Part shown: positions 1 through 64,000 of the stretch, piece by piece | How the letters are laid out: every line of letters starts with the position of its first letter | How positions within the stretch are numbered: the first letter of the stretch is position 1 | Source: an uncultured Thermoprotei archaeon | GTDB lineage: Archaea; Thermoproteota; Thermoprotei; Thermofilales; B15-G2 | Assembly: GCA_965367815.1 (NCBI GenBank) | Contig: CBDUKN010000007.1 | Span: 22,076 to 86,075, forward strand | Length of the DNA: 64,000 nucleotides | Direction: 5' to 3' | Notes under the pieces: model-generated | Told to the model about the DNA's origin: nothing | The model's database searches: none | The model's input: the letters and a program-made list of their open reading frames with translations, nothing else | Made by a program: the position numbers and the translations under genes

Positions 1-269
1 TAGAAAAGTACTTTCCCGAAGGCTGTAGGTGGACTAGACCTGTCGGAGGAATGTTCATTTTCGTCTACTTACCCGAGAAAATCGATACTACTAAAATGCT
101 TGAAAAAGCTAAAGAAAAGAAAGTAGCCTACGTCCCCGGGCGATCATTCTTTGTCGATGGAAGCGGATGGAACACAATGCGCCTAAACTTTACTTTCGTA
201 GTAGAAGACAAAATAGAGGAAGGAGTAAGGAGGCTAGCTAGTATTATTAAAGAAGAACTCGGAGCATAG
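1..269 (+). CDS. PLP-dependent class I/II aminotransferase, C-terminal part (5' end outside the window)
   Basis: The frame is open from nt 3 (EKYFPEGCRWTRPVGGMF...) into listed ORF 51..269. 'P.GGMF' and 'AYVPGRSFF' resemble C-terminal motifs of aspartate/2-aminoadipate-type aminotransferases. Confidence 0.6.
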   Translation, partial: EKYFPEGCRWTRPVGGMFIFVYLPEKIDTTKMLEKAKEKKVAYVPGRSFFVDGSGWNTMRLNFTFVVEDKIEEGVRRLASIIKEELGA

Positions 270-402
270 AATCAGGACACCGGGCTTTCATCACTTGTCA
301 GCGTGGGTTCATTTCTTCATAGGTCTATTCACTATTATTTTTCTTTCAGGAATATAAAGCTCTTTTTATAAGCTTCAAGAAAGGTAGCTCAGAATAAGTG
401 TT

Positions 403-478
403 GCGGGGTCATCGGGGTTGGTAACGCAGGCCTAGTCGTTTTTAAGACTAGGCCTATGCTACCTACCCCTCACCCCAC
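403..478 (-). ncRNA. GC-rich rod-like stem-loop with a K-turn-like internal loop (candidate L7Ae-binding RNA or 3'-UTR element of surE)
   Basis: A perfect 10-bp apical hairpin (aggcctagtc / gactaggcct, 428-437 / 446-455) extends into a ~17-bp imperfect stem, then a UGA / GAUGA asymmetric loop on the minus-strand reading, then a 6-bp basal stem. It is a GC-rich island in AT-rich intergenic DNA with no ORF. Confidence 0.35.
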
Positions 479-568
479 TATATATTAGTCCAGAGGAGGA
501 ATTTAAATTTTATTTATATAAAAGACGGTATAATTCGGTAATTTTTATTAATATTAATTCATAGCTAT

Positions 569-1381
569 TTATTTATCTTGTAATGTAATTGTATCTTTTA
601 ATACATTATTAAGAGTTTTTTCAAGTAAGCGCAGGTGAGGCGATAGAGGACAGGAGAGCTCGAATTTTATTGGCGTCAGTACTATGTTCTTGTTTACCAG
701 TAGTTCATATGTATCAGTATTTTCTTTAGGTGAAGTTGGGACACCGTAAATCCAATAGTATTTTTTGCCTCGAGGATCTACTCTCTCTTCGATATTCTCT
801 ATGAAGCGTAGTCGAGCGGGTTTGGCTATAACTACTCTAGTTTTTTCAGAAATATCTGAGGGGAAGTTTACGTTAAGAAAATCTGCGTCAGGTATTCCTT
901 CGCTTAAAACTTTTTCTATAAGTACCCTACATATTCTTTTTATTGCTTTTGCTAGTGTTTCGTTTTTCTCAAATTCTTCTCCACTTTCTACTGCGGCAGA
1001 GAAAGCTATTGAGGGAATTCCGAGAAGCCACGCTTGAACTGTTGCGGCTACAGTACCCGAGGAGAGGATTACTTGTATACTTGTGTTATCTCCTATATTT
1101 ACTCCTGATACTACGAGGTCTATTTTGGGCACTATTTTTCTGTGGGCAAAGTGAATAATGTCACTTGGAGTACCGTTGATGAGGTAAGCAGTCATTCCAT
1201 GGTAGTTGATCGTATATGCTCTGAGGGGCTTATGAAGTGTAAGCCCTGTGCCGCTCGAGCTTTTAGGTGTTTCAGGTACAACAACTATAGTCCTACCTAA
1301 GTCTGACACAGCTTCGTACAGGAGCTTAAGTCCCGGACTATATATCCCGTCATCATTTGTAACTAAAATTACCGGCTTCAT
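569..1381 (-). CDS. surE: 5'/3'-nucleotidase SurE
   Basis: The N-terminal signature 'ILVTNDDGIYSPG' and the size (270 aa) are typical of the SurE family. Confidence 0.9.
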   Translation of the reverse strand: MKPVILVTNDDGIYSPGLKLLYEAVSDLGRTIVVVPETPKSSSGTGLTLHKPLRAYTINYHGMTAYLINGTPSDIIHFAHRKIVPKIDLVVSGVNIGDNTSIQVILSSGTVAATVQAWLLGIPSIAFSAAVESGEEFEKNETLAKAIKRICRVLIEKVLSEGIPDADFLNVNFPSDISEKTRVVIAKPARLRFIENIEERVDPRGKKYYWIYGVPTSPKENTDTYELLVNKNIVLTPIKFELSCPLSPHLRLLEKTLNNVLKDTITLQDK

Positions 1382-1773
1382 ATTCTGCCTTTAGTACGAG
1401 CTTTTAATCTTAAGTACTTTCTATAAAGCTTTTCTACAATATCGTCTTCTATATACCTTTTGTGTGGTCTTAAGCCTCCGCTGAAAGAGCGAGGTATATG
1501 AAGTAGCTCATGTATAAGAACTTTGATTTTTTCTTCTTTCGGTAAAGCGTCAAAATTCTCGGAAATTACTTCGATAATGTAGTGTGCTTTAATTTTAAGA
1601 GCATGCTGCCATATTCTAGGTAAGCCGTGTATACGTGCATAAGCATAAGTGCGAGAGCCTTTACTTCTTACACAGCGGACTCTACTTAAGTCGATGTAAT
1701 ATAAGCCTAGGGTTTCTACAATATCTTTTAGCATTTTCTTTACGTCTTCTGCCTCATAGTACTTTACTCGCAT
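1378..1773 (-). CDS. Putative small zinc metallopeptidase (HExxH)
   Basis: It carries a 'HELLH' HExxH motif near the C-terminus. A 4-nt ATGA overlap with the surE start suggests an operon. Confidence 0.5.
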   Translation of the reverse strand: MRVKYYEAEDVKKMLKDIVETLGLYYIDLSRVRCVRSKGSRTYAYARIHGLPRIWQHALKIKAHYIIEVISENFDALPKEEKIKVLIHELLHIPRSFSGGLRPHKRYIEDDIVEKLYRKYLRLKARTKGRI

Positions 1774-2115
1774 TCAGCTGATTAACTGCTTTATAAGGTT
1801 TAATAAGTCTTCTCGAGTATCGTAGGATAATATTCTGAATTTTGATACCATATTAACGCCGTATTCTTCGACTACTTTTCTGCTGGCAATTAAGTATACT
1901 TCAGCTTTATTTTTAAGGTCTATTGACCTTATAAGAGTCTTCAAAAGAGTTTCTAGGAGATCGTATTCAGCTATATTGAAGCATAAGACTTTATTCTTCT
2001 TCCTAGCTACTATATCGAATGTATGTGATATACCGCTCACACCAGTAATTTTTCCTTTTATTTCAACTTTGTAGCCTGCTCTCTTTAATTCGTTCTCTAT
2101 TATTTTTGCATGCAT
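1774..2115 (-). CDS. Hypothetical protein, first gene of the surE operon
   Basis: The 113-aa ORF abuts the next gene with no gap. I recognised no motif with confidence. Confidence 0.4.
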   Translation of the reverse strand: MHAKIIENELKRAGYKVEIKGKITGVSGISHTFDIVARKKNKVLCFNIAEYDLLETLLKTLIRSIDLKNKAEVYLIASRKVVEEYGVNMVSKFRILSYDTREDLLNLIKQLIS

Positions 2116-2213
2116 GTAAGCTCTCCCTGTAATCGATTGAATAAGTTCGGTGAAAGTATATAATCCTTTAGCTTAGTAAATGAAACTATAGATTTTATCT
2201 ACAATAGTTTCTG

Positions 2214-2825
2214 CTATAATCTTTTCCTAAGATAATTTACATAGAGTGCTGCAGCCGGATTATGTCCGGTAACTCTATCTTTAGCTATTAAACATACTAC
2301 AGGAGCTTTTGAAAGTTTAGTGAAAACAGCATCGTGTCCTACACAGAGACCTATAGTCACATTGAGCTCTGTTTTAAGTTTATTTAAAATAAGAGCCTGT
2401 AAAACAGGGTTACATATAGCTTCGAAAGAGCCAGGCCTAAGCTTGTCTTTTTCATTCAATCCCACTTCAGTTTTATCTATTCCTCCACATTTACAGCAAA
2501 CAGAGTATACTTCGAAACCCTTTTCCTTTAAGTACTTAGCCACCTCGGCTGCTTCACTCGAGAGCCCTATACAGAAAGCTAGGCCTATTTTCTTAACTCC
2601 AAGTAATTTGGCGTATTCGGCTATTTCTCTGACTCTAGGCCACTTACAATAACCTCTTTTTTCAACAAAAGATGCTGCTAGAATAAGTTTCTTTAAATCC
2701 TCTCTTTCCATAAGCTTTTTAGCTTCAGCTATAACGTCCTCCATTCGAGCTATAGGGCAGTTTTTCCCTCCTTTATAGCACGCTTTCTCTACACATAAAT
2801 CACATCTTACAGCAGTATTCTTCAC
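2214..2825 (-). CDS. Cys-rich metal-binding protein, DUF1847-like
   Basis: It has an N-terminal CxxCxxxxCxxxxxxC cluster plus internal CC.C and C.GHD motifs. The layout and length match my recollection of DUF1847. Confidence 0.55.
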   Translation of the reverse strand: MKNTAVRCDLCVEKACYKGGKNCPIARMEDVIAEAKKLMEREDLKKLILAASFVEKRGYCKWPRVREIAEYAKLLGVKKIGLAFCIGLSSEAAEVAKYLKEKGFEVYSVCCKCGGIDKTEVGLNEKDKLRPGSFEAICNPVLQALILNKLKTELNVTIGLCVGHDAVFTKLSKAPVVCLIAKDRVTGHNPAAALYVNYLRKRL

Positions 2826-3130
2826 GAACTAAATATACTGTGATCAAAGCTTTAAGCTTAGGTGTCTGCATTAAAAGAACATTTGCTTGGCACTATTGTA
2901 GAAAATATAAATTTTATATAGAAGGTAGAAGAAGTGGCGAGTATTGAAAAGAAATTTTTTAATTATAGCAGAGTGTTGCGAAAGTCTGGTGAAAGACTAA
3001 GCTACTGAAGCATGCATTTAAGTAACTGTTGAAAACTGAGCGAAAATCATCTTTCGTCTCGAAGACCAAAAATATTTTATTACAATTGGCTTTAGAGTAT
3101 TCTGAAAGTAGTAGAAGGGAGGAGACTACT

Positions 3131-3661
3131 ATGTCGACACTGAATATGAAAAAGCCTTTGAAGATAGTGCTTTGCGGTGAAGGAGGAGTAGGAAAAACCA
3201 GTATTGCTTTTCGCTTTACAAAAGGAGTATTCTACGAGACCATAAAGATTACTGTAGGAATTGAGCATTTTACGAAAATAGTTAAAATTGATGGCAAAGA
3301 AGTCAAAATAGTTTTGTGGGATTTGGGTGGTGAAGAGCGCTTCAGATTCTTAGCGCCGGTATTTCTCAAAGGAGCCAAAGGAGGAGTATTTGTATTCGAC
3401 GTAACTAGAGAAGAAACTTTTCTTAAATTAGAAGAATGGTATTCAATTTATAGGCAGCAGGTAGGAGATTCTCCAGCAGTGCTAGTAGGCAATAAAATAG
3501 ATTTAGAAGAATTTAGAGTGATTTTAAGGGATCATGCAGAAAAATATGCTAAATCGAAAGGCTTTATAGGATACTATGAAGTTTCTGCCAAAAACAATGT
3601 CAATATAGAGAAACCTTTTATTGATCTAATAAAATGTATACTTTCAAAGGAGTCTAGTTAA
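3131..3661 (+). CDS. Ras/Rab-like small GTPase (paralogue 1)
   Basis: G1 is GEGGVGKT, G3/switch II is WDLGGEERF, G4 is GNKID and G5 is SAK. The start is moved to ATG 3131 because GGGAGGAG (3117-3124) lies 7 nt upstream and the paralogue at 11113 begins at the equivalent position. Confidence 0.85.
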   Translation: MSTLNMKKPLKIVLCGEGGVGKTSIAFRFTKGVFYETIKITVGIEHFTKIVKIDGKEVKIVLWDLGGEERFRFLAPVFLKGAKGGVFVFDVTREETFLKLEEWYSIYRQQVGDSPAVLVGNKIDLEEFRVILRDHAEKYAKSKGFIGYYEVSAKNNVNIEKPFIDLIKCILSKESS

Positions 3662-3671
3662 CTTCCTGTAT

Positions 3672-4088
3672 TTAGGGTTTGCGCAAAACGGTCTCTTTGT
3701 ACAGATTCATTATCTCCCTCCAGGCCTTCTTGACATCATTTATGTCCTTTACTCGTTCTTCAAAAGGACAATTTTCTATCTTATCTATGAGTTTACTATA
3801 TTTTACAAAAATATCGTGTTTAGTGAGCAGGTTGTAGGCAGCTTTTGTCATTACTTTACCGTAAACAGCTCGAGCACCATTTCTTACTAAAATAACTGCG
3901 GCAGCTTTTCCCACAACTTTGTCGGCTACACTAGAGTTACTCAAAATAGTCATAACGTCTACTAATTCTTTTACACCTTTACCAAATCCGACAAATTTTA
4001 CTTCACCTTCTCTTACAACTACAAGTGATGCATTAAGTTCATTAAGGAATTTTATTGCTATTTCAAGGTCTTCTGGCATAAAAGTCAC
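3672..4088 (-). CDS. DUF1893 (TM1506-like) protein
   Basis: The 'ADKVVGKAAA' core and ~138-aa length match my recollection of the TM1506/DUF1893 family. It overlaps the upstream gene by 4 nt. Confidence 0.6.
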   Translation of the reverse strand: MTFMPEDLEIAIKFLNELNASLVVVREGEVKFVGFGKGVKELVDVMTILSNSSVADKVVGKAAAVILVRNGARAVYGKVMTKAAYNLLTKHDIFVKYSKLIDKIENCPFEERVKDINDVKKAWREIMNLYKETVLRKP

Positions 4089-4396
4089 TTTTCCTCACCT
4101 AACTTTCTTTTAGCACTTTCTACTTTATATTCAAGACTCCATTCTGACCTATTTCTTCTTTCATCTATTTTGATTAATGTAAGTACTCTAAGAGCTTTTT
4201 CTAAGACTTTTTCATGTATTTCGGCTACTATCTTTAAAGCTTTATGTACATTAATTTCTTCAAAAATAGTGCATGAAGGTGCAAGAACATATTTTATGTT
4301 ATATTTACGTAGAATTTCGAGAGCTTCGGCAACATATTTAGATAAGCTTGATCCTACTCCTATGGGCACTATAGATATTTCTACTACTACGGGCAT
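4085..4396 (-). CDS. MTH1187/YkoF-like (DUF77) small protein
   Basis: The N-terminus 'VVEISIVPIGVGSSLSKYVAEA' and ~100-aa length are typical of the family. Confidence 0.6.
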   Translation of the reverse strand: MPVVVEISIVPIGVGSSLSKYVAEALEILRKYNIKYVLAPSCTIFEEINVHKALKIVAEIHEKVLEKALRVLTLIKIDERRNRSEWSLEYKVESAKRKLGEEK

Positions 4397-4430
4397 TCAT
4401 GTAAATAATAACATAAGCAGTATATTAGCG

Positions 4431-7400
4431 TTATTTTGAAGTATGAGATTTTTCTTGCTCTAAGCTATTTGCAATTAAATAAAGTAAGTATATATTCTTC
4501 AGATTTTCTTTTAAGTACTCTTCTAGTTTCTGCTTAAGGTACTTAGTTAAAATCTTAGTTCTTCCTGTTCTCTGAGATAGAGCTGTTTCAAGCATAATTT
4601 CTCTCAGAGTAGTTTTCCTTTCAAGGCCTACTGCTTTCTCTATTTCTTCTAGCGGAGCTATATTTAGGGAAAGTTTTTCTTTAATTTCTTTCCGCACATC
4701 GATGATTTCTCCTAAAGACTCGAGGCCTGCTAGAGTTACTAAAATAGATTTCTGGTTGAGCTCCATAAGTACTCTGTTTAGTGTTTCTTTTGAGTAGACT
4801 AGTATTTTGAAGCCTTTATTCAGAAGAGATCTTAGTGCTCTATCGGCTAGCTCTGTGTCCTCTTCATCTACCCAGTACTCTCTGTCCCGTACTATCACTG
4901 TATAGTTTTCTCCGTCAAATACTCCTATAGCGTACACGCTTTTCTTGAGTTCTTCGACTAGAGGTACTTCGAGGGCATCTATTGCAGCTAATTTAAGTGC
5001 TCTAGAAGGCTTAGGTATGTAAATCTTTTTATCTTTGAGTTTGAGCTCAATTTTTTCTCGGAGAAGGAGGTACTCAACGACTTTAGCGGCAGCTTTCTTG
5101 GCTAAATTCCAGTTCATGTTGTAAGTAACTAAATCTAAGTAAGCTATTTCGTCTACTTGCAGTAAAAGTATTTCATCTAAGTCATCTGGAGTATACTCCT
5201 CTACACTTTTCAATACTTGCGACCAGTCTAGTTTTTCTAAAAGTCCCGCGCTTTCTGGCTCATGGAGATTCATTAACTTCTTTTCACCTATTTTCGCCAA
5301 ATCATACATTATTGTCTCAAAAGCAATACCGTATATTCTCCTGAGTATAAGCGTTAAGTACCCCAGACCTATTCTCAATATTGTTAGATCTTCTGAAGGA
5401 TCAAGCTCTACTGTTACTCCGTAAGTGTAGTCTGTGTACTTGCCGTGAGTTACTGTCGGAACAGGAATAGTTTTAACATCTTTGAAGACAATAGTCTTTC
5501 CTCCAATATTCTTTACTATAGGCTTTCTTCCCCTAACGTACCAGACTACTCTATTTGGTATCTTAATGAGCTTGCCAAACCCGCTGCGAGGAGGATATAC
5601 TACACAGAGTACTTCGGAGTGTATTCTTCCTGTATAATAGTCTTGAGTAAACCTAGGTTCTTCTCTCCACATCGCCTTAATCTTAGAGTATTCTTCGTAT
5701 GCTTCAGCGAGACCTTCATGTTTCCATAAAACTCTCTCGTTGATAGGTTTTACTACAACAGCTGTCACTACTCTACCTGTTTTTCCTCCGAGTCTGTGTT
5801 CAACTACAATAGAGTCTGAAGTATAGTCTAAGCACCCAATCTGAAACTTCTCTACTAGATCGCAGTGCGAAATATCTTCTAAGTAGTATTCTTTTTCATC
5901 GAAATCTTCTTTAATCCTCTTAATACCGTAGGGAGGAGAAAACTCATAGAAGTTTAAGCAAAGCCATACTCTTTTACCACGCTCAGTAAGCTTGAAGTTT
6001 CTAACTAGCCCGAATTTCTCCAAGAAGGAATATTCTTTTTTAGTGAGCTCTTTTCTTAAAAGAGGTGAAATAAATTTAAATAAGCTTTCAAATAAAAGCG
6101 AGTACTTGTTCTCAGGATTAACTATAGTTTTCTCAAGAGGTAGCTCAACCCAGTTCTTTAACACTTCAACTCCTCGTGAAAGAAGATCTCGATCCCATCT
6201 CGCGTACGGAATAATAATTGACTCAGTGTACTCTATGCTTTCTCGTCTTCCTTTTCTTCCTTCTCTCTGCCTAAATTCTTTAACATCGTCCGGTAAACCT
6301 AAGTGAACTATTCTAATTACAGTGCCTATATCTATGCCCTGTGAAAGAGTTCTCGGAGAAACTATTATTTTAACTAATCCTTTGCGGGCTCCCTCTTCGA
6401 CTTTCTCTCTAATTTCTTTTGAAATTAAGTGGTGATGTGATGCTACTCTTTCTCTAAGCTCCTCGGGCAGCTCGTGTTTAAGTCTTCTGGCTACTTCTTC
6501 AGCTTTAGCAATACTTCTAGTGAATATTAGTGTTACTCCATTGTCGTCAATGTAGTTCTTTAAGATCTCTATAGGATCTAAATCTACGCTTGGTATTTCT
6601 ATGTCTAGTGCCTCGGCAGTGCTAAGAACTTTATATAAATTCTTTTTGAATAAATCAAAGTCATTTAAACTATTTAAAATATCTTCGCCTACATTATACT
6701 TTTCAAAGATATCTTTCTTAGACTTTAAAATATCCCATATTCTCTTAATATTTTTACCTAGAATTACATACACGTAGTTCTTTGTTCTAAAAGGCTTTCC
6801 TTCAATAACCGTGCTTTCACGTTCAGTAATTTCGGAAAAGAACTTTGCTACCTCGTAAGCGTTCGCTAAGGTAGCTGTAAGTAGACAGAGCTGAAAGTTT
6901 TTCGCTGAAAGTTTCTTGATTATCTTGGTCATCGAGAAAAGTAAGGCTATTTCTCTAGGTCCATAGAAATCGAACTCATCTATTACAATGAGGTCTACTT
7001 CTCTAATGAAGTCTAATAATATAGAGCTCCTAGGGCTTATAGCCCACTTCTTTAAATCTTGTAGAAGAAAGGCTGGGTTTGTTACAAGAATTACTGCGTC
7101 GCTTAAGTATCTTCTTAAAGCGCCTCGGCTTTCGAGTTCTTTGTAGAGTTTTTCTTTCTTTTTAGCGTCAATCGCTACTGCTTTTACTCCTGTGGCTGAA
7201 GCGTATTTCTCTATTCTTTTTATCTGATCGTTTGCTAAAGCTAAAGTGGGATATAGGGCAATAGTTTTCTTAGAGTGTTTTAAAGTATAGAGAAGCCATG
7301 CTTCTGTTTTACCGGAGCCTGTTCCTGCTCTAAGAATAATGTTTTTTCCGCTACAGAGAGCGCTATATGCTTCTACTTGGTGCCTGTAGAGCTTCTTAGA

Positions 7401-7556
7401 GCGAATGCTCTTTAAGAACTCGTCTGTAGCGTTACTTAGCGAAGGCAATAAGTCTTGAAAACTTATTTCGCTACGGTCGGGTTTAACTGCTTCTTCTACG
7501 AAATAGTAATAGTCGTAGCCTAGAGTCTCGAGAACATTTTTTGTTAAAATACCCAC
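4431..7556 (-). CDS. Large SF2 DEAD/DEAH-type helicase (1041 aa) with a ~550-aa uncharacterised C-terminal region
   Basis: Motif I is AGTGSGKT, motif II is DEFD, motif III is TAT and motif VI is QREGRKGRR. The C-terminal half has no motif I can name. Confidence 0.85.
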   Translation of the reverse strand: MGILTKNVLETLGYDYYYFVEEAVKPDRSEISFQDLLPSLSNATDEFLKSIRSKKLYRHQVEAYSALCSGKNIILRAGTGSGKTEAWLLYTLKHSKKTIALYPTLALANDQIKRIEKYASATGVKAVAIDAKKKEKLYKELESRGALRRYLSDAVILVTNPAFLLQDLKKWAISPRSSILLDFIREVDLIVIDEFDFYGPREIALLFSMTKIIKKLSAKNFQLCLLTATLANAYEVAKFFSEITERESTVIEGKPFRTKNYVYVILGKNIKRIWDILKSKKDIFEKYNVGEDILNSLNDFDLFKKNLYKVLSTAEALDIEIPSVDLDPIEILKNYIDDNGVTLIFTRSIAKAEEVARRLKHELPEELRERVASHHHLISKEIREKVEEGARKGLVKIIVSPRTLSQGIDIGTVIRIVHLGLPDDVKEFRQREGRKGRRESIEYTESIIIPYARWDRDLLSRGVEVLKNWVELPLEKTIVNPENKYSLLFESLFKFISPLLRKELTKKEYSFLEKFGLVRNFKLTERGKRVWLCLNFYEFSPPYGIKRIKEDFDEKEYYLEDISHCDLVEKFQIGCLDYTSDSIVVEHRLGGKTGRVVTAVVVKPINERVLWKHEGLAEAYEEYSKIKAMWREEPRFTQDYYTGRIHSEVLCVVYPPRSGFGKLIKIPNRVVWYVRGRKPIVKNIGGKTIVFKDVKTIPVPTVTHGKYTDYTYGVTVELDPSEDLTILRIGLGYLTLILRRIYGIAFETIMYDLAKIGEKKLMNLHEPESAGLLEKLDWSQVLKSVEEYTPDDLDEILLLQVDEIAYLDLVTYNMNWNLAKKAAAKVVEYLLLREKIELKLKDKKIYIPKPSRALKLAAIDALEVPLVEELKKSVYAIGVFDGENYTVIVRDREYWVDEEDTELADRALRSLLNKGFKILVYSKETLNRVLMELNQKSILVTLAGLESLGEIIDVRKEIKEKLSLNIAPLEEIEKAVGLERKTTLREIMLETALSQRTGRTKILTKYLKQKLEEYLKENLKNIYLLYLIANSLEQEKSHTSK

Positions 7557-7669
7557 GTGTTTATGATTGTAGACACTATAAAATACCTTTTTGGCAGATA
7601 TTCAGTAGTATAGCCGATGATGATTCATGCAGGCGTTGATTGGTGATGTGGCTCGGGCAATCATTGAGG

Positions 7670-8542
7670 CTACTCGCTGTATGCAATTACTCTTACTTCG
7701 CCTTTATTATTGCATACTGCTATGAGGTCTCCTCTGGGACTGAACCTGACACAGACAATGTTCTTTTTCAGTACTTGATATATTTTCAGAGGATTGCCGT
7801 TAAAGGCGTCTACTATCTTTACTATTCCGTCGCTACAACCCATAGCTATTACTTTTTCTTTAAGGTCTATACTGTAAATAGGTTCTTCTTGAGATTTTTG
7901 CCACTCTACTGAGTATGTTTCAAAATTGACTACACCAAAGTTCTTTACGTCTGTCGCGAAGACTATGTGTGCGGCGTCTTTCCAAGCAATATTCTTGATT
8001 GTCTGCTGTGAAGCTATTTCCTGTATTATACCTCCGTTTATATCGAATATTCTCATTCCGTCCTTATATCCGCTTGCAATGAGGTCTTTATCTGGGTGAA
8101 ACACTATGTCGTAGACTTTGCTGTCGTGTTTAACCATGGCTAGTTCTTCTCCTGTACGCGGATTCCATATTTTCACGATTTTATCGTAGCCTGCTGACGC
8201 TAAGTACTCGCCGTTTCTACTCCAGGATACGCTAACACATTTCTTATGTTTAAGTATACTTTTAATTGTAAAGAACTCGGTTTCTAGAAGAACTACACCT
8301 ACTTTGGGGTCTGCTAAAGCCACGAGGTCTTCGCGAGGACTCCATGCAACAGGATGACCGTGGTCTTTAACATCTACTACTAGTTTTTCATGAGATTTAA
8401 TACAAGTTTTTGTCTCAAGATTCCATATACAAGCAGCATTTTTGTCTACTGTAATTAAGAAGCGTGAATCAGGGCTCCATGCACATGAAGTGTTCTTTTT
8501 ATGTATTTCTGAAACGGATAGTCTGTAGGCTTGTGCGCACAC
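7670..8542 (-). CDS. WD40-repeat beta-propeller protein
   Basis: It has repeated W-S/W-D units, for example 'VSWSRNGEYLASAGYDKIVKIWN' and 'AWSPDSRFLITVDKNAACIWN'. It is co-oriented and directly upstream of the helicase. Confidence 0.8.
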   Translation of the reverse strand: MCAQAYRLSVSEIHKKNTSCAWSPDSRFLITVDKNAACIWNLETKTCIKSHEKLVVDVKDHGHPVAWSPREDLVALADPKVGVVLLETEFFTIKSILKHKKCVSVSWSRNGEYLASAGYDKIVKIWNPRTGEELAMVKHDSKVYDIVFHPDKDLIASGYKDGMRIFDINGGIIQEIASQQTIKNIAWKDAAHIVFATDVKNFGVVNFETYSVEWQKSQEEPIYSIDLKEKVIAMGCSDGIVKIVDAFNGNPLKIYQVLKKNIVCVRFSPRGDLIAVCNNKGEVRVIAYSE

Positions 8543-8698
8543 GAATAATATCTTCTTCCTTATATTAATAGTTTAGCAGTACTTGTCTGCGAGAAAAGTA
8601 TTATCTTTCTCACTGCTAATACTAATGAGCTGAGAAAACGGCCTATAGCTGATACTGCTTCAGGTGTTCAAAGCATAGCTAAAAACCACAAAGATCAT

Positions 8699-9002
8699 GT
8701 GCTGATAGCTTATTTTGATAAATTCGGCGTTGAAGCAGTAGAAACAATGGGAGAAGACTTAGGGCCTCTTCCCTCAAGATTTACTTACATACCGATTCCG
8801 GAGAGTAAGTCAGAGAATATTCCTTCATTAGATAGCTTGAGTCCACTAGAGTTAAGAATACTTGCTCTCTGCGATGGAACTAGGTCTCTCAGGGGAAATC
8901 GCTCAAACTCTTGGAATGAAGTTTTCTGAAGTAAAGCTTATAGCAGAAAACTTACCAGTGAGAGGATACTTAAGAGAAATAAAGACTAAGATAAAAGTTT
9001 AG
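8699..9002 (+). pseudogene. Possible frameshifted small wHTH-like protein
   Basis: ORF 8699..8929 ends '...LRILALCDGTRSLRGNRSN'. A different frame continues sensibly as 'GEIAQTLGMKFSEVKLIAENLPVRGYLREIKTKIKV' to the stop at 9000-9002. Confidence 0.3.
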
Positions 9003-9058
9003 GTAAAACTGTTTCCAAAATACAAGACTTATGTTTTTTGTAGTCATGAAATATTTAT

Positions 9059-10185
9059 GTGCACAAAGAATACGATGCAATCGTAGCTGGAGCGGGGCCT
9101 GCAGGGAGCGTTGCGACGTACCTTTGTGCAAAAATGGCTTTAAAGACACTACTTCTTGAGGCGCGAAATCTCCCTAGAGAAAAATCTTGTGGAGGAAGAC
9201 TTACACTTAAGTGCGTTAACTTGTTCGAAAAACACAGAATTTTTCAGAAAACTCATTAAACATGTAACGCTATACGCCAAGTTCTTTTTCATGAAAAGAG
9301 AGCCCATTATACCAAGTGATAAAACTCCTGTCCACATGGTTCACCGAAGCGAATTCGACTATCTCTTAGCAAATAAGGCAAATGAAGCAGGAGCAGATTT
9401 ACTGGCCAAGACTCCTGTAGAAAAAGTGACTATTGAGAAAAACTATGTAGAAGTCAGTGCTAAAGGCAAGATCTTTAGAGGAAAAGTTCTCGTAGCAGCA
9501 GACGGATATCCAAGCACTGTAACTAGGCTATTAAATGCAGAGTCTAAGTGTCTCAAGCATTTTGGAGTATCTGCAGAATTAACTGATGTTGGCGGAAACA
9601 TCGAAGAAGAGTACTCTTACTTCTACTTTATAGGAGTACCTCTAGGATACTGCTGGGTATTTCCCGAAAAAGAGACAGTAAACATAGGTTTTGTAGCAGA
9701 CCCAGATTTCGTCAAGAAAACGATGTTAAGAAAATATTATCAGAGTACATTAAGCACACAGTCTTAGGCAAAGTAGATTTAAGCGGAGTTAAGGTCACTA
9801 GGAAGCTATTTACCTTGGGGAGGCATACAAACCAAAGAGAGAGTAGTTAGAGATAGAGTACTATTCATCGGAGACGCTGGAGAATTGACTGACCCCTGGA
9901 CAGGAGAAGGACTATTTTTCGTAGCGAAGAGCGCCGAGCTAGCCGTAGAAGCTATTAAGAAAGCTTTCGAGAAAAAACGATTTCACAGCAGAAGGGCTCT
10001 CCACTTACTGGAAACTACTAGAAAAAGAAGAATTCATGATAGGAAACCATCTGAGAGCAAGCTATGGCTTCGCTAAAGAATTCTACGACAGATTGAAAAT
10101 TTATGCTAAAGTATTTTACTCAGATAAAAATACTACTGCTAAAACTATAGCTGATCACTACCGATTGAAAGAAGTCCTCAAATAG
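9059..10185 (+). pseudogene. Geranylgeranyl-reductase-family FAD oxidoreductase, multiply frameshifted
   Basis: It starts with the FAD fingerprint 'YDAIVAGAGPAGS'. The remainder (..VLVAADGYPS.., ..GYCWVFP.., ..LFIGDAGELTDPWTGEG..) is spread over at least four pieces in different frames (9059-9259, 9156-9767, ~9770-10076, to 10185). Confidence 0.75.
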
Positions 10186-10384
10186 TAAAAGAAGGCAAAA
10201 AGGGATTAATAGTTAAAGTAATCAAGGCTATCCCAGTAAAGCTAGATGAATTTGAAGTAGACTTGGTTTTTTGAACTAAATAACGTTTATTTTTCTCTCA
10301 ACCGCAACCTTTGCTTTAGCAAAACTACTTAAGCACCTAAAAAAGAGCCTAGTAAGCACTTATACTCTTAGAAGCGTTTACCTA

Positions 10385-10861
10385 ATGGCTTTGACTGAAA
10401 TGATGGACAAGTACGGAGCAGAGGAAGCACTAAGAAAAATATTCAGATGGGGATATGAAATGGGACACAAGTATGCCCTGAGGTTAGGCAAGGACCTCAA
10501 ACGCTATACAAATATCTTTAAAGACAGCCCCTTCTTTGGAAGACTTGGCTGGTACTTGTTCTCCGGAAACATTCCTCAAGTTGAAGTCCACGTAATAGAA
10601 ATAGAAGGCTATAAAGTACTCGAAATCTTTGTTAGAGACTATAATTGTCCATGGTGTCTCGGATTCGAGTACAGCTATCCTATATGCAGTTACCCCTGTG
10701 GAACTTATGAAGCAGGAACACTCACGTGGTTTATGCTCATAGGCAAAATAGACGAGTATTGTGCTATTACTAGAGAAAGTAAATGTAAAGCTAGAGGAGG
10801 TCCTTGCTGCAAGCTTTCAGTAGTATATTCCAAGAGAGCTTTCAATAGAAAAGTTCGCTGA
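10385..10861 (+). CDS. V4R-domain (4-vinyl-reductase-like) Cys-rich protein
   Basis: The C-terminal pattern 'CPWC..(9)..C..PCG.YEAG......(E)..C.A.GG..C' resembles the V4R small-molecule-binding domain. It lies immediately upstream of a small GTPase. Confidence 0.55.
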   Translation: MALTEMMDKYGAEEALRKIFRWGYEMGHKYALRLGKDLKRYTNIFKDSPFFGRLGWYLFSGNIPQVEVHVIEIEGYKVLEIFVRDYNCPWCLGFEYSYPICSYPCGTYEAGTLTWFMLIGKIDEYCAITRESKCKARGGPCCKLSVVYSKRAFNRKVR

Positions 10862-11081
10862 AATTAAACCAGAGCTGTTTAAAATAATTAGTCCAGAGGA
10901 TTCTCTTAATGCTTTTAAGGAGATATTCGGGTAAATAATTGCTTTATTTTTGATTGGAATCAATTTTCTACTATGGTAAATAAAATAATTTATATATAGT
11001 GTTTTACATATGTATAGGTTATACTTGAAATAATAAAAAAGGAATATATTGCCTAGAATAGAAGAGCCTGCCCCTAAACGC

Positions 11082-11095
11082 TTATAATTTATATG
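11082..11095 (+). promoter_or_regulatory. TATA box for the GTPase-hypF unit
   Basis: 'ttataatttatatg' is centred ~25 nt upstream of ATG 11113, the geometry of a leaderless archaeal mRNA. Confidence 0.4.
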
Positions 11096-11112
11096 GAATC
11101 AGTATACTTGGT

Positions 11113-11625
11113 ATGTATTCAATTAAGATAGTGCTTTGCGGTGAAGGAGGAGTAGGGAAAACTAGCATAGCCTACCGCTTTACAAAAGGAGAATTTCCAA
11201 CAGATATTAAGCTTACAGTAGGAATCGAGCATTTTACTAAAGTAATCGAGGTTAATGGGAAACAGGCCAAAATAGTTTTGTGGGATTTGGGTGGTGAAGA
11301 GCGCTTCAGATTTTTGGCACCAGTGTTCCTCAAAGGAGCCAAAGGAGGGCTCTTCGTATTTGATGTGACCAGACTTACTACATTATTTAAACTAGATGAG
11401 TGGCTAAAAATTTTCAGAGAGCAAGTAGGAGATGTGCCTGTTGTGCTAGTAGGCAATAAAGTAGACTTAAGTGAAAGCAGAGCTGTTTTTCGAGAAGCCG
11501 CAGAAGAATTCGCCAAAACGAAAGGGTTTTTAGCATATTATGAAGTTTCAGCAAAGACAGGTGTTAATGTAGAGGAAGCATTTATGCATTTAATCAAAGC
11601 TGTTTTAGAAAAAATACAGCTGTAA
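11113..11625 (+). CDS. Ras/Rab-like small GTPase (paralogue 2)
   Basis: It has the same G1-G5 motifs as 3131..3661 (GEGGVGKT, WDLGGEERF, GNKVD, SAK). Confidence 0.9.
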   Translation: MYSIKIVLCGEGGVGKTSIAYRFTKGEFPTDIKLTVGIEHFTKVIEVNGKQAKIVLWDLGGEERFRFLAPVFLKGAKGGLFVFDVTRLTTLFKLDEWLKIFREQVGDVPVVLVGNKVDLSESRAVFREAAEEFAKTKGFLAYYEVSAKTGVNVEEAFMHLIKAVLEKIQL

Positions 11626-11664
11626 GCTAGTTTAATATATTTCGGTGTTTTCAGAGAACTGTTA

Positions 11665-13971
11665 ATGAAATCTGTTTTAGTAAAAGTAAGGGGTGTAGTT
11701 CAGGGAGTAGGATTTCGGCCTTTTGTTTATCGTCTCGCAGTAAGCCTCGACCTCAAAGGATACGTAAGAAATACTGGTGGCTCTGAAGTAGAGATACTTC
11801 TTCAAGGCAAGAATATAGACGAGTTCTTGACTAGACTCAAGAAGGAGAAGCCTCCTTCAGCGCTAATAGAGGAAATAGATGTGCAAGAAGTAGATGAAGC
11901 CCCTTACAAGTGCTTTAGAATACTGGCGAGCACGTATTCCGTAGAAAAGTACTCTATGATACCTCCTGACTTTAGTTTCTGTGAAGAATGTTTGCGGGAA
12001 GTACTCGACGAGTCTTCTAGATGGTATATGTATCCGTTTAATTCATGTGCATGGTGCGGGCCTCGCTTCAGTATAATTGAGAAACCGCCTTATGATAGAG
12101 AGAACACTTCTATGAGAGATTTTCCTCTATGCGAAAAGTGTCTAAAGGAGTATCGTGACCCAAGTAATCTCAGGAGGTTTCATGCTCAAGGAATAAGCTG
12201 TCCTAAGTGCGGGCCTAAAGTATGGTTGACCGACTCTTCTGGAGAAAAAATTGGGTGCGAAAATCCTATAATAGAGGCAGCTAAGCTGATCGAGGAAGGA
12301 TTTATTGTCGCTGTTAAAGGAATAGGAGGTTTTCACTTAGCTTGTCTAGCTACAGACGATGATGTTGTATTGAAGCTAAGAGCTAGGAAGAAGAGAAGAA
12401 GAAAGCCTTTCGCCTTAATGGCACTAGACTTGAAAGCAGCGTCAAAAATCATAGAAATTACTCCCGCTGTAGAGAAGTGCCTTGCTTCGCCTCAAAGACC
12501 TATTGTAGTTGCTCTCAGAAAACCTGAGGCAGAAGTTTCTTTTTATGTTGCACCGAACTTAAAGACTCTTGGAGTAGAACTAGCGTATACGCCTCTACAC
12601 TACATACTTCTAATGAATACTAGAGACAGATACCTCGTTATGACGAGCGGGAATTTAACAGGACTACCTTTGTGTCATACTAATGAGGAAGCTTTAAGGT
12701 CTTTAAAGGGAATAGCAGATTATTTTCTACTACACAATAGGAGAATAGTTAATAGAGTAGACGATAGTGTAGTAAAAGCCGTAGGCTCGCACGTATTCTT
12801 TTTAAGGAGGAGTAGAGGCTACGTTCCCTGCTGGATCAAAATACCTTTCACGTCTAAAAGGAACATAGTAGCTTTAGGAGCAATGCTCTCTAATACAGGA
12901 GCTCTCCTCATTGAAGATAAAGTAATACTAACACAGCACATAGGCGACATAGAGAATTTCGAAACCCTAGAGTTCGAGAAGAACGCAATAAGCTTTCTCT
13001 TAAGAGCCTACAACATTGATATCAAGGACTGTGTCATTGCAGTAGACAAGCATCCCCGCTACTTAACGAACCTCATTTCAGAAGAATACTCCCTAAAGGG
13101 GGCAAAAGCGCTTAAAGTACAGCACCATCACGCGCACATAGCTTCAGTAATGGCAGAACACAAGATTCCTCTAGGAGAAAAAGTAGTAGGTATAGCAATA
13201 GATGGAGTAGGCTATGGAGAAGACGGATGTATATGGGGAGGAGAAATATTAGAAGTCTCGTACACAGATTTCAAGCGTTTAGCTCACTTAAAGTACTTTA
13301 AAATGCCTGGAGGAGACCTAGCCACAAAATATCCAGTAAGAGTCCTACTAAGCATACTGTCTGATAAGTTATCTGAAGAAGAGCTGAGAGAAACAGCATT
13401 AAAGCTCAAGCTTCAAGATAAGCTTCCTCGAGGACTTCGAGAACTAGATATTGTTCTAAAGCAGATTTACTATAGTAGGCAGCCTTTAGCATCAAGTACA
13501 GGCAGGTTCCTTGATGCAGTTTCAGCTCTACTGGGCTTCTGTTATGAAAGGAGCTATGAGGGAGAACCAGCTATTGTATTAGAGGAAAAAAGTTTCGGAG
13601 GCAGAGTACTAGATGAAATTAGCTATAGGATCGAAGGAGATAGTGAAGGACATAAGGTAATTGAGCTAAGTTCTACATTGCTTCAAGTGCTTGATCTGCT
13701 CCAGTATACAGATACAGAAAACATTGGAGCCAGTGTTCAGTACTGGTTGGGAAGAATTTTAGCCAAAGTAGCTTTAATGTTCAGAAAAAAGCATAGATAT
13801 CTCGTGGTCGGCGGAGGAGCATCAGTTAACACTTTCATTATTAAGGGAATACTAGATGAAGTAGGAGATTCAATTAAGGTACTCTTTGCTAAGAAAACTC
13901 CTCCAGGTGACGGAGGCCTGAGTTTAGGTCAAGCTGTTATTGCTGCGGCTAAGCTACATGAACAGATTTAA
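11665..13971 (+). CDS. hypF: [NiFe]-hydrogenase maturation carbamoyltransferase HypF
   Basis: It has an acylphosphatase N-domain (VRGVVQGVGFRPFV) and two CxxC..CxxC zinc fingers. It also has a YrdC-like 'GIGGFHLAC' and a Kae1-like C-terminal half (HHHAHIAS). Confidence 0.95.
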   Translation: MKSVLVKVRGVVQGVGFRPFVYRLAVSLDLKGYVRNTGGSEVEILLQGKNIDEFLTRLKKEKPPSALIEEIDVQEVDEAPYKCFRILASTYSVEKYSMIPPDFSFCEECLREVLDESSRWYMYPFNSCAWCGPRFSIIEKPPYDRENTSMRDFPLCEKCLKEYRDPSNLRRFHAQGISCPKCGPKVWLTDSSGEKIGCENPIIEAAKLIEEGFIVAVKGIGGFHLACLATDDDVVLKLRARKKRRRKPFALMALDLKAASKIIEITPAVEKCLASPQRPIVVALRKPEAEVSFYVAPNLKTLGVELAYTPLHYILLMNTRDRYLVMTSGNLTGLPLCHTNEEALRSLKGIADYFLLHNRRIVNRVDDSVVKAVGSHVFFLRRSRGYVPCWIKIPFTSKRNIVALGAMLSNTGALLIEDKVILTQHIGDIENFETLEFEKNAISFLLRAYNIDIKDCVIAVDKHPRYLTNLISEEYSLKGAKALKVQHHHAHIASVMAEHKIPLGEKVVGIAIDGVGYGEDGCIWGGEILEVSYTDFKRLAHLKYFKMPGGDLATKYPVRVLLSILSDKLSEEELRETALKLKLQDKLPRGLRELDIVLKQIYYSRQPLASSTGRFLDAVSALLGFCYERSYEGEPAIVLEEKSFGGRVLDEISYRIEGDSEGHKVIELSSTLLQVLDLLQYTDTENIGASVQYWLGRILAKVALMFRKKHRYLVVGGGASVNTFIIKGILDEVGDSIKVLFAKKTPPGDGGLSLGQAVIAAAKLHEQI

Positions 13972-14655
13972 GCCATATTTCTTAGACAGGAGGTCTTTAA
14001 TGAGACAAGGATAATCTGTAGTAATCATATCTACGTCTAAGTTAATTAGTCTAATAGCTTCTCTCTCAGTATTAACTGTCCATGCACATAAAGTGAGCTT
14101 CTTTTCTCTAACCAGTTTAACATAATCTCTATCTACGAGAGAGTAATGTACATGAACAGCATCGGCTCTGAGACTTACTGCTCTATTTAAGTTTTCAATA
14201 GGGTTTTTCGCGTAAATAAGACCAGCTTTTATAGATGAAAGTTCTTTAACCTTTTTAACTACTTCTGGGTAAAACGAAATAATCATTATTTTAGGCCCCT
14301 TAAATGACTCTACTTCACCTATAACTTTTTCAGTGATATCTGGTTCCTTTACTTCGACTAGAACTCCGACTTTGTTTTCACATAATTCTAGTGCTTCCTT
14401 TAAAGTTGGTACTTTCTCGCCTTTACCCGCGTCGAGTTTTCTTACTTCGCTGAACAGCATTTCTCTGAGAAGGCCTTTACCGTTAGTTGTTCTATCTACT
14501 GTATCGTCGTGCATTAAAACAAGTACACCGTCCTTGGTTGCGCGAACATCTATTTCGATCCAATCTACTCTGCACTCAATGCCTTTCCTTATTGCTTTAA
14601 GAGTATTTTCGGGCTCATATCCGGCTGCACCTCTATGACCTACTATTTCTATCAT
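13954..14655 (-). CDS. Glycerophosphodiester phosphodiesterase (GDPD family)
   Basis: It has the 'GHRG...ENT', 'EIDV' and 'LMHDDTVDRTTNG' signature. It has an 18-nt convergent overlap with hypF. Confidence 0.85.
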   Translation of the reverse strand: MIEIVGHRGAAGYEPENTLKAIRKGIECRVDWIEIDVRATKDGVLVLMHDDTVDRTTNGKGLLREMLFSEVRKLDAGKGEKVPTLKEALELCENKVGVLVEVKEPDITEKVIGEVESFKGPKIMIISFYPEVVKKVKELSSIKAGLIYAKNPIENLNRAVSLRADAVHVHYSLVDRDYVKLVREKKLTLCAWTVNTEREAIRLINLDVDMITTDYPCLIKDLLSKKYGLNLFM

Positions 14656-14736
14656 ACAGCCTAATCAATTAGGGCTTAGATAAAAATTTGATTGCAATAT
14701 GAAAATGCTTATTATGCTTGAAGCCAGTAATAGGTT

Positions 14737-15276
14737 ATGTCCGAGAGAGTAGAGCTTAGTTTTACTGAAGTATCTGATAAGACACTTGAAGTAATGAGAG
14801 AACTAGGATTACTTCTAGTATCGGTAGATAATGAAGGTAAACCAAATGCTATGACTATAGGCTGGGGTTTTATTGGCATAATATGGATGAAGCCTGTTTT
14901 TATAGTAGCCGTAAGGCCGTCGAGACATACTTACAATCTACTTGAGCAAACAGGAGACTTTACTGTAAATGTTCCAGCTAAAGGATTAGAGAAGGCTGTA
15001 GAGTACTGCGGTATTGTTTCGGGCAGAGACGTAGATAAGTTCAGGGGATGTAAGCTCACACCTCTCCCCTCGAAGTACGTGAAGTCGCCGCTAATAGAGG
15101 AGTGCGTTATAGGCTATGAGTGTAAAATTATCTATAAATTTGATTTAGAGGCAGAAAAACTCCCCAGTAGTGTTCTCTCTGTGTGTTATCCTTCGGGAGA
15201 CTACCATAGGCTGTACTTTGGTGAAATCTTGAGAGTAGTAGTTGTAAAAGACTTTGAAAAGAAATTACCTATATAG
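14737..15276 (+). CDS. Flavin-reductase-like FMN-binding protein
   Basis: The 'PNAMTIGWG' motif and ~180-aa split-barrel size are typical of the family. Confidence 0.65.
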   Translation: MSERVELSFTEVSDKTLEVMRELGLLLVSVDNEGKPNAMTIGWGFIGIIWMKPVFIVAVRPSRHTYNLLEQTGDFTVNVPAKGLEKAVEYCGIVSGRDVDKFRGCKLTPLPSKYVKSPLIEECVIGYECKIIYKFDLEAEKLPSSVLSVCYPSGDYHRLYFGEILRVVVVKDFEKKLPI

Positions 15277-15278
15277 AT

Positions 15279-16169
15279 TTATTCTTCAGAGGTCTTGATT
15301 ACTTTAAATCCCTTTCTAACAAAGTCTTTTTTAGGAATAAAGACTATTCCCTTTTCTGTTTCAAGCTCAACCATTAATGTAGTTATTTTAACTATTTTAC
15401 CCACTGTGTCATTTATTTCAATAATCGTCCCTTCTTTTAAGCCGCTAGGCTCATTGAATAGGAGTATGAGGGCTTCTTCTCTTAGTCCCAACCCGAAGAG
15501 AAGAGCTAATGCGAGACCTACGCTTATTCCTATTGCTAGGAAGAGTGCTTGAGCTATGTAGGAGATTACTCGAGGAGCTATGTCAGCTATTTCAAATACT
15601 ATGAATATAAGTATTATGTACATTGCGTATTTTAAGAACGCTGCTAACGATGATTTAAACTTAGGCGAAAGAGGTATTTCTTTAAGCGCGCCTTCAGCAA
15701 ATCCTACAATCCACTCAGTGAAAAGAATTCCTATGAAGAAGACCAGTATGGCTCCAAAGAACTTCGGTACATAAGTTACTGCAGCTACACTTAGTTCTTC
15801 TAAAGCCGGAATATTTAGCACAGAAATAGCTGTAACGATAGTTACAGTGTATATAGTAAGCTTCGTTAAAAGCGAGAGTATTCTTGATATAGGATATCCT
15901 GCTTTGGTTAAAAGAGCACCTATTTCAGATTTCTTAAAGCTTTCATCGCCTTTAACTAACTTAACCGCACCAGCAACAGCTTTTGCTGTAACTTTGCCTA
16001 CGATGTAGCCTATAATTAGAACTACTAGCGATGACAGGATGCTTGGAAGATAAGAATATATTACTTTAATTATTTCTTCTAAAATTTTCAGTATATTTTC
16101 CTCCACTCTCTCCCCGTTTAGATGTAGAGGAGGTGTATTTATTCTCTTGTCACTAAAGATAACCCACAT
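15279..16169 (-). CDS. Membrane protein with a small MscS-like C-terminal beta domain
   Basis: Multiple TM helices are followed by 'IIEINDTVGKIVKITTLMVELETEKGIVFIPKKDF'. Confidence 0.4.
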   Translation of the reverse strand: MWVIFSDKRINTPPLHLNGERVEENILKILEEIIKVIYSYLPSILSSLVVLIIGYIVGKVTAKAVAGAVKLVKGDESFKKSEIGALLTKAGYPISRILSLLTKLTIYTVTIVTAISVLNIPALEELSVAAVTYVPKFFGAILVFFIGILFTEWIVGFAEGALKEIPLSPKFKSSLAAFLKYAMYIILIFIVFEIADIAPRVISYIAQALFLAIGISVGLALALLFGLGLREEALILLFNEPSGLKEGTIIEINDTVGKIVKITTLMVELETEKGIVFIPKKDFVRKGFKVIKTSEE

Positions 16170-17451
16170 TTGTCATCAGCGCTAAAATTACCATTGAAAC
16201 CAGTATTTGTGCAAGCGCTATTGGATAGCATTTTTTAACATATTCTCCCATAGATACTTCCATTTTTCTCCGCTCAAGTAGTCTTATACCAATAAGTACT
16301 GAAGGAGAGCCAAAAGTAGTCAAGTTTCCTCCAAGATTGCTTCCAACTATTAGTGCCCAATAGAAAGGCAGAGGATCTATACCCAAGATCTTAACTAAGT
16401 CGTTTACTATGGGATATAGTATTAACACTACGGGAATGTTGTCTATAAAGGCTGAGACAGTAGCACATATAAGTAGCAGTAGAGGCGCGCTGATACATGG
16501 ATTTAAGTAAAGTAAGTCTACTAATTTTTCTGCTATCTTGTCGAGTACTCCGCTGCGCTCTAGACCTCCAACGAAAATAAAGAAGCCTCCAACGAAAAAG
16601 GGTATGCTCCAGTCAGTTCTTCTAAAAACTTTATCTGGGTCTACTCCGCTGAGCATAAATGACAGTACAACGAAGAAGAATGCGATAAAAGACGGCGGTA
16701 AATCAGTGCCGCTACTTAAAGATACCGTTATAAGGAATCCTGAGAATATGAGAAACGATCTGTAGAGAGCCGAAGGCTTCTCTACAGCCGACCACGGGTC
16801 TATAAGCTTTCTTATCACCTCTTTATTCTCAGGATTCAGTTTAGAGTCTCTACGGTAGTATAGAACCCACGATATAATGACGGTGACTAGAGTAAGTAGT
16901 ACTATGAAAGGCAGTGATATTTTTATGAAGTCTGAAAAACCCATACGAGTTTTTGTTGCAATAATGAGCGCTGGAATAGAGCTTATAGGTATTAGAATAC
17001 CTCCCACATTAGTCTGAAGTCCTTCAACTAGTATTGTCTCTTTTGCATTAAATCCTAAAGATTCCGCGAACTTGAAGGTTATAGCGCCAAAAATAAGCAT
17101 TACTGTTATATTTGAAGAAAATCCGGAAAATAGAGTCACCAGCACTATTAGCGTGATTATCGACAATGTATAATGTGAACCAAGTTTTTGTAGTAAGTAT
17201 AGTCCTATAAAGTCAAAGAAACCTGACTCACTTAACGTTTCAAAGAGTATTAGTATTCCGACTATAAAGAGTACTGTATCTAAGTTAATCATTTCGACAA
17301 TATCTTCGTATGTGAAGAGACCGTAAGATATTCCAAAATATACTGAGAGTACTGCGGCGAGCATTGCTACAATAGCTCTATGCTCTATTTCGGCTACTAG
17401 AAGAAGTATGACTATTGTGAAAATTATAGTGAATGTTGCCAGGGGAGTCAT
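16153..17451 (-). CDS. ArsB/NhaD-superfamily (CitMHS-like) anion permease
   Basis: The 432-aa polytopic protein has the two-halves layout of this superfamily. It overlaps the downstream gene by 17 nt. Confidence 0.6.
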   Translation of the reverse strand: MTPLATFTIIFTIVILLLVAEIEHRAIVAMLAAVLSVYFGISYGLFTYEDIVEMINLDTVLFIVGILILFETLSESGFFDFIGLYLLQKLGSHYTLSIITLIVLVTLFSGFSSNITVMLIFGAITFKFAESLGFNAKETILVEGLQTNVGGILIPISSIPALIIATKTRMGFSDFIKISLPFIVLLTLVTVIISWVLYYRRDSKLNPENKEVIRKLIDPWSAVEKPSALYRSFLIFSGFLITVSLSSGTDLPPSFIAFFFVVLSFMLSGVDPDKVFRRTDWSIPFFVGGFFIFVGGLERSGVLDKIAEKLVDLLYLNPCISAPLLLLICATVSAFIDNIPVVLILYPIVNDLVKILGIDPLPFYWALIVGSNLGGNLTTFGSPSVLIGIRLLERRKMEVSMGEYVKKCYPIALAQILVSMVILALMTNVGYL

Positions 17452-17454
17452 TCT

Positions 17455-17778
17455 TTAATGTTTTTTAGCCAGTTTATATAAGCTTAGCGTAATGTCTATG
17501 AATATCGGGGCTCCGATGAAGAAAAGAAACAGCAGAATAAGTGCTTCTACTTCTTTACTTAAAGGATTTTCTCCTAAACGGACTACTACTGCTTCGTGTA
17601 CAAGCGACAGGAGAAGAATATAGACTATTCCGTGGATTACTCTTTTGAACAGCAGACCCTTTTTACCGTATTCTTCGTCGAATTTTCTTTTAATAGATCG
17701 GTAGCTGTAGTATCCTATAGAAAATCCTACGCAAAAAAGTATCATCAAGGCCCAGGTGTATATTATGCTCAGTATCAT
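17455..17778 (-). CDS. Small membrane protein
   Basis: The 107-aa protein has about 3 hydrophobic helices. It is separated by a 3-nt gap from the permease gene downstream of it on the minus strand (16153..17451). Confidence 0.4.
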   Translation of the reverse strand: MILSIIYTWALMILFCVGFSIGYYSYRSIKRKFDEEYGKKGLLFKRVIHGIVYILLLSLVHEAVVVRLGENPLSKEVEALILLFLFFIGAPIFIDITLSLYKLAKKH

Positions 17779-17811
17779 CCAGCTTACTATTATGCATCAA
17801 AGTATATTTTG

Positions 17812-18797
17812 TTAACTCTCAAGTAGTTTTGCTTCATATAAAATCCATCTATCTACTTGTGTAGCCCAGCCGACTTCTTTAGTGTACTTGGGGCCTATTG
17901 ATTCAATGTATATTAGTACTCTATTATTGTCATAGTCGAAGACTATGCTCGAGTACCCGTGTGTAGGCCAGTCTTTTCTTTCGTAAGGTGAAGCTGCTTT
18001 CCACTCTGTCTGATAGACTGTCTCTAAATTGTAGTTGCGGTAGTCGACTACGTATGCTTCGAAGTGTTTTGCTATACCGTAGCCATTTATTAAATATCTT
18101 CGAGCAAGACCCATGAAAGAACTCCCCTCCGGCACAAGTGAAGAAATTGCCGTTTAGCTGGAAGTAGTCTGGCTGTTTTTCGCCGTCTATAGTAGGTATA
18201 CCTAGTTTCTTTCAGTGAATACCGTCGTGGCTTATTGCTAGACCTGTCTTCACGTTCTTTACTTCTCTTTGAGCCTTATAGAACATAAAATAAGTGCTGT
18301 CAATAATATCTACCACTACGTCTCTTGCCTCTTTAGCATCGTACCTCTCGCCTGTTTTCAAGACAAATCCTTTGTACTCCTGGGGGCCTGCGGGGGTCGT
18401 CAGATACATAAAGTATTGCTTCCTAAGCCCGCCTGTAGTCTACAGACACGTAGAGGTATAGGAGGTCTGTTAAGGGATCTCTTATAATCTGTACTCCTTC
18501 AATGCTGAGAACTTCTGTTTTCATGTCCCTAGATATATCTTCTTTAGTCAAAGCTGTCTTCAGGTAGAAGTCTTCTCCGTTTTTACTGGAATATATTCTG
18601 ACTTCAACTCCTCTCGCTGGAGCAGGTTTTCGAGGCCTTACAGCCATTAAATACTCTTTAAAGACGTGGTCATAGAATACCCTGCCTGCACCAACCCATG
18701 AGCCAGGTTCAGAGCTCGGGGGGTCTAGTACAACTTTCTTGAATCTAGTTGCTCTGTCGATGTACTGGGGAGGAATAAAGCCTTTCCAGTCGACCAT
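17812..18797 (-). pseudogene. Gene of unknown function broken into three ORFs
   Basis: ORFs 18423..18797, 18212..18409 and 17812..18135 are collinear on the minus strand in three frames. Only short gaps separate them, and there are no independent start contexts. Confidence 0.45.
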
Positions 18798-18832
18798 GGT
18801 ACTTATTACTCATGACAAAATAAAAACTACTT

Positions 18833-20143
18833 ATGGTTATAGATTTATACTTGAGGGTTAAACATTATTCTGTGTCCGAAAAACCAGCAATATTGGGTGG
18901 AAAGCCCGTAAGAGAAAAAGGCCTTGTAGACTGGCCTATAATAACTGAAGAAGAATATGAGGCTGTTAAAAGAGTTTTGAAGAGGAAAAAGCTTTTCGCA
19001 AGCATGTATGAGGGCTATGAAGTACCTGCTTTTGAAGAAGAGTTCGCTAAAGTAATGGACGTGAAATACGCTATCGCTTGTAGCTCCGGCACAGCCGCAC
19101 TCGATATTGCTATAAAGGCCTTAGATATAGGACCTGGAGATGAAGTAATAACTACTCCCTACACGTTTATCGCTTCCGCTACCTGTGTTTTACACAACTG
19201 CGCTATACCTATTTTCGCTGACGTAGATCTCAAAACAAGAAACATCGATCCATGTGAAATAGAGAAGAAGGTCACTGATAGAACTAAGGCAATTATAGTA
19301 GTGCACTTAGCAGGTCATCCATGTGAAATGGATGAAATTATGCGTATTGCCGAAGAGCATGGACTTTATGTTATTGAAGACTGTGCACAAGCCCATTTAG
19401 CGGAGTATAAAGGAAAGAAAGTAGGCGGAATAGGACACATAGGTATTTTTAGTTTCCAGCAGTCGAAAAACATGACTGCTGGCGAAGGAGGAATGATCAC
19501 TACAAATGACCCAGAGCTTGCCGAGAAGTGCAGGTCTCTTAGAGAGCACGGTAGACGTAGAGATAAGCCTTGGTACTATCACGCAGAGCTAGGCTGGAAC
19601 TACCGTATGACTGAAATGCAGGCAGCGATTTTAAGAGTACAGCTCAAGAGGCTACCTAAAATAACTGAAGAGCGTAGAAGAAATGCTGAGTATTTGTCAA
19701 AGTTAATAAAAGAAGAGCTTGAGGGAGTAGTAGAGCCTCCTTATGTTGCTCCATATGTTAAACACGCGTGGCATCTCTATCCAATATACTATCATCTCAA
19801 AAAAGTAGGTTTGTCTAAGGCAGAATTCTGTAAGGCAGTACAGGCAGAGAACGTCGAGTTATATGAAGGATACGCTTGGCCAGTGTACGAGAACCCTATA
19901 TTCAGAGAACACAGAGCAAGACCTAGAGGATGCCCGTACACTTGTCCATTCTATGGTAAGAAGGTAGAATATCCTAAAGGACTGTGCCCGAATGCAGAGA
20001 AACTATGTTATGAAACAGGCTTGTGGCTACCTGGCTCAGCGCTAAATAATCCACAGGAAGAAATGGATACAGTAGTTAAGGCAATTAAAAAAGTAGTTAG
20101 GCATGCCTCCAAGATAAAAGACTATTTCTCTAAGAAGAAGTAG
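18833..20143 (+). CDS. DegT/DnrJ/EryC1/StrS-family PLP aminotransferase or dehydratase (intact copy)
   Basis: It has 'CSSGTAALDIA', 'GDEVITTPYTFIAS', a PLP-lysine region 'FSFQQSKNMTAGEGG', and 'NYRMTEMQAAI'. Confidence 0.9.
   Translation: MVIDLYLRVKHYSVSEKPAILGGKPVREKGLVDWPIITEEEYEAVKRVLKRKKLFASMYEGYEVPAFEEEFAKVMDVKYAIACSSGTAALDIAIKALDIGPGDEVITTPYTFIASATCVLHNCAIPIFADVDLKTRNIDPCEIEKKVTDRTKAIIVVHLAGHPCEMDEIMRIAEEHGLYVIEDCAQAHLAEYKGKKVGGIGHIGIFSFQQSKNMTAGEGGMITTNDPELAEKCRSLREHGRRRDKPWYYHAELGWNYRMTEMQAAILRVQLKRLPKITEERRRNAEYLSKLIKEELEGVVEPPYVAPYVKHAWHLYPIYYHLKKVGLSKAEFCKAVQAENVELYEGYAWPVYENPIFREHRARPRGCPYTCPFYGKKVEYPKGLCPNAEKLCYETGLWLPGSALNNPQEEMDTVVKAIKKVVRHASKIKDYFSKKK
19260..19360 (+). repeat. 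101-nt tract identical to 26138..26238
   Basis: Direct reading shows both copies read tagagaagaaggtcactgataga...cgtattgccgaagagcat. The flanks are much more divergent. Confidence 0.9.
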
Positions 20144-20157
20144 AATTAGCACTGGTA

Positions 20158-20508
20158 TTATTTTCTATAAAATCTTATTTTTATGTCTCTTCTAGTTCTC
20201 CTATAAAGTTCAGCCAGTATCATTTTAAGCTCACTATCAGTTACAGGTATTTTAAGGCGGCCGGCTTGAGCTAACTGAATTAACTGAAGTTCGAGACTTT
20301 CTGCGAGCTCGGGCTTAACGAGCTTCAAGTTAATTAATCTTTGTCTAGCCTCGGGAGTCAATATAGCTCTGAGCATAGCTTCTTTTCGTGCTTCAAACTC
20401 TCTTCTAGCTCTCTCTTGCTCCTCTAGCTCCCTTAATCTGCGCTGATACTCCTGAAGCTTCCTAAGCTTAATAGCTTCTAGCTCTTCATCATACTCTTCG
20501 GACATCAA
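20158..20508 (-). CDS. PDCD5/TFAR19-like dsDNA-binding protein
   Basis: It has the '[34 protein letters not shown]' core of the family and is 116 aa long. Confidence 0.8.
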
Positions 20509-20570
20509 TAGTACTAAGCGGTAGTCTACTAAAATAGTTTTCTATATCTTGTATGCAAATAAGGTCTAGA

Positions 20571-21992
20571 TTAAATAATTTTCATCAATATTCTTCTAAG
20601 CTTTAATTCGAGCTCTTTCGCTACTTCTTTTTCTTCACTAAATATGTTTTCTTTCTCGGGCTGATCTCCTATACTCCAGTCTTTAGGCGGAGGCGGAAGA
20701 TAGTTCCTATCAAGACTATATAACTCCGGCTCCACCTTCTCTTGTTCTTTTATGTATCTTGTGCCGAAAGTATAGGGTGTCATTTGCTGAGGCCAAAGAT
20801 ATAGACTATAGTCTTCTGTCCTAATGCTCCACGACCGCCCATAGTGTCCTGCTATTGCACAGTCTCTAACATGTTCTTCTTCTCCTAGCAGGACTGGCAG
20901 TAGACTTTTGCCTTCATATGAAGGCTTTACAGTCCATCTGCTTCTTTCTTCAGGTAGCTTAAGTAGGTCCACTATTGTGGGAGCCAAGTCGACTGTCTGA
21001 ACGAATGTTTTTACTCTTTTCGGCTTTGCTCCTAGTTCTTCAGGAGGCTTAATCATAAAGACTATTCGCGAAAGCTCTTCGTAGGGCCAGGGCCTCACTT
21101 TTCTTATTATACCATGTTCTCCTAGAGGCTCTCCGTGGTCGCTAATAAGTATTATCAACGAGTTCTCCCATAGTCCTAGCTCCTTTACTTTCTCGAAGAA
21201 AATGCCTACCCACTTATCTACTAGCGTGATTTCGCCCGCATACTGTGCTCTAATGTGCTGTATTTCAGGTAAAGTGAAGTGCTTAATGAATCCGCCGTCT
21301 TTTCCTCCTATTGATGGATGAATAATAGGTAGGCCGCTGTAGTCAGGAGCATATAGTTCATAGTATTCTTGTGGCGGGTCCCATGGCTCGTGGGGATCGA
21401 ATGAGTCTAGCCACAAAAAGATTCTGTCTTTGCGTCCTCTAGCTACTTGTTCTTCAAGCCACTTAATGGCTTCTTTAACTACTTGAGCTACAAAGTGGTC
21501 TTCTTCGCTTTTCCAGTGAGCAGTGTTCTTGAGGTATTGAGTTAAGACATTTCTATCGTGGTCCGTGAGATAGTTCTTAGGACTCCATTTACTTAAATCA
21601 ACTTTTATATTTGGGTCGACTATATAGGGGTCTGCTTCCTGGCCTCTAATCCACTTTACGTAGTCAAATCCTCTCTCGTAGGCCATAGTAGGCTTATGCA
21701 TGTGGTATGTGTCACTTATAAGTGCCGTAACATAGCCGCTATCCCACAGGACTTCAGCTAAAGGAACGTCTTCTGGCTCAAGCCTCTGCCAGCCTTTTCT
21801 CATTAAAGTATATCTGCCTGTAAAAAGCGCTGTGCGTACAGGAAGTGTAGGCATTCCTTCAGCGTAGGCTCTATCAAAAACAATACTTTCCTTTGCAAAA
21901 GCATCTATATTAGGTGTCTTAATCCATGAGTTACCATAGCAACCTAAATGATCTGGCCGCAGGCTATCAAGCATCACAATAATTACGTTCAT
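20571..21992 (-). CDS. Sulfatase-family (alkaline-phosphatase superfamily) hydrolase with Thr at the nucleophile position
   Basis: It has 'NVIIVMLDSLRPDHLGCYG' and 'TPNIDAFA'. 'MPTLPVRTALFTGRY' aligns to the C/S-x-P-x-R sulfatase motif but reads T-L-P-V-R. Confidence 0.8.
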   Translation of the reverse strand: MNVIIVMLDSLRPDHLGCYGNSWIKTPNIDAFAKESIVFDRAYAEGMPTLPVRTALFTGRYTLMRKGWQRLEPEDVPLAEVLWDSGYVTALISDTYHMHKPTMAYERGFDYVKWIRGQEADPYIVDPNIKVDLSKWSPKNYLTDHDRNVLTQYLKNTAHWKSEEDHFVAQVVKEAIKWLEEQVARGRKDRIFLWLDSFDPHEPWDPPQEYYELYAPDYSGLPIIHPSIGGKDGGFIKHFTLPEIQHIRAQYAGEITLVDKWVGIFFEKVKELGLWENSLIILISDHGEPLGEHGIIRKVRPWPYEELSRIVFMIKPPEELGAKPKRVKTFVQTVDLAPTIVDLLKLPEERSRWTVKPSYEGKSLLPVLLGEEEHVRDCAIAGHYGRSWSIRTEDYSLYLWPQQMTPYTFGTRYIKEQEKVEPELYSLDRNYLPPPPKDWSIGDQPEKENIFSEEKEVAKELELKLRRILMKII

Positions 21993-22073
21993 ACAAGTGA
22001 ATACTCAGGTTTTGTAATAAAACACTTTGCTGTCAATAAACATAAAAGCAAGTTAAACGTAAATAATCCTGCT

Positions 22074-22493
22074 GTGAGTAAAGTAAGCAAAGAATACATT
22101 AAAAGTGTTTTAAAGGAAATACAGGATGCTTTAGATGAACTAAAGACTATAACTAAATTTAGTGAATCTGATTTTATGTCTAGTAGAACACTTAGATTTT
22201 CAGCTAGATTCTCAATAATACAGATAGTAGAAGCTGCATCTGACCTAGGAATAGCAATACTCGAAAAAGACTTTTCGGAGACAGCTGAAAGCTATAGGGA
22301 AGTTTTTTCAAAACTAGCTTTGAAAGGAGTAATTAAATCTGAAACAGCCGAAGAGATGGAAAAAATAGCATCTCTAAGAAACATGATTATTCATAGATAC
22401 TGGAGAATTGATGATAGGAAAATATATAGAGATGCTATTTCGGGAAACTTTCGAGAGCGGTTATGTTTATTGTTTCTTGTTCCACCAATATAG
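22074..22493 (+). CDS. HEPN-domain protein (DUF86/HepT-like toxin), probably 3'-altered
   Basis: It has the Rx4H motif 'LRNMIIHRY'. The start is moved to in-frame GTG 22074 because the listed ORF start overlaps the divergent sulfatase gene. The last ~14 aa (RERLCLLFLVPPI) look atypical. Confidence 0.7.
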   Translation: MSKVSKEYIKSVLKEIQDALDELKTITKFSESDFMSSRTLRFSARFSIIQIVEAASDLGIAILEKDFSETAESYREVFSKLALKGVIKSETAEEMEKIASLRNMIIHRYWRIDDRKIYRDAISGNFRERLCLLFLVPPI

Positions 22494-22724
22494 GAGTCGA
22501 TACGGCACACCTATTAAGCTCTCCTCTACAACAATGATTACCGTATTTCCCGCCTTACTAATCCACGAGCCAAGCACCTTACCCTCTACCTTAAACTCCT
22601 TCGGCAACCTATACTCAAGCCACTCATCACTCCCTAAACAAGAACTCAAAGCCCATAAATCATGAATATAAATACTTAAATTAACATCAAGGTAAAATAC
22701 TTGGAGAGAGGTGGGGGGAGGGTT

Positions 22725-22780
22725 CTATTGCTTCTGAGACTAGTATTCCCCCGGCAGGGGGTTTGGTTTAGAAGCAATAG
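22725..22780. repeat. Nested GC-rich hairpin
   Basis: The outer stem is an 11-bp perfect pairing, ctattgcttct (22725-35) with agaagcaatag (22770-80). It encloses the hairpin CCCCC-ggca-GGGGG (22748-61). Confidence 0.6.
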
Positions 22781-23026
22781 GGCATTGGGCAATGAGTTCC
22801 GTGTCAGTCACTTACTTCTATTCATTCACTAATATACGAGTGAGGAAATAACTATTGCTTAAGCTTTGTCAAGGAAACTAATATACTGTATGGCTATTTA
22901 TGCAAACAGCTTATATATCTCTGAAACAACTATTACTTTAGATGACCCACTCTACCTCTAGGGTAGAGTAGCGATGAGGCGAGAGCCCTATGGCTCAGTG
23001 AGCCCCACCCCAGGCCCACAGCTACT

Positions 23027-23048
23027 AGAGCTACGTGGGGTGTCTCCC
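23027..23048. repeat. Left arm of the inverted repeat bracketing tnpB
   Basis: AGAGCTAcGTGgGGTGTCTCCC; the reverse complement of 24523-24543 reads AGAGCTA-GTGaGGTGTCTCCC. Confidence 0.85.
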
Positions 23049-23108
23049 CGGGATAGGGAAGGCAGGTGCCCCCCGCTACCATTCTTTACGGAGCGGTGGG
23101 GGTGTCTT

Positions 23109-24505
23109 GTGGGGCGAGAGGTAGAGGTTTTAAGAAGTAATATTTTGAGGATAATAGAGGATGAGAGTTTTTTAGAAGAGCTTAGGAAAGAATTTAAGAA
23201 ATACTTTGATACTGCAAATAAATTCATAGAACAGTATTATCGGGAAAACTGTAGGCTTCCTAGTGTTTTAGAAGTCTATAGAGTTCTTCGTAGAAATAGT
23301 GCTTTCAGTGTTATTTCCAGTGAAGTAGCTAGGAAGGTCCTAGAGGCTTGGAAATCTTATATTGAGCTTAAAAAGCGTGGCTATAAGGTTGAGAAGCCGG
23401 AATTTAGGAGGCCTTCAATTATTCTTCATAATCAGCAATACAGGATTTATGCTAAGAGGGAAAGTGATGGATGGTCAGTTGAGAAAATCGAGGTGAGGCT
23501 TAACAGGAAATGGATTTCAATTAAAGCTAGAGGGAAGCTTAGACGGATTCCAGTATTGGAGAGTGGTCTAGTATTTTACATTAATATTGATAGAAAACTA
23601 GTATATTTGAGACGCTACTTAACAGACAAATACTTGATTCTAGGAGAATACTGCACTAATAAAAATAAGGCGAGATTTTTCAGAGAAATAATAAGTGGTA
23701 TTTTGTTTTTAGTGTTTCTTTAAAGATTCCAGTGCTTAAGGGGGATGGTGTAGCGGGTGTAGATATTGGTGTAAGGAATCTTATAGCGCTTGTCGGAATT
23801 GACGGTGAAGGTGAGGCTTTTTCACTGTTGTTTAAGAGTGGTACCTTAAGGGCTTACTGGCTTAAAAACGAGAAGCTTGCTAGACGGAGACAGAAAATCG
23901 CTTACAAGTATTTCTGGGGAGCAGCAAAGTGTGCTGAAGAAGGTAATAGAGAAGAAGAGAAAGAGTTTTTCAGTAAATATGAATTGTATTTGAGGAAAGC
24001 AGGAAGGTTTAAGAAGAAGGCTAGGGAGGTTCGTAGGAAAGCGGTTAATCAGATGTGTCGATTGATTGCAGAGTTTCTTGTAGAGAAAGGTGTTTCAAGG
24101 GTGTTTGTTGGTAATTCGGTATGCTACTGTGTTAGTAGTGAAGAAGAAGTTAAGAAAGTTTCTAAGTCTACTAGAGAATTACTGCGCAACTTTTTTGCTT
24201 CCCGTCAAATCATTAATGCTCTTAAGCGGCACTGTGAGGTCAGGGGTATTAGAGTAATTGAGGTGAGTGAAGAGAATACTAGTAGTGTTTGTCCTGTGTG
24301 TGTTCAGAGGGTTGAGCGTCCTTATAGAGGGCTAGTAGTGTGTGAGAAATGTGGACAATTTAACGCGGATTTAAGTGCAGCATATAACATAATGAAGTTT
24401 AATAGTAGTGTCGAGTTAAGTGGTAAAGAGTTAAAAAGACTTCTCAATAATCCTAAAACATTCCTCTACCTTACTAAGGAACAGAAATGGATATCTAAAA
24501 ATTAA
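23109..24505 (+). pseudogene. tnpB: tnpB (RNA-guided nuclease family), frameshifted
   Basis: The N-terminal part is in the frame of ORF 22974..23723. The C-terminal part is in the frame of ORF 23732..24505 and is open from 23669 (..NNKWYFVFSVSLKIPVLKGDGVAGVDIGVRN..). RuvC-I is 'GVDIG', the zinc finger is 'CPVC..(15)..CEKCG', and RuvC-III is 'NADLSAAYNI'. The true start is uncertain (GTG 23109 or TTG 23145). Confidence 0.75.
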
Positions 24506-24640
24506 ATCTTTTTTACCCGATAGGGAGACACCTCACTAGCTCTCTCCGAAGAGGAGGGGTAACCCGCCTGACCCCCAGGCAGGCAATGAAGGGGCAAAAG
24601 CCCCCAAGCCGAAAGAGGGGTCTGGAGGCATATGTGCAAT
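24506..24640 (+). ncRNA. Candidate omega-RNA/right-end scaffold of the TnpB element
   Basis: A GC-rich block lies immediately 3' of the tnpB stop, with hairpins GCCTG-acccc-CAGGC (24566-80) and GGGGC-aaaa-GCCCC (24591-604). TnpB guide RNAs are known to derive from this position. Confidence 0.35.
24523..24543. repeat. Right arm of the inverted repeat bracketing tnpB
   Basis: gggagacacctcactagctct is complementary to 23027-23048, with one mismatch and one 1-nt indel. Confidence 0.85.
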
Positions 24641-24761
24641 AGAAAGATTTATGGAAGAGGTAAGAGAATATGTGTCTAAGGACTGTTGAGGAAAAGAAAA
24701 AGTTTACATTCTACAATATTAGCTTTAATTCTCGGAAAAAATTCTAGATAAAATAGCTCTT

Positions 24762-25132
24762 ATGTTAGAGAAAGAAAAAGAAATAATTTTTGCAGTAATT
24801 TATGGCGGATTTATTGATTCAAAAATTTTTAGAGATATTGATATAGCAGTTTTCACAGGATATAAAGTGCCGTATGAAGAAATGTGGTCTTATACGGGGT
24901 CTCTGGCTAAAAGACTCGAGGAGGTGGCAAGTATTCCAGTCGATATTAAGATGCTTGATTACGCTCCTCCTTCTTTTAGAGTAGAAATCTTAAAAAAGGT
25001 AAAGTTATAGTCGACAAAGAGCCTTATATAAGAATCATATTGAAGTGGGCATCATTATGTGAATTAAATGATATTTCAATAAAATGTAATAAAATTAAAA
25101 GTATTTTAGGCGAAGAGGTATTAAGCCCTTAA
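24762..25132 (+). pseudogene. MNT-type minimal nucleotidyltransferase (antitoxin-like), frameshifted in an A6 run
   Basis: It has the 'YGGFIDSKIFRDIDIAV' (G[GS]..DxD) NTase motif. The ORF stops at 25010, but another frame entered at the A6 run (24992-97) continues 'GKVIVDKEPYIRIILKW...' to the stop at 25130-32, which restores a normal length. Confidence 0.6.
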
Positions 25133-25169
25133 GCTAAGTTTTATTTCTAAAAAACGGGAATAAATCTAT

Positions 25170-25694
25170 ATGTCGAGGGTATTTGAAGTTATTAAAGCTA
25201 GAAGAAGCATTAGGAGATACGAGCCTAAGCCTATTCCGCGAGAAGACCTAGAGAAAATATTTGAGGCTGCGAGACTAGCTCCTTCAGCGAAAAATCTTCA
25301 GCCCTGGAGATTTGTCGTAATAACTGACCCTGAAAAGAAAAAGGAGCTAGCTAAAGCCTGCTGGAACCAGATGTTTATAGCTGATGCAGCTGTAATCGTT
25401 GTAGCGCTCTCAGATCCTAATTTGTCTCCAAGGTGGCATGATAAAGACACTATGATAGCTATAGAGCACATGGTGCTTGTTGCAGCTGATTTAGGGTACG
25501 GTACATGCTGGATAGGAGCTTTTGACGAAAACGAAGTAAAGAAGATAGTTAAGGCTCCTAAGAACCTGAAGGTAGTAGCTGTACTGCCTATCGGTTATCC
25601 AGCGGAATCTCCTCCACAGAGACCTAGGAAGAAGCTTGAGGAAATCTTCTTCTACGAGGAGTACGGAAAGCCGCTAGATTTAAGTAAAATATAG
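25170..25694 (+). CDS. Nitroreductase-family FMN oxidoreductase
   Basis: It has 'RRSIRRY..KPI' and 'AARLAPSAKNLQPWRFVVI', with typical length. Confidence 0.85.
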   Translation: MSRVFEVIKARRSIRRYEPKPIPREDLEKIFEAARLAPSAKNLQPWRFVVITDPEKKKELAKACWNQMFIADAAVIVVALSDPNLSPRWHDKDTMIAIEHMVLVAADLGYGTCWIGAFDENEVKKIVKAPKNLKVVAVLPIGYPAESPPQRPRKKLEEIFFYEEYGKPLDLSKI

Positions 25695-25750
25695 CTTGCT
25701 ACGACTTAGTTCACGTAGAAAAAGTAATTATTTAAAAAATACTGTATTTT

Positions 25751-26820
25751 GTGGCTAAGCTAGCTCTTTTAGGAGGAGAGCCTGTTAGAGACCTGAAGAA
25801 GAATCTATATCCTTTTTACCCTAGAATTGGTGAAGAAGAAATAGAGGCTGTAGTTGAGGTCATGAAGAGCGGCACTTAAGTTCTCTTAGAGGAGAATATA
25901 CGCGTAGATTCGAAGAAGAGTTTGCTAAATATATTGGCGTAAACTACGCAATTGCCTGTAGCTCAGGGTCAGCTGCTCTGCACCTAGCTCTGGCTGCTGT
26001 AGGAGTAGGACTTGGAGACGAAGTAATAGTTCCTGCATACACTTTCACATCGACTGCTGCAGCAGTATTAATGCAGTGTGCTATACCTATTTTCGCCGAC
26101 GTCAGCCCCGAGACATATACAATAGATGTCGAAGACTTAGAGAAGAAGGTCACTGATAGAACTAAGGCAATTATAGTAGTGCACTTAGCAGGTCATCCAT
26201 GTGAAATGGATGAAATTATGCGTATTGCCGAAGAGCATTCCGAGTTTCTTAAAAAGAAGCCTATTAGTGAAGCATTCAATATGCTTGGACGGAACTACCG
26301 CATGACAGAGCAGCAGGCAGCTATAGGCTTAGTTCAGCTGAAAAAGCTAGATAGAATGAATGAAGCTAGAAGAAAAAAGCCGAAGCGCTGATTAAAGTCT
26401 TTGAAAAACATGATTGCTTGGATGCTCTAAAAGTAAAGCCTTATGTTAAGCATGCATGGCACTTGTTCTTCGGAAAATATTTTGAGGAAAAAACAGGTAT
26501 ATCAAGAGAACTTTTCATCAAGGCGCTAGCAGGCAGAAGGAGTACCCGCCTACATCGGCTACAAAGAACCGCTATATGCAAGTTCTCTCTATAAGTATAA
26601 ACTTGCTCGTAAAAGAGGATGTCCATTTACTTGCCCATTCTACGGCAAAGAAATAGATTATCCAAGCGGACTCTGTCCTACTGCCGAAGAACTATGTTAC
26701 AAGAGAGCACTTTGGCTTCCGTGCCACTCTGAGCTTAAGAAAGAAGATATTAAAGATATTATAGAAGGCATTGAAAAGGTAGTAAATAATATAAATGAAT
26801 TAAAACAATTTAATACCTAG
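25751..26820 (+). pseudogene. DegT/DnrJ/EryC1-family paralogue with frameshifts and an internal deletion
   Basis: Family motifs are readable in several frames (..ALLGGEPV.., ..YAIACSSGSAALHLAL.., ..GDEVIVPAYTFTST.., ..NYRMTEQQAAIG.., ..YVKHAWHLF.., ..CPFTCPFYGKEIDYPSGLCP..). There are in-frame stops, and the PLP-lysine segment is missing. Confidence 0.8.
26138..26238 (+). repeat. 101-nt tract identical to 19260..19360
   Basis: See 19260..19360. The identity ends abruptly on both sides. Confidence 0.9.
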
Positions 26821-26992
26821 CCACAAAGACCCCTAATCATATTCTTATCAAAAAAGCTTTTCGCAGATTACATTGTAGTGTAAACAGAGTGGTTGATTAA
26901 GCACGTAAGATTTATATGTATAAAAGATTCTCTCCTCTAAGGGACCCAGTATTTCCGAAGAAGAAACAATTACGCGGAAAGAAAGTATTATT

Positions 26993-28726
26993 GTGTTTAA
27001 AAAACTATTACCTTATATAAGAAGACATATTAAATATTTCCTAATATCTTTAGTACTATTATTCCTATCTAATCAGTTGAGTGTAATAGTACCTCTTATA
27101 TCGAAAGACATCATAGATAAGTGCATTATAGGAGGAAATCTAGAGCTACTACCTAGACTAGTTATTTTAACTATAGTTCTTTCCGTAGCTTCGGCAGGCC
27201 TCGGTGCTTTAAGAGGATATATTAACACATTTTTTGCCCAAAAAATAGTATACGAGCTTAGAGTTGACGCATTTAAAGCGGTTCAACGTCAGTCATATGT
27301 ATTCTTTTCTAAAATGCCAATAGGTCAGCTGATCTCGAGAATCACTAGCGACACCGATGTTGTTTCAAGTTTTCTCAGCAGACCTTTACCTAATGCTCTC
27401 AACGCGATTATTTTAGGAGTTCTAGCTTTCAGTGCAATGACGTCGATAAACTTAAAGCTCACATTCATGATATTTCCCTTCTTTATTGTAATAGTGCTGA
27501 TTTTCTACAGATATTCTTCGCTAATAAGACCTCTTTTCCTAAAAATTAGAAATCAGTATGGAAGATTAACTTCAATTACTAATAATTCTCTAGTAGGTAT
27601 AATAACTATAAAAGCTTTAGGTGTAGAAGAATATTCTATTAAAAACTTTAAAGAAGAGAACAGTAGATACTTTGATTTGACAATGAAAGCTGCTAAAGTG
27701 AGGGCAACGTATATACCGCTAGTATCACTCATAATTGGTATAGCTACAGTTATGATCCTCTACTATGGAGGAATCGAAACCATATTAGGAGCATTTACCG
27801 TAGGAAGTCTTTTAGCTTTTATAAGTTATCTTACAATGCTTGCATGGCCCTTCAGGTTTATAGGCTTCTTCGTGACATCTTTTCAGAGGTCAATGACTGC
27901 TGCAAAAAGAGTGTTCGATTTAATAGAGGCAGTCCCCGAAGTAAAAGAAAAACCTGATGCTATACCTATGCCTCCAATTAAAGGACACATTGTCTTCGAA
28001 AATGTTAGCTTTGGCTTTAGCAAAGATAGACTTGTCCTAAAGAATATAAACCTTGAAATAAAGCCTGGAGAAAAAGTAGCTGTTGTAGGTCCAACAGGCT
28101 CAGGTAAAACGCTGCTAGTAATGATGATTCCAAGGTTCTTTGATCCGATTGAAGGAAGAATACTGATAGATGGAATTGATGTAAGAGATGTTAAAATAAG
28201 ATCTTTGCGCAAACAAATAGCGATAGTTCCTCAAGAACCCTATATTTTCGCCGGGACTATCAAAGATAATATTGCTTTCGGTAAGCCTAAAGCCCGATTA
28301 GATGAAATAGTTAGGGCAGCAAAAATTGCTAGAATACACGATTTCATAGAGAAGCTTCCACAGAAATATGATACACTGGTTGGAGAAAGAGGAATAACGC
28401 TTTCCGGTGGGCAGAAGCAGAGAATAGCTATTGCAAGAGTTATTCTCGTAGACCCCAAGATACTCATACTAGATGACCCTACATCGAATCTCGATGCACA
28501 AACCGAGAAAGAATTTGTTGAGATGCTCAAAGACGTGATAAAAGGCAAGACTACAATTATTATAACTTCTAGACCAGCTTTACTCAAACTAGCAGACAGA
28601 ATAGTCGTGCTGAAAGATGGAACTATTGTGGAAGAAGGAACCCACGAAGAGCTTCTCGCTAAAAAGGGTCTATATTACAGGCTTTATGAAGAGATGGTTA
28701 AAATGGCTGAAGTTGAGGTGAAATAA
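26993..28726 (+). CDS. ABC exporter half-transporter (TMD-NBD), degenerate-site subunit
   Basis: Walker A is GPTGSGKT and the signature is LSGGQKQR. Walker B is ILILDD (Asp where the catalytic Glu is expected), and the H-loop reads 'IITSR' with no His. Confidence 0.9.
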   Translation: MFKKLLPYIRRHIKYFLISLVLLFLSNQLSVIVPLISKDIIDKCIIGGNLELLPRLVILTIVLSVASAGLGALRGYINTFFAQKIVYELRVDAFKAVQRQSYVFFSKMPIGQLISRITSDTDVVSSFLSRPLPNALNAIILGVLAFSAMTSINLKLTFMIFPFFIVIVLIFYRYSSLIRPLFLKIRNQYGRLTSITNNSLVGIITIKALGVEEYSIKNFKEENSRYFDLTMKAAKVRATYIPLVSLIIGIATVMILYYGGIETILGAFTVGSLLAFISYLTMLAWPFRFIGFFVTSFQRSMTAAKRVFDLIEAVPEVKEKPDAIPMPPIKGHIVFENVSFGFSKDRLVLKNINLEIKPGEKVAVVGPTGSGKTLLVMMIPRFFDPIEGRILIDGIDVRDVKIRSLRKQIAIVPQEPYIFAGTIKDNIAFGKPKARLDEIVRAAKIARIHDFIEKLPQKYDTLVGERGITLSGGQKQRIAIARVILVDPKILILDDPTSNLDAQTEKEFVEMLKDVIKGKTTIIITSRPALLKLADRIVVLKDGTIVEEGTHEELLAKKGLYYRLYEEMVKMAEVEVK

Positions 28727-30510
28727 TGCATAGAGCACTGTGGATGGAGCCTGTGAAAGGAGAACATAAAATACCTCTTAAGGTTCTTTTAAAAAGGCTA
28801 GCTAAATTACTGGCTCCGTATAAGTGGGTTCTCTTAGGAGTCTTCGTCGTAACTATTCTGTGCGCTTTAATAGGGCTTGTTCAACCCTATTTAATTAAAG
28901 TCGCCATAGACAGCGGAATAAGTAAAGGCAATATGGAAGTGCTACTGAAGGCTTCAGCTTTATATCTGCTGGCAGTTGTGTCGCTCTGGGCTTTCGACTC
29001 AATAAGATCTTATTATTTCGAGTGGATAGGAAATAGATTTGTATACGACTTAAGAGAAAAATTATTCAATCACATGGTAGGCCTATCTCACAGCTTTTTC
29101 GCGAAATCTCGTGTAGGAGACCTTATAGCCCGTGTAATGAGCGACTGTGCCAGAGTAAGAGACGTTTTCATAAGTGGACTAGTAGCTGTAGCCGGCGACA
29201 TTGTAAGCCTAGCAGGCGCACTAATCATAATGTTCATACTAAACGTTGAGCTAACACTAGTTACGCTCACAATTATTCCCGCTATGATTATTGCAGCCTA
29301 CTTGTTTACAACTAGATTTAGGAGAGTCTTCATGAAAGTTAGGGAAAAAACTTCGGAGCTCACAACTAAAGTACAAGAAAGTGTCTCGGGTATACGTGAA
29401 ATACAGGCTTTTGCTAAAGAAAAAAGAAGTCTAAGAGAGTTCTGTAAAGTCAGTGAAGAGGCTCTCGAAGCTAGAATAGAGGCTACAAAAACATTTTCTC
29501 TTTTTCTGCCGCTAATGAACATTATAATCACAATAGGCTCGGCTCTAGTAATATGGTACGGCGGACTAATGGTTGTAGCAGGCAGAACTACTGTAGGAGT
29601 ACTAGTAGCGTTTATAACCTATACATCTAGGTTCTTCAGGCCAATATTTACACTAGTATCAATGTACAATATAGTCCAAGAGGCGCTTGTCGCTTTAGAG
29701 AGAGTATTTGAGGTAATGGACGTTAAACCCGAAGTAGTCGACAAACCTGGAGCACTAGAACTAAAAGAAGTCAAAGGACATATAGTATTTGAAGACGTAT
29801 GGTTCTCCTACGACAAAAAGACTCCTGTACTTAAAGGAGTGAGCTTTGAAGTCAGGCCTGGAGAAAAACTAGCGATAATTGGTCCTACTGGAGCAGGAAA
29901 AACAACAATTGTATATCTTCTCTGCAGGTTCTACGACCCCGATAAAGGGAGAGTTCTCGTAGATGGACACGACTTGAGAAATGTTAAGCAGAAGTCTCTA
30001 AGAAAATTCATAGGCTATGTTCCGCAAGACACTATACTTTTTCCAGGAACAGTAAAAGATAATATTAAAGTAAGTAAACCGGAGGCAAGCGACGAAGAAG
30101 TAGTAGAAGTATGCAAGAAGCTCGGAATACACCACATAATAGAAAAGCTTCCTCAAGGATACGATACAGACATAGGTGAATTCGGTAAAAGACTTTCAGC
30201 AGGCCAAAAACAGCTAATATCAATAGCTAGAGCACTTCTCAAGGATCCTCCGATACTGATACTAGACGAGGCAATGTCTAACGTCGATCCAGCTACAGAA
30301 AGCATAGTTAAGAGAGCTCTAGATATTCTGATGAAAAACAGAACTACTATAATAATAGCACATAGACTTACTCTAGCCAGAGACGCCGATAAAATAATAG
30401 TAATTCAAGATGGCAGAATAATAGAAGAAGGCAGTCACGCCGGATTAATGGCGAAGAAAGGAGTATATTACAGACTTTATACAGCACAAATGGGAATAGC
30501 TGCTAAATAA
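28726..30510 (+). CDS. ABC exporter half-transporter (TMD-NBD), consensus-site subunit
   Basis: Walker A is GPTGAGKT, Walker B is ILILDE and the H-loop is 'IIAHR'. The signature is weakened to LSAGQKQ. The start overlaps the upstream stop (TAATG). Confidence 0.9.
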   Translation: MHRALWMEPVKGEHKIPLKVLLKRLAKLLAPYKWVLLGVFVVTILCALIGLVQPYLIKVAIDSGISKGNMEVLLKASALYLLAVVSLWAFDSIRSYYFEWIGNRFVYDLREKLFNHMVGLSHSFFAKSRVGDLIARVMSDCARVRDVFISGLVAVAGDIVSLAGALIIMFILNVELTLVTLTIIPAMIIAAYLFTTRFRRVFMKVREKTSELTTKVQESVSGIREIQAFAKEKRSLREFCKVSEEALEARIEATKTFSLFLPLMNIIITIGSALVIWYGGLMVVAGRTTVGVLVAFITYTSRFFRPIFTLVSMYNIVQEALVALERVFEVMDVKPEVVDKPGALELKEVKGHIVFEDVWFSYDKKTPVLKGVSFEVRPGEKLAIIGPTGAGKTTIVYLLCRFYDPDKGRVLVDGHDLRNVKQKSLRKFIGYVPQDTILFPGTVKDNIKVSKPEASDEEVVEVCKKLGIHHIIEKLPQGYDTDIGEFGKRLSAGQKQLISIARALLKDPPILILDEAMSNVDPATESIVKRALDILMKNRTTIIIAHRLTLARDADKIIVIQDGRIIEEGSHAGLMAKKGVYYRLYTAQMGIAAK

Positions 30511-31069
30511 ACTCCTCGTTGTATTTTATCCCGATAGGACAGACTAGTACACATGATAAGCAAAATACACACTTATAGGTCTTAACTGAACTTAAGCCAA
30601 TAGCGCCTACTGGACAAAAAGCTGTACAAGCTAAACAGTTCTCACAAGGATTAAAATCACCTAAAGCCTGTTTCTTTTCAAAAACCTTATCCAAAGCAAC
30701 TCCCGCAACAACTACTCTAGGACCATACCTAGGTGTAACTAAACGCCCATTTCTTCCAACTACTCCTAAACCACCTTCCTCTGCATATTTCTCAAGAGGT
30801 AAATTAGTAAATGGCGGAATGTACTGAGCAAAAACACCTAGTGACTGTAGCTTTGATACAACATAAAATCCTATTTCAGAAGACTTTCTACAAGCTTCAA
30901 TCATTTTAGAGAAAACGTTTCTCTTACTCAGCCCTATGAAGGGAATATAGTACACTAGAATAGACTTAACCCAAGGAAAAATCTCCGCTAAGAGACTATC
31001 AGCCTTAACTACACACCACTCAGTTAAACCTACTTCGTTCAGTACCTTTTCTAATGAGAATATATCCAC
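30503..31069 (-). CDS. 4Fe-4S cluster-binding protein (QueG/reductive-dehalogenase-like C-terminus)
   Basis: It has two Cys clusters, 'CENCLACTAFCP' and 'CVFCLSCVLVCP'. Confidence 0.55.
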   Translation of the reverse strand: MDIFSLEKVLNEVGLTEWCVVKADSLLAEIFPWVKSILVYYIPFIGLSKRNVFSKMIEACRKSSEIGFYVVSKLQSLGVFAQYIPPFTNLPLEKYAEEGGLGVVGRNGRLVTPRYGPRVVVAGVALDKVFEKKQALGDFNPCENCLACTAFCPVGAIGLSSVKTYKCVFCLSCVLVCPIGIKYNEEFI

Positions 31070-31157
31070 ATTAGCTTAGGCTTAAGAAAAGTATTAATTA
31101 TTTTCTGTAAACAGTAAAACCGAAAAATATACTAGCAGTCAAGCGAACTAGCCATAG

Positions 31158-32978
31158 ATGTATTTAACCGAAATAAAGTTCATACAAGAATACTTCAAGC
31201 TGAAAAAACTATTTAGTAAACTGAAACACTATAGTAATATACTCAAAATATACTTTGGATTAAAGTTATATGAATTTATATTAAGATATCCTAATGTGAA
31301 TAAGTATAAATTAATAGAAATAGCTGAATTAAACAAAGATTTCTTTGCAATTAAAGTACTAGAAAAAATATTTGAAAGACCGAGCTATAAAGAGCTAGTC
31401 GAGTACATTATAGAGTCTGAAAACATTAAGCTAGACGGCAACGGAGTACCTTATGTCGAAAAGAAAACTGTCTTGCCGAGGCCTGTTGCATGGACTATTG
31501 TAGGCTTTATTTTCAACAGTAATGTTGTTGAAAAATACATAGATTACTTAAAGCTGTGCATAAAAATAAGTGGTATAAAGGAGTTTCTAGAAGGTAAGCT
31601 AGAGAAGGTAGAGATTTTAGAGCCTCGAAAGTCTCTAAGCTATATTCTGTATAGCTTCCTTACAGGAAAGAATGTTTTATACAAGCAGGTTCTGCTTAAA
31701 GAACTTCTCAAAGCTAGATTTATACTATACTGTAAATTTGCTGAGGAGACGGGAAGAAAACCCTATAGTTTTTCAACTATCCTTTCAGAAAACTATTTAA
31801 AAAGAATCGTTAACTTAGCTTACTTAAGTCTTAGAGAAAGATTTACTATCACACCTGCAGTAGCTCTTTCGGAAGACCTAATTCTATCTAAAAATGTCTC
31901 ATTCACAGTAGTCTACGGTAGCTTAAAGAGAGGCTTTATTAACGCTTTATGGGATTTAGCGAGAGATGTACACGAATACGATATCTTCTCTAAAAGCAAC
32001 ATAGTCTTTTCCGCCTGCCATTGGAAGAAGCTAGCTTTACTTGAAGACAAAATTCTGCTTGCAGAAGGTTTTGTAGGAGAAGGAGACAAAGTAGTGTACG
32101 GGTCTTTAAAGTATCTTCCAGAAGTAAAATGTGTTTTCTTTCTGAACTTTCCATACGGAAAGGAAATAAGTCTTCACAAACATTTATCTGAGATTTTTTC
32201 GCAGAGAGACATTATTCAAGTAAATCCCTATTTTTCATCTAAAATAGCTGATAGCAAGTACTTAACTAATATTGTTTTAAAGAAAGCGAAAATAAATATT
32301 CCTGCTCAGTTGAGGCTCCTCAGGGGCTTAAATTTAAGCTACTGTATAGAGCAGATAAAAGCTTTTTCGAGAGAGCTTGGAGCATCTATACTTGTAGTAA
32401 AGCCTGAGCACGGAACTGAGGGAATACAAGCTGAAGCCTTAGAGTTGTCTAACGAAAGAAAACTAATGCAGTGCTTGCAGAGAATTCTTCAAAGCGATAA
32501 CGCCGTAGTAGAAGAGCTAAGAGGCAACATAGGGTACTTAGGATATCCTACTGTATTTAGAGTAGTTGTTTCATGGAACGGCGAAGACTTTGAGTGCGAA
32601 GGAGGATACGCTATAGTGTCTCCAGCTAAAAGGGAGTACATTGCTTCGGTATCACATGGAGGAAGAATAGTGGACATAAATACTGCTTTAAAAAACCTTT
32701 ACACTTACAGTGAGCTGAAGCAAGTAAACGTGAATTCAGAAATACTAGTTTCTTCTTCTAAAAGAGCCGCTAAAGTACTGAATACTGGTTTCAGTGAAGA
32801 AGACTACTTGAAGTACATGGGCATAGACTTAGTACTTGAGCAGAGAAGTAAAGAAATCGAAGCAGTTGTCATTGAAGTAAATGCGAGACCTAGCGGTCTA
32901 AGTTTCCTAAAGAAAATAGACTCAGGTGAAGTAAACGTTATAAAAAATTTGTTAAAGTATTTAAAGAGATTCGAGTAA
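31158..32978 (+). CDS. ATP-grasp enzyme (RimK-like C-terminal half) with a ~340-aa uncharacterised N-terminal region
   Basis: The C-terminal half has 'ILVVKPEHGTEG', 'ASVSHGGRI' and 'VIEVNARPSG'. The N-terminal half has no motif I recognise. Confidence 0.55.
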   Translation: MYLTEIKFIQEYFKLKKLFSKLKHYSNILKIYFGLKLYEFILRYPNVNKYKLIEIAELNKDFFAIKVLEKIFERPSYKELVEYIIESENIKLDGNGVPYVEKKTVLPRPVAWTIVGFIFNSNVVEKYIDYLKLCIKISGIKEFLEGKLEKVEILEPRKSLSYILYSFLTGKNVLYKQVLLKELLKARFILYCKFAEETGRKPYSFSTILSENYLKRIVNLAYLSLRERFTITPAVALSEDLILSKNVSFTVVYGSLKRGFINALWDLARDVHEYDIFSKSNIVFSACHWKKLALLEDKILLAEGFVGEGDKVVYGSLKYLPEVKCVFFLNFPYGKEISLHKHLSEIFSQRDIIQVNPYFSSKIADSKYLTNIVLKKAKINIPAQLRLLRGLNLSYCIEQIKAFSRELGASILVVKPEHGTEGIQAEALELSNERKLMQCLQRILQSDNAVVEELRGNIGYLGYPTVFRVVVSWNGEDFECEGGYAIVSPAKREYIASVSHGGRIVDINTALKNLYTYSELKQVNVNSEILVSSSKRAAKVLNTGFSEEDYLKYMGIDLVLEQRSKEIEAVVIEVNARPSGLSFLKKIDSGEVNVIKNLLKYLKRFE

Positions 32979-33458
32979 AGCAGCAGCTTCTTTAACTTTG
33001 TTTAAAGCTTCAGAAACTTTCTCTTTATAGGTATTCAGTTTATTCTCAGCCTCTTCTAGTTTCTTTTTAACTTCTTCTAGCTCAGCTTTGAGTTTCTCTA
33101 TATCTTCTTTAGGCGCAGCCCTAACTAAGGGAACTTCTATCTTTACTCCTTCTCTAGCAAAGCGTTCGTAAGTTTCTCTCACAAGTTTTCCTGCCTCAGT
33201 TTTACCAGACAGGTGATTTCTAATAGTAGCTTCAGTTCTACCTAGTTCTTCAGCTATCATTGATATCGTGTAGCCAGCTTTTTCTCTAGCTAAAGCTGCG
33301 GCAGCTACTCCGAGAGAATCTAGCCAAGTTAAGCGTTCTTCAGCATGCTTCATTTTCTCTAAAACATCTTCTCTGAGTAGAGTAGCTATCATTAAGGCAG
33401 TTTCAAGTTTATGAATATCGCTCTTAGTCAAAGGCTTGAGAGGAATTTCTTCGCTCAT
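32961..33458 (-). CDS. HTH DNA-binding protein with a C-terminal coiled coil
   Basis: 'YTISMIAEELGRTEATIRNHLSGKT' is a helix-turn-helix. The last ~50 aa are heptad-like (KLKAELEEVKKKLEEAENKL..). Confidence 0.5.
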   Translation of the reverse strand: MSEEIPLKPLTKSDIHKLETALMIATLLREDVLEKMKHAEERLTWLDSLGVAAAALAREKAGYTISMIAEELGRTEATIRNHLSGKTEAGKLVRETYERFAREGVKIEVPLVRAAPKEDIEKLKAELEEVKKKLEEAENKLNTYKEKVSEALNKVKEAAALLESL

Positions 33459-33576
33459 ACTATAATATATACTGGATTTACAGTATATTATTTAATCGCC
33501 TAAATTTCTTCTCGATCTCGCGGAAAGCTAATAGTATATGCGTTAAGTAAATTAAAGACTTGTTCAACGAATAGGT

Positions 33577-34452
33577 GTGCACGTATTCATAAGTCATATT
33601 TGTCTCCAGTGTCTAGGTAAGCTAGCATACTACTTCGTATCGAAGACTAAGCTCAGTGAAGAAGAGAAAATAAGGGCTACAGCACACCTCTACAGAAAGA
33701 TAGCCGAGCTATTTGAAGGAGATTTAAGCAACTACATGGAGATCTGCGCCAACTTCTACTTAGAAGTATTCAAGGTCACTGGTGAAGAAGACTTATTTGC
33801 TGAAGAAAAGAAGCTGAGCAATGAAATAGCTTTCAAGCTACTTGACTTAGCTAAACAGCATGCCGAAACTCTCAGCGGAGCAATTAAAGTAGCTGCTGTC
33901 GGAAATGCACTAGACTTCGGTACAGGCGTATACGAGGTTTCCCTAGAAGATTTCAAGAAAGAGTTTTCTGAACTTGTATCTCGGGAATTCGCTATAAACG
34001 ACTACAGTGTATTCGTAGAAGACTTAAAGAAGTCTCAGAACATACTCTATGTTCTCGACAATGCTGGAGAAGCAGTATTTGATTTAGTGCTAGTAGAAAA
34101 ACTGAAAGAATATGTAGATGAAGTAATTGTAGCGGCGCGAGACAAGCCTGTACAAAACGACGTGACGGCAAAAGAGGCTCTAGAACTAGGCTTCAGAAAA
34201 ATAGCTAAAGTTATCAGTACTGGGTCTAGAGTACCTGGAATTTATTTAAAGACATGTAGCAGCGAATTCATTGAGATCTTGAAGAACAGCGACCTTGTTG
34301 TTCTCAAAGGACAGGGCAATTACCAGTCAATAGATGAAATAAAGAAAGTTAGAAGCAAGCCTACGTACGCTATTCTGAGAGCAAAGTGTCCTCCAGTAGC
34401 AAAAGCTCTTGGCGTGAAGTACGGAGACTTTGTTTTCAAGAAGCTGATTTAA
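33577..34452 (+). CDS. DUF89 (ARMT1-like damage-control phosphatase) family protein
   Basis: It has 'YVLDNAGEAVFDLVL', 'VVLKGQGNYQS' and an N-terminal C..C pair. Confidence 0.65.
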   Translation: MHVFISHICLQCLGKLAYYFVSKTKLSEEEKIRATAHLYRKIAELFEGDLSNYMEICANFYLEVFKVTGEEDLFAEEKKLSNEIAFKLLDLAKQHAETLSGAIKVAAVGNALDFGTGVYEVSLEDFKKEFSELVSREFAINDYSVFVEDLKKSQNILYVLDNAGEAVFDLVLVEKLKEYVDEVIVAARDKPVQNDVTAKEALELGFRKIAKVISTGSRVPGIYLKTCSSEFIEILKNSDLVVLKGQGNYQSIDEIKKVRSKPTYAILRAKCPPVAKALGVKYGDFVFKKLI

Positions 34453-34485
34453 CGGAAAGAGAAAATCGAGACTTTTAGTACACAT

Positions 34486-34498
34486 GCTTTTTATATAG
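34486..34498 (+). promoter_or_regulatory. TATA box for the envelope operon 34517-42445
   Basis: 'ctttttatatagc' is centred ~25 nt upstream of GTG 34517. Confidence 0.4.
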
Positions 34499-34516
34499 CA
34501 AGCTGAGGTAATTGCC

Positions 34517-35830
34517 GTGTACAAGAAAATAGTATTCTTCATACTCACACTTATTTCCTCGTTTGTAATAATGTATAGCGTAGTATCGAAGTGTCCTCTA
34601 CTGCCCGGCATAGACGGTCCCTACTACTTAGTTCAGACAAATTATCTCTTAAAGTACTTTAAGCTAAAATACATGGATCCTCCTTTGGCTTTCTTTATTC
34701 TAGCTTTCTTCAGATTGTTTATAAGCGACCCCTTTGTAGCGCTTAAAGTAGGAATAACAGTAATTACGTCAAATATAGCAGCCACTATTTTCCTTTACTC
34801 AGATTACTTCACTAAAGACGAAATACAGGCTTTCTTAATTTCGCTTATATTTGTCTTAAACAGCACTACATTTAGACTGCTGCAAGACTTCTGGAAAAAC
34901 ATAACTGGCTTCATTTGGATAGTTCTGTCGCTGTATTTTACTGCAAGAGGGGTAAACGAGAACAACAGAAAGTACTGTATCTTAGCCTCACTATTCATAG
35001 TGCTGACCTATTTAACACATATACTTGACGCAGGAACCATTACCTTGATCTATCTATTTACACCATTTTTTCTTCTAATACACTCTACTAAAAGTGTTAA
35101 GAAAGTATGGGTTCAGGTAGCTACAGCAGCATTAATGCTTGCAGCAGCTTTCGCAGCGCCAATAATTGTCGGAGGAGATATAGCCAAAGGAGTAGCCTTT
35201 ATTGAAGACTTACTGGAGCTAGAGAAAGAGGTAGAAGAATTTCCGCCTATTATTGCTGTAAGGTGGTCGTTTACAGGACTTCTCTTCGGTGCAGCCTGCT
35301 TAATCTTTTCAATATACTATATTAAAAGAAAGCCTGTGTGCAGTATACTGGGAGCAATAGGTGTAGCTTTAATAGCGCTAAATTTACCTTTCATTGAAAG
35401 AGGCTGGCTATGGAGATTTCAGTTAATGAATGGACTTCTCATAACTTTAGCTCTTCCAGTAATTTTAGCGGAAATCGAAGACAAGACCGCTAAAATAGCT
35501 ATACTTCTTCTAATTCTAGGCTTTGTTGTATACGACTCTGCCTACTACTTCGACAGAGGACTCCGTATGAGCATATCTTTAGCTGAATACGCTGAAATAA
35601 AGCTTCTTGTGAAAAAGCTCCCTCCAGGCGCAACTCTAGTAGTACCTAATACTAAGCTAAGGTACTGGATTGAAACATTTTGCGAAAATGTAGTTAGACA
35701 GCCGACAGGAGCTGAGGGAAAGCTTATTCTAGTAATTGAGAAAAGAGTAGTGCACAAAAGACCTCCTTGGCCTGTGTTTTTCAGAGGAAAATTTATTGAA
35801 GCATACATTATATTGAAAAAGAGACCTTAA
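34517..35830 (+). CDS. Polytopic membrane protein (GT-C-glycosyltransferase-like topology; function uncertain)
   Basis: The 437-aa protein has about 11-13 hydrophobic segments and a soluble C-terminal ~90 aa. It is the first gene of a tightly spaced operon. Confidence 0.45.
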   Translation: MYKKIVFFILTLISSFVIMYSVVSKCPLLPGIDGPYYLVQTNYLLKYFKLKYMDPPLAFFILAFFRLFISDPFVALKVGITVITSNIAATIFLYSDYFTKDEIQAFLISLIFVLNSTTFRLLQDFWKNITGFIWIVLSLYFTARGVNENNRKYCILASLFIVLTYLTHILDAGTITLIYLFTPFFLLIHSTKSVKKVWVQVATAALMLAAAFAAPIIVGGDIAKGVAFIEDLLELEKEVEEFPPIIAVRWSFTGLLFGAACLIFSIYYIKRKPVCSILGAIGVALIALNLPFIERGWLWRFQLMNGLLITLALPVILAEIEDKTAKIAILLLILGFVVYDSAYYFDRGLRMSISLAEYAEIKLLVKKLPPGATLVVPNTKLRYWIETFCENVVRQPTGAEGKLILVIEKRVVHKRPPWPVFFRGKFIEAYIILKKRP

Positions 35831-35885
35831 GTTTCACAGGGTAGAAGTTTTTTATAATAGATAATATACAGTACCTTGAGGTGTT

Positions 35886-38800
35886 ATGCTTAAAGGGAAA
35901 TTATTAGCTTTCATACTAGGATTAACTCTAATATCAGCGGCTCTGCTAGCGCCTATTTCAGCTGTACCAATGTTTACCATAAGAGGATATGTTAAAACAT
36001 GGAAAGGAGAGCCTCACACCAATACTATAGTCGTGGCATTCGATATAGCAAACTACGAAGTAAGAGGAGTGACTAAAACAAATGCTAGCGGATACTTTGA
36101 AATTACAGTACCGAGAGGCTATAAGTACGTAGTATTTATTCTGCCGCTCAACGCTAATGGAACAGCTCTAAGCCATGTACCAGAAATAGCCGACTTACAT
36201 TCATTTGAAGACTTAGTTGAAGTCACTATAAACTTCAAGGCATACCCAGCAGCATTTGTTAAAGTCTACGGAACAATACACTATGTTGGGGGAGATTGGC
36301 TCGAAATATTTTCACTTAAAGTACTAGATACAAGCGGAACAAGGATATCTGAAGTACTAGACGCAGGTAAAGCAGTATACTCAAGAGAGTTCGTGGGTAA
36401 AGGTGAAGTAAAAGTATCTCTTGTCGACGAATATGGCACAGCGTCAAGTTTCCTCGTATACTATGAAGTAGGAGTAAGGAGAGGAAAACTGCCTGCAGGT
36501 CTAGCCGATAAAAGCATAGCTATAGTTCCTGCAGAAAAACCAGTTATAGTTGAGTTCACGACAAGCATAATAGATAACCGTAAGCCACCGTTCCTTAGAG
36601 AACCAATACACAGAGTAAAATTCACTATAGGAGATCCACTCAACCCGCTAACACTAAAACCCGGAGAAAAAGTATTATTTGATATCGAGAAAGAGTCCTT
36701 GAAGAGAATTATCCAGGAAGTTAGAAGAGACGTCGATATAGCTGAATCACTCATAGAAGAAATGGAGCGAATGGGCTTCTACCTAGCTCCAGAGAGAGCA
36801 GACTTAGCTAAAGCTATAGCGCTAATAGAAGAAGCAAAGCTCGCCTATGAGCAGAACCAGCCAGTAGAGCAGATAATAGAGAAGCTTGAGAGAGCATACG
36901 TTATAGCGACACAAGTAGTAGCTGGACGAGTATTTTTCCTCAAAACAGTTGCTTTAGAGGGAGCGCCTCTTCTCTCATACTTCATAGCACTCTTCGCAGC
37001 AGTAATGGCCTACTACTTCTTCGAAGACCCCAAGAAAAAACTATACTCGTTCATAGCGTTCTTCGCAGCCTTCATGATAATATTCGCGCTATCTTACCCA
37101 GGATTCCCACTACTATGGAACAACAGAAGAGACCTCTTCCTAATCTCAGTATCTACAGCCTTCTTCGGAGTACTCTTCTTACTATTCTACTTACCCATCA
37201 AAATAAAGGAAGCAGAGCTCCCAGGAACATTCAGAAGAGGAGCAATACTGGCAGTAACATTCTCACTTGCAAAGAGATTCTCTAGACTCAAGAAAACTAG
37301 AACAGGTATAGTAGTGTTCTCTCTAGCGGCTCTAATCTGGGCGTTTACAGTACTAGCATCTATTTCAACAGTATACGGCATATGGAGCGCTGAAGTACCT
37401 TCAGTAACCAAGGTAAACGCGCTAGTGGTAAAGCACTTAATAAATGAGACAACTATAAGTTCACTAGGCTATTTCTCTGACTACCAGTGGTTCGTCCAGC
37501 AGCTAGGCAACGATAGTGTATCAGTAGTAGTCTATAACGATCCGACAATTAAGCTAACTATACTCATTACTTCACCTGAAGGAAAATCTGTTGAAGTCAA
37601 AGCCTTCATGGGAGTCTCAGAGATAGAAGACAAAATTACAGGCATATCAAAAATAATAGTTGAAGGAGACTGGTCAAAAGTAGAGGAAAAGAACTCTGTC
37701 TTCTTACCTTCAACTCTAGCTGAGAAGCTTGGAGTGAAAGTAGGAGATGTAGTTAAAATAGAAGTATATAGGCCGGGAGTAGAAATACCTGTATCAGAAA
37801 AATACGTTGTCGCAGGAATATTTGATGAACTGTCTCTAGACAGAATAAAAGATATCGATGGAACACCGCTTAAACCACTAGTTCTAGTGAAAGGAGGCTT
37901 TGCTCCAGCAAACTCAACAGACATAATTATTGGCAACTGGGAGTACTTACTCAAAGAAGTTCTCCTTGAAGAGAAAGCACTATTCTCAACAGTATTTAAG
38001 ATATACAGAATAGCTGCAGTAGGGTCATCAGATGTACTGAAGAGCGTAGCCAGAAGATATATTGAAAGAAAAGGTGAAGGCTACTATGTTTACGTAAATA
38101 CTGAAGGCAAGTGCTACAAACTTTTCTTCGGACAGAAAGTAGAAAACATCTTAATGAGAAACGTTGACTTCATAATACCAATAGCAATAGTAATCTCGGT
38201 AGTACTTGTATCAATGTACAGTATAGTAGAGGAAAGAAGAAGAGAAATATTTATCTTCAACGCTATAGGCTTCAATCCAATGCACATAGCCTTCCTATTC
38301 TTAGCGGAGTCAATAGTCTACGGACTCATATCAGGAGGCCTAGGATACATAGCTGGAATAGTCACCTTCAGAGTAATGGCAACATACTTCTCGTCACTAA
38401 ACCTCCTAGTAAGAGAAAAGCTAGAGTGGTACTGGAGCATCATAGCAATATTTATCTCAATACTAGTAGCCATGATCGCTTCCTTCAAGCCAGCACTCAA
38501 AGCAGCCATGATGTACACTCCATCAAGAGTACGCAGAGTAAAGGCCACTGAGGCAGAAAAACTCAAACGCGAAGAAAAAATCCTAGTAACCTACGTAGGC
38601 AAGAGGTATCTACTATCAGCTAAAATCAAGGAAGATGAGGCCGTAATATTCTTCTCGTTTATATACTCAAGGCTCAAGGACATGGAGTCAGGATACACTG
38701 AGAGAGTAGAAGATCTGCAGGAATATGATGAAGAAGAGCTTCCCGACGGAACACTAGTAAAGAGATTCACCTTCAAGTGCGTGCTCTTAGTTGAAGGAGA

Positions 38801-38996
38801 GCGCGTAGTCATAGACAACGACTTGAGGTGCACAAAGAGTTCTAAAGAGAAGTTCTATAGAGTAGAGCTCTACGCGAAGCCTCATGGCGAAAAAGAAATC
38901 CCGCTGAGGTACCTTGATAGAGTAGCCTCAATGATCAACGATATACTCAAGTCATGGGAAGAAGAAAGAAAGAGGCTGCTGTCGTCGCGCCGATAA
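35886..38996 (+). CDS. Secreted-domain / FtsX-MacB-type permease fusion protein (P1)
   Basis: It has a signal peptide, a CarboxypepD_reg-like domain (RGYVKT..TNASGYFEITVPRG) and a 3-TM bundle. Next come MacB-type TM1, a periplasmic-domain motif 'LPSTLAEKLGVKVGDVVKIEV' and the FtsX core 'EERRREIFIFNAIGFNPMHIAFLFLAESIVYGLISGGLGY'. It ends in a ~170-aa cytoplasmic tail. SD GAGGTG lies upstream. Confidence 0.75.
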   Translation: MLKGKLLAFILGLTLISAALLAPISAVPMFTIRGYVKTWKGEPHTNTIVVAFDIANYEVRGVTKTNASGYFEITVPRGYKYVVFILPLNANGTALSHVPEIADLHSFEDLVEVTINFKAYPAAFVKVYGTIHYVGGDWLEIFSLKVLDTSGTRISEVLDAGKAVYSREFVGKGEVKVSLVDEYGTASSFLVYYEVGVRRGKLPAGLADKSIAIVPAEKPVIVEFTTSIIDNRKPPFLREPIHRVKFTIGDPLNPLTLKPGEKVLFDIEKESLKRIIQEVRRDVDIAESLIEEMERMGFYLAPERADLAKAIALIEEAKLAYEQNQPVEQIIEKLERAYVIATQVVAGRVFFLKTVALEGAPLLSYFIALFAAVMAYYFFEDPKKKLYSFIAFFAAFMIIFALSYPGFPLLWNNRRDLFLISVSTAFFGVLFLLFYLPIKIKEAELPGTFRRGAILAVTFSLAKRFSRLKKTRTGIVVFSLAALIWAFTVLASISTVYGIWSAEVPSVTKVNALVVKHLINETTISSLGYFSDYQWFVQQLGNDSVSVVVYNDPTIKLTILITSPEGKSVEVKAFMGVSEIEDKITGISKIIVEGDWSKVEEKNSVFLPSTLAEKLGVKVGDVVKIEVYRPGVEIPVSEKYVVAGIFDELSLDRIKDIDGTPLKPLVLVKGGFAPANSTDIIIGNWEYLLKEVLLEEKALFSTVFKIYRIAAVGSSDVLKSVARRYIERKGEGYYVYVNTEGKCYKLFFGQKVENILMRNVDFIIPIAIVISVVLVSMYSIVEERRREIFIFNAIGFNPMHIAFLFLAESIVYGLISGGLGYIAGIVTFRVMATYFSSLNLLVREKLEWYWSIIAIFISILVAMIASFKPALKAAMMYTPSRVRRVKATEAEKLKREEKILVTYVGKRYLLSAKIKEDEAVIFFSFIYSRLKDMESGYTERVEDLQEYDEEELPDGTLVKRFTFKCVLLVEGERVVIDNDLRCTKSSKEKFYRVELYAKPHGEKEIPLRYLDRVASMINDILKSWEEERKRLLSSRR

Positions 38997-38997
38997 A

Positions 38998-40584
38998 ATG
39001 TTAAGTAAATATTTGGACAAAGAATTTTTGTTAACTTTATTTATTCTAATTATTTTGCTTATAGAAATAATAGCATTATTTATACTACCTAGCTTTAAAG
39101 TAAAAAAGTTAACTAGAGAAGAATACTTAGCGAAAGCTATTGAAGCCTACGAGTGGATGATGCAGTTCCAGATAACTCCTCCCGGCACTCCATGGGGATG
39201 GCACCTGAACTGCAGAGACGCATGGGGAGGACTAGCAGGCTACTACACCAGACACTGCAAGTGGGCAGCAGTGTACGGTGCTGAAAGCTTCTATCAGCTC
39301 TACATAGCCTCACACGACGTAGGCTGGTTCTTGGAACTCGGAGTAGACCTATATAATATAACCGGCGAAGAAAAGTACCTTAAAGCTACTGAACTAGCAG
39401 CACAGTGGGCTCTCAGAATACAAGTAGGGTACAGTTCTTGGCTTAAAAAATTCGAAAAGCGCTACATTATGCCTCAAAAAAGTGAACGCAGTGTTAGCTG
39501 GAGATACGTTCCTGGTATAAAGTTTTCTAATGAGGTCATTGGAGCATACACTGAAGGAATGTTTGTTTTCAGCGGCGAACCACCATATCTTCATGATTGG
39601 AGTGAAGGAGTATGCTACGCTGAGCCAGCACTTTGGGTTGCGCCCGAGCATGTCATACCTATAGCTAAAGGTTTACTAAAACTATACTTAGCAACAAAGA
39701 ATAAAACATACTTAATGTCAGCTATGAGGGCACTCGACTTTATAGCTAGAATGCAGTCTCCTGAAGGCGGTATATACACGTGTTATCCTCCGAATGCCTA
39801 CGGAATTAGAATGAGTGATACAGCTAGTGCAGCTGAACTTTTCCTTTATGCCTACATAGTGGTAGGAAACAAAACTTATCTCGAAAGAGGACTTAAGGCA
39901 TGTGACTTCATGATAAGCAAGCAAGTAGCTTACGGCAGGTGGAGAGGAGTGCTGCCTCACTTGTCTACAGCTGGAGGTTCTTGGAGAAAACACAGTTATT
40001 TTACAGGCGACGCTGCTGAGGCTATTATAGCCTGGTTAAAAGCATATGAGCTTACGGGTGAATATAAGTATCTGGAGGCGGCTGTAAGAGCAGCTTACTT
40101 TCTTCTTAGAATGCAGGAAACAGACGCCAGTAAGCCTTGGGGTACTAAGATATATTCATGGGATAAGCGTGCAGTAGGAGGATTCTACTGGGCCTATGTG
40201 CCAGGCTACGGCATCTTGGAATACCAATTTGTTTCATCAACTACGTCAGCCGCCATAGCTTTACTCAAATTATACACTGTAGTCGAAGAACCTATTTTCT
40301 TAGAAAGCGTGAACTTGGCTTTAAAATGGCTTCTCGAGACAGAAATATATTCTCCTTCAAACACATACTTAGATCTTCCCGGCTTAACCGTAGTAAGCGA
40401 TCCTCACGGACTTTATAAAAGCGGATATGTCCCACTATACGGTAAGTATTACGATGAAATCCCCGGAACAATGACAGGAGACCCCGAGCAAGGCTTCTGT
40501 GTAGCAATGGCTGCCTCCGGTCCCTGCTACCTCTTCCTTGAAATATACAGATTATACCATAAAGTATATAATCAGCAGAAGTAG
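38998..40584 (+). CDS. Membrane-anchored extracellular alpha/alpha-toroid (prenyltransferase/terpene-cyclase-like repeat) protein
   Basis: It has an N-terminal TM anchor, then repeated 'RMQ/KQ..G.W/Y' units (RMQSPEGGIY, SKQVAYGRW, RMQETDASKPW). Its start is 1 nt after the upstream stop. Confidence 0.45.
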   Translation: MLSKYLDKEFLLTLFILIILLIEIIALFILPSFKVKKLTREEYLAKAIEAYEWMMQFQITPPGTPWGWHLNCRDAWGGLAGYYTRHCKWAAVYGAESFYQLYIASHDVGWFLELGVDLYNITGEEKYLKATELAAQWALRIQVGYSSWLKKFEKRYIMPQKSERSVSWRYVPGIKFSNEVIGAYTEGMFVFSGEPPYLHDWSEGVCYAEPALWVAPEHVIPIAKGLLKLYLATKNKTYLMSAMRALDFIARMQSPEGGIYTCYPPNAYGIRMSDTASAAELFLYAYIVVGNKTYLERGLKACDFMISKQVAYGRWRGVLPHLSTAGGSWRKHSYFTGDAAEAIIAWLKAYELTGEYKYLEAAVRAAYFLLRMQETDASKPWGTKIYSWDKRAVGGFYWAYVPGYGILEYQFVSSTTSAAIALLKLYTVVEEPIFLESVNLALKWLLETEIYSPSNTYLDLPGLTVVSDPHGLYKSGYVPLYGKYYDEIPGTMTGDPEQGFCVAMAASGPCYLFLEIYRLYHKVYNQQK

Positions 40585-40591
40585 GAGGTAG

Positions 40592-42445
40592 ATGTATATG
40601 TTTGATAAAGCTTTTCAGTTGGCAATAATGATTTTCTCGAGCTTAATGATGGCACAGCTTTTCTCTAGAACTTTATTCGAAAAAGAGTTTTACAGAAAAG
40701 TAAACTTCCTGTTAATATTTCTTGTATCAGTCTTACTCATGTATAAAATAGAGCCAATGCCCTTCGAACTAGCTCTTTCGCTTATAGTGCCGCCCTTTAG
40801 ACTAGAGTACTTAATGACTTTTATTCTAGCGTTTATACCCTTCCTTATTCCTTTAGCTATACTATTTTCACGCGGCGAAACGTGGCTACTCGCAGAGATA
40901 GTCGTACGTTTTCTTAGAAGAAGGCGCCTTAGAACACTATTAAATGTAATGACAGTAGCCTTAGTACTCTCGGTACTAACCTCGGTTGCCGCTATATCGC
41001 CGCTAAAATCATTTTATGTAATGAAAATAGCACAGACACCAGCAGAGCTAAAAGAGCTGTGCAAGCACCACCACGTATACATATTGCTCTATAAGGAATA
41101 TACCTGGATTGCATCTACTGAGGCAAGTATACAGAAGGAAGAAATGAAGTCGCTGACACTGGAAGTGAAAACAGGCTTCTTGTCACTTTTCAGCAAACCT
41201 GAAGCAGTAATAGACTTCATGTACACTGAAGGCCTAGCTGACGGGAAAAAAGTTCAAATTCTCATAACCGATACTAACACTTTACAAGAGATCTTTCCAT
41301 CAAATTTAATATTAAAAAAATTAAATGAAAAAACACTAGCTTACGCCAATTCATATACTTTAATAAATACTACAATCAAAATAAACAGTATTGATCGCGA
41401 ATTTAAGCCCAGCGGATTATTTAATTTAACAGAAGTGAAAATAACAAGAGACATAGCTATTCTAACAAAAACTCCTTCAATCTTAATCGACATTAAAGCA
41501 CTTAAACCAGAAGAGATTTTAAACCTCGTAGATGCAGGAGCCTTAAAGTACGTAGTTGTCGCAGTAAATCATGCTGTTAGCAAATCGAATCTAGAAAAAT
41601 TCATTAAGTTATTTTCAAGTGAAGCGAGCTACCAAGAAAAAGCTCTTGTATACACACCACTAGTATTGCAAATAGATGAAAATAACGTAATGATGTATTT
41701 CACTATAGGCACATACTACATGTTTTCAGGCGAAATAGGGTACTTGTTCTTTGCAGCACTATCAATTTTCCTACTCCTATTTTCAACAATTCTAGGAACT
41801 GTATATGAGAGAAGCAAAGAGTACTCCATCCTAGCCTGTCTAGGGGCAACTCCTAGTAAAATATACCTTGTCATGTTCCTTGAAGGAGCCTACCTAGCCT
41901 CCCTTGGAGGAGTACTCTCAATGTTTATTGCATATCCTATAATAAGGGAAGGGATATCAGCTTACTACAAATCAAACTTGCCTTCAATATTCTTTCTGTC
42001 ACTAGGCACAAGCTACCTAGCAACAATAGCCTCATATTTAGCTCTAAGAATTAAAGGAATACGTGAAGTTACTCCAAGCCGCGTAATAAAATACACTGCG
42101 GAAAGAAAGAAAACAGGGGGAGAATTCGAAGTACCCATAAAAATTCACGACTGGAGTAGTTTCAAGCATTTCCTCAAAGAAATCGAAGGAAAAAACGTTG
42201 AACCAGGAATAAAAGTACTAAAGGTATCCGAGGAAAACGGAAATCTAAAAGCACTAGTCGCATGTGGTATAGATAGAGAAGCCCTATACATGTTTACATT
42301 AATTTATTCAGGAGAATCTGTAAAAATCAGGGTTGCAGGCGAAAGAACATGGACAGCTGAGCACTCCAGATTATATGACCTCGCTGTAAGAAGCTTTAGA
42401 AAACTAGCCTTAAGATACTCACTCAAAGAAAAATTAAACAAGTAA
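40592..42445 (+). CDS. FtsX-MacB-type permease-like protein without ectodomain fusion (P2)
   Basis: It has an N-terminal TM bundle, 'RRRRLRTLLNVMTVALVL' (TM1), a ~240-aa extracytoplasmic domain and the FtsX core 'YERSKEYSILACLGATPSKIYLVMFLEGAYLASLGGVLS'. It ends in a ~130-aa tail. SD GGAGGT lies upstream. Confidence 0.7.
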   Translation: MYMFDKAFQLAIMIFSSLMMAQLFSRTLFEKEFYRKVNFLLIFLVSVLLMYKIEPMPFELALSLIVPPFRLEYLMTFILAFIPFLIPLAILFSRGETWLLAEIVVRFLRRRRLRTLLNVMTVALVLSVLTSVAAISPLKSFYVMKIAQTPAELKELCKHHHVYILLYKEYTWIASTEASIQKEEMKSLTLEVKTGFLSLFSKPEAVIDFMYTEGLADGKKVQILITDTNTLQEIFPSNLILKKLNEKTLAYANSYTLINTTIKINSIDREFKPSGLFNLTEVKITRDIAILTKTPSILIDIKALKPEEILNLVDAGALKYVVVAVNHAVSKSNLEKFIKLFSSEASYQEKALVYTPLVLQIDENNVMMYFTIGTYYMFSGEIGYLFFAALSIFLLLFSTILGTVYERSKEYSILACLGATPSKIYLVMFLEGAYLASLGGVLSMFIAYPIIREGISAYYKSNLPSIFFLSLGTSYLATIASYLALRIKGIREVTPSRVIKYTAERKKTGGEFEVPIKIHDWSSFKHFLKEIEGKNVEPGIKVLKVSEENGNLKALVACGIDREALYMFTLIYSGESVKIRVAGERTWTAEHSRLYDLAVRSFRKLALRYSLKEKLNK

Positions 42446-42765
42446 ATACTGCACACATTACCGTCCAAGAAAGCAATAATTTTAGTTCAATTAACTTTAA
42501 ATTTATCTTTCCTGTAGCCAATCAATCTTTAACACACTACTATAAAATTAGTACTAATTTCGGCAGCAATATTCCTATTTTTTGCTCATAACTACCTTTA
42601 CGTTCTTATAAAAAGACTTTATTAAAGCAGTCTTAAACTAAATGCGTTAATAACTAAACATATGGCTCCTAGCAACAATTTTCATAAAACCCTTACGACA
42701 CGTTATGACCCTGAGAAGAAATTTGACAAAGGTAAAAAATACTGACGGTTCATATATCTTTTTCG

Positions 42766-42781
42766 GAAAGCCTTAAATAAT
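42766..42781 (+). promoter_or_regulatory. BRE/TATA promoter for 42831..44858
   Basis: 'gaaagccttaaataat' combines purine-rich BRE-like bases with a TATA-like box ~55 nt upstream of the ATG. Confidence 0.35.
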
Positions 42782-42830
42782 TTTGTTTTTCTAGTTAAAA
42801 CAGCATTTGATACATATTGAGGGATAGAAT

Positions 42831-44858
42831 ATGGTGGAGGAGACGAAAGTAAAAGAAGTAGAGGCTCTAAAAGTACTCAAATCACCGCGCCTCATAATCC
42901 TCTGGATTATAATTCTACTAGTATTCATCCCCTATCAAGCATTCAGACTCTATGGATGTTACGGCAACGGAACATCGTTCATGAGCCTAGTGCTCTTACT
43001 AACAGCTATAATCGGCTTATTTAGCAAGAAGTTTAAGCTATCACCTCAAGAAGCAACAATAGCCTTTGCCATAGCGACAGTAGCAGCTGATATCTCAATC
43101 TATACAGCTTTCTACGATAATCCACTATCAGGCATACCCTTCATTAACCTATATGGCGGACCAAACCTCGATAAAGTAAAGCAGTGGATACCTTCATGGA
43201 TGTTTATACCTACAGAAGTACTAGAGCCTGCCAGAAATGGTGGAGCAATGCTCCCACTAGGGCCGCTCTTACCAGTACTAGCTTTCTTAACAATATTCTT
43301 AATAGCACTCAAGTTGCTACAGCTAGCCACAGCAGGCATTATTGCAAGACAGTTTGTAGAAATAGAGCGCCTTCCATTCCCAGCCTTCATGCCAAGCCTC
43401 TACGTAATCAAATACTATTCCGAAGAAGTAGGAAAGAAGCCTAGACTACTATCATGGAAAGGCAACACTCCGTTCTGGCTGGGCTTCATCATAGGATTTC
43501 TAATAGATGCTATAGCTATTATGGAAGTATTTAGCGAAGCTGTCACAGGAAAAACCTACATACAGCTTCCTGCAAGCACAGGATTCATAGGACAGTTCGT
43601 AGTTGATCTAAGGTTCCTAGAACCGTACTTGCCGGGCGCAATGCTGTACTGGTATCCAGGACTAGACTTCGGTTTCTTCCCAGTCGCTCTCTTCTTGCCA
43701 TTAGATGTAATGGCTACGGCAATTCTATGGTTCTTCCTATGGTATATCTTCTATCCAGCAACAGTTAATATCCTTGGAATATATCCGACAAAAGTTACCG
43801 CAGGACAGCTAGGAGGAGGTGCTGTAGGAGCATGGCCATTTACATGGGTTGGTCAGATAGCAGTCCCATTTGCATTAGGCCTCTATCCACTAATATTTAG
43901 CTGGAGGTACTTCAGAGACTTCTTCAGAAAAGCTTTTAAGAGAACAGACCTCAATCCATCGCTCCCAGAAACTCTGCCAGTCTACACGGGTATTGTAGCT
44001 TTCATAATATTGCTAGCTCTGCTAGCGACTATAGGCATGCCAATAGTGCTAGCGTTTCTCTGGCTAATAGTTCTGACAATCTGTTGGACAGGTATGGCTA
44101 GAGTAGCAGGCGAATACTTCACTCAGCCACTGGCCTGGGCGTGGGGAGACCTCTACAGAGGATTCATGGGCTTCTCTCAGACAGTCATGGGCTGGCCTAA
44201 CCCCTATCCATCTAAAGAAGCATGGGGCACTATGATGGGCATGAGGCTGACTTACAATACTGTAGAAAGAGAGGTAGACAGCACATGGGGCTTCTTAGGC
44301 TGGTACAGGGTAGCGAGAGACACTAACACAAGCTGGAAAGCAGTCTATATAGCCCAGCTCGTAGCGGTAATTATTGGGGTAATTCTTGCCTGGCCAGCTA
44401 TCTACGGTCTAGCCTACTACAGAGGTCTTGAGGTAGGCTGGAACGGATACTTTACAGCTACATCCATCAGATACGCTGCTAGAAGATTTGTGGACTACGG
44501 TCTAGCAGGAACAGTAAATGCTATTAGTCCATGGAACATGCTAAAGATCGGATGGCTCTTTGGAGGCATCGTAATGGTCTTTGCTATAATGTGGCTTAGA
44601 CTCAGATTCCCATGGTTCTTCCTCAACCCAGTAGGTATGCTATGGCAACACCCATGGTGGCTTGGTGCAACTATGCTAGCTTTCGTTATAAAGTACATCG
44701 TTATCAAGGTGGGCGGTGCACAGGCTAATGAGAAATACTTAATACCCTTCGCTACCGGCTGGGCTTTCGGATCAGCTATAGGTGGACTAGTGACATACTG
44801 GCCCGAAAACATTTATAGAGCGTTCTTCAACAGACTCTTCCCGTACTTCTGGTGGTAA
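42831..44858 (+). CDS. Polytopic membrane protein, OPT/YSL-superfamily-like (Q1)
   Basis: The 675-aa protein has about 14-16 TM segments. 'EIERLPFPAF' aligns with 'EIEKLPFPIG' of the paralogue 49730..51664 and recalls the OPT/YSL 'KLTYPSGTATA' loop. Confidence 0.5.
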   Translation: MVEETKVKEVEALKVLKSPRLIILWIIILLVFIPYQAFRLYGCYGNGTSFMSLVLLLTAIIGLFSKKFKLSPQEATIAFAIATVAADISIYTAFYDNPLSGIPFINLYGGPNLDKVKQWIPSWMFIPTEVLEPARNGGAMLPLGPLLPVLAFLTIFLIALKLLQLATAGIIARQFVEIERLPFPAFMPSLYVIKYYSEEVGKKPRLLSWKGNTPFWLGFIIGFLIDAIAIMEVFSEAVTGKTYIQLPASTGFIGQFVVDLRFLEPYLPGAMLYWYPGLDFGFFPVALFLPLDVMATAILWFFLWYIFYPATVNILGIYPTKVTAGQLGGGAVGAWPFTWVGQIAVPFALGLYPLIFSWRYFRDFFRKAFKRTDLNPSLPETLPVYTGIVAFIILLALLATIGMPIVLAFLWLIVLTICWTGMARVAGEYFTQPLAWAWGDLYRGFMGFSQTVMGWPNPYPSKEAWGTMMGMRLTYNTVEREVDSTWGFLGWYRVARDTNTSWKAVYIAQLVAVIIGVILAWPAIYGLAYYRGLEVGWNGYFTATSIRYAARRFVDYGLAGTVNAISPWNMLKIGWLFGGIVMVFAIMWLRLRFPWFFLNPVGMLWQHPWWLGATMLAFVIKYIVIKVGGAQANEKYLIPFATGWAFGSAIGGLVTYWPENIYRAFFNRLFPYFWW

Positions 44859-44877
44859 ACTAGAAATAGTTTAACAA

Positions 44878-44894
44878 TTTTTTATTTTATTTTT
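44878..44894 (+). terminator. T-tract terminator
   Basis: 'tttttttattttatttt' begins 20 nt after the stop at 44858. Archaeal termination occurs at oligo-T tracts. Confidence 0.45.
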
Positions 44895-45096
44895 AATGTG
44901 TTTTAAATAGTTAGAGTCTTCTTATGCTGTATATGCCTTAATTGAGGCGTAGGAAGTATCCTTTACTACAAGTTCTCGTTATGGTTATGTCTAGTACTAG
45001 GTAAACCGGGAGTCATAATATGGAAGCTTAGCTGACACAATTTTAACAATTATTGGGTTATCTCTATTGAAAAATCTTTTATAAGAACATAAATTA

Positions 45097-45109
45097 GGTT
45101 TATATAGCC
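45097..45109 (+). promoter_or_regulatory. TATA box for 45129..51664
   Basis: 'ggtttatatagcc' is centred ~26 nt upstream of ATG 45129 (leaderless geometry). Confidence 0.4.
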
Positions 45110-45128
45110 AAAGGTTTACTGTTAATTG

Positions 45129-48100
45129 ATGGTGATAAATTCAAAGAAAGCTTTTACACTAATATTCATTATAGTTCTGAGTGTAGTGATTGCCACGGTA
45201 CCTGAAGCAACTGTTTCTCGCAGAGAAACAATTAACTGGGAGGATCTTGAAGCATTCTTAAAGAACTTCAATTACTCCAAGGTTCTCAAACATATCGAAT
45301 ATTTTGGCTCGCTTGATAGTCGCTTGACAGGGTATCCCGGTGCCTGGGAAGCTCTACGCTATATATATTCAGAGCTGGAGCTCTATGGGTACGACTTAGT
45401 CTATTTCCAGAATTTCACCACAGTTGTTCCAGTAGTGCGAGAAGCTTACATTGAAGTTAAGAGCGGCGAGACTGTCAGCAAGTTTAAAGTATACCCTGTT
45501 TGGCCTAATCTTGTTCAAACATCTCCTACTGGACCCGAAGGTATCTCGGGGAAGTTGCTCTACTTAGGTAAAGGGGACTTAGAGAGCATCAAGGGAATAG
45601 ACATAAAAGATGCTATTGTTCTCCTGGATTATAACAGCGGAGACAATTGGGTGAAGTTAGCCGAGCTAGGAGCAAGAGCTGTAATTTTCATAGAGCCTTT
45701 ATCAACCAACAGATTCGAGTCTTTCAATAAATTTGTCTACGTAAATCTTTATTTCCCTAGAGTCTATGTTGACAGAAAGACTGGTATCGAACTAAAAAAA
45801 CTGTGTGAAAAAGATGCCGCTACAGCTAGGCTTATTCTAGATTACTCGATGGAAGAGGTTGTTTCAGCGAATGTAGTTGCTTTCCTGAAAGGAAAAGGCA
45901 GCACTAATGATTCTCTTGTTTTAGCAGCATATATTGACGATTGGTCTCCTGTACCCGAGCTCGCTAGCCACTATGATAGCGCCTGCGGTGCAGCAGTCTT
46001 ACTCGAAGTAGCACGCTTACTAGCTAAAAGTAAGCCAGAACTCAACGTCATTGTAGTATTCTTTACGGGTCACTGGGAAGGTTTATGCGGACCTAGAGCT
46101 TTCGTAGAAGAGGTACTCGAAGTTTTTGCTGACCGCACATTGCAGAACCATCCAATATGGAACCAAAGTGTTCCTAAAACATTTCTTTCATTGGATTTAT
46201 CTACTGGTAGCAGTAGTGTTGCCCTACTCCACTCAGGCGGATTTTATCACGTAGCAGGTCCCAGTATTTTTGAAGAATGCGTAGACATGTTCAGGGGAAT
46301 GGATTTCCTTCTAAGAGAGTATGGTAGGAGTAACAGGCTAGCTGACTTAGTCAAAAAATACTCAGGCAGGGCTCCTGAAATATATTACCAGCTTATAGAT
46401 CAATCTGGAGGCGCTTACGTGGAGGCTGGTGAGCTAGAATACTTTACTCCTGTGCCCTACAAGTACATCGCTGATGTAGAGCCATGGCTTCAAGCGGGAC
46501 TACCAGGCTATACGCTCTTTACTGCTTTCGACTACAGGTTTACATGGTTCACTCCTCTTAAAGAACGAGTACACTTTAACCCGGATAACCTTAAGCCTCA
46601 AGCATACTATGTTGCAGCACTATCTTACATTTACTCCAACGTCGTAACAAGTGATTACCCACCGAGGAGAGTATGGGGCCCGACTCGCTACTATTTCCCA
46701 GGACCCTTCGCCCCATTTGTTCCGGGCTTCACTAAGATGAGAGGTCAAGTCGTAGTATATTTGCCTATTTCGCCTAGACAGTATGAGCCGCTAATGAATG
46801 AAACTATAGTAGCTATAGTGGATTCAGAGGATCAATACAATATTTTCAACTATATTTTCTTAAAAACAAAGCCTAATGGAACTTTTGTTGTCCATGGTCT
46901 AGCCATAGATAGAGGAGGGGGAGCAAGAACTTATATGGCTAGGCTCTACGTAATTGACTATAAGAACAAGGGAAGAATTCTCTATACAAATGATTACGGC
47001 AAATATGGTGCTGAAGCAATATACACTACGAGAACGTTCAGTGTGAGAGAAGGAGTCTATGGATGGCCGCAGCCTTTGCGTTTCGTCGTATTCAAGTGTG
47101 CCAGCATAACTATGTTTAGTGTAACTTTTCCTCAAGGAATGCTTGACTTATACAACTACATGAGTATATACAAGACTCTTCAAGCCCGAGATGTTTCAGT
47201 AATAGTTAGAGAATTTACATCTCACTCAGAGGTATATCACTATGGTTATGAAGTAGACCCTATGTCTAGGATACTAGTTGTCTATGTCAAGCCTGAAGAG
47301 AGAATAGAAATAGAAGTACACGTTAGGTCTCAGGAAGGGCCAATCTACTTAACAATTCTACTTTTAAATGCTTCTGAAAAATACCCGGAGGGTGCTGGTT
47401 ACTATCTTAATGAGCCGGGAGAATCTCTGGTTTTATTAAAGTCTACTTTGCACTACGTCGAGAACTTCTACTGGCTAAGTAGATATAGAATAGACTTGGC
47501 TGCGAGGTTCGGTGTCTTTGACGCGGAGTCTCAGAGAAGTTTGAGGATGCTTGAAGAGTGGCGTAATTTAACTAAAAAGTATTTAGAGGAAAAAGATTAT
47601 AGTAAAGCCTACTATGCTTCGCTAATCGCTTGGGCTTGGGCACAAAAGCTCTATTACTCGTCGAGAGGGCTTATTCAAGGCTCATCTACAACTACTGTAG
47701 TCTACTTCGTTATGTTGATCCCATTTGCTTTCGTGCTAGAGAGACTTTTATTTGAGTTTTACGAGGGCAGAAAAAGACTCTTAACAATAGCGTGTATCTT
47801 TGCAATATTTATTGTCTTGATGTGGCTTAACCATCCAGGTTTCCATTTAGTAGCGAGTATGCCTACACTGTTGCTAGGCTTCGTTATACTAACTATTTCG
47901 GTAGTAATAGGTTTCCTACTCTACACAGATTTCCAAGGCGTAATGTGGAGAGTAAGGAAAAAGACTCTTGGAGTACACTTCGTAGAAGTGAGTAGATGGG
48001 ATGTCATGGTTTCGTCGCTTTACTATGGTGTAGTAAATATGAAGAGGCACAAGGTTACTTCGCTTCTTACTCTGACAGCAATAGTCATCATAACAATGTC

Positions 48101-49727
48101 GCTAATATCACTTACATCAATTACGACGCATACTGTTCTAAAAACATTGAGTATTACTGCTGAGCCTAGTTATACAGGGCTTTTAGCTAGGTATGTCTCT
48201 TATGATACCTTGCCGGAATCGTTTGTGGAGTGCCTAAAGGTGTTAAGTGAAGAAGAAGTAGCTAGACGTGCCTGGCTTTATGGGCCTATTGAAGGATCGA
48301 CTCTATGGGGAGAAATACCTGTAGAGTATGAGGGTAAGAAAGAAACTGTAAGAGCTATAGTAGGCTTAGATGAAGTAGACGGTAAGGTCTTAGGCATAGA
48401 AGCCGCTACTATTTATAGAAGATGGAGTGAGCTTTTCCGCGAAATATCGCCCGACGTAATATCTTGTATAATAAACCGTAAGCTCGCAGAATTCCTTGGC
48501 ATAAAGTCTGTGCCTGCGAAAGTAAAAATATGGGGCATTGACTTTATAGTAGTCGATATATTTGATCCAGCTGCACTCGGTGGAGTAAGAGATATTGATA
48601 ATGAGCCTATAGCTCCTTTCAATATATGGTCTACTGAAGCAGGGGCATCTGGCATCGTTGTTACAGAGAGGCTTCAGTGGGATACTATTATAATTATTCC
48701 CTACAGTGTCTTAGAAAAGTTCCCTGGCTCTATAAGAGCGAGCACAGCTGTTGTAGGCGAAGACTACACGAAACTAGATAAGTTTGCCAGAATACTCGCG
48801 GAAATGACCTATAACATGTATCTCTTTGTCTCTGACGGAAAGAAAGTGAAAGGATATGTTTCGTTAGTAGGTCTCGCTGCTAGAGGATGGTCATTCTTAC
48901 TACCGGCTATAGTTATAGCTTCGCTTATAATGTTCAATATGATGATTTCTCTAGTACAGCAAAGAACAAATGAAGTTAAAACTCTTTCAGCTCTAGGTCT
49001 TGCTCCACTACATGTTGTTGGCCTCTTCTTCTCTGAAGCTATAGCCTATGCGCTCATAGGAGGAGTAATAGGATATACTACCGGTATATTTGTACTCAAG
49101 GCTTTGACACCACTAATGGGCCCCGGCTTCTATCCCAATTACACTTCAGGTGCAGTAGTGTTAGCGATAGCACTTTCATTTGTCACTGTAATAGTACCCT
49201 CAATTATTCCTGCCTTCAGAATGGGTGCTCTCGTAACACCATCGCTTGAAAGAAAATGGAAGATTACTACTAAACCTAGAGGAGATATATGGGAAATTCC
49301 TACGCCGTTTAGAGCAACTAAGGTAGAAGCTCCCGGCGTGCTTCTTTATGTTAAAGAGTTTCTCGATGCTCATAGAACAGAAAGAGCCCATAGATGGTTT
49401 GCTTCACTTGAAGAAGCTAAAATAACCTCATTTGAAATGGAGGGTAAAAAAGGCTATGCGCTTAAAACTAGAGTAATGCTCTATCCATGGGAGGCTGGAC
49501 TAAAACAGGAAGTTGAAATAGCTGCGTTACCAGAAGACGGTATTTCTCGATTCACTGTAGCGCTGCGCCTCGAGTCAGGGCCAAGAGAAGTCTGGATACG
49601 TTCCAACAAGGCGTTCCTAGATATCCTTAGGAAGCAGTTCTTATTATGGAGAAGTATTGTTCCTTCTGAGAGAAGAGAATACGTTAAGAAGGCTTTAGAT
49701 CTTGTGGGCTTGAAGGAGGGTGAGTAG
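45129..49727 (+). CDS. PA/M28-like ectodomain fused to an FtsX-MacB-type permease (P3)
   Basis: It has a signal anchor and a PA domain (GKLLYLGKGD..AELGARAVIFIEP). The M28-like core has altered ligands (AAYIDDW, HYDSACG, TGHWEG). Next come a TM bundle, 'NMKRHKVTSLLTLTAIV' (TM1) and the FtsX core 'QQRTNEVKTLSALGLAPLHVVGLFFSEAIAYALIGGVIGY'. It ends in a ~200-aa tail. I prefer ATG 45129 over the listed TTG 45126. Confidence 0.75.
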   Translation: MVINSKKAFTLIFIIVLSVVIATVPEATVSRRETINWEDLEAFLKNFNYSKVLKHIEYFGSLDSRLTGYPGAWEALRYIYSELELYGYDLVYFQNFTTVVPVVREAYIEVKSGETVSKFKVYPVWPNLVQTSPTGPEGISGKLLYLGKGDLESIKGIDIKDAIVLLDYNSGDNWVKLAELGARAVIFIEPLSTNRFESFNKFVYVNLYFPRVYVDRKTGIELKKLCEKDAATARLILDYSMEEVVSANVVAFLKGKGSTNDSLVLAAYIDDWSPVPELASHYDSACGAAVLLEVARLLAKSKPELNVIVVFFTGHWEGLCGPRAFVEEVLEVFADRTLQNHPIWNQSVPKTFLSLDLSTGSSSVALLHSGGFYHVAGPSIFEECVDMFRGMDFLLREYGRSNRLADLVKKYSGRAPEIYYQLIDQSGGAYVEAGELEYFTPVPYKYIADVEPWLQAGLPGYTLFTAFDYRFTWFTPLKERVHFNPDNLKPQAYYVAALSYIYSNVVTSDYPPRRVWGPTRYYFPGPFAPFVPGFTKMRGQVVVYLPISPRQYEPLMNETIVAIVDSEDQYNIFNYIFLKTKPNGTFVVHGLAIDRGGGARTYMARLYVIDYKNKGRILYTNDYGKYGAEAIYTTRTFSVREGVYGWPQPLRFVVFKCASITMFSVTFPQGMLDLYNYMSIYKTLQARDVSVIVREFTSHSEVYHYGYEVDPMSRILVVYVKPEERIEIEVHVRSQEGPIYLTILLLNASEKYPEGAGYYLNEPGESLVLLKSTLHYVENFYWLSRYRIDLAARFGVFDAESQRSLRMLEEWRNLTKKYLEEKDYSKAYYASLIAWAWAQKLYYSSRGLIQGSSTTTVVYFVMLIPFAFVLERLLFEFYEGRKRLLTIACIFAIFIVLMWLNHPGFHLVASMPTLLLGFVILTISVVIGFLLYTDFQGVMWRVRKKTLGVHFVEVSRWDVMVSSLYYGVVNMKRHKVTSLLTLTAIVIITMSLISLTSITTHTVLKTLSITAEPSYTGLLARYVSYDTLPESFVECLKVLSEEEVARRAWLYGPIEGSTLWGEIPVEYEGKKETVRAIVGLDEVDGKVLGIEAATIYRRWSELFREISPDVISCIINRKLAEFLGIKSVPAKVKIWGIDFIVVDIFDPAALGGVRDIDNEPIAPFNIWSTEAGASGIVVTERLQWDTIIIIPYSVLEKFPGSIRASTAVVGEDYTKLDKFARILAEMTYNMYLFVSDGKKVKGYVSLVGLAARGWSFLLPAIVIASLIMFNMMISLVQQRTNEVKTLSALGLAPLHVVGLFFSEAIAYALIGGVIGYTTGIFVLKALTPLMGPGFYPNYTSGAVVLAIALSFVTVIVPSIIPAFRMGALVTPSLERKWKITTKPRGDIWEIPTPFRATKVEAPGVLLYVKEFLDAHRTERAHRWFASLEEAKITSFEMEGKKGYALKTRVMLYPWEAGLKQEVEIAALPEDGISRFTVALRLESGPREVWIRSNKAFLDILRKQFLLWRSIVPSERREYVKKALDLVGLKEGE

Positions 49728-49729
49728 TT

Positions 49730-51664
49730 ATGGGGAGGTTTAGGTTATTCAATGAAGAAGAAGGATTAACTTGGAGGTCGTTTTTAGCAATAGTGTTTTC
49801 AGCGGTAGTAATACTTCCTATACAAATTTACATGACTCTAGCTACTCCAATATCAGTAGCTTGGCCCGCTGTAATTCTATTGCTCTTCACTGAGCTTGCC
49901 TATTTCTTCCACTCGCCTCTATCCAGACAGGAGGGCTTCATAATATATTTCGTCTCATCAGTAGCTATAGGAGGATCGGTACTCGTAGAGGGAATGATAC
50001 CTTTCCTTAACTTCCCCTACCGCGTATACATGGTTCAAAGCCCCTACTTCAAGGCACTAGGCTTCGATAAAGAGGTGCCCTGGTGGTTTGTTCCGCCTAT
50101 ATCTTCAGAAGCTATACTGAAGAGAACTCTGCTTCACCCAGACTGGCTATTCTACATAGGACTGCTTATCTTAGGCTTCATCATATATCTCGGCACAATA
50201 CTGCCTATGACCTTCATATTAGCTCAGCTCTACATAGAAATAGAGAAACTGCCATTCCCTATAGGAAGAGTACAAGCCGAGACAATAATCAGCTTGACTG
50301 AAAGAGACCCTGAGAGATTCGATAAATTCATACTGTCAGCAGTAATAGGAGTAATATATTCACTCATCCTCTACGGCTTCCCAATAATAACGCTAACATT
50401 CTTCGGCAAAGCATTTTCTGTTACAGGGTCTATGATATGGTCGTTCCTCGACTTGACTCAGGCACTACAAGTAATCATACCGGGAGCAATCTTCGGCGTA
50501 TCGCTAGACCTCCTCAACGTAGCTTCAGCATGGGTCATTCCCTCTTACCTAGTGATTACAGCAACTATAGCATCTATACTAGCCTATGTTGTCGGAAACG
50601 CTATTGCGCTAAAACTTCCGCTAGATATATTCAAGTGGTGGCAACAAGACTGGTTCCCTGGAGCAGGACTAGTCTGGCTCTACCAGCGCTCGTACTTTGA
50701 CTTATGGCTTAGTGCTTACATAGGTGTATCGATAGCTGCCGGTATAATGCCGTTTATCCTCGAGTACAAGAACTATGCCAGAGCTTTCTCTAATCTAAAA
50801 TCTCTCCCCGAGAGCGTGAAGAAAGCAGGGTACATATCGCTGACTCCTCTTCTCACAGTATACTTCCTTTCCGTAGCCGCCTCAATAGCGCTATTCAAGT
50901 ATCTTGTGCCTAGATTCCCCATAATACTGCTTCTGCCTTTCGTTGCCTGGGGCTTCATATGGCCTTTCATCAGCGCCTGGTCTATAGGTATGACAGGATT
51001 TGCTCCAGCCCAGCCCCCGATGCTCAGAGAGGCAACTATTCTCTTCAGCGGATACAAGGATCTAGATGTATGGTTCGCTGGATGGGTTGCTCAGCCAGGA
51101 AATGCTCCAGGAGTAATAGTGAATGCATTCCAAGTAGGCTACTGGTGTGGAGTAACTCCGAAAACATACCTCAAGGCGGCTTTCATGGCAATGCCTCTGC
51201 TCTTCATATTCTCGCTAATATACGTCGACATGTTCTGGCGCATGGCTCCAATGCCCTCAGCCTTCTACCCATGGATCGAGGTAACGTGGCCTATTTCTGT
51301 GCTAAACTGGGTTATCTGGCCTACATTCGTGAGAAAAGGCTTCCTGCCTACAATAAGCTCAGAGTTTATAATAGGGTTCTTCTTAGTATCAGCGATTCTC
51401 GCAGTGGTCTTAAAGATACTTAAGCTACCTCTAGCAGTGCTAATAGGTGTTCTCTGGGGAATTACTTCTATGCCTCATCCGCTAGTAGGAGCAACAATAG
51501 GAGTAATTGTGGGCAAGATACTCGAAAAGAAGCTTGGTAAGGAAAAGTGGGACCGCGATAAAGTAGTCATAGTAGCTGGCTTAACTCTAGGAAACGCTGT
51601 AGCAATAGCTTTCGCCGCCTCGTTGCTACTAATATCGAGGTCGCTATGGGCTCTACCATACTAA
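49730..51664 (+). CDS. Polytopic membrane protein, OPT/YSL-superfamily-like (Q2), paralogue of 42831..44858
   Basis: The 644-aa protein carries 'EIEKLPFPIGRVQAETIISL'. Its start is 3 nt after the P3 stop, with GGAGGG upstream. Confidence 0.5.
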   Translation: MGRFRLFNEEEGLTWRSFLAIVFSAVVILPIQIYMTLATPISVAWPAVILLLFTELAYFFHSPLSRQEGFIIYFVSSVAIGGSVLVEGMIPFLNFPYRVYMVQSPYFKALGFDKEVPWWFVPPISSEAILKRTLLHPDWLFYIGLLILGFIIYLGTILPMTFILAQLYIEIEKLPFPIGRVQAETIISLTERDPERFDKFILSAVIGVIYSLILYGFPIITLTFFGKAFSVTGSMIWSFLDLTQALQVIIPGAIFGVSLDLLNVASAWVIPSYLVITATIASILAYVVGNAIALKLPLDIFKWWQQDWFPGAGLVWLYQRSYFDLWLSAYIGVSIAAGIMPFILEYKNYARAFSNLKSLPESVKKAGYISLTPLLTVYFLSVAASIALFKYLVPRFPIILLLPFVAWGFIWPFISAWSIGMTGFAPAQPPMLREATILFSGYKDLDVWFAGWVAQPGNAPGVIVNAFQVGYWCGVTPKTYLKAAFMAMPLLFIFSLIYVDMFWRMAPMPSAFYPWIEVTWPISVLNWVIWPTFVRKGFLPTISSEFIIGFFLVSAILAVVLKILKLPLAVLIGVLWGITSMPHPLVGATIGVIVGKILEKKLGKEKWDRDKVVIVAGLTLGNAVAIAFAASLLLISRSLWALPY

Positions 51665-51806
51665 AGCGTTCAAAATATTTTTGATAATCTTTTAGTTTCA
51701 GACTGTGGCGTACTCTTCATCTATCTGTTTTCCGAGCTTCATCATCTTAGTTTTGAGTATCTAACCGTAACTTTTACTATACTAACCTAAATAATAATTA
51801 TTAGTA

Positions 51807-52964
51807 ATGCCTGCTGTAGCAGATTTACCTTTACATACAGGCACTGTTCCGCCCTGGCTAGCTTCCCGTATGATTAAGCTGACTGAGATAGTTGTAAGAC
51901 TTCTCGTAGAAGAATATGGTACTGTAGGTGTTCTTGAGAGATTATCTGACCCTATTTGGTTTCAGGCACTAAATAATCTAATCGGAATGGACTGGGATAG
52001 CTCTGGATCGACGACAGTTACCTGTGGAATACTTAAACAGGTTCTTATTAAAGAAGACTTCGGTATTAAAGCAGCTGGAGGTAAGGGAGATAAAGCTAGG
52101 GCAACTCCTTCCGAACTCAAAGAAATCTGTAGCAAATATAGCTTAAATCCAGATAAATATATTCAAGTATCACGTATTGTAGCAAAAGTAGATAACGTTG
52201 CTCTACAGTGTGGATATACTCTATACCACCATATGTTTTTCGTAGACAAGGAAGGCAACTGGACTATAGTCCAGCAGGGAATGAATGTTTCTACGAAAAT
52301 GGCTCGAAGATACCACTGGTTCTCGGGACATTTAAAAGACTTTGTTGTAGAGCCTCATAAGGCAATAAGCGGAACTAAACACAGCTACGCGTTCAATACT
52401 ATAGCTAGAAGAATAGATGAGTTTAGAAAAACAGTAGTAGATTTAGCTAAAGAAAATGCCTCAAAACTCGAGAGAGAACTCAAATCAGTTCTTGCACTCG
52501 CTAAAGGAAATACTCTACTAGCCTACTACACGCCCTATAATCCTGAAGAAGCGAGAAAGAAAGTAAGGAAGTATATAAGCTTGGGGCCAGTAGCGCTAAA
52601 TAGGAAGGCTTTAATTGAGGCAAGAGAACTCGCAGTGTCTGATTTCAAGGAACTGCTTTTAGTTAAAGGACTCGGTCCAAGCACTCTCAGAGCACTAGCT
52701 CTTGTAGCAGAGCTTGTATACGAAACACCTCCCTCGTGGAAAGACCCCGTAACACATCCAATAGACCCCTTCAAGTACGCTTACGCTGTAGGAGGAAAAG
52801 ACGGAGTACCCTTCCCAGTAGACAAGAAGACTTACGATGAGCTTCTCTCTTTTCTAGAAGCACTGCTAGCTAAAGCTAGAGAACACAGAAAAATATTCCT
52901 CAAAAACATGGCTAAGATCACTAAAAACTGGTCTCCTCCACCAGAAGACAAAATTCCAACATAA
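51807..52964 (+). CDS. DUF763-family protein
   Basis: The N-terminus 'LPLHTGTVPPWL..RM' and 'DWDSSGSTT' match my recollection of DUF763. It has an HhH-like 'VKGLGPSTLRALAL'. Confidence 0.65.
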   Translation: MPAVADLPLHTGTVPPWLASRMIKLTEIVVRLLVEEYGTVGVLERLSDPIWFQALNNLIGMDWDSSGSTTVTCGILKQVLIKEDFGIKAAGGKGDKARATPSELKEICSKYSLNPDKYIQVSRIVAKVDNVALQCGYTLYHHMFFVDKEGNWTIVQQGMNVSTKMARRYHWFSGHLKDFVVEPHKAISGTKHSYAFNTIARRIDEFRKTVVDLAKENASKLERELKSVLALAKGNTLLAYYTPYNPEEARKKVRKYISLGPVALNRKALIEARELAVSDFKELLLVKGLGPSTLRALALVAELVYETPPSWKDPVTHPIDPFKYAYAVGGKDGVPFPVDKKTYDELLSFLEALLAKAREHRKIFLKNMAKITKNWSPPPEDKIPT

Positions 52965-53029
52965 TATTCGACTCAACTAGAATATCCTTATATACTTCAT
53001 TCGAGTATATTCGAGTGAAGTATATATAG

Positions 53030-54466
53030 GTGACTCGAGTGATCTCGAAAACTATCGTAGAGCAGAATCCCTGGTGGAGAGTAAAAGATTTCGAGAGATT
53101 TGATTATGATTTAGAAAAATACCAAAAAATGATAGTACATTTCAGTAGAAAAATACCGCCACTCGCCAAAGGGAGAACATATTTTATTAAAGGTCCTAGG
53201 AGGTCAGGAAAGACTATTTGGCTGAAATTATATATTAAGCATTTAATAGAAAATGGAGAGGATCCATTAAGCATATTATATTTATCATGCGATAGAATAC
53301 CTATAGTAAACTATGTTCAGTTAATGAATATTATTAGAGAATACTTAAACATATATAAAAGAGAATCAAATTTTATTTTAATAGATGAAATTACTAGAGT
53401 AAATAAATGGAGCTATGCGCTGAAGGGACTAAAAGACTCCGGAGTACTGGAGAACTGCATAACAGTAGTCACGGGGTCAATACCCTTACTACTGACTAGA
53501 GGAGCAGAATTAATGCCTGGAAGAGGTGTTGAGGGAGGAGAATACTACTTAACGCCAGTGTCGTTTAGAAAATATATTGAAGCACTAGCTAACGAGAAAA
53601 TAAGAAGAATTCTAAAAGAGAAATCTTTTTCATTAGATGAAAGTATAGAAAAAATAGCTAAGAAAATTTCAGAAACATTGCCCTATATTACAGAAATAGA
53701 TGAAATCTTCTACAAGTATCTTCAAACAGGCGGTTTCCCTGAGGTAGTCGATGCTTTTCTCAGAAAAGAGAAGCCTGTAGAAGAAGCTCTTGAAATACTA
53801 CTAAACTATATTTTAGGAGATATAGCTAAAGAGAATAGAGATCCAGATATAGCTAAAGCAGTATTAATAGAAATATCAAAAAACCTATCAAGCATAGTAA
53901 CTTATGCTACATTAGCCAAAAAAATAGGAATATCGCTAGATACTGTTAAAGATTATATAAAAATACTAGAAGAAATGCTAGTAGTAATTCCTCTCGGGAA
54001 ATTCATTTTTTCAAGTAAAACAAGCACTCTAAAAGGAGGAATAAAAGCTTACTTTACAGACATAGGCTTCTACTACGCTATAAAAACATTTAGCGAAGGA
54101 AAATTATACAGTCAAGTAGTAAATGAAACATTAACAGTAGAGAAAACTCCGATCATAGTAGAAAACATAGTAGTATCACATATAGTTCAGCACGGAAGAA
54201 TACCTAAGCTAAGAGAACCAAATACTTTCATAGGCTATATAAAAAATAAAAAAGAAACAGACATACTGTATAAGAGACAAGACGGAACATTAGTAGAAAT
54301 CGAAGTAAAGTATAGGTATAAAGTCAAACTGCCTCCTGTTAAAAGAGCGAAAGAAGTAATAATTATTTCAAGAGACTCTTTTAGCTATGACAAAAATAAA
54401 AAAGTGCTTATAGTTCCTGTTTCAGTATTTCTCGCATTACTTAAAGATTGTGAAAAAAGTCTATAG
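53030..54466 (+). CDS. AAA-type ATPase with a DUF4143-like C-terminal domain (COG1373-like)
   Basis: Walker A is 'GPRRSGKT' and Walker B is 'ILIDEI', with the typical ~480-aa architecture. Confidence 0.7.
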   Translation: MTRVISKTIVEQNPWWRVKDFERFDYDLEKYQKMIVHFSRKIPPLAKGRTYFIKGPRRSGKTIWLKLYIKHLIENGEDPLSILYLSCDRIPIVNYVQLMNIIREYLNIYKRESNFILIDEITRVNKWSYALKGLKDSGVLENCITVVTGSIPLLLTRGAELMPGRGVEGGEYYLTPVSFRKYIEALANEKIRRILKEKSFSLDESIEKIAKKISETLPYITEIDEIFYKYLQTGGFPEVVDAFLRKEKPVEEALEILLNYILGDIAKENRDPDIAKAVLIEISKNLSSIVTYATLAKKIGISLDTVKDYIKILEEMLVVIPLGKFIFSSKTSTLKGGIKAYFTDIGFYYAIKTFSEGKLYSQVVNETLTVEKTPIIVENIVVSHIVQHGRIPKLREPNTFIGYIKNKKETDILYKRQDGTLVEIEVKYRYKVKLPPVKRAKEVIIISRDSFSYDKNKKVLIVPVSVFLALLKDCEKSL

Positions 54467-55270
54467 CCTACATAAGTTATTTAAATATTTTGTATCTCTA
54501 ATTAAAATATCTTTTTTCTCTAAATCACTACATCGTCCAAGAGACTCGTCTTCAATAGTTAAGTCTCCGTTATATCCATGTCTTTTTAAAATGCTAACTA
54601 TTTTCTTCAAGTCGACGTCTCCTTCGAAGAGAGGAGACATAGTTACGTCACCTGGCTTACGCCAAGCTTCTTTACGCTCAGCGACAGCGTTCTTAACATG
54701 AGTGTGTTTAACTCTATCGGCAAACTTCTCGACTATCTCGTAGACTTTGCTCAGCGGATATCCATACCAGTAAAAGTTACCTGTATCGAGAGTCAATCCA
54801 AGAAAAGTTTCCGGAAACTCTTTAAACAAAGCATCCAAGTACTCTTCTCTATTAGAAACATAGCCGTGATTCTCGATAGCTAATACTACGTCCTTTACTT
54901 TATCTTTAAGCTCTTTAAGCCAGTCAATTGACGCCCGAATACAGTCTTCTAAACTATAGCCTTCTACTTCCTTTACAATAGTATCTACACGAACTACTCC
55001 TAATCCAAGCCTATGAGCTATATTGACTGCTTTAACCACATAATCAGTTTCCATAAAATCATTGGCAATAAGTATAGAGTTTACTTCAATATTCTGTTCG
55101 CTTAGATATTTCTTAAAACTGCTTAACTCGTATTCAAGATTATGGCCGCTGAAGACTTTAAAGTCTCTAGGCAAGTAAAGCTCAATACTATTTATTCCAA
55201 GTACACTAAGTCCTTCTTCAACAGAACCGAATACGTTCTTTAAAATAATGTCTCTACAAGCAACGTACAC
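54461..55270 (-). CDS. Sugar-phosphate isomerase/epimerase (xylose-isomerase-like TIM barrel)
   Basis: It has 'LAIENHG', 'LTLDTGN' and 'HVKN' metal-ligand-like motifs. Confidence 0.7.
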   Translation of the reverse strand: MYVACRDIILKNVFGSVEEGLSVLGINSIELYLPRDFKVFSGHNLEYELSSFKKYLSEQNIEVNSILIANDFMETDYVVKAVNIAHRLGLGVVRVDTIVKEVEGYSLEDCIRASIDWLKELKDKVKDVVLAIENHGYVSNREEYLDALFKEFPETFLGLTLDTGNFYWYGYPLSKVYEIVEKFADRVKHTHVKNAVAERKEAWRKPGDVTMSPLFEGDVDLKKIVSILKRHGYNGDLTIEDESLGRCSDLEKKDILIRDTKYLNNLCRL

Positions 55271-55355
55271 GAAATACTCTCAGTTCAAGCAAATATATTA
55301 CTAAGCGCGGCAAATCGCTAGAATTCTTTATAAGAATTAAATCAAAGGTTAATAA

Positions 55356-56570
55356 GTGTACATAAAGCAGTATGAAGACCTATTGTTTAAAATTGTCGAA
55401 GAATACGGCACACCGGTCTATGTTTATTTTGCTGAAATACTGTTAAATAACTTTAATAAAATAAAAACTACTGCCGAAAAATATTTTAGAAAACCATTAA
55501 TAGCTTATGCTTATAAAGCTAACTCAAATATACACTTGTGTAGACTATTGCATGAGAAAGGAGCTGGAGCAGAAGTAGTTTCGCTGGGAGAAATTTTTCT
55601 AGCAATGAAAGCAGGCGCCAGTAAAGTAGTTTTTAACGGAGTATCTAAATCAGTTAACGAAATAGAATACGCAATTAAAAATAAAGTGTGGTTAATTAAT
55701 ATAGAGAATTTAAGTGAACTAAAATACATTAACAATTTCTCTAAAAGAAATAATAGTATTCAAAAAGTAGGGATAAGATTCAACCCAGGTATCGAAGTAA
55801 GCACACATAAACATATCGCTACCGGAGGCAAATTAAATAAATTTGGTTTAGATTCAAAAGATTTCATTAAAGCAGTCGATATCTCAAAGAAAATGAATAA
55901 TGTAGACTTGTGTGCTGTACATTTTCACATAGGATCACAGATATTTGAAATAGAGTCTTATGTAAAGGCACTTGAAGAAGTTCTTAACTTAACTAAAGAA
56001 GCAAAAATAGACTTAAAGGTAGTAAATATTGGCGGAGGCTTCGGCTACTCTTATGAAACAGGAGAAATTCTCAATCTAGACAATCTATTTGCAGAGATAG
56101 CTCCTATACTGAAAGACTTTCTTGAAGAAGAGCCCACAGTCGTTTTAGAGCCGGGCAGAGCTATTGTAGCTTCAGCAGGAATCCTGTTAACTAAAGTAAA
56201 TTATGTTAAAGAAGTCTATGGCAGAAAATGGATACTAGTAGACGCTGGCATGAGTGATTTTATTAGACCTGCTCTCTATGGAGCAAAACATAAAATAACA
56301 GTACTAGGCAAGAGCGAGCCCGTAGAAAAATACTCCATAGGAGGGCCGGTATGTGAGTCAGCCGATGTTTTTGCAGAAAACGTAGAGCTCCCTAAAGTAG
56401 TGCCGGGAGACATAATAGTTGTACATGATGTGGGAGCATACGGCTACTCCATGTCAAGTAACTACAACGCTAGACCCAGACCCCCAGAAATACTAGTTAA
56501 GGGGAGAGAAGTAAAGCTTATTAGAAGAAGAGAAAGCCTAGAAGACTTGCTAAGATTAATGACGATTTGA
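55356..56570 (+). CDS. Group IV PLP decarboxylase (diaminopimelate/ornithine/arginine decarboxylase family)
   Basis: It has the PLP-Lys motif 'YAYKANSN', 'HFHIGSQ', 'IGGGFGYSY', 'EPGRAIV' and 'CESAD'. Confidence 0.8.
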   Translation: MYIKQYEDLLFKIVEEYGTPVYVYFAEILLNNFNKIKTTAEKYFRKPLIAYAYKANSNIHLCRLLHEKGAGAEVVSLGEIFLAMKAGASKVVFNGVSKSVNEIEYAIKNKVWLINIENLSELKYINNFSKRNNSIQKVGIRFNPGIEVSTHKHIATGGKLNKFGLDSKDFIKAVDISKKMNNVDLCAVHFHIGSQIFEIESYVKALEEVLNLTKEAKIDLKVVNIGGGFGYSYETGEILNLDNLFAEIAPILKDFLEEEPTVVLEPGRAIVASAGILLTKVNYVKEVYGRKWILVDAGMSDFIRPALYGAKHKITVLGKSEPVEKYSIGGPVCESADVFAENVELPKVVPGDIIVVHDVGAYGYSMSSNYNARPRPPEILVKGREVKLIRRRESLEDLLRLMTI

Positions 56571-56611
56571 AGTAATTATGACAGCAACCAAATAAAGACC
56601 GGTTTATACTT

Positions 56612-56672
56612 AGTTAGAGTGATGAAGGATTGGCTTACTGAAAGCTGATGAAGGTGCGAGATTCTGATACCA
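56612..56672 (+). ncRNA. C/D-box sRNA (2'-O-methylation guide)
   Basis: C is GUGAUGA (56619-25), followed by a 12-nt guide, D' CUGA (56638-41) and a 3-nt spacer. Then come C' cUGAUGA (56645-51), a 12-nt guide and D CUGA (56664-67). The box-to-box length of 49 nt is canonical for archaea. Confidence 0.7.
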
Positions 56673-56849
56673 GTTTCATCAGTATTCAATACTTTGAGAA
56701 TTTTGTCCGAAGCTCAAACTACAGCAACAGTATTTTGAAACAATAGAATAGCGGTCTGAAGCGAGGTCCCCACCAATCATCCGAGTAGTCAGCGCCCGTA
56801 AGAATTCTTCATCCCATTACTTTAATAGAAGATTCGGGCTTATTTAGTT

Positions 56850-56912
56850 TATTATCAGTGATGGGGCTACCGCTCATCAAATAGCGGAGCCCCAAGTTCA
56901 TCATCTATTACT
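56850..56912 (-). ncRNA. Possible second C/D-like sRNA or K-loop hairpin (non-canonical spacing)
   Basis: The minus strand reads AUGAUGA-12 nt-gcua-uu-UGAUGA-15 nt-CUGA, 50 nt from C to D. The two 'guides' are mutually complementary (GGGGCUCCGC / GCGGuAGCCCC). Confidence 0.3.
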
Positions 56913-56992
56913 CTACTTGAAGTCAGACTTAATAATTTATCTTCGTGACGCGTTAATGATAAATACTTTGGGCAAGCATAGCTTTTGAAAAA

Positions 56993-58111
56993 ATGAGTGT
57001 GTCTTTAGATGCAATTAAAGAACTAGCGGAATCTATTCTTTATCCTCTAGAGCAGTATGTTCGGAGCAATATTTGCTGGGACCCTAATAGCCCCTACTAC
57101 GGCGGACTACTAGAGACTATCCCTCACACTCCTCAGCCTACATGGCCCCACGCCTCTTACGTGACTGCTGACGCCTACTTAAAGCTATATGAAGCCTACA
57201 GGAAACCCGAGTACTGGGAGGTAGCTAAAGTAATGGTAAATTATCTTGTTAGAGAGCAGAGCGACGCAGGTTGCTGGTATGGATATACTGGATATCCGAA
57301 GAGTTTTGGATGGAATGAGAAAAACGCGCCTCCTGGAAGTAAGCTAAATGTTGTTTTCGAAGACGGTACTGTTCTCGACATAATACGTGAGCCTTTTAGT
57401 ATTTTCGGGACAGTTCTTTACGGCAAAGTAGTAGTAAACGCCTATGAAGTAGCTGTTAAAAACAACTTAGACTTGAGCGAGGCCGAGCATTGGAGAATAT
57501 CTTTCCTTAAGGCAGCAGAGTTCGTGTGCCATATGATTGATAATAAGGGCTACTGGGTAGGCAACAGAGCGTGGAATCAGAGAGCTGCAGTAGCAGTACT
57601 ACTTTTTACTGCCAGTAGACTTTTATGTCCTGAACGGTACTTGAGAAAAGCTAAAATAGTACTAGACCAAATTCTGGAAGCACAGCTCGAGTCAGGCGAG
57701 TACCCCTACTCTGAGACAGGAGGCAGAACTTACCATTATCATGCTTTGACACTGTATTTTCTCAATCAAGTAAATAGAGAGTATCCGAGTAAACGCGTAG
57801 AAGAAGCTGTATTAAAAGGATTGAAGTGGATGTGGAGTATGCAGAAAGAAAACGGTGATTTTGACTGGAGTATACACTCACCTAAAGACCATAAAACAAG
57901 GCTGTTCTCGACATTTGGAATAGCTTTAGCTGCAACAGCACCTTACTTAAAGTTATTCAAAGAAAATGTTTACAAAACGCTAGTTTTCTTAAAGAAGCAC
58001 CAGAATCCAAATGGAGGTTTTCCGCGGAAAATAGGACTAGAGAAGACGGATAATGTCACATCAGGAGAGATTTTACACGGCTTAGCTGAGCTAGTTAAAG
58101 CCTTAGAATAG
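56993..58111 (+). CDS. Cytosolic alpha/alpha-toroid (prenyltransferase/squalene-cyclase-like repeat) protein
   Basis: It has five spaced Q/N..G.(W/F/Y) repeats (REQSDAGCW, IDNKGYW, AQLESGEYPY, MQKENGDFDW, HQNPNGGFP) and no signal peptide. Confidence 0.5.
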   Translation: MSVSLDAIKELAESILYPLEQYVRSNICWDPNSPYYGGLLETIPHTPQPTWPHASYVTADAYLKLYEAYRKPEYWEVAKVMVNYLVREQSDAGCWYGYTGYPKSFGWNEKNAPPGSKLNVVFEDGTVLDIIREPFSIFGTVLYGKVVVNAYEVAVKNNLDLSEAEHWRISFLKAAEFVCHMIDNKGYWVGNRAWNQRAAVAVLLFTASRLLCPERYLRKAKIVLDQILEAQLESGEYPYSETGGRTYHYHALTLYFLNQVNREYPSKRVEEAVLKGLKWMWSMQKENGDFDWSIHSPKDHKTRLFSTFGIALAATAPYLKLFKENVYKTLVFLKKHQNPNGGFPRKIGLEKTDNVTSGEILHGLAELVKALE

Positions 58112-58112
58112 T

Positions 58113-59555
58113 TTACTCGCTTGAGAGTTTTTCTAGTATTTTGCCGTACTCTACTAGCGCTTTAATTGCTCTGACAGCTCTTTCTGGAGTCGGGTATGTC
58201 GGTATGCCTTCTTCGTCGAAAAGCCTTCTATAGTACTTAGCCATATCTGCTTCGCCTATATCGCATACTACTACTGGTTTACCGTATTCTTTAATTATCT
58301 TGGAGAGTTTCTTGGGAAGGTCTGTAGTTACTAGCGGTACTTGGTGCATGGGTAAGAGAACTACGCCATCTACATTAGGGTCTCTTAAAACAAGCTTCAG
58401 GGACTCTATGAACCCTTTGTCGTCAGCTGAGCCAGTTAAGTCTACTGGATCTGTTGTGACAGCGAAGTCTCTTAGAATTCCCTGCTTCTTGAGTTCCTCG
58501 AACTTCTCTAAAGTCTCCTTACTGAATTCAGCTAATTTCATTCCCTGAAACTCTATTTCATCGGAGGCCATTACGCCGCATCCTCCGCCGTCAGTAACCA
58601 CGGCTATTCTGTCGCCTTTAGCTGGAGGCTGCATTGCAAGAGCTTTAGCCATGTCGCAGAATTCTTCCATGTCTCTAGCTCTAATTACTCCGCACTGCTT
58701 AAAGGCAGCATCATATATCGCGTCTACTCCAGCTAGAGCACCAGTATGAGAAGTCGCAGCTTTAGCGCCTGCCGCAGTTCTACCAGACTTGAGGACAACT
58801 ATAGGTTTCTTTAAGGCGACTTTCCTAGCTATTTCTATGAATTTTCTGCCTTCCTTTATGTTTTCTATGTAAACCATAATAGCTTTCGTCAAGTCATCTT
58901 CAGCTAAATACTCGAGTAGATCTGCTTCATCTACGTCGCATTTATTGCCGTATGAAATAAACTTAGAGAGCCCTAAGTCTGTTCCAGCAAAGTAGTCTAG
59001 TACAGCTGCGCCAAAAGCACCGCTCTGACTAATAAAAGCTATATGTCCTCTCCTAGGTCTAGGCATTGATAGCAGAGGGCCTTTTGGGCTGTTCTTGTAG
59101 GTCGGTATAAAAAGAGTATCTACGCCGCTCCAAGGATCATATATGCCTATACAGTTTGGACCAATTATTCTAACACCGTACTTTTGTGCTGTATCAACAA
59201 GCTTCTGTTCAAGAGCGTGGTTACCTACTTCAGAAAATCCTGCTGAAATAACTATAACACACTTAATTCCCTTTACACCGCAGTCTTCAATAATTCGCGG
59301 CACTATTCTCGCGGGGACACATACGACACTTAAATCAACGTCTCCGGAGATGTCTCTAACACTTGGGTAACATTTTACACCAGCTATTTCATTAGCTTTA
59401 GGGTTAACTGGGTAAACTTCACCCTTAAAAATCCCTTTTTTCTTGTTACTCAAGAAGTTCTCTAGAATAATTCTCCCCACTGCTCCAGGTTCTCTTGAAG
59501 CACCTATTATTGCTACGCCTCTAGGATTAAAGAATCCATCTAATTCTTTACTCAT
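58113..59555 (-). CDS. acdA: Acetyl-CoA synthetase (ADP-forming), alpha subunit
   Basis: It has a CoA-binding N-terminus 'PRGVAIIGASREPG', a succinyl-CoA-synthetase-like 'GPNCIG' and the phosphohistidine region 'SHTGALAG'. At 480 aa the size is typical. Confidence 0.8.
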   Translation of the reverse strand: MSKELDGFFNPRGVAIIGASREPGAVGRIILENFLSNKKKGIFKGEVYPVNPKANEIAGVKCYPSVRDISGDVDLSVVCVPARIVPRIIEDCGVKGIKCVIVISAGFSEVGNHALEQKLVDTAQKYGVRIIGPNCIGIYDPWSGVDTLFIPTYKNSPKGPLLSMPRPRRGHIAFISQSGAFGAAVLDYFAGTDLGLSKFISYGNKCDVDEADLLEYLAEDDLTKAIMVYIENIKEGRKFIEIARKVALKKPIVVLKSGRTAAGAKAATSHTGALAGVDAIYDAAFKQCGVIRARDMEEFCDMAKALAMQPPAKGDRIAVVTDGGGCGVMASDEIEFQGMKLAEFSKETLEKFEELKKQGILRDFAVTTDPVDLTGSADDKGFIESLKLVLRDPNVDGVVLLPMHQVPLVTTDLPKKLSKIIKEYGKPVVVCDIGEADMAKYYRRLFDEEGIPTYPTPERAVRAIKALVEYGKILEKLSSE

Positions 59556-59714
59556 GCAAGATATAGGGAGTAATAGAATTTAAGTTCTATTGTTAAAAAC
59601 TGTTTAAAGTAATCGCTAATAGTAAATTAGTTAATGGCTTAAGGTAAAGAATATTTTGTCGAATACTAGTATACGATAGTTCAGAAAATATATTTTTCTC
59701 CGCAATATATTCTC

Positions 59715-61388
59715 GTGTTTTTAAACAAGATAAAGAGTATTCTAAAAGGGCTTTTGTCCTTCGGAGAAATCATAGCTGGATCTAGTGAGGAAAAAAGAGT
59801 AGTAGATTTTATTAAAAACAGATTAGAAAAATATGTATCTGAAATAAATATTCAAGAAGTACCAGTAATGAATTGGAGAGAAAAATATTCTATAGTGGAG
59901 GGTAAAAATATTAAGATAAAGTCTATAGCTTTGCCCTATTCTCTTTCTTTTGATGAAGAAAGCACATTAATTCATATAACACATATTAGAGATAAAAAGT
60001 GGAAAAAGGCCTGTGGGAAAATAGTGTTAGTTCAAATACCTCCAGGAGACGTAGATTTTGTTGAAGACTACTACGCCAAAGCAGTTGAAGTAGGAGCTGT
60101 TGGGCTAATAGCCTATGATTCTTACCCGGGGGTCTACAGAAGGATAGTTGTCACTGGAGTTAAAGACTATCGTTGGGGATGCGGCGAAATGCCGCCTCCA
60201 ATTCCTGCAGTAATGGTTAAAAAGGAGGACGGCTTAAAGTTAGCTAAAAGAGAAGGAGAAAAAATACGAGTACTGGTCGAAACCAATGTATTGAGCTCTA
60301 CTGGATATAACATCGAGGGGATTATATACGGACACAGTGATGAAGAAGTCCTTCTTATAGCTCACCACGACCACTGGCTTACAGGCGCAGCCGACAACTG
60401 CTTAGGAGTATCCTTGCTTATAGCTGCAGCCGAACAGTTAAAGAATAGCTTTCTTAAAAGAACAATTAAACTCGTGTCGTTTACAGCAGAGGAGGCAGGG
60501 GCTCCCTGTTTTTCCTCATATTATTGGACATGGGGTTCAAGATACTATGTTAATTCGCTTGAGTCAAAGAAAGCTCTAAGTAAAATCTATGCCGTAGTGA
60601 ATGTCGATGTTTTGGCGAAAGGAGACGTCAAATTAAGTGTGTCTGGACCCGACTACATGTTTTTAGCAGAAAAGCTTTCTGGAATTAAGGCGGAGTACGA
60701 TAGCAGCTACATGGATAGCTACGCTTTTTCATCTAAAGGAGTACCCGCACTGACATTACATACTCTCGACGAATACATGCAGTACTATCATACGGATAAA
60801 GATGTACCCGAGAATATTGATTGGAGTACAGTAGAAAGGGGAGTCTCTATTGCTTTAAAGATCTTAGCAGAACTAGCGAAGGGCTTGGAAATAGACTATG
60901 ACAAGTGGACGGATTTAATAGAGAGTACTGCTAAAAGACTAGATGTACCACTACCCGCTGACTTAAAGAGAATATCTAGAGAGTTTTCTCGAAGTCTGCT
61001 TGAAACAACAATATACGCCTATGACGAGCACTATCCCGACGAACGCCCAGCTTTTTTGAAAACACATTTTCTACCCGAGCTTAAAGCACTCGAAGACTTT
61101 AAGAGACTTCGGGAAGCATACATTGCGCTCAAAGAAGGAAACCTAGATAAATGCATAAAGATAGTATCAAGCATACCTCTGCGAATAAAGCTTGGGTCAG
61201 GTGGGACGCTAATATCACTAAATACAAAGTGTTTGCTCATATTCTTAGAAGAGAAGAGAATATCCACGGCCCTAAAGCTTCTCGAGAATATTCTCTCTAT
61301 TGAGAAAGAATATAAAGCAGAGCTGAAGAAACTTTTCTTGAGGAAAATCGAGGAAGCGAGGATGAAGATCCAGTATACTGAAATGTGA
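59715..61388 (+). CDS. M28-family aminopeptidase with a PA domain and a ~170-aa C-terminal extension (apparently cytosolic)
   Basis: The PA domain reads 'GKIVLVQIPPGD..AVEVGAVGLIAYD'. The M28 ligand set is intact: 'AHHDHW', 'GAADNCLG', 'FTAEEAGA' and 'YYHTDKD'. Confidence 0.75.
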   Translation: MFLNKIKSILKGLLSFGEIIAGSSEEKRVVDFIKNRLEKYVSEINIQEVPVMNWREKYSIVEGKNIKIKSIALPYSLSFDEESTLIHITHIRDKKWKKACGKIVLVQIPPGDVDFVEDYYAKAVEVGAVGLIAYDSYPGVYRRIVVTGVKDYRWGCGEMPPPIPAVMVKKEDGLKLAKREGEKIRVLVETNVLSSTGYNIEGIIYGHSDEEVLLIAHHDHWLTGAADNCLGVSLLIAAAEQLKNSFLKRTIKLVSFTAEEAGAPCFSSYYWTWGSRYYVNSLESKKALSKIYAVVNVDVLAKGDVKLSVSGPDYMFLAEKLSGIKAEYDSSYMDSYAFSSKGVPALTLHTLDEYMQYYHTDKDVPENIDWSTVERGVSIALKILAELAKGLEIDYDKWTDLIESTAKRLDVPLPADLKRISREFSRSLLETTIYAYDEHYPDERPAFLKTHFLPELKALEDFKRLREAYIALKEGNLDKCIKIVSSIPLRIKLGSGGTLISLNTKCLLIFLEEKRISTALKLLENILSIEKEYKAELKKLFLRKIEEARMKIQYTEM

Positions 61389-61445
61389 CGACTTTCGTCC
61401 CTCCTGAGCTACTTACCATATTTCAAATACTTTAAACCTAAGAAA

Positions 61446-62114
61446 TTAATCTAAATACCTTAATAGATCTTTCAAGTCATTTAATATAAAATCACATGAA
61501 AACCTATAGGGAATTACAGAGTATCCTCTCGCTACAAGAGCAGTTTTCATGCCCATTTTCCTAGGTATAGCTAAGTCTAGGTAATAGTCGTCGCCTACGC
61601 TCAGTACTTCTTCTGGTCGGAGACTAAGCGTGCTCAAAGCATATGTGAACATACGTGGATTAGGCTTGACGCACCCAGTATCTCTGCTAGTTACTACAGT
61701 CATGTATTTTTTCAAAGTAGACAATATATCCTGAATAGCAAAAAGAGGAACAGAAGTGACTACAGCCATTTTTAAGTCTTTATTTTTAAGTTCTTCAAGT
61801 ACCTCAAGGACTTCGGGGAAAAATTTGTTTCTAGTACGACTATAAAAGCTAACTATTTTCTTTAAAGATTCGTTATCTACTTTTATGTAGAGGCGGTCGC
61901 ATACTTTTCTGAAAAATTCTTCAAAATTACTGTATTTTTCTCGAGGATAGTCTACAAAAAGGACATAGAGATAGGCTGCTCTTAATTCCTGAGCGTATAC
62001 TTCGTAGCCGTTTTCAAGTAAAATTGATGATAGATCTTCAAATGAAATAGGTTTTTCAGCGTAAACGAGTGTTCCATAAAGGTCAAATACTATACCATGG
62101 ACTTTCATATTCAT
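61446..62114 (-). CDS. HAD-superfamily hydrolase
   Basis: Motif I is 'IVFDLYGTL', with 'VVTS' and 'SVGDD' downstream. Confidence 0.8.
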   Translation of the reverse strand: MNMKVHGIVFDLYGTLVYAEKPISFEDLSSILLENGYEVYAQELRAAYLYVLFVDYPREKYSNFEEFFRKVCDRLYIKVDNESLKKIVSFYSRTRNKFFPEVLEVLEELKNKDLKMAVVTSVPLFAIQDILSTLKKYMTVVTSRDTGCVKPNPRMFTYALSTLSLRPEEVLSVGDDYYLDLAIPRKMGMKTALVARGYSVIPYRFSCDFILNDLKDLLRYLD

Positions 62115-62261
62115 AGGTAATTGTTTTCTTTACCCTTGATATAAACAATGCTGTTTGCCTTAAGTCGTTAATTAAGGTGGCTGTATGTAAAGGTCACGTT
62201 ACCGTTTAGCTAGTTGAGCATAAAGGATATTAATTTCCTCGAGTACTAATCCAATAAGGTA

Positions 62262-63215
62262 ATGTCAGGTTTGTTTGAGAACCTCATTGTTGCAAGCGAG
62301 AACGGACACATGGAGTATGATTTAAGAGTTCACTTAGCTGATCTTAGTCTCGAGAGAGAAGACTATAGTGAAAAACTTGCGGGAACTGTTGTATCAATGT
62401 TGCTGCAGCTATGTAGAGATTTAGGTATAGAGCAGGAAGGAAAGCTGGAAATAGGTGATAAAAGCTTTTATTTTTCTCGTAGAAATGGAGGCTTGGCTTT
62501 AGTATATTTTCTTTCAAAAACTCCTGTTTCACCTGATGAAATAAATTCTTTTCTAAAAGAACTTTTAGCGTTAAGAAAAGAAGTTTATAGCAATGGAGGT
62601 AAACTCAAGGATTTAAGGCGAGAAATAAACAAGTTTCTTGTATACTATATGGGCGTACATAATTATTCTCTGCTTTATTTTAAAAATACTTTGATGGCTA
62701 AAAAAGGAATAAAAAGCATAATAGTTTACTATAAGAATAAAGTATCTATTGATGGAGTCAATTTAGGTGAGGGTGTCCAAAGAAGTATAATCAAACTTAT
62801 TAGAAAAATACAGAGTTTTTGGGATTTATCGATAGATTTTGTTAAAGCTAGAATAAATAATAGCAATACTGTAATAGTATACGTTAGTAAAGACTTCTAT
62901 TTATCTCTTCTTTACGATGAAGGAGCTATAGATCTCAATACTTTAAACGATATTATAATAAAATTGAAAAAAAGACTGTGTTCGATTAAAAAGGAGCCTA
63001 TTAGAATTACATCTAGTCTTATGCCTATTTACGAGAAAATTTTAGAGAATTATAAGCTAATAGACCCGAAAAGAGCTTCGGAGCTTTTATCCGAAGACAT
63101 AAAGAAGCTTGTCTTCGAGGAATGTTTTACGCTTAAAGAAGCTTTAAGTTATATTGAGAGTAAGGGAGGCTTTCCTGTAAGTGCTAGCAAGACGACTTAT
63201 ATAAAAGAATCCTAA
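62262..63215 (+). CDS. Hypothetical protein; possible tandem roadblock/longin-like modules
   Basis: The 317-aa protein shows two repeats of a helix + beta-hairpin + helix pattern (..AGTVVSMLLQLCRDLGI..KLEIGDKSFYFSRRNGGLALVYFL.. and ..IIKLIRKIQSFWDL..ARINNSNTVIVYVSKDFYLSLLY..). The fold assignment is speculative. Confidence 0.4.
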   Translation: MSGLFENLIVASENGHMEYDLRVHLADLSLEREDYSEKLAGTVVSMLLQLCRDLGIEQEGKLEIGDKSFYFSRRNGGLALVYFLSKTPVSPDEINSFLKELLALRKEVYSNGGKLKDLRREINKFLVYYMGVHNYSLLYFKNTLMAKKGIKSIIVYYKNKVSIDGVNLGEGVQRSIIKLIRKIQSFWDLSIDFVKARINNSNTVIVYVSKDFYLSLLYDEGAIDLNTLNDIIIKLKKRLCSIKKEPIRITSSLMPIYEKILENYKLIDPKRASELLSEDIKKLVFEECFTLKEALSYIESKGGFPVSASKTTYIKES

Positions 63216-64000
63216 GCTTAGTGCCAGACGATTTTACTACATAGATATCTTCGAGCACAAGCTCAGTTTTTATTTTAGTTACTATGTTTACGTACGGAGT
63301 TATTAATATTAGTTTCTGTGAAACTATTTTCTCCGATATTTTTATTAATTTTTCTAAAATTTCTTTGATATTTGACGACTTCATTCTAATTCCTCGAGGA
63401 GGATCCGCTATAATATAATCACAGTTCTTTATTGGAGTGAATTTAAAGTCTGCTGTAAACAAGTCTATTTCTACTTCAGCTTCTCTTGAATTATGTAAGG
63501 CGCATAGAATATATTTTCTAGAAATGTCACTTCCTATACAGTATACGTTTTCTAGTATTTTTGCCGTCTCTATTAGTGTTGTCCCAGAGCCGACAAAAGG
63601 ATCATAAATACTTGACTTAGATTCTACTTCAGCTAAAATCAGAGATGCACATGCGACAATAGGGCTTAGTGGAGCTGGATGTTTGTAAACATAGTATGAT
63701 CTTTGGTGAAGTGCTCCTTTCACTTCGATCGCTAGGTAGAGAGTTTTTCCGTAGAGTTCTGCTCTAAGCTTCCTTGTAGCCCTAGGGCTACAGTCTATTT
63801 TCCACACTCTTTTAATTTCTCTGGCTACTATTTTTTCTAAAAAGTTTTCTGAAAAAGTGTGCATAGGAATGTGTGCTCTTACAGCTAGTTTGTCGATATT
63901 TTCTGGCTTAAACGTCCTTGAGAGTAGTTCTCTAATAGCATATCTTAGTCTCTTAACTGAAATAGCTTCCAGCTCAGCTACACCTAGTACTCTAGCTATG
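63184..64000 (-). CDS. THUMP-associated SAM-dependent RNA methyltransferase (N-terminus outside the window)
   Basis: Motif I is 'DPFVGSGTTLIE' and motif IV is 'IIADPPRG'. The reading frame stays open upstream of the listed Met to the window edge. Confidence 0.7.
   Translation of the reverse strand, partial: IARVLGVAELEAISVKRLRYAIRELLSRTFKPENIDKLAVRAHIPMHTFSENFLEKIVAREIKRVWKIDCSPRATRKLRAELYGKTLYLAIEVKGALHQRSYYVYKHPAPLSPIVACASLILAEVESKSSIYDPFVGSGTTLIETAKILENVYCIGSDISRKYILCALHNSREAEVEIDLFTADFKFTPIKNCDYIIADPPRGIRMKSSNIKEILEKLIKISEKIVSQKLILITPYVNIVTKIKTELVLEDIYVVKSSGTKLRILLYKSSC

Follow-up and report, generated by a model that had tools for sequence, protein, structure and literature searches.

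A decayed tnpB element in a HepT toxin gene of a Thermoprotei archaeon, with the probable remnant of an upstream structured RNA

Cas12 descends from TnpB elements, which are under development as compact genome editors. To our knowledge, TnpB is most abundant and least studied in hyperthermophile-type archaea, and its known RNA biology is limited to one omega-RNA at the 3' end, with which a group I intron competes in IStrons. The 64-kb stretch of DNA from an uncultured Thermoprotei archaeon that was analysed here (the window) contains a tnpB gene with a GC-rich block on each side and an inverted repeat around it. What kind of element is this, and what does its upstream block encode? A first-pass annotation had considered a transposon with terminal inverted repeats, a long-range RNA helix between the 5' and 3' blocks, and a 5' guide scaffold as in IscB.

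The two blocks annotated were present, with a GC content above 60% at 22938-23136 and 24513-24644 in a window of 39% GC overall. Of the GC islands compared across the 64 kb, these two alone were non-coding; the others in the comparison (39161-39274, 40461-40541, and 44117-44210) lay inside long ORFs, and a further small island stands at 57075-57155. Both hairpins described in the 5' block, one of 8 bp at 22949-69 and a stem at 23070-23102, were also found, and the ORF 'MRREPYGS...' (22974-23723) does run through this block, which is structured RNA and not coding. The ~21-nt inverted repeat was recovered with the following arms, A and x' being described below.

23027..23048, + strand: left repeat arm x, AGAGCTACGTGGGGTGTCTCCC; 5' strand of a long-range helix in A, whose partner x' is deleted in the window
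24523..24543, + strand: right repeat arm x''; opens the omega-RNA scaffold; paralogue of x' of A, extended by CCCCAC(TAG)

The arms flank tnpB as had been claimed but do not enclose it exactly, lying 61 nt before the GTG (23109) and 18 nt past the stop (24505). The core of the repeat was a gapless 14 bp (23035-48 and 24523-36), and blastn against the 64-kb window aligned 22 nt at 91% with an E value of ~0.03. The repeat alone is only moderately beyond chance, as shuffles of the 3' block reached 14-16 bp when G-U pairs were allowed.

The extent of the mobile unit was defined by comparing filled and empty alleles. In two near-identical empty-site contigs, L236 and L237, window position 22445 was joined straight to 24627, with a flank identity of 97-99%. 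Sample 3300022470 contains a filled allele (L006) as well as an empty one (L237). The same comparison could be made for L228, a relative inserted independently whose matching empty site is L234.

22446..24626, + strand: whole inserted unit, 2181 nt, within the HepT ORF; junction ambiguity of 3 nt (GGA); ends from empty-site contigs L236 and L237
22446..22611, + strand: left-most segment of the insert, 166 nt; no relative at any other locus (blastn and tblastn against all loci returned the window's own copies only)
22612..22939, + strand: left arm common to other copies; within it are a terminal segment (22612-22700), the RNA A promoter region, and, between the two, the 'C' hairpin
22722..22783, + strand: structured 'C' hairpin, 62 nt, with G-U pairs on the + strand; 25 pairs, 2 of them compensatory in the alignment of the window with L135; also in L228

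This is a mobile unit with defined ends, which lies in the sense orientation relative to the HepT toxin gene that it interrupts; L228 is antisense to the gene it entered. The right end of L228, seen against L234, was the same as that of the window (...GGGGTC). The local alignment of the window with L228 began at CTTCnnnAACC, immediately 5' of TATACTCAAGCC, and the CTTCTTAAACC part is host sequence in L228; hence the left end of the element there corresponds to window position 22612. The CTTCnnnAACC motif preceded the homologous left end in two loci only. Blastn matches to 22612-22939 were obtained in L228, L135, L130, L002, and L004, and the 60-aa minus-strand ORF of 22446-22611 had no Pfam match. 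The repeat arms stand 581 nt (left) and 83 nt (right) from the insert ends, and the ends derived from L228 and L234 likewise do not coincide with the inverted repeat. A TTAC at 22933-36, proposed as a reminder of IS608-type target sites, does exist, but a role as target site is not supported: it is internal to the element, downstream of the TATA box and upstream of the RNA start, and other loci differ there (ATTAT in L001, ATAC in L002). The window junctions read TC(G/T)GGA with a flanking repeat of 3-6 nt; those of L228 read TTCTTAAA(C/T)C, with a flanking repeat of 10 nt and a 22-nt tandem duplicate of the target. Neither blastn nor the nhmmer profile of A detected a further copy of the element within the 64-kb window. 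A Y1 (HUH) TnpA was absent from the element, whose sole long ORFs are two tnpB fragments, and TnpA was likewise not found in the other loci. For the divergent ORFs of 209 and 216 aa upstream of A in L001 and L003, homology was too faint to be claimed, and Pfam gave no match.

23109..24505, + strand: tnpB pseudogene; GTG start, frameshift at ~23669-23684, RuvC D-E-D, CxxC..CxxC zinc finger

The designation as a TnpB-only element was borne out by matches to PF07282 (E = 1e-12) and PF01385 (E = 9e-8), both above the curated cut-offs (Cas12f1-like TNB and OrfB_IS605). The catalytic and zinc motifs GVDIG, S(E/R)E(E/D), NADL, and CPVC...CEKC were present, and the RuvC-II glutamate aligned to MEDL of Cas12f 9nzq. 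The ORF is not intact in the window, two frames being needed to read it, a point that the first-pass annotation had missed. Since the same frameshift was seen independently in L006 and L007, an assembly error is unlikely. The gene is intact in the relatives L001, L002, L130, and L190. The TnpB proteins of this clade are ~60 aa longer than typical TnpBs. The clade stands apart, the closest TnpBs outside it being ~30% identical.

24516..24622, + strand: B, omega-RNA scaffold, conserved in 7 distinct loci with compensatory pairs; it consists of x'' (24523-24543), a variable hairpin, GCCTG..CAGGC (24566-24580), GGGGC..GCCCC (24591-24604), and the 3' end GAGGGGTC
24623..24642, + strand: putative guide segment; its last 16 nt are host HepT sequence

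The 3' block had been read as a guide RNA scaffold, and its conserved structure, sharp 3' boundary, and locus-variable flank agree with that reading. Conservation of B ended sharply after GGGG(G)TC, at a boundary corresponding to 24622, and each of seven distinct elements had a different flank immediately behind the scaffold. By these features the 3' block appears to be a standard omega-RNA scaffold, and by analogy with other TnpB elements we infer that 24623-24642 would act as the guide. No second match to the window guide was found in the 64 kb, and scans of viral contigs gave 0 matches either to the spacer or to the B motif. Scans of genomes and metagenomes with 17-nt patterns returned mostly chance matches, for example in Collinsella; the relevant loci were picked by blastn.

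22911..22918, + strand: TATA-like box TTATATAT, ~26 nt upstream of the GC-rich RNA start
22940..23109, + strand: A', truncated 5' half of RNA A, detected with the nhmmer profile of A; P1 hairpin at 22949-22969

The 5' block was conserved upstream of tnpB in related loci, where it is part of a longer RNA, A. With an nhmmer profile of 359 positions, the window copy matched positions 1-186 (E = 2.7e-38). Matches were found only directly upstream of tnpB of one small Thermoprotei clade, and within this clade at every locus whose upstream region was recovered; the long form was present in L001, L002/L130, L003, L004, and L005. About six distinct sequences of A exist, and seven of B. The consensus structure of A has 95 pairs, 22 of which were changed on both sides, compared with 2-8 when the partners were slid; 94% of the cells were paired, compared with 40-56% when slid, and none of 500 shuffles reached the observed values. 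Many of the G-U pairs are possible on the + strand only. The 5' end of A, (A/G)GATGACC, was conserved across loci and begins 495 nt inside the insert, and the spacing of the TATA-like box was the same in L001, L002, L003, and L004. This box is probably an archaeal promoter, the transcription start and the RNA ends of A being predicted. The pattern of pair conservation argues that A is a real structured RNA of the + strand, ~350 nt long and tied to this TnpB clade.

Rfam 15 gave no match in the window at the gathering score, and permissive scans of the window region (E <= 10) and of L001 and L002 (E <= 1) returned chance-level matches only; a tRNA scan found none. In our literature searches, an RNA encoded on the 5' side of tnpB was nowhere described. 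The RNA of the 5' block is new and belongs to a rare archaeal element. It does resemble the omega-RNA of IscB (HEARO RNA) in being a large structured RNA encoded 5' of the nuclease gene. In IscB, however, the guide is at the 5' end of the RNA, at the left boundary, whereas the 5' end of A and its TATA box are conserved, the variable segment comes only after B, and the protein here is TnpB; the proposal of a 5' guide scaffold is accordingly not supported.

The element shares with TnpB-only members of IS200/IS605 (ISDra2 TnpB, IS1341-type) the RuvC D-E-D triad with a zinc finger, an RNA scaffold from the 3' end of tnpB that stops sharply at the right end and takes its guide from the flank, and a unit devoid of a transposase gene for which filled and empty alleles both exist. 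It differs from them in its very long left end (~660 nt in the window and longer in the long forms), which appears to encode a separately promoted ~350-nt RNA complementary to the omega-RNA, in the short flanking repeats at its junctions, which are not typical of the family, and in the isolation of its clade. The feature at 22446-24626 is a decayed non-autonomous IS200/IS605-like tnpB element, sense-inserted in a HepT toxin gene.

How the window copy decayed can be seen from the intact relatives, whose parts are arranged in the following order.

Parts 1 and 2: TATA promoter, then A (~350 nt, + strand, highly structured)
Part 3: AT-rich spacer, ~110 nt, conserved; probably the tnpB promoter
Part 4: leader hairpin, ~75 nt, whose 3' strand contains the GTG start
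Parts 5 to 7: tnpB, then the omega-RNA scaffold B (~105 nt), then the guide, which is flanking DNA
In the window, 23070..23102, + strand: hybrid hairpin H at the junction of a ~345-nt deletion, in which H_A (in A) is fused with the similar H_L (in the tnpB leader)

In L001, the two hairpins at 2618-2650 and 2964-2995 lie 346 nt apart and are 88% identical over 33 nt; the window, L135, and L228 each have a single fused H. The ~345 nt were probably removed when two such ~88%-identical 33-nt hairpins, one in A and one in the leader, recombined or slipped, and with them went the spacer and the halves of A and of the leader that adjoin it, 3' and 5' respectively. The three short-form copies were not monophyletic in the tnpB tree, and tnpB was frameshifted in all three. 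The same deletion arose in two loci, L135 and L228, that do not group with the window in this tree. The 5' block is the surviving 5' half of A fused to the tnpB leader, and the window copy is a relic. Every oddity in the first reading of this locus can be explained as the wreck of such an element. Considered jointly, the insertion ends, the relic status, a real clade-specific RNA A, and B as omega-RNA scaffold make up an account that we consider probable.

The leader hairpin directly upstream of tnpB (CCTCCCGCCCC...GTGGGGCGGGAGG) holds the GTG start within its 3' strand. The stem-loop in the 5' UTR of IS200 tnpA sequesters the ribosome-binding site. The present hairpin is similar in holding the start codon of its gene; it differs in that the gene is tnpB and not tnpA, that the host is archaeal, and that the window copy has lost half of the hairpin. 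The tnpB leader contains the motif GGGGGUGUCU.

With the long form of A at hand, the inverted repeat could be placed in its context. In intact relatives the left arm belongs primarily to a helix within A: consensus helix 7, with 12 pairs of which 3 were changed on both sides, has x as its 5' strand and x' as its 3' strand. The pairing of x with x'' was present in all seven loci compared; in L002, L004, and L005 its 14-15 bp were free of mismatches. An indel co-varied in L002/L130, that of L002 occurring in x, x', and x'', and in L005 x was perfect against x'' and bulged against x'. The predicted duplex energies were -36 to -45 kcal/mol for x:x'' and -27 to -32 kcal/mol for x:x'. In L228, a decayed copy, x:x'' had an uncompensated mismatch and a bulge. 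A second complementarity, of 17-27 bp, was found between y, the hairpin of the 3' tail of A, and y'', a hairpin of B; in L004, y and y'' had each changed so as to keep their own hairpins, which breaks the intermolecular pairing. Pairing was measured by gapless helix counts and short-segment duplexes, as RNAduplex of whole A against whole B was uninformative because of inflated interior loops. No bulge-helix-bulge motif was seen in the x:x'' duplex when checked by eye. The long-range 5'/3' RNA helix proposed earlier is plausible, its arm pair co-varying and being predicted to be stabler than the competing internal helix. The distinct sequences are few (~6 of A and 7 of B), so the covariation of x:x'' comes down to a single indel event plus a few changes that preserve wobble pairs. 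Both x and y sit in well-supported internal helices of A, and hence the complementarity could be a by-product of modular duplication. From these sequence comparisons, the proposed interaction between A and the omega-RNA may occur, though we consider it, on its own, rather less likely than not.

How such an interaction might work can be outlined as follows. In active copies, TnpB with B and the guide would cut empty sites, as other TnpB elements do. A would be an element-encoded partner RNA, in which x could swap x' for the 5' end of the omega-RNA and the 3' hairpin y could likewise swap its partner, less strictly, whether in trans or within a read-through transcript. The effect of this exchange would be to couple or to antagonise the folding of the omega-RNA and the expression of tnpB. 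The window copy would be a fossil in which x:x'' is the sole surviving pairing. In its full form this proposal would make A a new class of transposon-encoded TnpB partner RNA, ~350 nt long and separately promoted, that binds the omega-RNA by strand exchange (x moving from x' to x'', y from its own partner to y'') and serves either as an anti-omega-RNA switch governing both the activity of the nuclease and the translation of tnpB or as a co-scaffold of the tracrRNA type; we regard it as speculative and unlikely. If it were true, this archaeal TnpB clade would be a natural two-RNA system and a possible intermediate on the way from omega-RNA to tracrRNA:crRNA. If the left end carried a second conserved structured RNA with a promoter of its own, control of TnpB would gain a further layer, or a step would have been taken towards split guide RNAs; the present RNA has an apparently co-varying complementarity to the segment with which the omega-RNA begins. 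More modestly, the window itself records a polymorphic insertion by which a HepT toxin gene was inactivated.

The strongest of the rival explanations grants the complementarity of the two blocks but gives it no role in pairing: when the element was put together, paralogous modules of A would have been copied into x'' and part of y'', or in the opposite direction, with their likeness kept by gene conversion or by binding of a common protein, and A would be an independent RNA of the left end, either a passenger or a regulator. The 5' segment of B indeed resembles x' of A in direct orientation over ~16 nt, and because A and the tnpB leader have hairpin H and the GGGGUGUCU motif in common, the element is visibly built of repeated modules. 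The covariation that supports the internal helices of A containing x, and the hairpins that L004 kept at the cost of the complementarity of y and y'', point the same way. On the other hand, x'' adds 5-6 nt (CCCCAC) complementary to x that x' lacks, and the perfect fit of x to x'' but not to x' in L005 and the threefold indel of L002 also speak against it. A single inverted duplication does not explain both pairs, since x/x'' and y/y'' do not form collinear inverted copies of the same segment. We judge modular copying to be rather unlikely.

The other part of the partner-RNA proposal can also be taken alone, with A as a tracrRNA-like co-scaffold, B as a crRNA-like repeat with guide, and TnpB requiring both RNAs, an arrangement intermediate between omega-RNA and the tracrRNA:crRNA of Cas12. 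Like the tracrRNA:crRNA of Cas12f, Cas12b, and Cas12e, this would be a separate structured RNA beside the nuclease gene with two-part complementarity to the guide RNA; the two parts (x:x'' 14-25 bp and y:y'' 17-27 bp) flank the variable hairpin of B. The restriction of A to the TnpB clade of the window element and the additional ~60 aa of its proteins would also be in keeping with it. However, a CRISPR array is lacking, A far exceeds known tracrRNAs in size, and B by itself folds into a complete and conserved scaffold as large as a typical omega-RNA. The strands of A that could act as 'anti-repeat' are taken up by its own conserved internal helices, the y'' pairing would unfold a hairpin of B that compensatory change has kept, and y is wholly lost in the short-form copies. 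A co-scaffold role is accordingly improbable.

CdiIStron and CboIStron are IS605/IS607 elements with a group I intron as their left end. In IStrons, a large structured RNA at the left end is followed by tnpB and a right-end omega-RNA, with mutually exclusive alternative pairings (bioRxiv 10.1101/2023.11.20.567912). The present architecture is alike, its alternative pairings being predicted, and the window copy stands in sense orientation inside an ORF; A and the 3' block might thus form a self-splicing intron that frees the HepT transcript of the element. Against this, no Rfam group I or II intron was matched at E <= 10 in the window region or at E <= 1 in L001 and L002, and the predicted fold of A is a nested rod with no P3-P7-type pseudoknot. 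A has its own TATA box and starts well inside the element, which is archaeal, and insertions occur in either orientation to host genes, as the antisense L228 shows. The insert ends in ...GGGGTC(TGGA), with a terminal C and not the G of group I introns, a point weakened by the 3-nt junction ambiguity. We consider splicing very improbable.

Still less credible is a TnpB transposon with terminal inverted repeats, for which the 21-nt repeat around tnpB would speak: the empty sites place the ends at 22446 and 24626 and the arms inside the element, conservation among copies reaches far outside both arms, and no inverted repeat was noticed by eye at the insert termini. This reading was refuted by the empty-site comparison.

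Practically no credence remains for a host structural RNA gene, such as that of SRP RNA or RNase P RNA, split by tnpB into two GC-rich halves: the blocks do total ~300 nt, their pairing does bracket tnpB, and in an AT-rich thermophile GC islands mark RNA genes, but there was no Rfam match, the empty sites, by which this candidate was rejected, contain neither block and are HepT coding sequence, and both blocks accompany tnpB at every locus.

The feature is a dead TnpB insertion sequence, in itself an ordinary kind of object; it belongs to an undescribed variant, in which the left end codes for a large structured RNA with complementarity to the element's own guide RNA. Neither Rfam nor the literature searched yielded a description of such a left-end RNA variant. 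The gene was located as follows.

23109 (GTG) to stop 24505, + strand: tnpB, split by a frameshift near 23669-23684

The first-pass annotation had identified this gene as tnpB, and Pfam (PF07282 and PF01385) agreed. The protein retains the catalytic D-E-D residues and the zinc finger, and its RuvC-II glutamate aligned to MEDL in a solved Cas12f. Its clade is very small and isolated: a word-indexed search gave 8 proteins, and an exhaustive search gave one full-length 50%-identity cluster and fragments, after which the next relatives fell to ~30% identity. All sources were Thermoprotei MAGs or JGI/ENA metagenome contigs, Guaymas Basin being indicated by one MAG scaffold name (B15_Guay2). Contigs were obtained for most clade members; these loci carry L-numbers below.

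An inverted repeat enclosing tnpB exactly had been described, and a TIR transposon considered. The repeat was indeed present (arms 23035-48 and 24523-36, 14 nt at 93%, extending to 22 nt at 91% when one indel is included). The arms enclosed tnpB, but not exactly, lying 61 nt before the start and 18 nt after the stop. In loci L236 and L237 the element was absent, the flanks were 97-99% identical to those of the window, and the host sequence ran from ...GCTATTTCGGGA directly into GGCATATGTG..., the junction broken in the window by 22446-24626. With the insertion ends defined by these empty sites, the repeat arms lie 581 nt and 83 nt inward, which excludes them as terminal repeats; this is the outcome that the annotation itself had named as refuting a TIR transposon. 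A TTAC at 22933-36, likened to a target site, was unconserved and fell between a TATA box and the RNA start.

The overall GC content of the window was 39%, and tnpB was flanked by two blocks exceeding 60% GC in an 80-nt sliding window, 22938-23136 and 24513-24644. Four other islands exceeded this threshold (39161-39274, 40461-40541, 44117-44210, and 57075-57155); the first three, which were checked against ORFs, all lay within long ones. The hairpins named in the annotation were found in the sequence. Searches for Rfam families and tRNA found none. Upstream of tnpB, loci L001, L002/L130, L003, L004, and L005 shared a four-part layout, hereafter the long form.

Upstream layout of tnpB, 5' to 3'
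Part 1: TATA-like box
Part 2: RNA A, GC-rich, ~350 nt, beginning ~26 nt past the TATA-like box
Part 3: AT-rich spacer, ~110 nt
Part 4: leader hairpin, ~75 nt, with the GTG start codon in its 3' strand

The spacer was better conserved than tnpB itself (86%, L004 vs L003). The secondary structure of A, read on the + strand, comprised 14 helices and 95 pairs. In the consensus, paired cells reached 94%, compared with 40-56% when the 3' partners were slid, and both-side changes occurred in 22 pairs, compared with 2-8; none of 500 shuffles attained these values. Furthermore, many G-U pairs become C-A mismatches if the opposite strand is read. A profile of A matched the window at 22940-23109 (profile positions 1-186 of 359, E = 2.7e-38), with no second match elsewhere in the window, and across the loci its sole matches were immediately 5' of tnpB genes of this clade. 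A thus exists as a structured RNA linked exclusively to this clade, and is presumably transcribed from its own TATA box.

Several further features were observed in this region. The A of L003 (3487-3832) kept its ends, central hairpin, and 3' hairpin; its 5' half was very different, with large insertions and no recognisable left repeat arm, and the omega-RNA lay beyond the contig end. The tnpB leader forms a long hairpin (L001 2940-3020, L002 527-607, L003 3940-4015) with the GTG start codon inside the 3' strand, CCTCCCGCCCC...GTGGGGCGGGAGG, and looks like a translational control element; the window keeps its 3' half alone. Upstream of A's promoter, in the left arm, a conserved 62-nt hairpin preceded by GGAGAGAGGTGGGGGGAGGG was found at 22722-22783 and also in L135 and L228, with G-U pairs on the + strand and two compensatory pairs.

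The window carries a short form of this layout. The break point is a hairpin, which reads CCCCCGCTACC..GGAGCGATGGGGG in the A copy; 346 nt further downstream, the leader carries a paralogous copy of this 33-nt hairpin that is 88% identical. The window has a single fused copy (23070-23102), indicating a loss of ~345 nt that took away the 3' half of A and the spacer along with the 5' half of the leader. A similar fusion was found in L135 and in L228, an element also represented by L182 and L022. These three copies did not group together in the tnpB tree; therefore, the deletion recurred. A frameshift accompanied each occurrence of the deletion, in lineages that are not sisters (vs L001, L002, L004, L005): tnpB was frameshifted in all three short forms. 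Among the long forms it was intact in L001, L002, L130, and L190, and in L003 up to the contig's edge, and frameshifted in L004 and L005. By deletion and frameshift, the window copy is a relic.

The structure 3' of tnpB, B, had a fold conserved in seven distinct sequences.

Elements of the B fold
Variable first hairpin
Hairpin GCCUG..CAGGC
Hairpin with compensatory changes
3' end GAAAGAGGGG(G)UC

Directly past this 3' end, the seven loci were wholly divergent. In TnpB systems the scaffold is followed by a guide derived from the flank. B is the omega-RNA scaffold, and the flank is expected to act as the guide.

The two RNAs are complementary. Helix 7 of A is a long-range pairing of 12 pairs between the left repeat arm (x) and a segment within A (x'), with both-side changes in 3; x' was deleted from the window. 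The omega-RNA opens with the right arm (x''), which is similar to x' (CCCG.U.GGGAGACAC) and is extended by CCCCAC(UAG), making it a contiguous complement of x. The x:x'' duplex was perfect in L002, L004, and L005 (14-15 bp); in L001, the window, and L135 it spanned 12-14 bp, one of them G-U, and in L228, a decayed copy, it was damaged. In L002/L130, x, x', and x'' shared a 1-nt deletion; in L005, x matched x'' perfectly, whereas its pairing with x' was bulged. Predicted duplex energies in the same loci were -36 to -45 kcal/mol for x:x'' and -27 to -32 kcal/mol for x:x', and the L002 cognate pair outdid non-cognate pairs among predicted duplexes. The x:x'' pairing is conserved. The evidence was weaker for a second complementarity of 17-27 bp, between the 3' hairpin and tail of A and a hairpin of B; in L004 each side was altered to save its own hairpin, breaking the mutual pairing.

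In addition, GGGGGUGUCU in the tnpB leader, beside the start codon, is complementary to x' and x''. Counting x, x', and x'', the element holds this pairing module four times, twice as "plus" and twice as "minus", a layout inviting a hypothetical switch model. The main rival explanation is that the complementarity between A and the omega-RNA is a by-product of modular duplication. Our preferred mechanism is that A, encoded by the element, would serve the omega-RNA as a partner or oppose it as an antagonist, any interaction between the two being putative. A natural two-RNA TnpB system seems unlikely. The closest functional analogue of the antagonism would be the IStron, in which intron and omega-RNA are antagonistic (bioRxiv 10.1101/2023.11.20.567912). 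Unlike an IStron intron, A has a putative promoter of its own and is not detectable as a group I intron, and the L228 copy is inserted antisense to its target gene.

The insertion in the window lies in the interior of a HepT toxin ORF (22074-22445 + 24627-24689), on the same strand. One metagenome (JGI sample 3300022470) holds both the filled (L006) and the empty (L237) allele; this coexistence, with 97-99% identical flanks, indicates that the insertion is polymorphic. It is probably recent, despite the short form and frameshift already present. The adjacent MNT antitoxin gene (24670-~25132) lacks one nucleotide after 24735 and another after 24991 when compared with L236/L237; as HepT is interrupted too, the entire HepT-MNT module is dead in this strain. 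The L228 copy, an independent insertion, has an epimerase gene on one side and an mdh gene on the other; only 38 nt separate the two genes in the empty-site contig L234. Its right end is likewise ...GGGGTC, and its left end is equivalent to window position 22612, which also leaves the repeat arms inside the element. For the extra 166 nt in the window (22446-22611), no relative was found anywhere among the loci; this left edge, containing a 60-aa minus-strand ORF without a Pfam match, may be flanking sequence brought along from a previous insertion site, or else a left end particular to this lineage.

In L228 (6900-6935, 9030-9045), the 3' end of the host epimerase gene is duplicated in tandem over 22 nt beside the element's right end, and TTCTTAAA(C/T)C flanks the element on either side. 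In L001/L208 (L208 ~10260-10300), a 117-aa ORF has a 15-nt tandem duplicate (YYFKK YYFKK) at its 3' end. These two insertions were independent; each struck ...TTTAAGAAG at a gene 3' end and duplicated the target. Every gene upstream in L001 (388-2442) and L003 (370-3448) was an ORFan, and none had a credible Pfam match, a hint that these long-form copies occupy a mobile or viral region; the contexts of L135 and L228, by contrast, are chromosomal.

Follow-up and report, generated by a model that had tools for sequence, protein, structure and literature searches.

A conserved archaeal gene trio, Qa-P3-Qb, joins FtsX-type parts with others of putative OPT fold without a linked ATPase, and brings to them a remodelled peptidase-like domain, a candidate receptor, together with a cytoplasmic domain that has no known relative. 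The trio, which many thermophilic archaea carry and which is so far confined to Thermoproteota-type archaea, is the conserved unit within a 17-kb cluster (34517-51664 of the window, that is, of the whole 64-kb stretch of DNA analysed here) which the earlier note had treated as one system. Its most likely function is that of a three-subunit module for proton-driven uptake with P3 as receptor subunit, an assignment made tentatively, as a leading candidate that falls a little short of an even chance. The claim that no archaeal system of such composition has been described still stands, as no published description of the trio was found.

Cluster layout and conservation of the trio

The cluster comprises seven consecutive genes co-oriented on the + strand, all encoding membrane or extracytoplasmic proteins. 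This part of the earlier description was borne out by the ORF coordinates, which were reproduced for all seven, and by hydropathy scans, in which 7/7 products presented a multi-TM or signal-anchored topology; its domain assignments likewise held in Pfam and NCBIfam profile searches. The upstream block is composed of G1 (34517-35830, 437 aa), P1 (35886-38996, 1036 aa), T (38998-40584, 528 aa) and P2 (40592-42445, 617 aa), and an AT-rich spacer of 385 nt with TATA-like boxes (42446-42830) separates it from the trio, formed by Q1 of the Qa type (42831-44858, 675 aa), P3 (45126/45129-49727, 1533/1532 aa, the database gene call starting at the ATG at 45129) and Q2 of the Qb type (49730-51664, 644 aa). 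The junctions, given before as 1-8 nt throughout with SD-like GGAGG boxes, are more varied: of the six intergenic gaps, three are short, at 1, 7 and 2 nt (the last between P3 and Q2), the others measure 55, 385 and ~267 nt, and a clear GGAGG box lies upstream of P2 and Q2 only. The same window also holds a DegT aminotransferase and a sulfatase.

Through Q relatives alone, 80 metagenome loci were collected (23-87% identity), and a P3-like gene was found in 60 of them, directly adjoining a Q gene in 56, so that P-Q adjacency is conserved across relatives. The full trio, comprising P3 and at least two Q genes, is present in 49/80 loci, and the 20 loci without P3 lie mostly on contigs shorter than 6.3 kb. 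The Q proteins fall into two clades, each with a fixed position relative to P3, and a Q2-like gene is located directly downstream of P3 in 33/42 cases. The window derives from a metagenome-assembled genome (MAG) and gaps of 385 and ~267 nt divide the cluster, features that would suit an assembly artefact, or unrelated membrane protein genes brought together by chance in a single MAG. Such an explanation is very improbable, since the same order is repeated in independent assemblies (GCA_003649445.1, B15_G2, and ERZ and JGI contigs) and the trio recurs in 49-60 loci at 23-63% identity, which is more than chance would produce; chance adjacency was therefore rejected for the trio. All named relatives of the trio are Thermoproteota MAGs, including those of Thermofilaceae, Desulfurococcaceae and Sulfolobales, groups that also include cultivated species.

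The G1-P1 and T-P2 pairs are lineage-specific parts, confined to close relatives. G1 is a polytopic, GT-C-like accessory with about 10 hydrophobic segments in the hydropathy scan and a Pfam match to PTPS_related (PF10131, E 1e-7, 31.1 bits vs a cut-off of 26.4), and among relatives only L007 and L010, at 83% identity, have it upstream of P1. The T-P2 pair is kept in L002/L003 and L007/L010, its conservation reaching as far as a relative of 63% identity, and it is absent from most trio loci. T, which has an alpha/alpha-toroid build and is TM-anchored at its N terminus, resembles glycan-active enzymes at the level of its sequence profile (C5-epim_C 1e-9, Pec_lyase 6e-7, GH76 4e-5, GH127 2e-4), and at the default threshold its sequence matched one PDB entry alone, a GH76 mannanase (8e-4). 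In the lineage of this genome two more P paralogues, P1 and P2, would have joined the trio, each beside an enzyme-like protein of the membrane or cell exterior, P1 with G1 and P2 with T.

P proteins and the search for an ATPase

The three P proteins share one core, the core of P1 aligning over its whole length with those of P2 and P3. Each carries a single FtsX module (PF02687) that scores over the 25.5-bit cut-off (P1 3e-11, P2 2e-6, P3 6e-11), an extracytoplasmic TM1-TM2 loop of 245-270 aa in the TM scan, and a cytoplasmic tail of 125-170 aa. P1 is ordered as signal peptide, 315-aa ectodomain, three TM helices, FtsX module (TM1, loop, TM2-4) and 165-aa cytoplasmic tail; its ectodomain resembles CarboxypepD_reg weakly (7e-4 to 4e-3, under the cut-off), and its loop matches lolCE at 1e-10 and MacB_PCD weakly (0.004, under the cut-off). 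P2 is the minimal P protein, with three to four N-terminal TM helices, an FtsX module (FtsX_Gpos 1.5e-6) and a 125-aa tail; its AF2 model, with pLDDT 43, was too poor for use. It had been described as a permease without ectodomain, which is right for the N-terminal side and misses the ~250-aa extracytoplasmic loop between TM1 and TM2 of the FtsX module. The loops of P2 and P3 had no profile match in the Pfam/NCBIfam searches.

P3 is a giant fusion ordered as signal anchor, PA/M28-like ectodomain (45303-46625, residues ~60-500), second ectodomain, three TM helices, FtsX module and cytoplasmic C-terminal domain. Both Peptidase_M28 (PF04389) and FtsX were matched at 6e-11 in Pfam, and the best PDB match is the PA+M28 aminopeptidase 2ek8 (1.5e-9). 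The active M28 ligand and catalytic set (H-x-D, D, E-E, D/E, H) is incomplete in P3. The H-x-D motif reads Y-I-D, its first His being Tyr in this lineage, and the bridging Asp is retained; read against the M28 motifs, the fourth Asp is presumably kept and the last His replaced by Val, a position occupied by Ser-Glu across the P3 family. The Glu-Glu pair is replaced by H-[WY] followed by E/Q in 58/58 homologues analysed (H-W here). By comparison, a canonical M28 of the same window (59715-61388) retains HHD, AADN and AEE. The residues mark the domain as catalytically degenerate, as claimed before, yet random decay does not describe it: the uniform remodelling of the site across the P3 family speaks for the retention of a ligand or metal site and against a dead domain. 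Inactive M28-fold ectodomains are known in eukaryotes from the transferrin receptor and nicastrin, single-pass proteins that serve as membrane-tethered ligand or substrate receptors. Like these, P3 has a PA/M28-like ectodomain minus the peptidase catalytic residues, a likeness at the level of the M28 fold, but it has retained the metal site in part, in a new form that is itself conserved.

The P proteins share with type VII ABC systems (MacB, LolCDE, FtsEX, YtrEF, HrtBA and BceAB) the 4-TM FtsX module and the coupling-helix motif, and they have an extracytoplasmic TM1-TM2 loop whose similarity to the domain found there in these systems shows in P1 only, the best PDB matches being YtrF (2e-12), then LolF, MacB, LolC and FtsX. 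They differ in bearing three additional TM helices at the N terminus and a cytoplasmic domain at the C terminus, and in lacking a fused or linked nucleotide-binding domain (NBD) in the window and in the 80 loci. The combination of P proteins with ectodomains or partners recalls FtsEX with EnvC, PcsB or RipC, a parallel that is an analogy only; the P ectodomains are fused, not recruited, and the hosts are archaea without murein.

MacB/FtsE-type permease-ATPase gene pairs are, as far as is known, almost always adjacent in prokaryotes. The report that no FtsE/LolD/MacB-type ATPase adjoins the cluster was confirmed, since profile and motif searches found no NBD fused or adjacent to the cluster genes. 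Across the 64-kb window, ABC-type Walker A motifs occur only in two type I exporter genes (26993-30510), the first of which carries the sole match to the ABC signature motif. A dedicated ATPase beside orthologous clusters, proposed as a refuting observation, was not found either: no FtsE/MacB-type NBD gene linked to the trio was detected in ~1 Mb around the 80 loci, ~60 of them with P3. ABC NBDs were present in 6/80 loci, and four of these, from annotation or gene order, are self-contained SBP-type or ABC-3 importers.

The impression that FtsX permeases without ATPase are unprecedented was not sustained. Precedent is offered by the bacterial ADOP family, the Acidobacterial duplicated orphan permeases, which habitually lack an adjacent ABC ATPase gene. 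P1, P2 and P3 match the ADOP profile (TIGR03434) weakly, at 3e-8 to 1e-4 (20-32 bits vs a cut-off of 622). Membership was rejected on account of these scores and of the one FtsX module in each P protein, whereas ADOP proteins are bacterial, have two modules per chain, and lack both an M28 domain and OPT-like partners.

Such orphans exist in bacteria and unlinked ATPases are conceivable, and the P proteins might be true type VII ABC subunits whose ATPase is encoded elsewhere. In that case, ATP-powered mechanotransmission would turn the ectodomains or the partners T and G1 on and off, in the manner of FtsEX acting on EnvC, PcsB or RipC, and so remodel the S-layer or surface glycans, while uptake of the released products would fall to the Q proteins as transporters in their own right. 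The TM2-TM4 segment of P3 (48891-49220, Pfam residues 1256-1365) includes the coupling-helix motif, Q-R-x-N-E..S-A-L-G-L-A-P here and E-R-x-R-E-I..S-A-L-G-L-S-P in the P3 family, and aligned in profile searches with the structures of YtrF, LolF, MacB, LolC and FtsX; R1280, G1291 and P1294 of this motif are invariant in the 58 homologues. This strong conservation speaks for an ATPase encoded elsewhere, as do the LolCE/MacB-like loop kept in P1 and the T-P2 pairing, which is like that of a permease with a hydrolase-like partner. In every relative with a solved structure the ATPase is bound by the FtsX coupling helix, and the invariant residues of P3 would fit equally an unlinked ATPase and docking of the C-terminal domain. 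This domain (49221-49724, ~165 aa) is the most conserved part of P3, with a mean column conservation of 0.50 in the 58 homologues; P1372, R1376, P1384, W1389, P1394, W1490, R1502, L1506 and W1508 show no variation, W1378 is shared by 57/58, and the profile of the domain had no PDB or Pfam match. The presence of a tail on every P protein, with that of P3 at the NBD docking place, counts against an unlinked ATPase, as does the result around the 80 loci; moreover, independent functions do not explain the strict Qa-P3-Qb order and tight coupling. We regard an ATPase encoded elsewhere as rather unlikely.

Q proteins and their genomic context

Q1 matches DUF6785 (2e-12, 47.2 bits, cut-off 25) and DUF6784 (1e-6, 29.0 bits, cut-off 26.4), and among 1.84 billion proteins its family makes up 801 representative clusters, relatives carrying the NCBI name "DUF6785 family protein". 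Q2 had no Pfam match; its identification as a Q1 paralogue was substantiated with hhalign (probability 96.8%, E 2.6e-10, 575 columns), the relationship being distant, and both proteins have the motif E-x-E-[RK]-L-P-F-P in common. The AF2 model of Q1, of moderate confidence (pLDDT 63, pTM 0.70), matched in Foldseek only barley YS1 in the PDB (7wsr/7wst, E 1e-8, probability 1.0, TM 0.61/0.67, ~670 columns), the next match having E 0.12. An OPT/YSL-like fold is thus suggested for Q1 by one model, and the label "OPT-like" given to these proteins is supported in fold but not in sequence: neither Q1 nor Q2 matched Pfam OPT (PF03169) even at E 10, and a profile of 47 Q sequences did not find YS1 among PDB sequences.

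HvYS1 (7wsr) is the sole PDB protein on which the Q1 model superposes, the match spanning its full length, and Q proteins are of like size (~650-700 aa). Acidic and basic membrane residues are conserved in Q, E74, E179, D292, R590 and K621 of Q1 being charged, located in the membrane and near-invariant in the 47 sequences (20-63% identity to Q1). HvYS1 is dimeric and the Q genes are paired. To our knowledge, no OPT member occurs as a paralogue pair around a giant accessory gene, and the Q proteins differ from OPT/YSL in being two divergent paralogues that flank one. YS1 works as a dimeric, proton-driven symporter, and characterised OPT-fold proteins are importers (PMC9691689).

In the genomic context of the relatives the signs are of carbohydrate use, and not of the peptide capture or S-layer remodelling put forward in the earlier note. 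In non-redundant counts, from 132 neighbours scanned together and representatives scanned singly, the recurrent neighbours were URO-D (8), xylose-isomerase-like TIM (6), GFO/IDH/MocA (6), GH66 (4), NamZ (4) and GHL10/DUF4015 (3), with GH57, GalT and a heparinase-like lyase also present, and no peptidase family recurred among the neighbours scanned. The carbohydrate-related share is modest, ~30-35/146 neighbours, a raw count without a background rate for these genomes. A carbohydrate cargo, as suggested by this context, would set the Q proteins apart from OPT/YSL transporters of peptides and metal chelates; we know of no OPT member that carries sugars.

These neighbours also bear on an opposite direction of transport, in which the trio would be an envelope export or assembly machine, the Q proteins flipping or exporting a glycan or peptide precursor, either lipid-linked or soluble, for the P ectodomains, T and G1 to process or attach outside. 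The GT-C-like character of G1, the resemblance of T to glycan-active enzymes, the membrane or extracytoplasmic nature of all products, and the DegT aminotransferase and sulfatase within the window would agree with export. Nevertheless, G1 and T are lineage-specific and missing from most trio loci, and the recurrent neighbours are catabolic (GH66, GH57, NamZ, polysaccharide-lyase-like, GFO/IDH/MocA, sugar isomerases and GalT). Considering also that OPT-fold proteins of characterised function import (PMC9691689), an export machine seems improbable.

Proposed mechanism and meaning

For the preferred reading, proton-driven uptake, the Qa (Q1) and Qb (Q2) proteins, as paralogous OPT-fold secondary transporters, would probably pair as a heterodimer, with P3 as one giant accessory subunit working with the pair. 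Gene adjacency alone is no proof of a Qa-P3-Qb complex, which we infer. The PA/M28-like ectodomain, having lost the Glu-Glu pair, may use its conserved remodelled pocket to capture the substrate or to hold it at the membrane surface; the three TM helices and the FtsX-type 4-TM module would dock P3 to the Q pair, and the conserved C-terminal domain would occupy the usual place of the ABC ATPase. Energy would be drawn from the proton gradient via the Q subunits and not from ATP. The cargo is probably an organic oligomer; the genomic context speaks for a compound derived from glycans, the fold analogies for a peptide.

ATP-driven mechanotransmission is the sole role in which FtsX/MacB-type modules are understood, and OPT-fold proteins are understood only as stand-alone proton symporters. 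A bolder proposal, and a long shot, is that the trio represents a new energy-coupled envelope machine, in which the proton-driven cycle of two OPT-fold subunits replaces the ABC ATPase as motor of FtsX-type mechanotransmission. The membrane potential would thereby be turned into mechanical work on a large extracellular domain, in the capture, unfolding or hand-over of a polymer-derived substrate, and the C-terminal domain would be a cytoplasmic clamp replacing the nucleotide-binding dimer.

If true, the combination of parts in the trio would constitute a new way of building a nutrient-uptake or envelope machine. It would also offer the first functional handle on the Pfam families DUF6785/DUF6784, on which no paper was found in the literature. 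For the uncultured heterotrophic Thermoproteota of hot sediments and springs, the trio is a candidate route for the uptake of polymer breakdown products.

Gene content and layout of the cluster

The region 34517-51664 is filled by seven plus-strand ORFs, in the order G1-P1-T-P2-Q1-P3-Q2. In profile searches, G1 (437 aa) was matched by PF10131 PTPS_related, which we take to be a polytopic family within the GT-C clan, and P1 (1036 aa) showed a signal peptide, a weak CarboxypepD_reg match, a LolCE/MacB-like loop and an FtsX domain. T (528 aa) has a single N-terminal TM helix followed by alpha/alpha-toroid matches, which in profile searches were the C5-epimerase C-terminus, PL10 pectate lyase, GH76 and GH127; against PDB sequences at the default threshold, its sole match was a GH76 mannanase. 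In the same profile searches P2 (617 aa) was matched by FtsX, Q1 (675 aa) by DUF6785 and DUF6784, and P3 (1533 aa) by a PA/M28-like domain together with FtsX; Q2 (644 aa) was without a Pfam match. Hydropathy scans gave a common plan for P1, P2 and P3, consisting of an optional N-terminal ectodomain, three TM helices, FtsX TM1, an outside loop of 245-270 aa, FtsX TM2-4 and a cytoplasmic tail of 125-170 aa, and the three cores can be aligned end to end at 21% identity. This architecture is described from sequence alone; the AF2 prediction of P2, made from a 5-row alignment, had a pLDDT of 43. Small errors aside, the anatomy proposed in the earlier note was borne out by the ORFs, profile searches and hydropathy.

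The description of the junctions as tight fits three of the six (1-7 nt) but not the other three (55, 385 and ~267 nt), and GGAGG boxes are clear before P2 and Q2 but not before the remaining genes. Two long AT-rich spacers, 42446-42830 (385 nt) and 44859-45125 (267 nt), contain several TATA-like boxes. The G+C content of the window is ~40%, and its sequence is matched by the MAG GCA_003649445.1, labelled as a Thermoprotei archaeon (locus tags DRN04_). As to a plasmid origin, a tblastn search of Q1 against plasmids gave no match.

The Q paralogues and the conserved Q1-P3-Q2 trio

Q2 is a distant paralogue of Q1 (profile-profile probability 96.8%, E 2.6e-10, 575 columns); by BLASTP, the detectable similarity is confined to the motif E-x-E-[RK]-L-P-F-P. 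The AlphaFold2 model of Q1, built from an 8-row alignment (pLDDT 63, pTM 0.70), matched barley yellow stripe 1 (YS1) over its full length (E 1e-8, probability 1.0, TM 0.61/0.67) as the lone significant structural match, the next having an E value of 0.12. YS1, a member of the OPT superfamily, is dimeric and acts as a symporter driven by protons (PMC9691689). Pfam OPT did not match the Q proteins even at E 10, and a 47-sequence Q profile searched against PDB sequences did not recover YS1. The label "OPT-like" thus holds for the fold, in a moderate-confidence model, but not for the sequence, and it is to be read as a statement on fold only, because there is no sequence-level link to OPT or YS1. 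An exhaustive HMMER search of 1.84 billion proteins gave just 801 representative clusters, so the Q family is small. The named members sampled were all archaeal MAGs, with hosts among Thermoprotei, Thermofilaceae, Desulfurococcaceae, Sulfolobales and Bathyarchaeota.

Q1, P2 and the Q1 profile, used in word-indexed searches of proteins, recovered only 3-7 close relatives, and a genome contig scan returned two loci; the synteny from both covers close relatives only. By scanning metagenomes with a 5-sequence alignment of the Q motifs, 80 loci (~1.0 Mb) were collected, with Q at 23-87% identity, in which ORFs were called and then searched with pieces of the window proteins. The entire order G1-P1-T-P2-Q1-P3-Q2 is repeated in close relatives at 83-87% identity, and the order Q1-P3-Q2 is found in two relatives at 40% identity. 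A P3-like gene, encoding the M28-like, FtsX and C-terminal domains in ~1,500 aa, is present in 60 of the 80 loci; it immediately adjoins a Q gene in 56 and in 49 has two or more Q genes no more than three genes away, and the 20 loci without it are mostly contigs below 6.3 kb or have Q at the contig end. The two Q types occupy preferred positions: a Q2-like gene (Qb) immediately follows P3 in 33 of 42 cases, and a Q1-like gene (Qa) lies upstream of it in 26 of 31. The explanation that the trio genes came together by chance is excluded by this conservation across loci.

Among the loci compared, G1-P1 and T-P2 are confined to the window's own lineage, and further P paralogues with different ectodomains adjoin some trios (loci L014, L060-L066, L069 and L083). 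The proposal of a single 17-kb system therefore stands for the trio but not for G1-P1 and T-P2, and the locus comparison leads to a description of the cluster as a conserved trio with lineage-specific additions on the P scaffold.

Variants of the arrangement were also seen. Locus L002 (3301-21964), a 63%-identity relative, has the order P3'-Q2'-Q1-P3''-Q2''-T-P2, in which two P3 genes, mutually 29% identical, are each followed by their own Q2-type gene, with one Q1-type gene between; the module can therefore be duplicated inside one locus. Some loci have an extra gene separating Qa from P3. That of L070 (2550-5942) has a 1130-aa product resembling heparinase II/III and alginate lyases, and those of L061, L064 and L065 encode a ~540-aa protein, of which the copy scanned, that of L061, had no Pfam match.

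FtsX cores, ATPases and the remodelled P3 pocket

The P-core profile matches the solved permeases YtrF (2e-12), LolF, MacB, LolC and FtsX, and on these profile matches the P core is a bona fide FtsX/MacB-type module. The coupling-helix motif is the ATPase contact in the systems of these five permeases, and three of its positions are invariant in 58 P3 homologues. No ABC nucleotide-binding domain (NBD) was found in any of the seven cluster products, and the cluster is flanked by unrelated genes (ATP-grasp, ARMT1-like phosphatase, DUF763 and AAA_14). In a six-frame motif scan of the 64 kb, the two type I exporter genes at 26993-30510 alone showed Walker A motifs of the ABC type, and the single signature-motif match fell in the first of them. 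These plus-strand genes, which overlap by 1 nt, encode a half-transporter pair (ABC_membrane and ABC_tran) that is self-contained, unrelated to the FtsX proteins, and the holder of the window's sole ABC NBDs.

Any ABC NBD within ~10 kb was found in only 6 of the 80 loci. In the two cases where an NBD adjoins a Q gene, it is part of an unrelated importer encoded in full: an operon of solute-binding protein, BPD_transp_1 and ABC_tran in L018, and one of ABC-3 and ABC_tran in L049; L024 has the same gene order as L018. As dedicated ATPases, the NBDs near Q in these loci are ruled out by the importer operons (L024 by its L018-like order), and ABC_tran is absent from the recurrent neighbour families of P/Q genes. 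The earlier note's claim that no dedicated ATPase adjoins the cluster is upheld, with none in the window and none linked in the 80 related loci. The ADOP model is weakly matched by P1, P2 and P3. ADOP is a bacterial family defined as FtsX permeases without adjacent ATPases, and it offers a precedent for the P proteins. In the main rival explanation, an ATPase encoded away from the P genes would power the P proteins through FtsEX-type mechanotransmission; the invariant coupling-helix positions fit it and the absence of linked NBDs speaks against it, and it is judged rather unlikely.

The P3 site was compared with that of the PA+M28 aminopeptidase 2ek8. Y-I-D stands at H-x-D, the bridging Asp is retained, and H-W stands at the catalytic and metal-binding Glu-Glu. 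Among 58 non-identical P3 homologues, Glu-Glu occurs in none (0/58), the motif being constantly G-H-[WY]-[EQ]; the first His is retained in most and is Tyr in the window's lineage, and the two Asp ligands are mostly retained. At the last His the homologues have a conserved Ser-Glu and the window's P3 has Val, this position and that of the fourth Asp being our presumed assignments, read from the sequence against M28 motifs. As an internal control, a canonical stand-alone PA/M28 peptidase at 59715-61388 (+), 557 aa, retains HHD, AADN and AEE. The P3 domain is thus not an M28 peptidase. Judged by residue conservation, selection maintains its M28-like pocket in a new form, a sign that it may bind a ligand or a single metal.

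Within P3, conservation is highest in the cytoplasmic C-terminal domain (~165 aa, with invariant Pro, Arg and Trp), whose profile had no match in PDB or Pfam. The P1 and P2 tails share with it a juxtamembrane V-T-P-S motif and ~46 residues (E 0.003, probability 10%); a single C-terminal domain common to the three proteins was dropped, as the profile comparison covers these ~46 residues only.

Genomic neighbourhood and proposed role of the trio

Neighbours were defined as non-redundant genes within three positions of P/Q genes, and their counts combine 132 genes scanned jointly with recurrent-cluster representatives scanned singly. The families found were URO-D-like (8 neighbours), xylose-isomerase-like TIM barrel (6), GFO/IDH/MocA oxidoreductase (6), GH66 (4), NamZ (4), glucodextranase C-terminal module (3) and GHL10/DUF4015 (3), besides GH57, GalT, fucose isomerase and the heparinase II/III-like lyase of L070; no peptidase family recurred among the neighbours scanned. 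The window itself contains T, which resembles glycan-active enzymes, and a xylose-isomerase-like TIM barrel gene at 54461-55270. This context, a modest signal in raw counts, points to a cargo that is carbohydrate-derived more than peptide.

Other genes deserve mention. Nine loci (L034, 2967-3713, and eight others) share, close to the trio, a family of ~230-aa proteins, whose scanned L034 representative had no Pfam match. A second alpha/alpha-toroid-like protein (SQHop_cyclase_C, E 3e-7) is encoded at 56993-58111 (+), 5 kb downstream of the cluster. Upstream lie a DegT/DnrJ/EryC1 sugar aminotransferase (18833-20143) and a sulfatase (20571-21992), which may bear on surface glycan chemistry; they showed no linkage to the cluster in relatives. 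Two Ras-family small GTPases are encoded at 3029-3661 (+) and 11113-11625 (+) (Pfam Ras, E 1e-43 and 4e-46), with further matches to Roc and Arf profiles, and a HypF carbamoyltransferase gene (11665-13971) lies directly downstream of one of them. Ras matches of such strength are unusual outside eukaryotes and Asgard or some TACK archaea.

We tentatively favour, at somewhat less than even confidence, a role of the trio in import. Qa and Qb would form a proton-driven transporter pair of OPT fold, which P3 would assist as a receptor or an accessory subunit; the FtsX module would serve as membrane scaffold and the C-terminal domain as cytoplasmic clamp, neither being an ATP-driven motor, and the cargo would be a polymer-derived oligomer. 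A role in export or assembly, consistent with G1 and T but at odds with the wider genomic context, appears improbable, and proton-powered mechanotransmission by the trio, the boldest of the readings, is more doubtful still.

Literature searches on DUF6785, DUF6784 and PF20581, and on FtsX with M28 and OPT, FtsX in archaea and ADOP, returned nothing relevant, and the earlier view that the association is undescribed agrees with this, as no publication on the combination was found. Each component of the trio comes from a known superfamily; the novelty lies in an ATPase-less fusion of FtsX and a remodelled M28 domain being paired with two paralogues of OPT fold, an association conserved over several named lineages of Thermoproteota.

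Follow-up and report, generated by a model that had tools for sequence, protein, structure and literature searches.

Three proteins encoded in the archaeal DNA analyzed here, a stretch of 64 kb referred to below as the window, continue beyond the last transmembrane (TM) helix of an FtsX-type core. The question they raise is what this cytoplasmic tail does in proteins that carry no nucleotide-binding domain (NBD) of their own. An earlier note on this DNA had called the three proteins FtsX-like and had reported that they lack a Walker A motif. Both statements hold: the Pfam FtsX scores were 43.7 bits for P1 (aa 765 to 874), 28.0 bits for P2, and 42.9 bits for P3, all above the gathering threshold of 25.5, and neither the pattern [AG]x4GK[ST] nor an NBD was found in any of the three. 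The P1 core also gave partial LolC/E-like matches (NCBIfam), and the AlphaFold model of P2 (pLDDT, 81.9; pTM, 0.69) matched MacB, HrtB, LolCE, YbbP, BceB, and FtsX in Foldseek.

The P3 architecture was the commonest one among the top 150 cluster representatives of the family (Table 1). Motif comparison showed that its M28-like domain has variant metal and catalytic motifs, which are kept across the family. The extracytoplasmic N-terminal region of P1 gave a weak CarboxypepD_reg-like match in Pfam, and P2, for which only two orthologues were found, is a minimal version without an N-terminal extracytoplasmic domain. The 528-aa protein encoded between P1 and P2 has a TM helix at its N terminus and weak Pfam matches to C5-epim_C, Pec_lyase, GH76, and GH127; a counterpart occupies the equivalent place in a relative (59% identity), and the protein may be the extracytoplasmic partner of P2, encoded separately.

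Table 1. Coordinates of the genes and domains discussed (positions in the window)
Feature	Position	Strand	Description
P1	35886..38996	+	1036 aa; signal anchor, extracytoplasmic N-terminal region, 3-TM bundle, FtsX core, tail
P1 extra TM bundle	36900..37190	+	~aa 339-435, ahead of FtsX TM1; hydropathy
P1 FtsX/MacB-type core	37308..38516	+	aa 475-877: TM1, extracytoplasmic domain, TM2-TM4
P1 cytoplasmic tail	38517..38993	+	159 aa from TPSRVRR (T at aa 878)
Membrane-anchored (alpha/alpha)6-barrel-like protein	38998..40584	+	528 aa; tightly packed between P1 and P2
P2	40592..42445	+	617 aa; TM bundle, FtsX core, tail
P2 N-terminal TM bundle	40595..40870	+	helices aa 2-28, 32-65, 71-93 (AlphaFold model)
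P2 cytoplasmic tail	42071..42442	+	124 aa from TPSRVIK (T at aa 494)
P4	42831..44858	+	polytopic membrane protein, DUF6785 + DUF6784 (Pfam), OPT-superfamily-like
P3	45126..49727	+	1533 aa; signal anchor, M28-like extracytoplasmic domain, 3-TM bundle, FtsX core, tail
P3 M28 peptidase-like domain	45870..46517	+	aa 249-464; Pfam M28 42.9 bits
P3 extra TM bundle	47682..47921	+	aa 853-932
P3 FtsX/MacB-type core	48066..49235	+	aa 981-1370; Pfam FtsX aa 1256-1365
P3 cytoplasmic tail	49236..49724	+	163 aa from TPSLERKWKI (T at aa 1371)
P6	49730..51664	+	644 aa, polytopic membrane protein, OPT/DUF6785-like

According to the earlier note, each tail begins at a TPS[RL] junction and runs for 130 to 200 aa through the same order of strands and helices. 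All of the strings it quoted were found at the places given, with TPS[RL] right after TM4 in each protein, and the tails, counted from the T of TPS, measured 124 to 163 aa. Pairwise BLASTP among the three tails gave no match. Profiles of the P1-like and P3-like tails, in turn, were aligned by hhalign over 142 columns with a probability of 97.4% (E = 1.5e-11), and without the junction motif the probability was still 96.6% (E = 5e-10). The alignment paired exactly the strands and helices that had been named. The similarity of the tails goes beyond chance for P1 and P3, and on these profiles the two groups of tails are homologous. For P2 the case is weaker: a profile of only three sequences aligned with the P3-like tails collinearly over 102 columns at an E value of 0.013. 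G583 and R603 of the P2 tail fall in columns shared by the family, its stretch RKLALRY resembles RKQLLLW, and its AlphaFold model shows the elements in the order of the other tails, with a strand (aa 515 to 517), a helix (521 to 530), five strands (across 535 to 582), and a helix (585 to 616) at a pLDDT of about 70 to 85. Membership of P2 in the family is supported by weak sequence statistics and by a model built from a family alignment.

The extra N-terminal TM bundle that had been ascribed to all three proteins was recovered as well. The bundle profiles matched with a probability of 96.9% (E = 1.5e-10) for P1-like versus P3-like proteins and with an E value of 5.5e-4 for P2 versus P3-like proteins (hhalign), and the bundle lies within the full-length PADLOC model match in P1, P2, and P3. 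In P2 it is followed by an amphipathic helix (aa 95 to 110) and TM1 (aa 112 to 133). At E ≤ 1e-30 the family comprised 929 clusters (50% identity), and almost every one of the 150 top representatives matched through to the tail. Confirmed loci in species-representative genomes numbered at least 563, spread over Thermoproteota and several bacterial phyla. These results support the tail as part of one architecture common to the whole family, in which three additional TM helices precede an FtsX core and a tail. Our best explanation, which as a whole is tentative, takes P1, P2, and P3 as paralogues in one large, uncharacterized family of FtsX/MacB fold (type VII ABC-like) with an optional extracytoplasmic N-terminal enzyme-like domain.

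Conservation was highest on the cytoplasmic side. Scored in 15-residue segments across 82 P3-like representatives, the whole 1500-aa protein was most conserved at the junction, VTPSLERKWKITTKP (0.80), followed among the non-enzyme parts by the C-terminal helix of the tail (0.69) and the coupling loop (0.66). Thus, the cytoplasmic face is the most constrained surface. The alignment of the P3 core with MacB extended to MacB residue 636 (of 648), and the tail begins where MacB ends. The TPS junction stands at the place of the C-terminal "..DPV..ALR" segment of canonical MacB, the minor coupling helix, and so the junction is probably no new linker. The domain behind it is, as had been proposed, a conserved cytoplasmic-side module that canonical FtsX/MacB/LolC permeases do not have.

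The P3 tail was modeled with confidence (pLDDT, 93.5; pTM, 0.88) as an antiparallel alpha+beta domain consisting of a strand, a helix, five strands, and a long helix. Its best Foldseek matches were to Bet v 1/SRPBCC proteins (E = 4.5e-4; TM-scores of 0.31 to 0.43), and the top matches were consistently Bet v 1, PR-10, SRPBCC, and Aha1-C, with probabilities of up to 1.0. On this topology, the tail could serve chiefly to sense a ligand, with a helix-grip pocket that binds a lipid or small hydrophobic molecule, in a family that signals across the membrane and does not transport; another ligand sensor, CARF, is indeed appended in some relatives. The tail model is similar to Bet v 1, PR-10, and SRPBCC domains (START-like, helix-grip) in size and in the order of strand, helix, antiparallel sheet, and long C-terminal helix. 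However, it has fewer strands, the TM-scores are low with an rmsd of about 8 to 16 Å, and the residues under the strongest conservation are those of the junction and C-terminal helix, which do not evidently line a cavity. Sequence searches of Pfam and the PDB returned no match to the tail, and none of 70 tails, nor a PDB profile search, matched the SRPBCC family by sequence. The likeness in the models may be topological only, and a sensor of this kind appears quite improbable to us. Still harder to credit is the role suggested by PADLOC, which lists the family as CARF_m8 CARF_LolE_TM (PDLC01991; also PDLC01990, CARF_Beta-galactosidase_LolE_TM), names that presumably go back to the census of CARF proteins by Makarova et al. 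2020. Read literally, CARF_m8--CARF_LolE_TM would make the tail a CARF domain, that is, a cyclic-oligoadenylate sensor, and the proteins CRISPR-linked or other defense effectors. Both models did match all three proteins strongly (P1 versus PDLC01991, E = 1.3e-100, aa 284 to 1032); the match from the coiled coil and TM bundle across the FtsX core was strongest for P1 and weaker for P3 and P2, and in P1 it ran on through the tail. However, the P1 tail corresponds to positions 552 to 687 of the 810 in PDLC01991 and ends before the CARF segment (691 to 795). That segment was matched only in a longer P1-like relative (locus L019), by its additional 126 aa, an extension after the tail that also matched the CARF1, CARF3, and CARF4 models. 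The namesake C-terminal CARF-like domain is absent from P1, P2, P3, and most relatives sampled, including all 18 atypical sequences whose C termini were inspected among the top 150 representatives and all four metagenome loci. The antiparallel sheet of the tail model is no Rossmann-like alpha/beta fold, the top 50 Foldseek matches included no CARF protein, and no cas genes were seen among the window genes examined. The PDLC01991 mapping and the modeled sheet contradict a CARF tail, which we find barely credible, and a defense role is not indicated for P1, P2, P3, or the relatives without the CARF-like domain. There is some support for regulatory input to the family through a CARF-like sensor placed after the tail in some relatives.

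The earlier note had further linked the tail to the lack of an NBD partner and had drawn from the two either a different coupling or energizing surface or a family that signals; either may hold. The lack of an NBD partner is true of the window, which has no LolD/MacB-type NBD gene and whose only ABC ATPase domains belong to two self-contained TMD-NBD exporters (26993-30510). It is not true family-wide: among 80 related loci, 8 had a LolD/MJ0796-type NBD gene (1 of the 47 archaeal loci and 7 of the 33 bacterial ones), and the proteins in those eight loci retain the tail. Because tail and ATPase coexist there, an unlinked ATPase could be encoded elsewhere in this genome; P1, P2, and P3 would then be ordinary type VII ABC permeases, and the tail would be an accessory regulatory or dimerization domain beside the docked LolD/MacB-type NBD, not a substitute for it. 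The gene order of one locus (L063), with the NBD first and then DUF6785, P3-like, and P6-like genes, places the NBD in the same operon, and two Poribacteria loci (L045 and L074) have an NBD gene without another permease nearby. High conservation of the coupling loop and of the minor-coupling-helix-like junction would also be seen in an NBD-docking permease. However, 72 of the 80 loci lacked such an NBD over a range of about 8 kb, the NBD of the single archaeal locus is on the opposite strand, and in four of the eight NBD-bearing loci the NBD gene comes immediately after a small FtsX permease gene of its own, while canonical FtsX-family systems have their NBD either fused to the permease or encoded next to it. 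With the window lacking such a gene too, we consider an ATPase encoded elsewhere rather unlikely.

The genes adjoining P1, P2, and P3 encode another kind of candidate partner. P6 starts 3 nt after P3, and a P6-like gene was present in 65 of the 80 loci, directly downstream in 52. P4 and P6 have an EIExLPFP motif in common, and the P4 family aligned with the P6-like family, which is homologous to DUF6785, over 583 columns (hhalign, 99.9%; E = 1.4e-35). While P6 itself had no Pfam match, its orthologue in locus L034 matched Pfam OPT (PF03169) above the gathering score (E = 9e-16); P4 and P6 may have a transport role. A literature search for DUF6785 found no paper mentioning it. Four P1-like metagenome loci had no OPT-like neighbor; therefore, the partner link is not universal across subfamilies.

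Taken together, we lean, with somewhat less than even confidence, toward a tail that serves as a platform for coupling and regulation on the cytoplasmic side of an FtsX-like machine, one that is mostly not linked to an ATPase. From its start at the minor coupling helix position, the tail would fold back under the membrane and, in contact with the TM2-TM3 coupling loop, form the conserved platform, the same surface that is clamped by the ATPase of canonical systems. A dedicated ATPase is most likely not needed for the platform to work in this archaeal lineage; the platform may keep the FtsX helices in a given conformation, or gate it, and thereby set the position of the extracytoplasmic domain. 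P1, P2, and P3 would cooperate with the adjacent OPT-like proteins P4 and P6 in the binding or processing of an extracellular substrate and in its uptake. Because some relatives attach a CARF sensor to this platform, it could also pass a cytoplasmic signal outward to the external domain.

Among known systems, the ADOP proteins (Acidobacterial duplicated orphan permeases; TIGR03434) are FtsX-family permeases without an adjacent ATPase gene. The matches to TIGR03434 here were weak and partial (20 to 32 bits versus a cutoff of 622 bits), and ADOP proteins have two FtsX domains each, unlike P1, P2, and P3; we know of no tail, extra TM bundle, or OPT-like partner in ADOP. FtsEX controls hydrolases, which the extracytoplasmic enzyme-like domain attached here recalls. 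With MacB, LolC-LolE, FtsX, HrtB, and BceB (PF02687, MacB_PCD) the family has in common the 4-TM FtsX core and a large extracytoplasmic domain between TM1 and TM2, and, as in MacB-type permeases, a TM2-TM3 cytoplasmic coupling loop and a C-terminal motif after TM4 are conserved. In contrast to MacB-type permeases, which end within about a dozen residues of TM4, it adds three N-terminal TM helices and, after TM4, some 150 aa that form a cytoplasmic domain. It has no fused and usually no adjacent NBD; instead, it is adjoined by a gene for a putative OPT-like polytopic partner.

The three FtsX-like membrane proteins P1, P2 and P3 all scored above the gathering threshold of the Pfam FtsX family over TM2-TM4 (43.7, 28.0 and 42.9 bits, respectively; threshold, 25.5), in agreement with their FtsX-like identity in the earlier note, and every sequence string quoted there was found in them. 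In a full-length model of P2 (pLDDT 81.9, pTM 0.69), TM1 spans residues 112-133 and an alpha/beta domain residues 138-375, with three more helices between 381 and 488, and Foldseek matched this model with a probability of 1.0 to MacB, HrtB, LolC/E, YbbP, BceB and FtsX. Relatives in two other genomes (loci L019 and L063) matched MacB_PCD. Assignment to the duplicated orphan permeases (ADOP, TIGR03434) was rejected: the scores were 20.6 to 32.2 bits against a cut-off of 622.3, and the proteins have a single FtsX domain, not two. Straight after the last FtsX helix, each protein carries a TPS[RL] junction (aa 878 in P1, 494 in P2 and 1371 in P3), followed by a cytoplasmic C-terminal domain, the tail, of 159, 124 and 163 aa, respectively.

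Simple searches with the tails gave almost nothing. Pairwise BLASTP among the three found no significant match, none of them matched Pfam even at an E of ≤10, and searches of NCBIfam and of PDB sequences, the latter also with a tail profile, were empty. A set of 70 tails gave just scattered chance-level matches to Pfam and no family. A word-indexed protein search, a method too insensitive for this domain, returned two fragments for the P3 tail and none for the P1 tail. An exhaustive search of 1.84 billion cluster representatives, with a profile built from the shared core, yielded 17,245 matches, 929 of them at an E of ≤1e-30. Nearly all of the best 150 representatives matched from the N-terminal TM bundle through the end of the tail, with junctions reading 'VTPSLERKWKI' (relatives of P3, or P3-like) or 'YTPSKVRRIK' (P1-like) and tails of 145 to 170 aa. 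The P1-like tails (9 sequences) aligned with the P3-like tails (112 sequences) over 142 columns at an hhalign probability of 97.4% (E 1.5e-11), and they still did so when the junction was left out (96.6%, E 5e-10). The alignment paired the same strands and helices that the earlier note had named. The claim that all three proteins share one tail stood firmly for the P1-like and P3-like proteins, but for P2 the support was weak: its tail profile was collinear with the P3-like tails at an E of just 0.013. The P2 tail has the near-invariant Gly and Arg columns of the family and reads 'RKLALRY' against the family's 'RKQLLLW'. P2, for which only two orthologues were found, is a divergent, lineage-restricted paralogue.

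The proposed extra N-terminal TM bundle is also shared. Hydropathy and the P2 model both showed three TM helices and then one amphipathic helix preceding FtsX TM1; the bundles of P1-like and P3-like proteins were homologous (E 1.5e-10), and that of P2 matched the P3-like bundle more weakly (E 5.5e-4). The three additional helices fit an extracellular N-terminus, and in P1 and P3 this side holds large domains that follow a signal anchor.

AlphaFold2 modeled the P3 tail, from an alignment with 70 homologues, at a pLDDT of 93.5 and a pTM of 0.88. In tail numbering the model consists of a strand (18-28), a helix (32-45), a short strand (55-57), four long antiparallel strands (62-68, 71-82, 89-100 and 103-114), a long helix (117-140) and a last helix (143-156). 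The modeled P2 tail had the same order of elements (pLDDT 70-85), which is supportive, not independent, as it leans on the family alignment. Among the top 50 PDB matches of the P3 tail in Foldseek, most were Bet v 1, PR-10, SRPBCC and Aha1-C proteins, with E values from 4.5e-4 and probabilities of up to 1.0, but with TM scores of only 0.24 to 0.43 and rmsd values of 7.5 to 16 Å. We tentatively describe the predicted fold as helix-grip-like; the model is not Rossmann-like. A reading of the tail purely as a ligand sensor has this loose helix-grip resemblance as its one argument, and we consider it very unlikely.

An alignment of the last TM helix of P3 to E. coli MacB (648 residues) paired 'PAfrm' with 'PARNA' and ended at residue 636, 12 residues short of the MacB C-terminus. 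That C-terminus, '..RLDPVDALARE', we take to be the minor coupling helix that touches the ABC ATPase domain (NBD), and the family's 'VTPSLERKW' coincides with its position within one residue. Therefore, the tail probably extends the canonical C-terminal contact point and is not an insertion behind a novel linker. Over 82 P3-like representatives, each from a different 50%-identity cluster, the junction had the highest conservation of all 15-residue windows in the protein (0.80), and the C-terminal helix of the tail (0.69) and the TM2-TM3 coupling loop (0.66) scored above the mid-tail (0.38) and the extracytoplasmic domain (0.35). Thus, the cytoplasmic face is the most constrained surface, and the pattern points to a conserved interface there.

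The family had been catalogued before, since P1, P3 and P2 matched the PADLOC defense models 'CARF_m8--CARF_LolE_TM' and 'CARF_m8--CARF_Beta-galactosidase_LolE_TM' (PDLC01991/PDLC01990), with E values for the full-length CARF_m8 model of 1.3e-100, 9.7e-60 and 9.4e-20, respectively. The CARF_m8 names presumably come from the 2020 CARF census of Makarova and colleagues. This raised the reading that the tail is itself the CARF domain, which is contradicted by the evidence here. The P1 tail occupies positions 552-687 of the 810 in the model, and P1 ends at 687. A P1-like protein of 1131 aa in a Bathyarchaeia genome (L019) continues for 126 residues beyond its tail ('...DIVCISGTSAMACAAL...'), and this extension alone matched positions 691-795 (E 2.9e-23) and, weakly, the CARF1, CARF3 and CARF4 models; it is by all appearances a CARF-like Rossmann domain that follows the tail. 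On these positions and on the predicted fold, we rejected the tail as a CARF domain. As just the extension matched the CARF positions, the CARF domain is an optional addition that some members carry behind the tail. The L019 cluster contains P3-like, P6-like, P1-like plus CARF and DUF6785 genes, much like the window. No CARF domain was present in P1-P3, in 18 atypical sequences among the top 150 representatives whose C-termini were inspected or in four metagenome P1-like loci. The defense label should not pass to the window proteins, and the mapping explains how CARF-less proteins come to match a 'CARF' defense model, a source of false defense-system calls. In a family member of 823 aa (P0102), the tail is followed by a short extension that resembles a zinc ribbon ('VKCPHCGERF'), another extra module appended to it.

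Coordinates of features in the window and in related loci
Feature	Location	Coordinates	Length	Remarks
TnpB-like ORF	window	23732-24505	257 aa	OrfB_IS605 and Cas12f1-like TNB domain matches
Fused type-I TMD-NBD exporters	window	26993-30510		5 kb upstream; the window's two ABC ATPase domains
PTPS_related polytopic membrane protein	window	34517-35830	437 aa	PF10131 match; directly upstream of P1
P1	window	35886-38996	1036 aa	FtsX-like
(alpha/alpha)6-like protein	window	38998-40584		membrane-anchored; between P1 and P2
P2	window	40592-42445	617 aa	FtsX-like
P4	window	42831-44858		DUF6785 and DUF6784
P3	window	45126-49727	1533 aa	FtsX-like; N-terminal domain M28-like
M28-like domain of P3	window	45870-46517		P3 aa 249-464
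P6	window	49730-51664	644 aa	polytopic
Second (alpha/alpha)6-like protein	window	56993-58111		weak SQHop_cyclase_C and Pec_lyase matches
M28 peptidase	window	59715-61388		canonical, with PA domain; a few kb downstream
P1-like protein with CARF-like extension	L019	8162-11554	1131 aa	Bathyarchaeia
ATPase cassette	L048	11461-14183		bacterial
ATPase cassette	L074	10964-13361		Poribacteria

In the window, the genes from P1 to P6 form a tightly packed row on one strand, and the whole gene order is kept in a 59%-identity relative (Thermoprotei archaeon). An identical P2 is present in NCBI assembly GCA_003649445.1 (contig QMRV01000011.1), and the database record of P3 has 1532 aa, one residue fewer than the TTG-start ORF. 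The PTPS_related gene is found at the same position in the relative and may be part of the same cluster. Enzyme-like proteins of the secreted or surface type abound in this neighborhood. The ORF that matched OrfB_IS605 is, judging from its domain matches, a TnpB-like transposon-associated nuclease, possibly truncated. In a weak pairwise alignment with the bona fide M28 peptidase downstream, the M28-like domain of P3 reads 'AYIDDW' versus 'AHHDHW' and 'TGHWEG' versus 'TAEEAG', and both variants rank with the best-conserved stretches of the whole family (0.70-0.73). The domain appears to lack the canonical metal and catalytic residues; its metal site may be altered, or it may be a pseudo-peptidase.

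Scanning one genome per species with an 8-sequence tail alignment confirmed at least 563 family loci. The best 80 of them came from archaea (Bathyarchaeia, Thermofilaceae, Desulfurococcales, Brockarchaeota and Nitrososphaerota) and bacteria (Armatimonadota/Fervidibacter, Latescibacterota, Poribacteria and Desantisbacteria), and the tail was preceded by an FtsX core throughout, the sole exception being a contig too short to show it. A relative of P6, the polytopic protein encoded just after P3, was present in 43 of the 47 archaeal loci (directly downstream in 30) and in 22 of the 33 bacterial loci (directly downstream in all 22). By tblastn, a DUF6785 gene like that of P4 was found in 28/47 archaeal and 0/33 bacterial loci; the latter count is an underestimate, because Pfam finds DUF6785 in the bacterial locus L063. 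P6 itself had no Pfam match. Its orthologue in another locus (L034; tblastn E 2e-59) matched Pfam OPT with 58.1 bits (threshold, 25.8), and hhalign showed the P6-like and DUF6785 families to be homologous across 583 columns (99.9%, E 1.4e-35). This makes the partners probable OPT-superfamily-like polytopic proteins. Bathyarchaeia, Thermofilaceae and Armatimonadota are known for polymer and peptide degradation, and, as the family is abundant in them, it may bear on nutrient acquisition.

As stated in the earlier note, none of P1, P2 and P3 contains a Walker A motif. No LolD/MacB-type NBD was found within the 64-kb window, where the ABC ATPase domains are those of the two fused exporters. A LolD/MJ0796-type NBD gene was found in 8 of the 80 related loci and was absent from 72; 1/47 archaeal loci had one, which is convergent, compared with 7/33 bacterial loci. 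Therefore, by gene linkage, the absence of an NBD is true of the window and of almost all archaeal relatives. The earlier note asked whether the tail always accompanies FtsX domains without an NBD partner. The tail does follow an FtsX core, but the eight loci mean that NBD-lessness is no family rule and that tail and ATPase gene can occur together. In four bacterial loci (L048, L049, L050 and L080), the NBD comes last, preceded in order by an unknown protein of 300 aa, a PqqD-like protein and a small FtsX permease of 240 aa; it may serve this permease of its own. L045 and L074, both from Poribacteria, have the NBD and lack the small permease, and in L063 (Desantisbacteria) the order is NBD, DUF6785, P3-like, P6-like. 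More generally, a cassette lies 3' of the P3-like/P6-like pair in several bacterial phyla (L048, L074, L045, L049, L050 and L080; partial in L042, L071 and L085). It encodes an unknown protein of 300 to 344 aa, a PqqD-like (RiPP-recognition-element-like) protein and a LolD-type ABC ATPase, with the small FtsX permease in some and an aminotransferase after the ATPase.

FtsX/MacB-fold proteins relay movements of a cytoplasmic ATPase to work outside the membrane, such as lipoprotein extraction, efflux and activation of cell-wall hydrolases. The main rival reading is that P1-P3 work in this usual ABC manner, with their ATPase encoded at an unlinked site and the tail as an accessory; the eight loci with an NBD gene are compatible with it, 72 loci have no such gene nearby, and we regard it as rather unlikely. 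Our preferred reading, which we rate at slightly less than even odds, is that the tail is a family-specific cytoplasmic domain extending from the minor-coupling-helix position and that it would form a conserved cytoplasmic platform of an FtsX/MacB-fold protein together with the TM2-TM3 loop. Most likely, this platform needs no dedicated ATPase in the archaeal lineage studied here. It would fix or gate how the TM helices are arranged and, via these, the extracytoplasmic domain. The latter would be the M28-like domain in P3 and, in P1, a region containing a beta-sandwich; for P2 it may be the (alpha/alpha)6 protein, which has a gene of its own. P1-P3 would cooperate with the adjacent OPT-like proteins in the capture and uptake of an extracellular substrate, and the platform could accept cytoplasmic sensory input, as the CARF-bearing relatives suggest. 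In its boldest form, which we consider quite unlikely as a whole, this would be a widespread ATPase-free mechanotransmission machine of archaea and bacteria, in which a helix-grip-like domain sits on the coupling helices in place of the NBD. Conformational work or gating would be supplied by the adjacent OPT-like secondary transporter, powered by substrate or proton-motive force, or by the binding of a cytoplasmic ligand (by CARF in some), and the capture of extracellular substrate by a fused enzyme-like domain would be coupled to uptake.

The FtsX core is known, and the family is already in a computational census under a name that fits just a minority of its members. In the literature we found no description of the tail domain, the three extra TM helices or the OPT-like pairing, and no paper on DUF6785, on CARF with FtsX or (relevantly) LolE, or on FtsX with 'orphan permease'; the tail is absent from Pfam. 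With at least 929 clusters at 50% identity, the family keeps the FtsX/MacB fold, has gained three TM helices together with a conserved domain in the cytoplasm, and pairs with OPT-like proteins, mostly with no linked ATPase. If it is ATP independent, it would reveal a second means of driving or gating the fold; if an unlinked ATPase is used, the tail would represent a new regulatory addition to the permease. Either way, the unannotated tail domain deserves a family definition.

Overall, P1-P3 resemble FtsX/MacB-type permeases in having the FtsX core, modeled in P2 as TM1, an extracytoplasmic domain and TM2-TM4. In contrast to those permeases, which end a few residues past TM4, they add a folded domain of 124 to 163 residues, and they have neither a fused nor an adjacent cognate NBD of the LolD/MacB/FtsE type. 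Compared with SRPBCC and Bet v 1 proteins, the tails have no sequence-profile match to any family of that superfamily in Pfam or the PDB.
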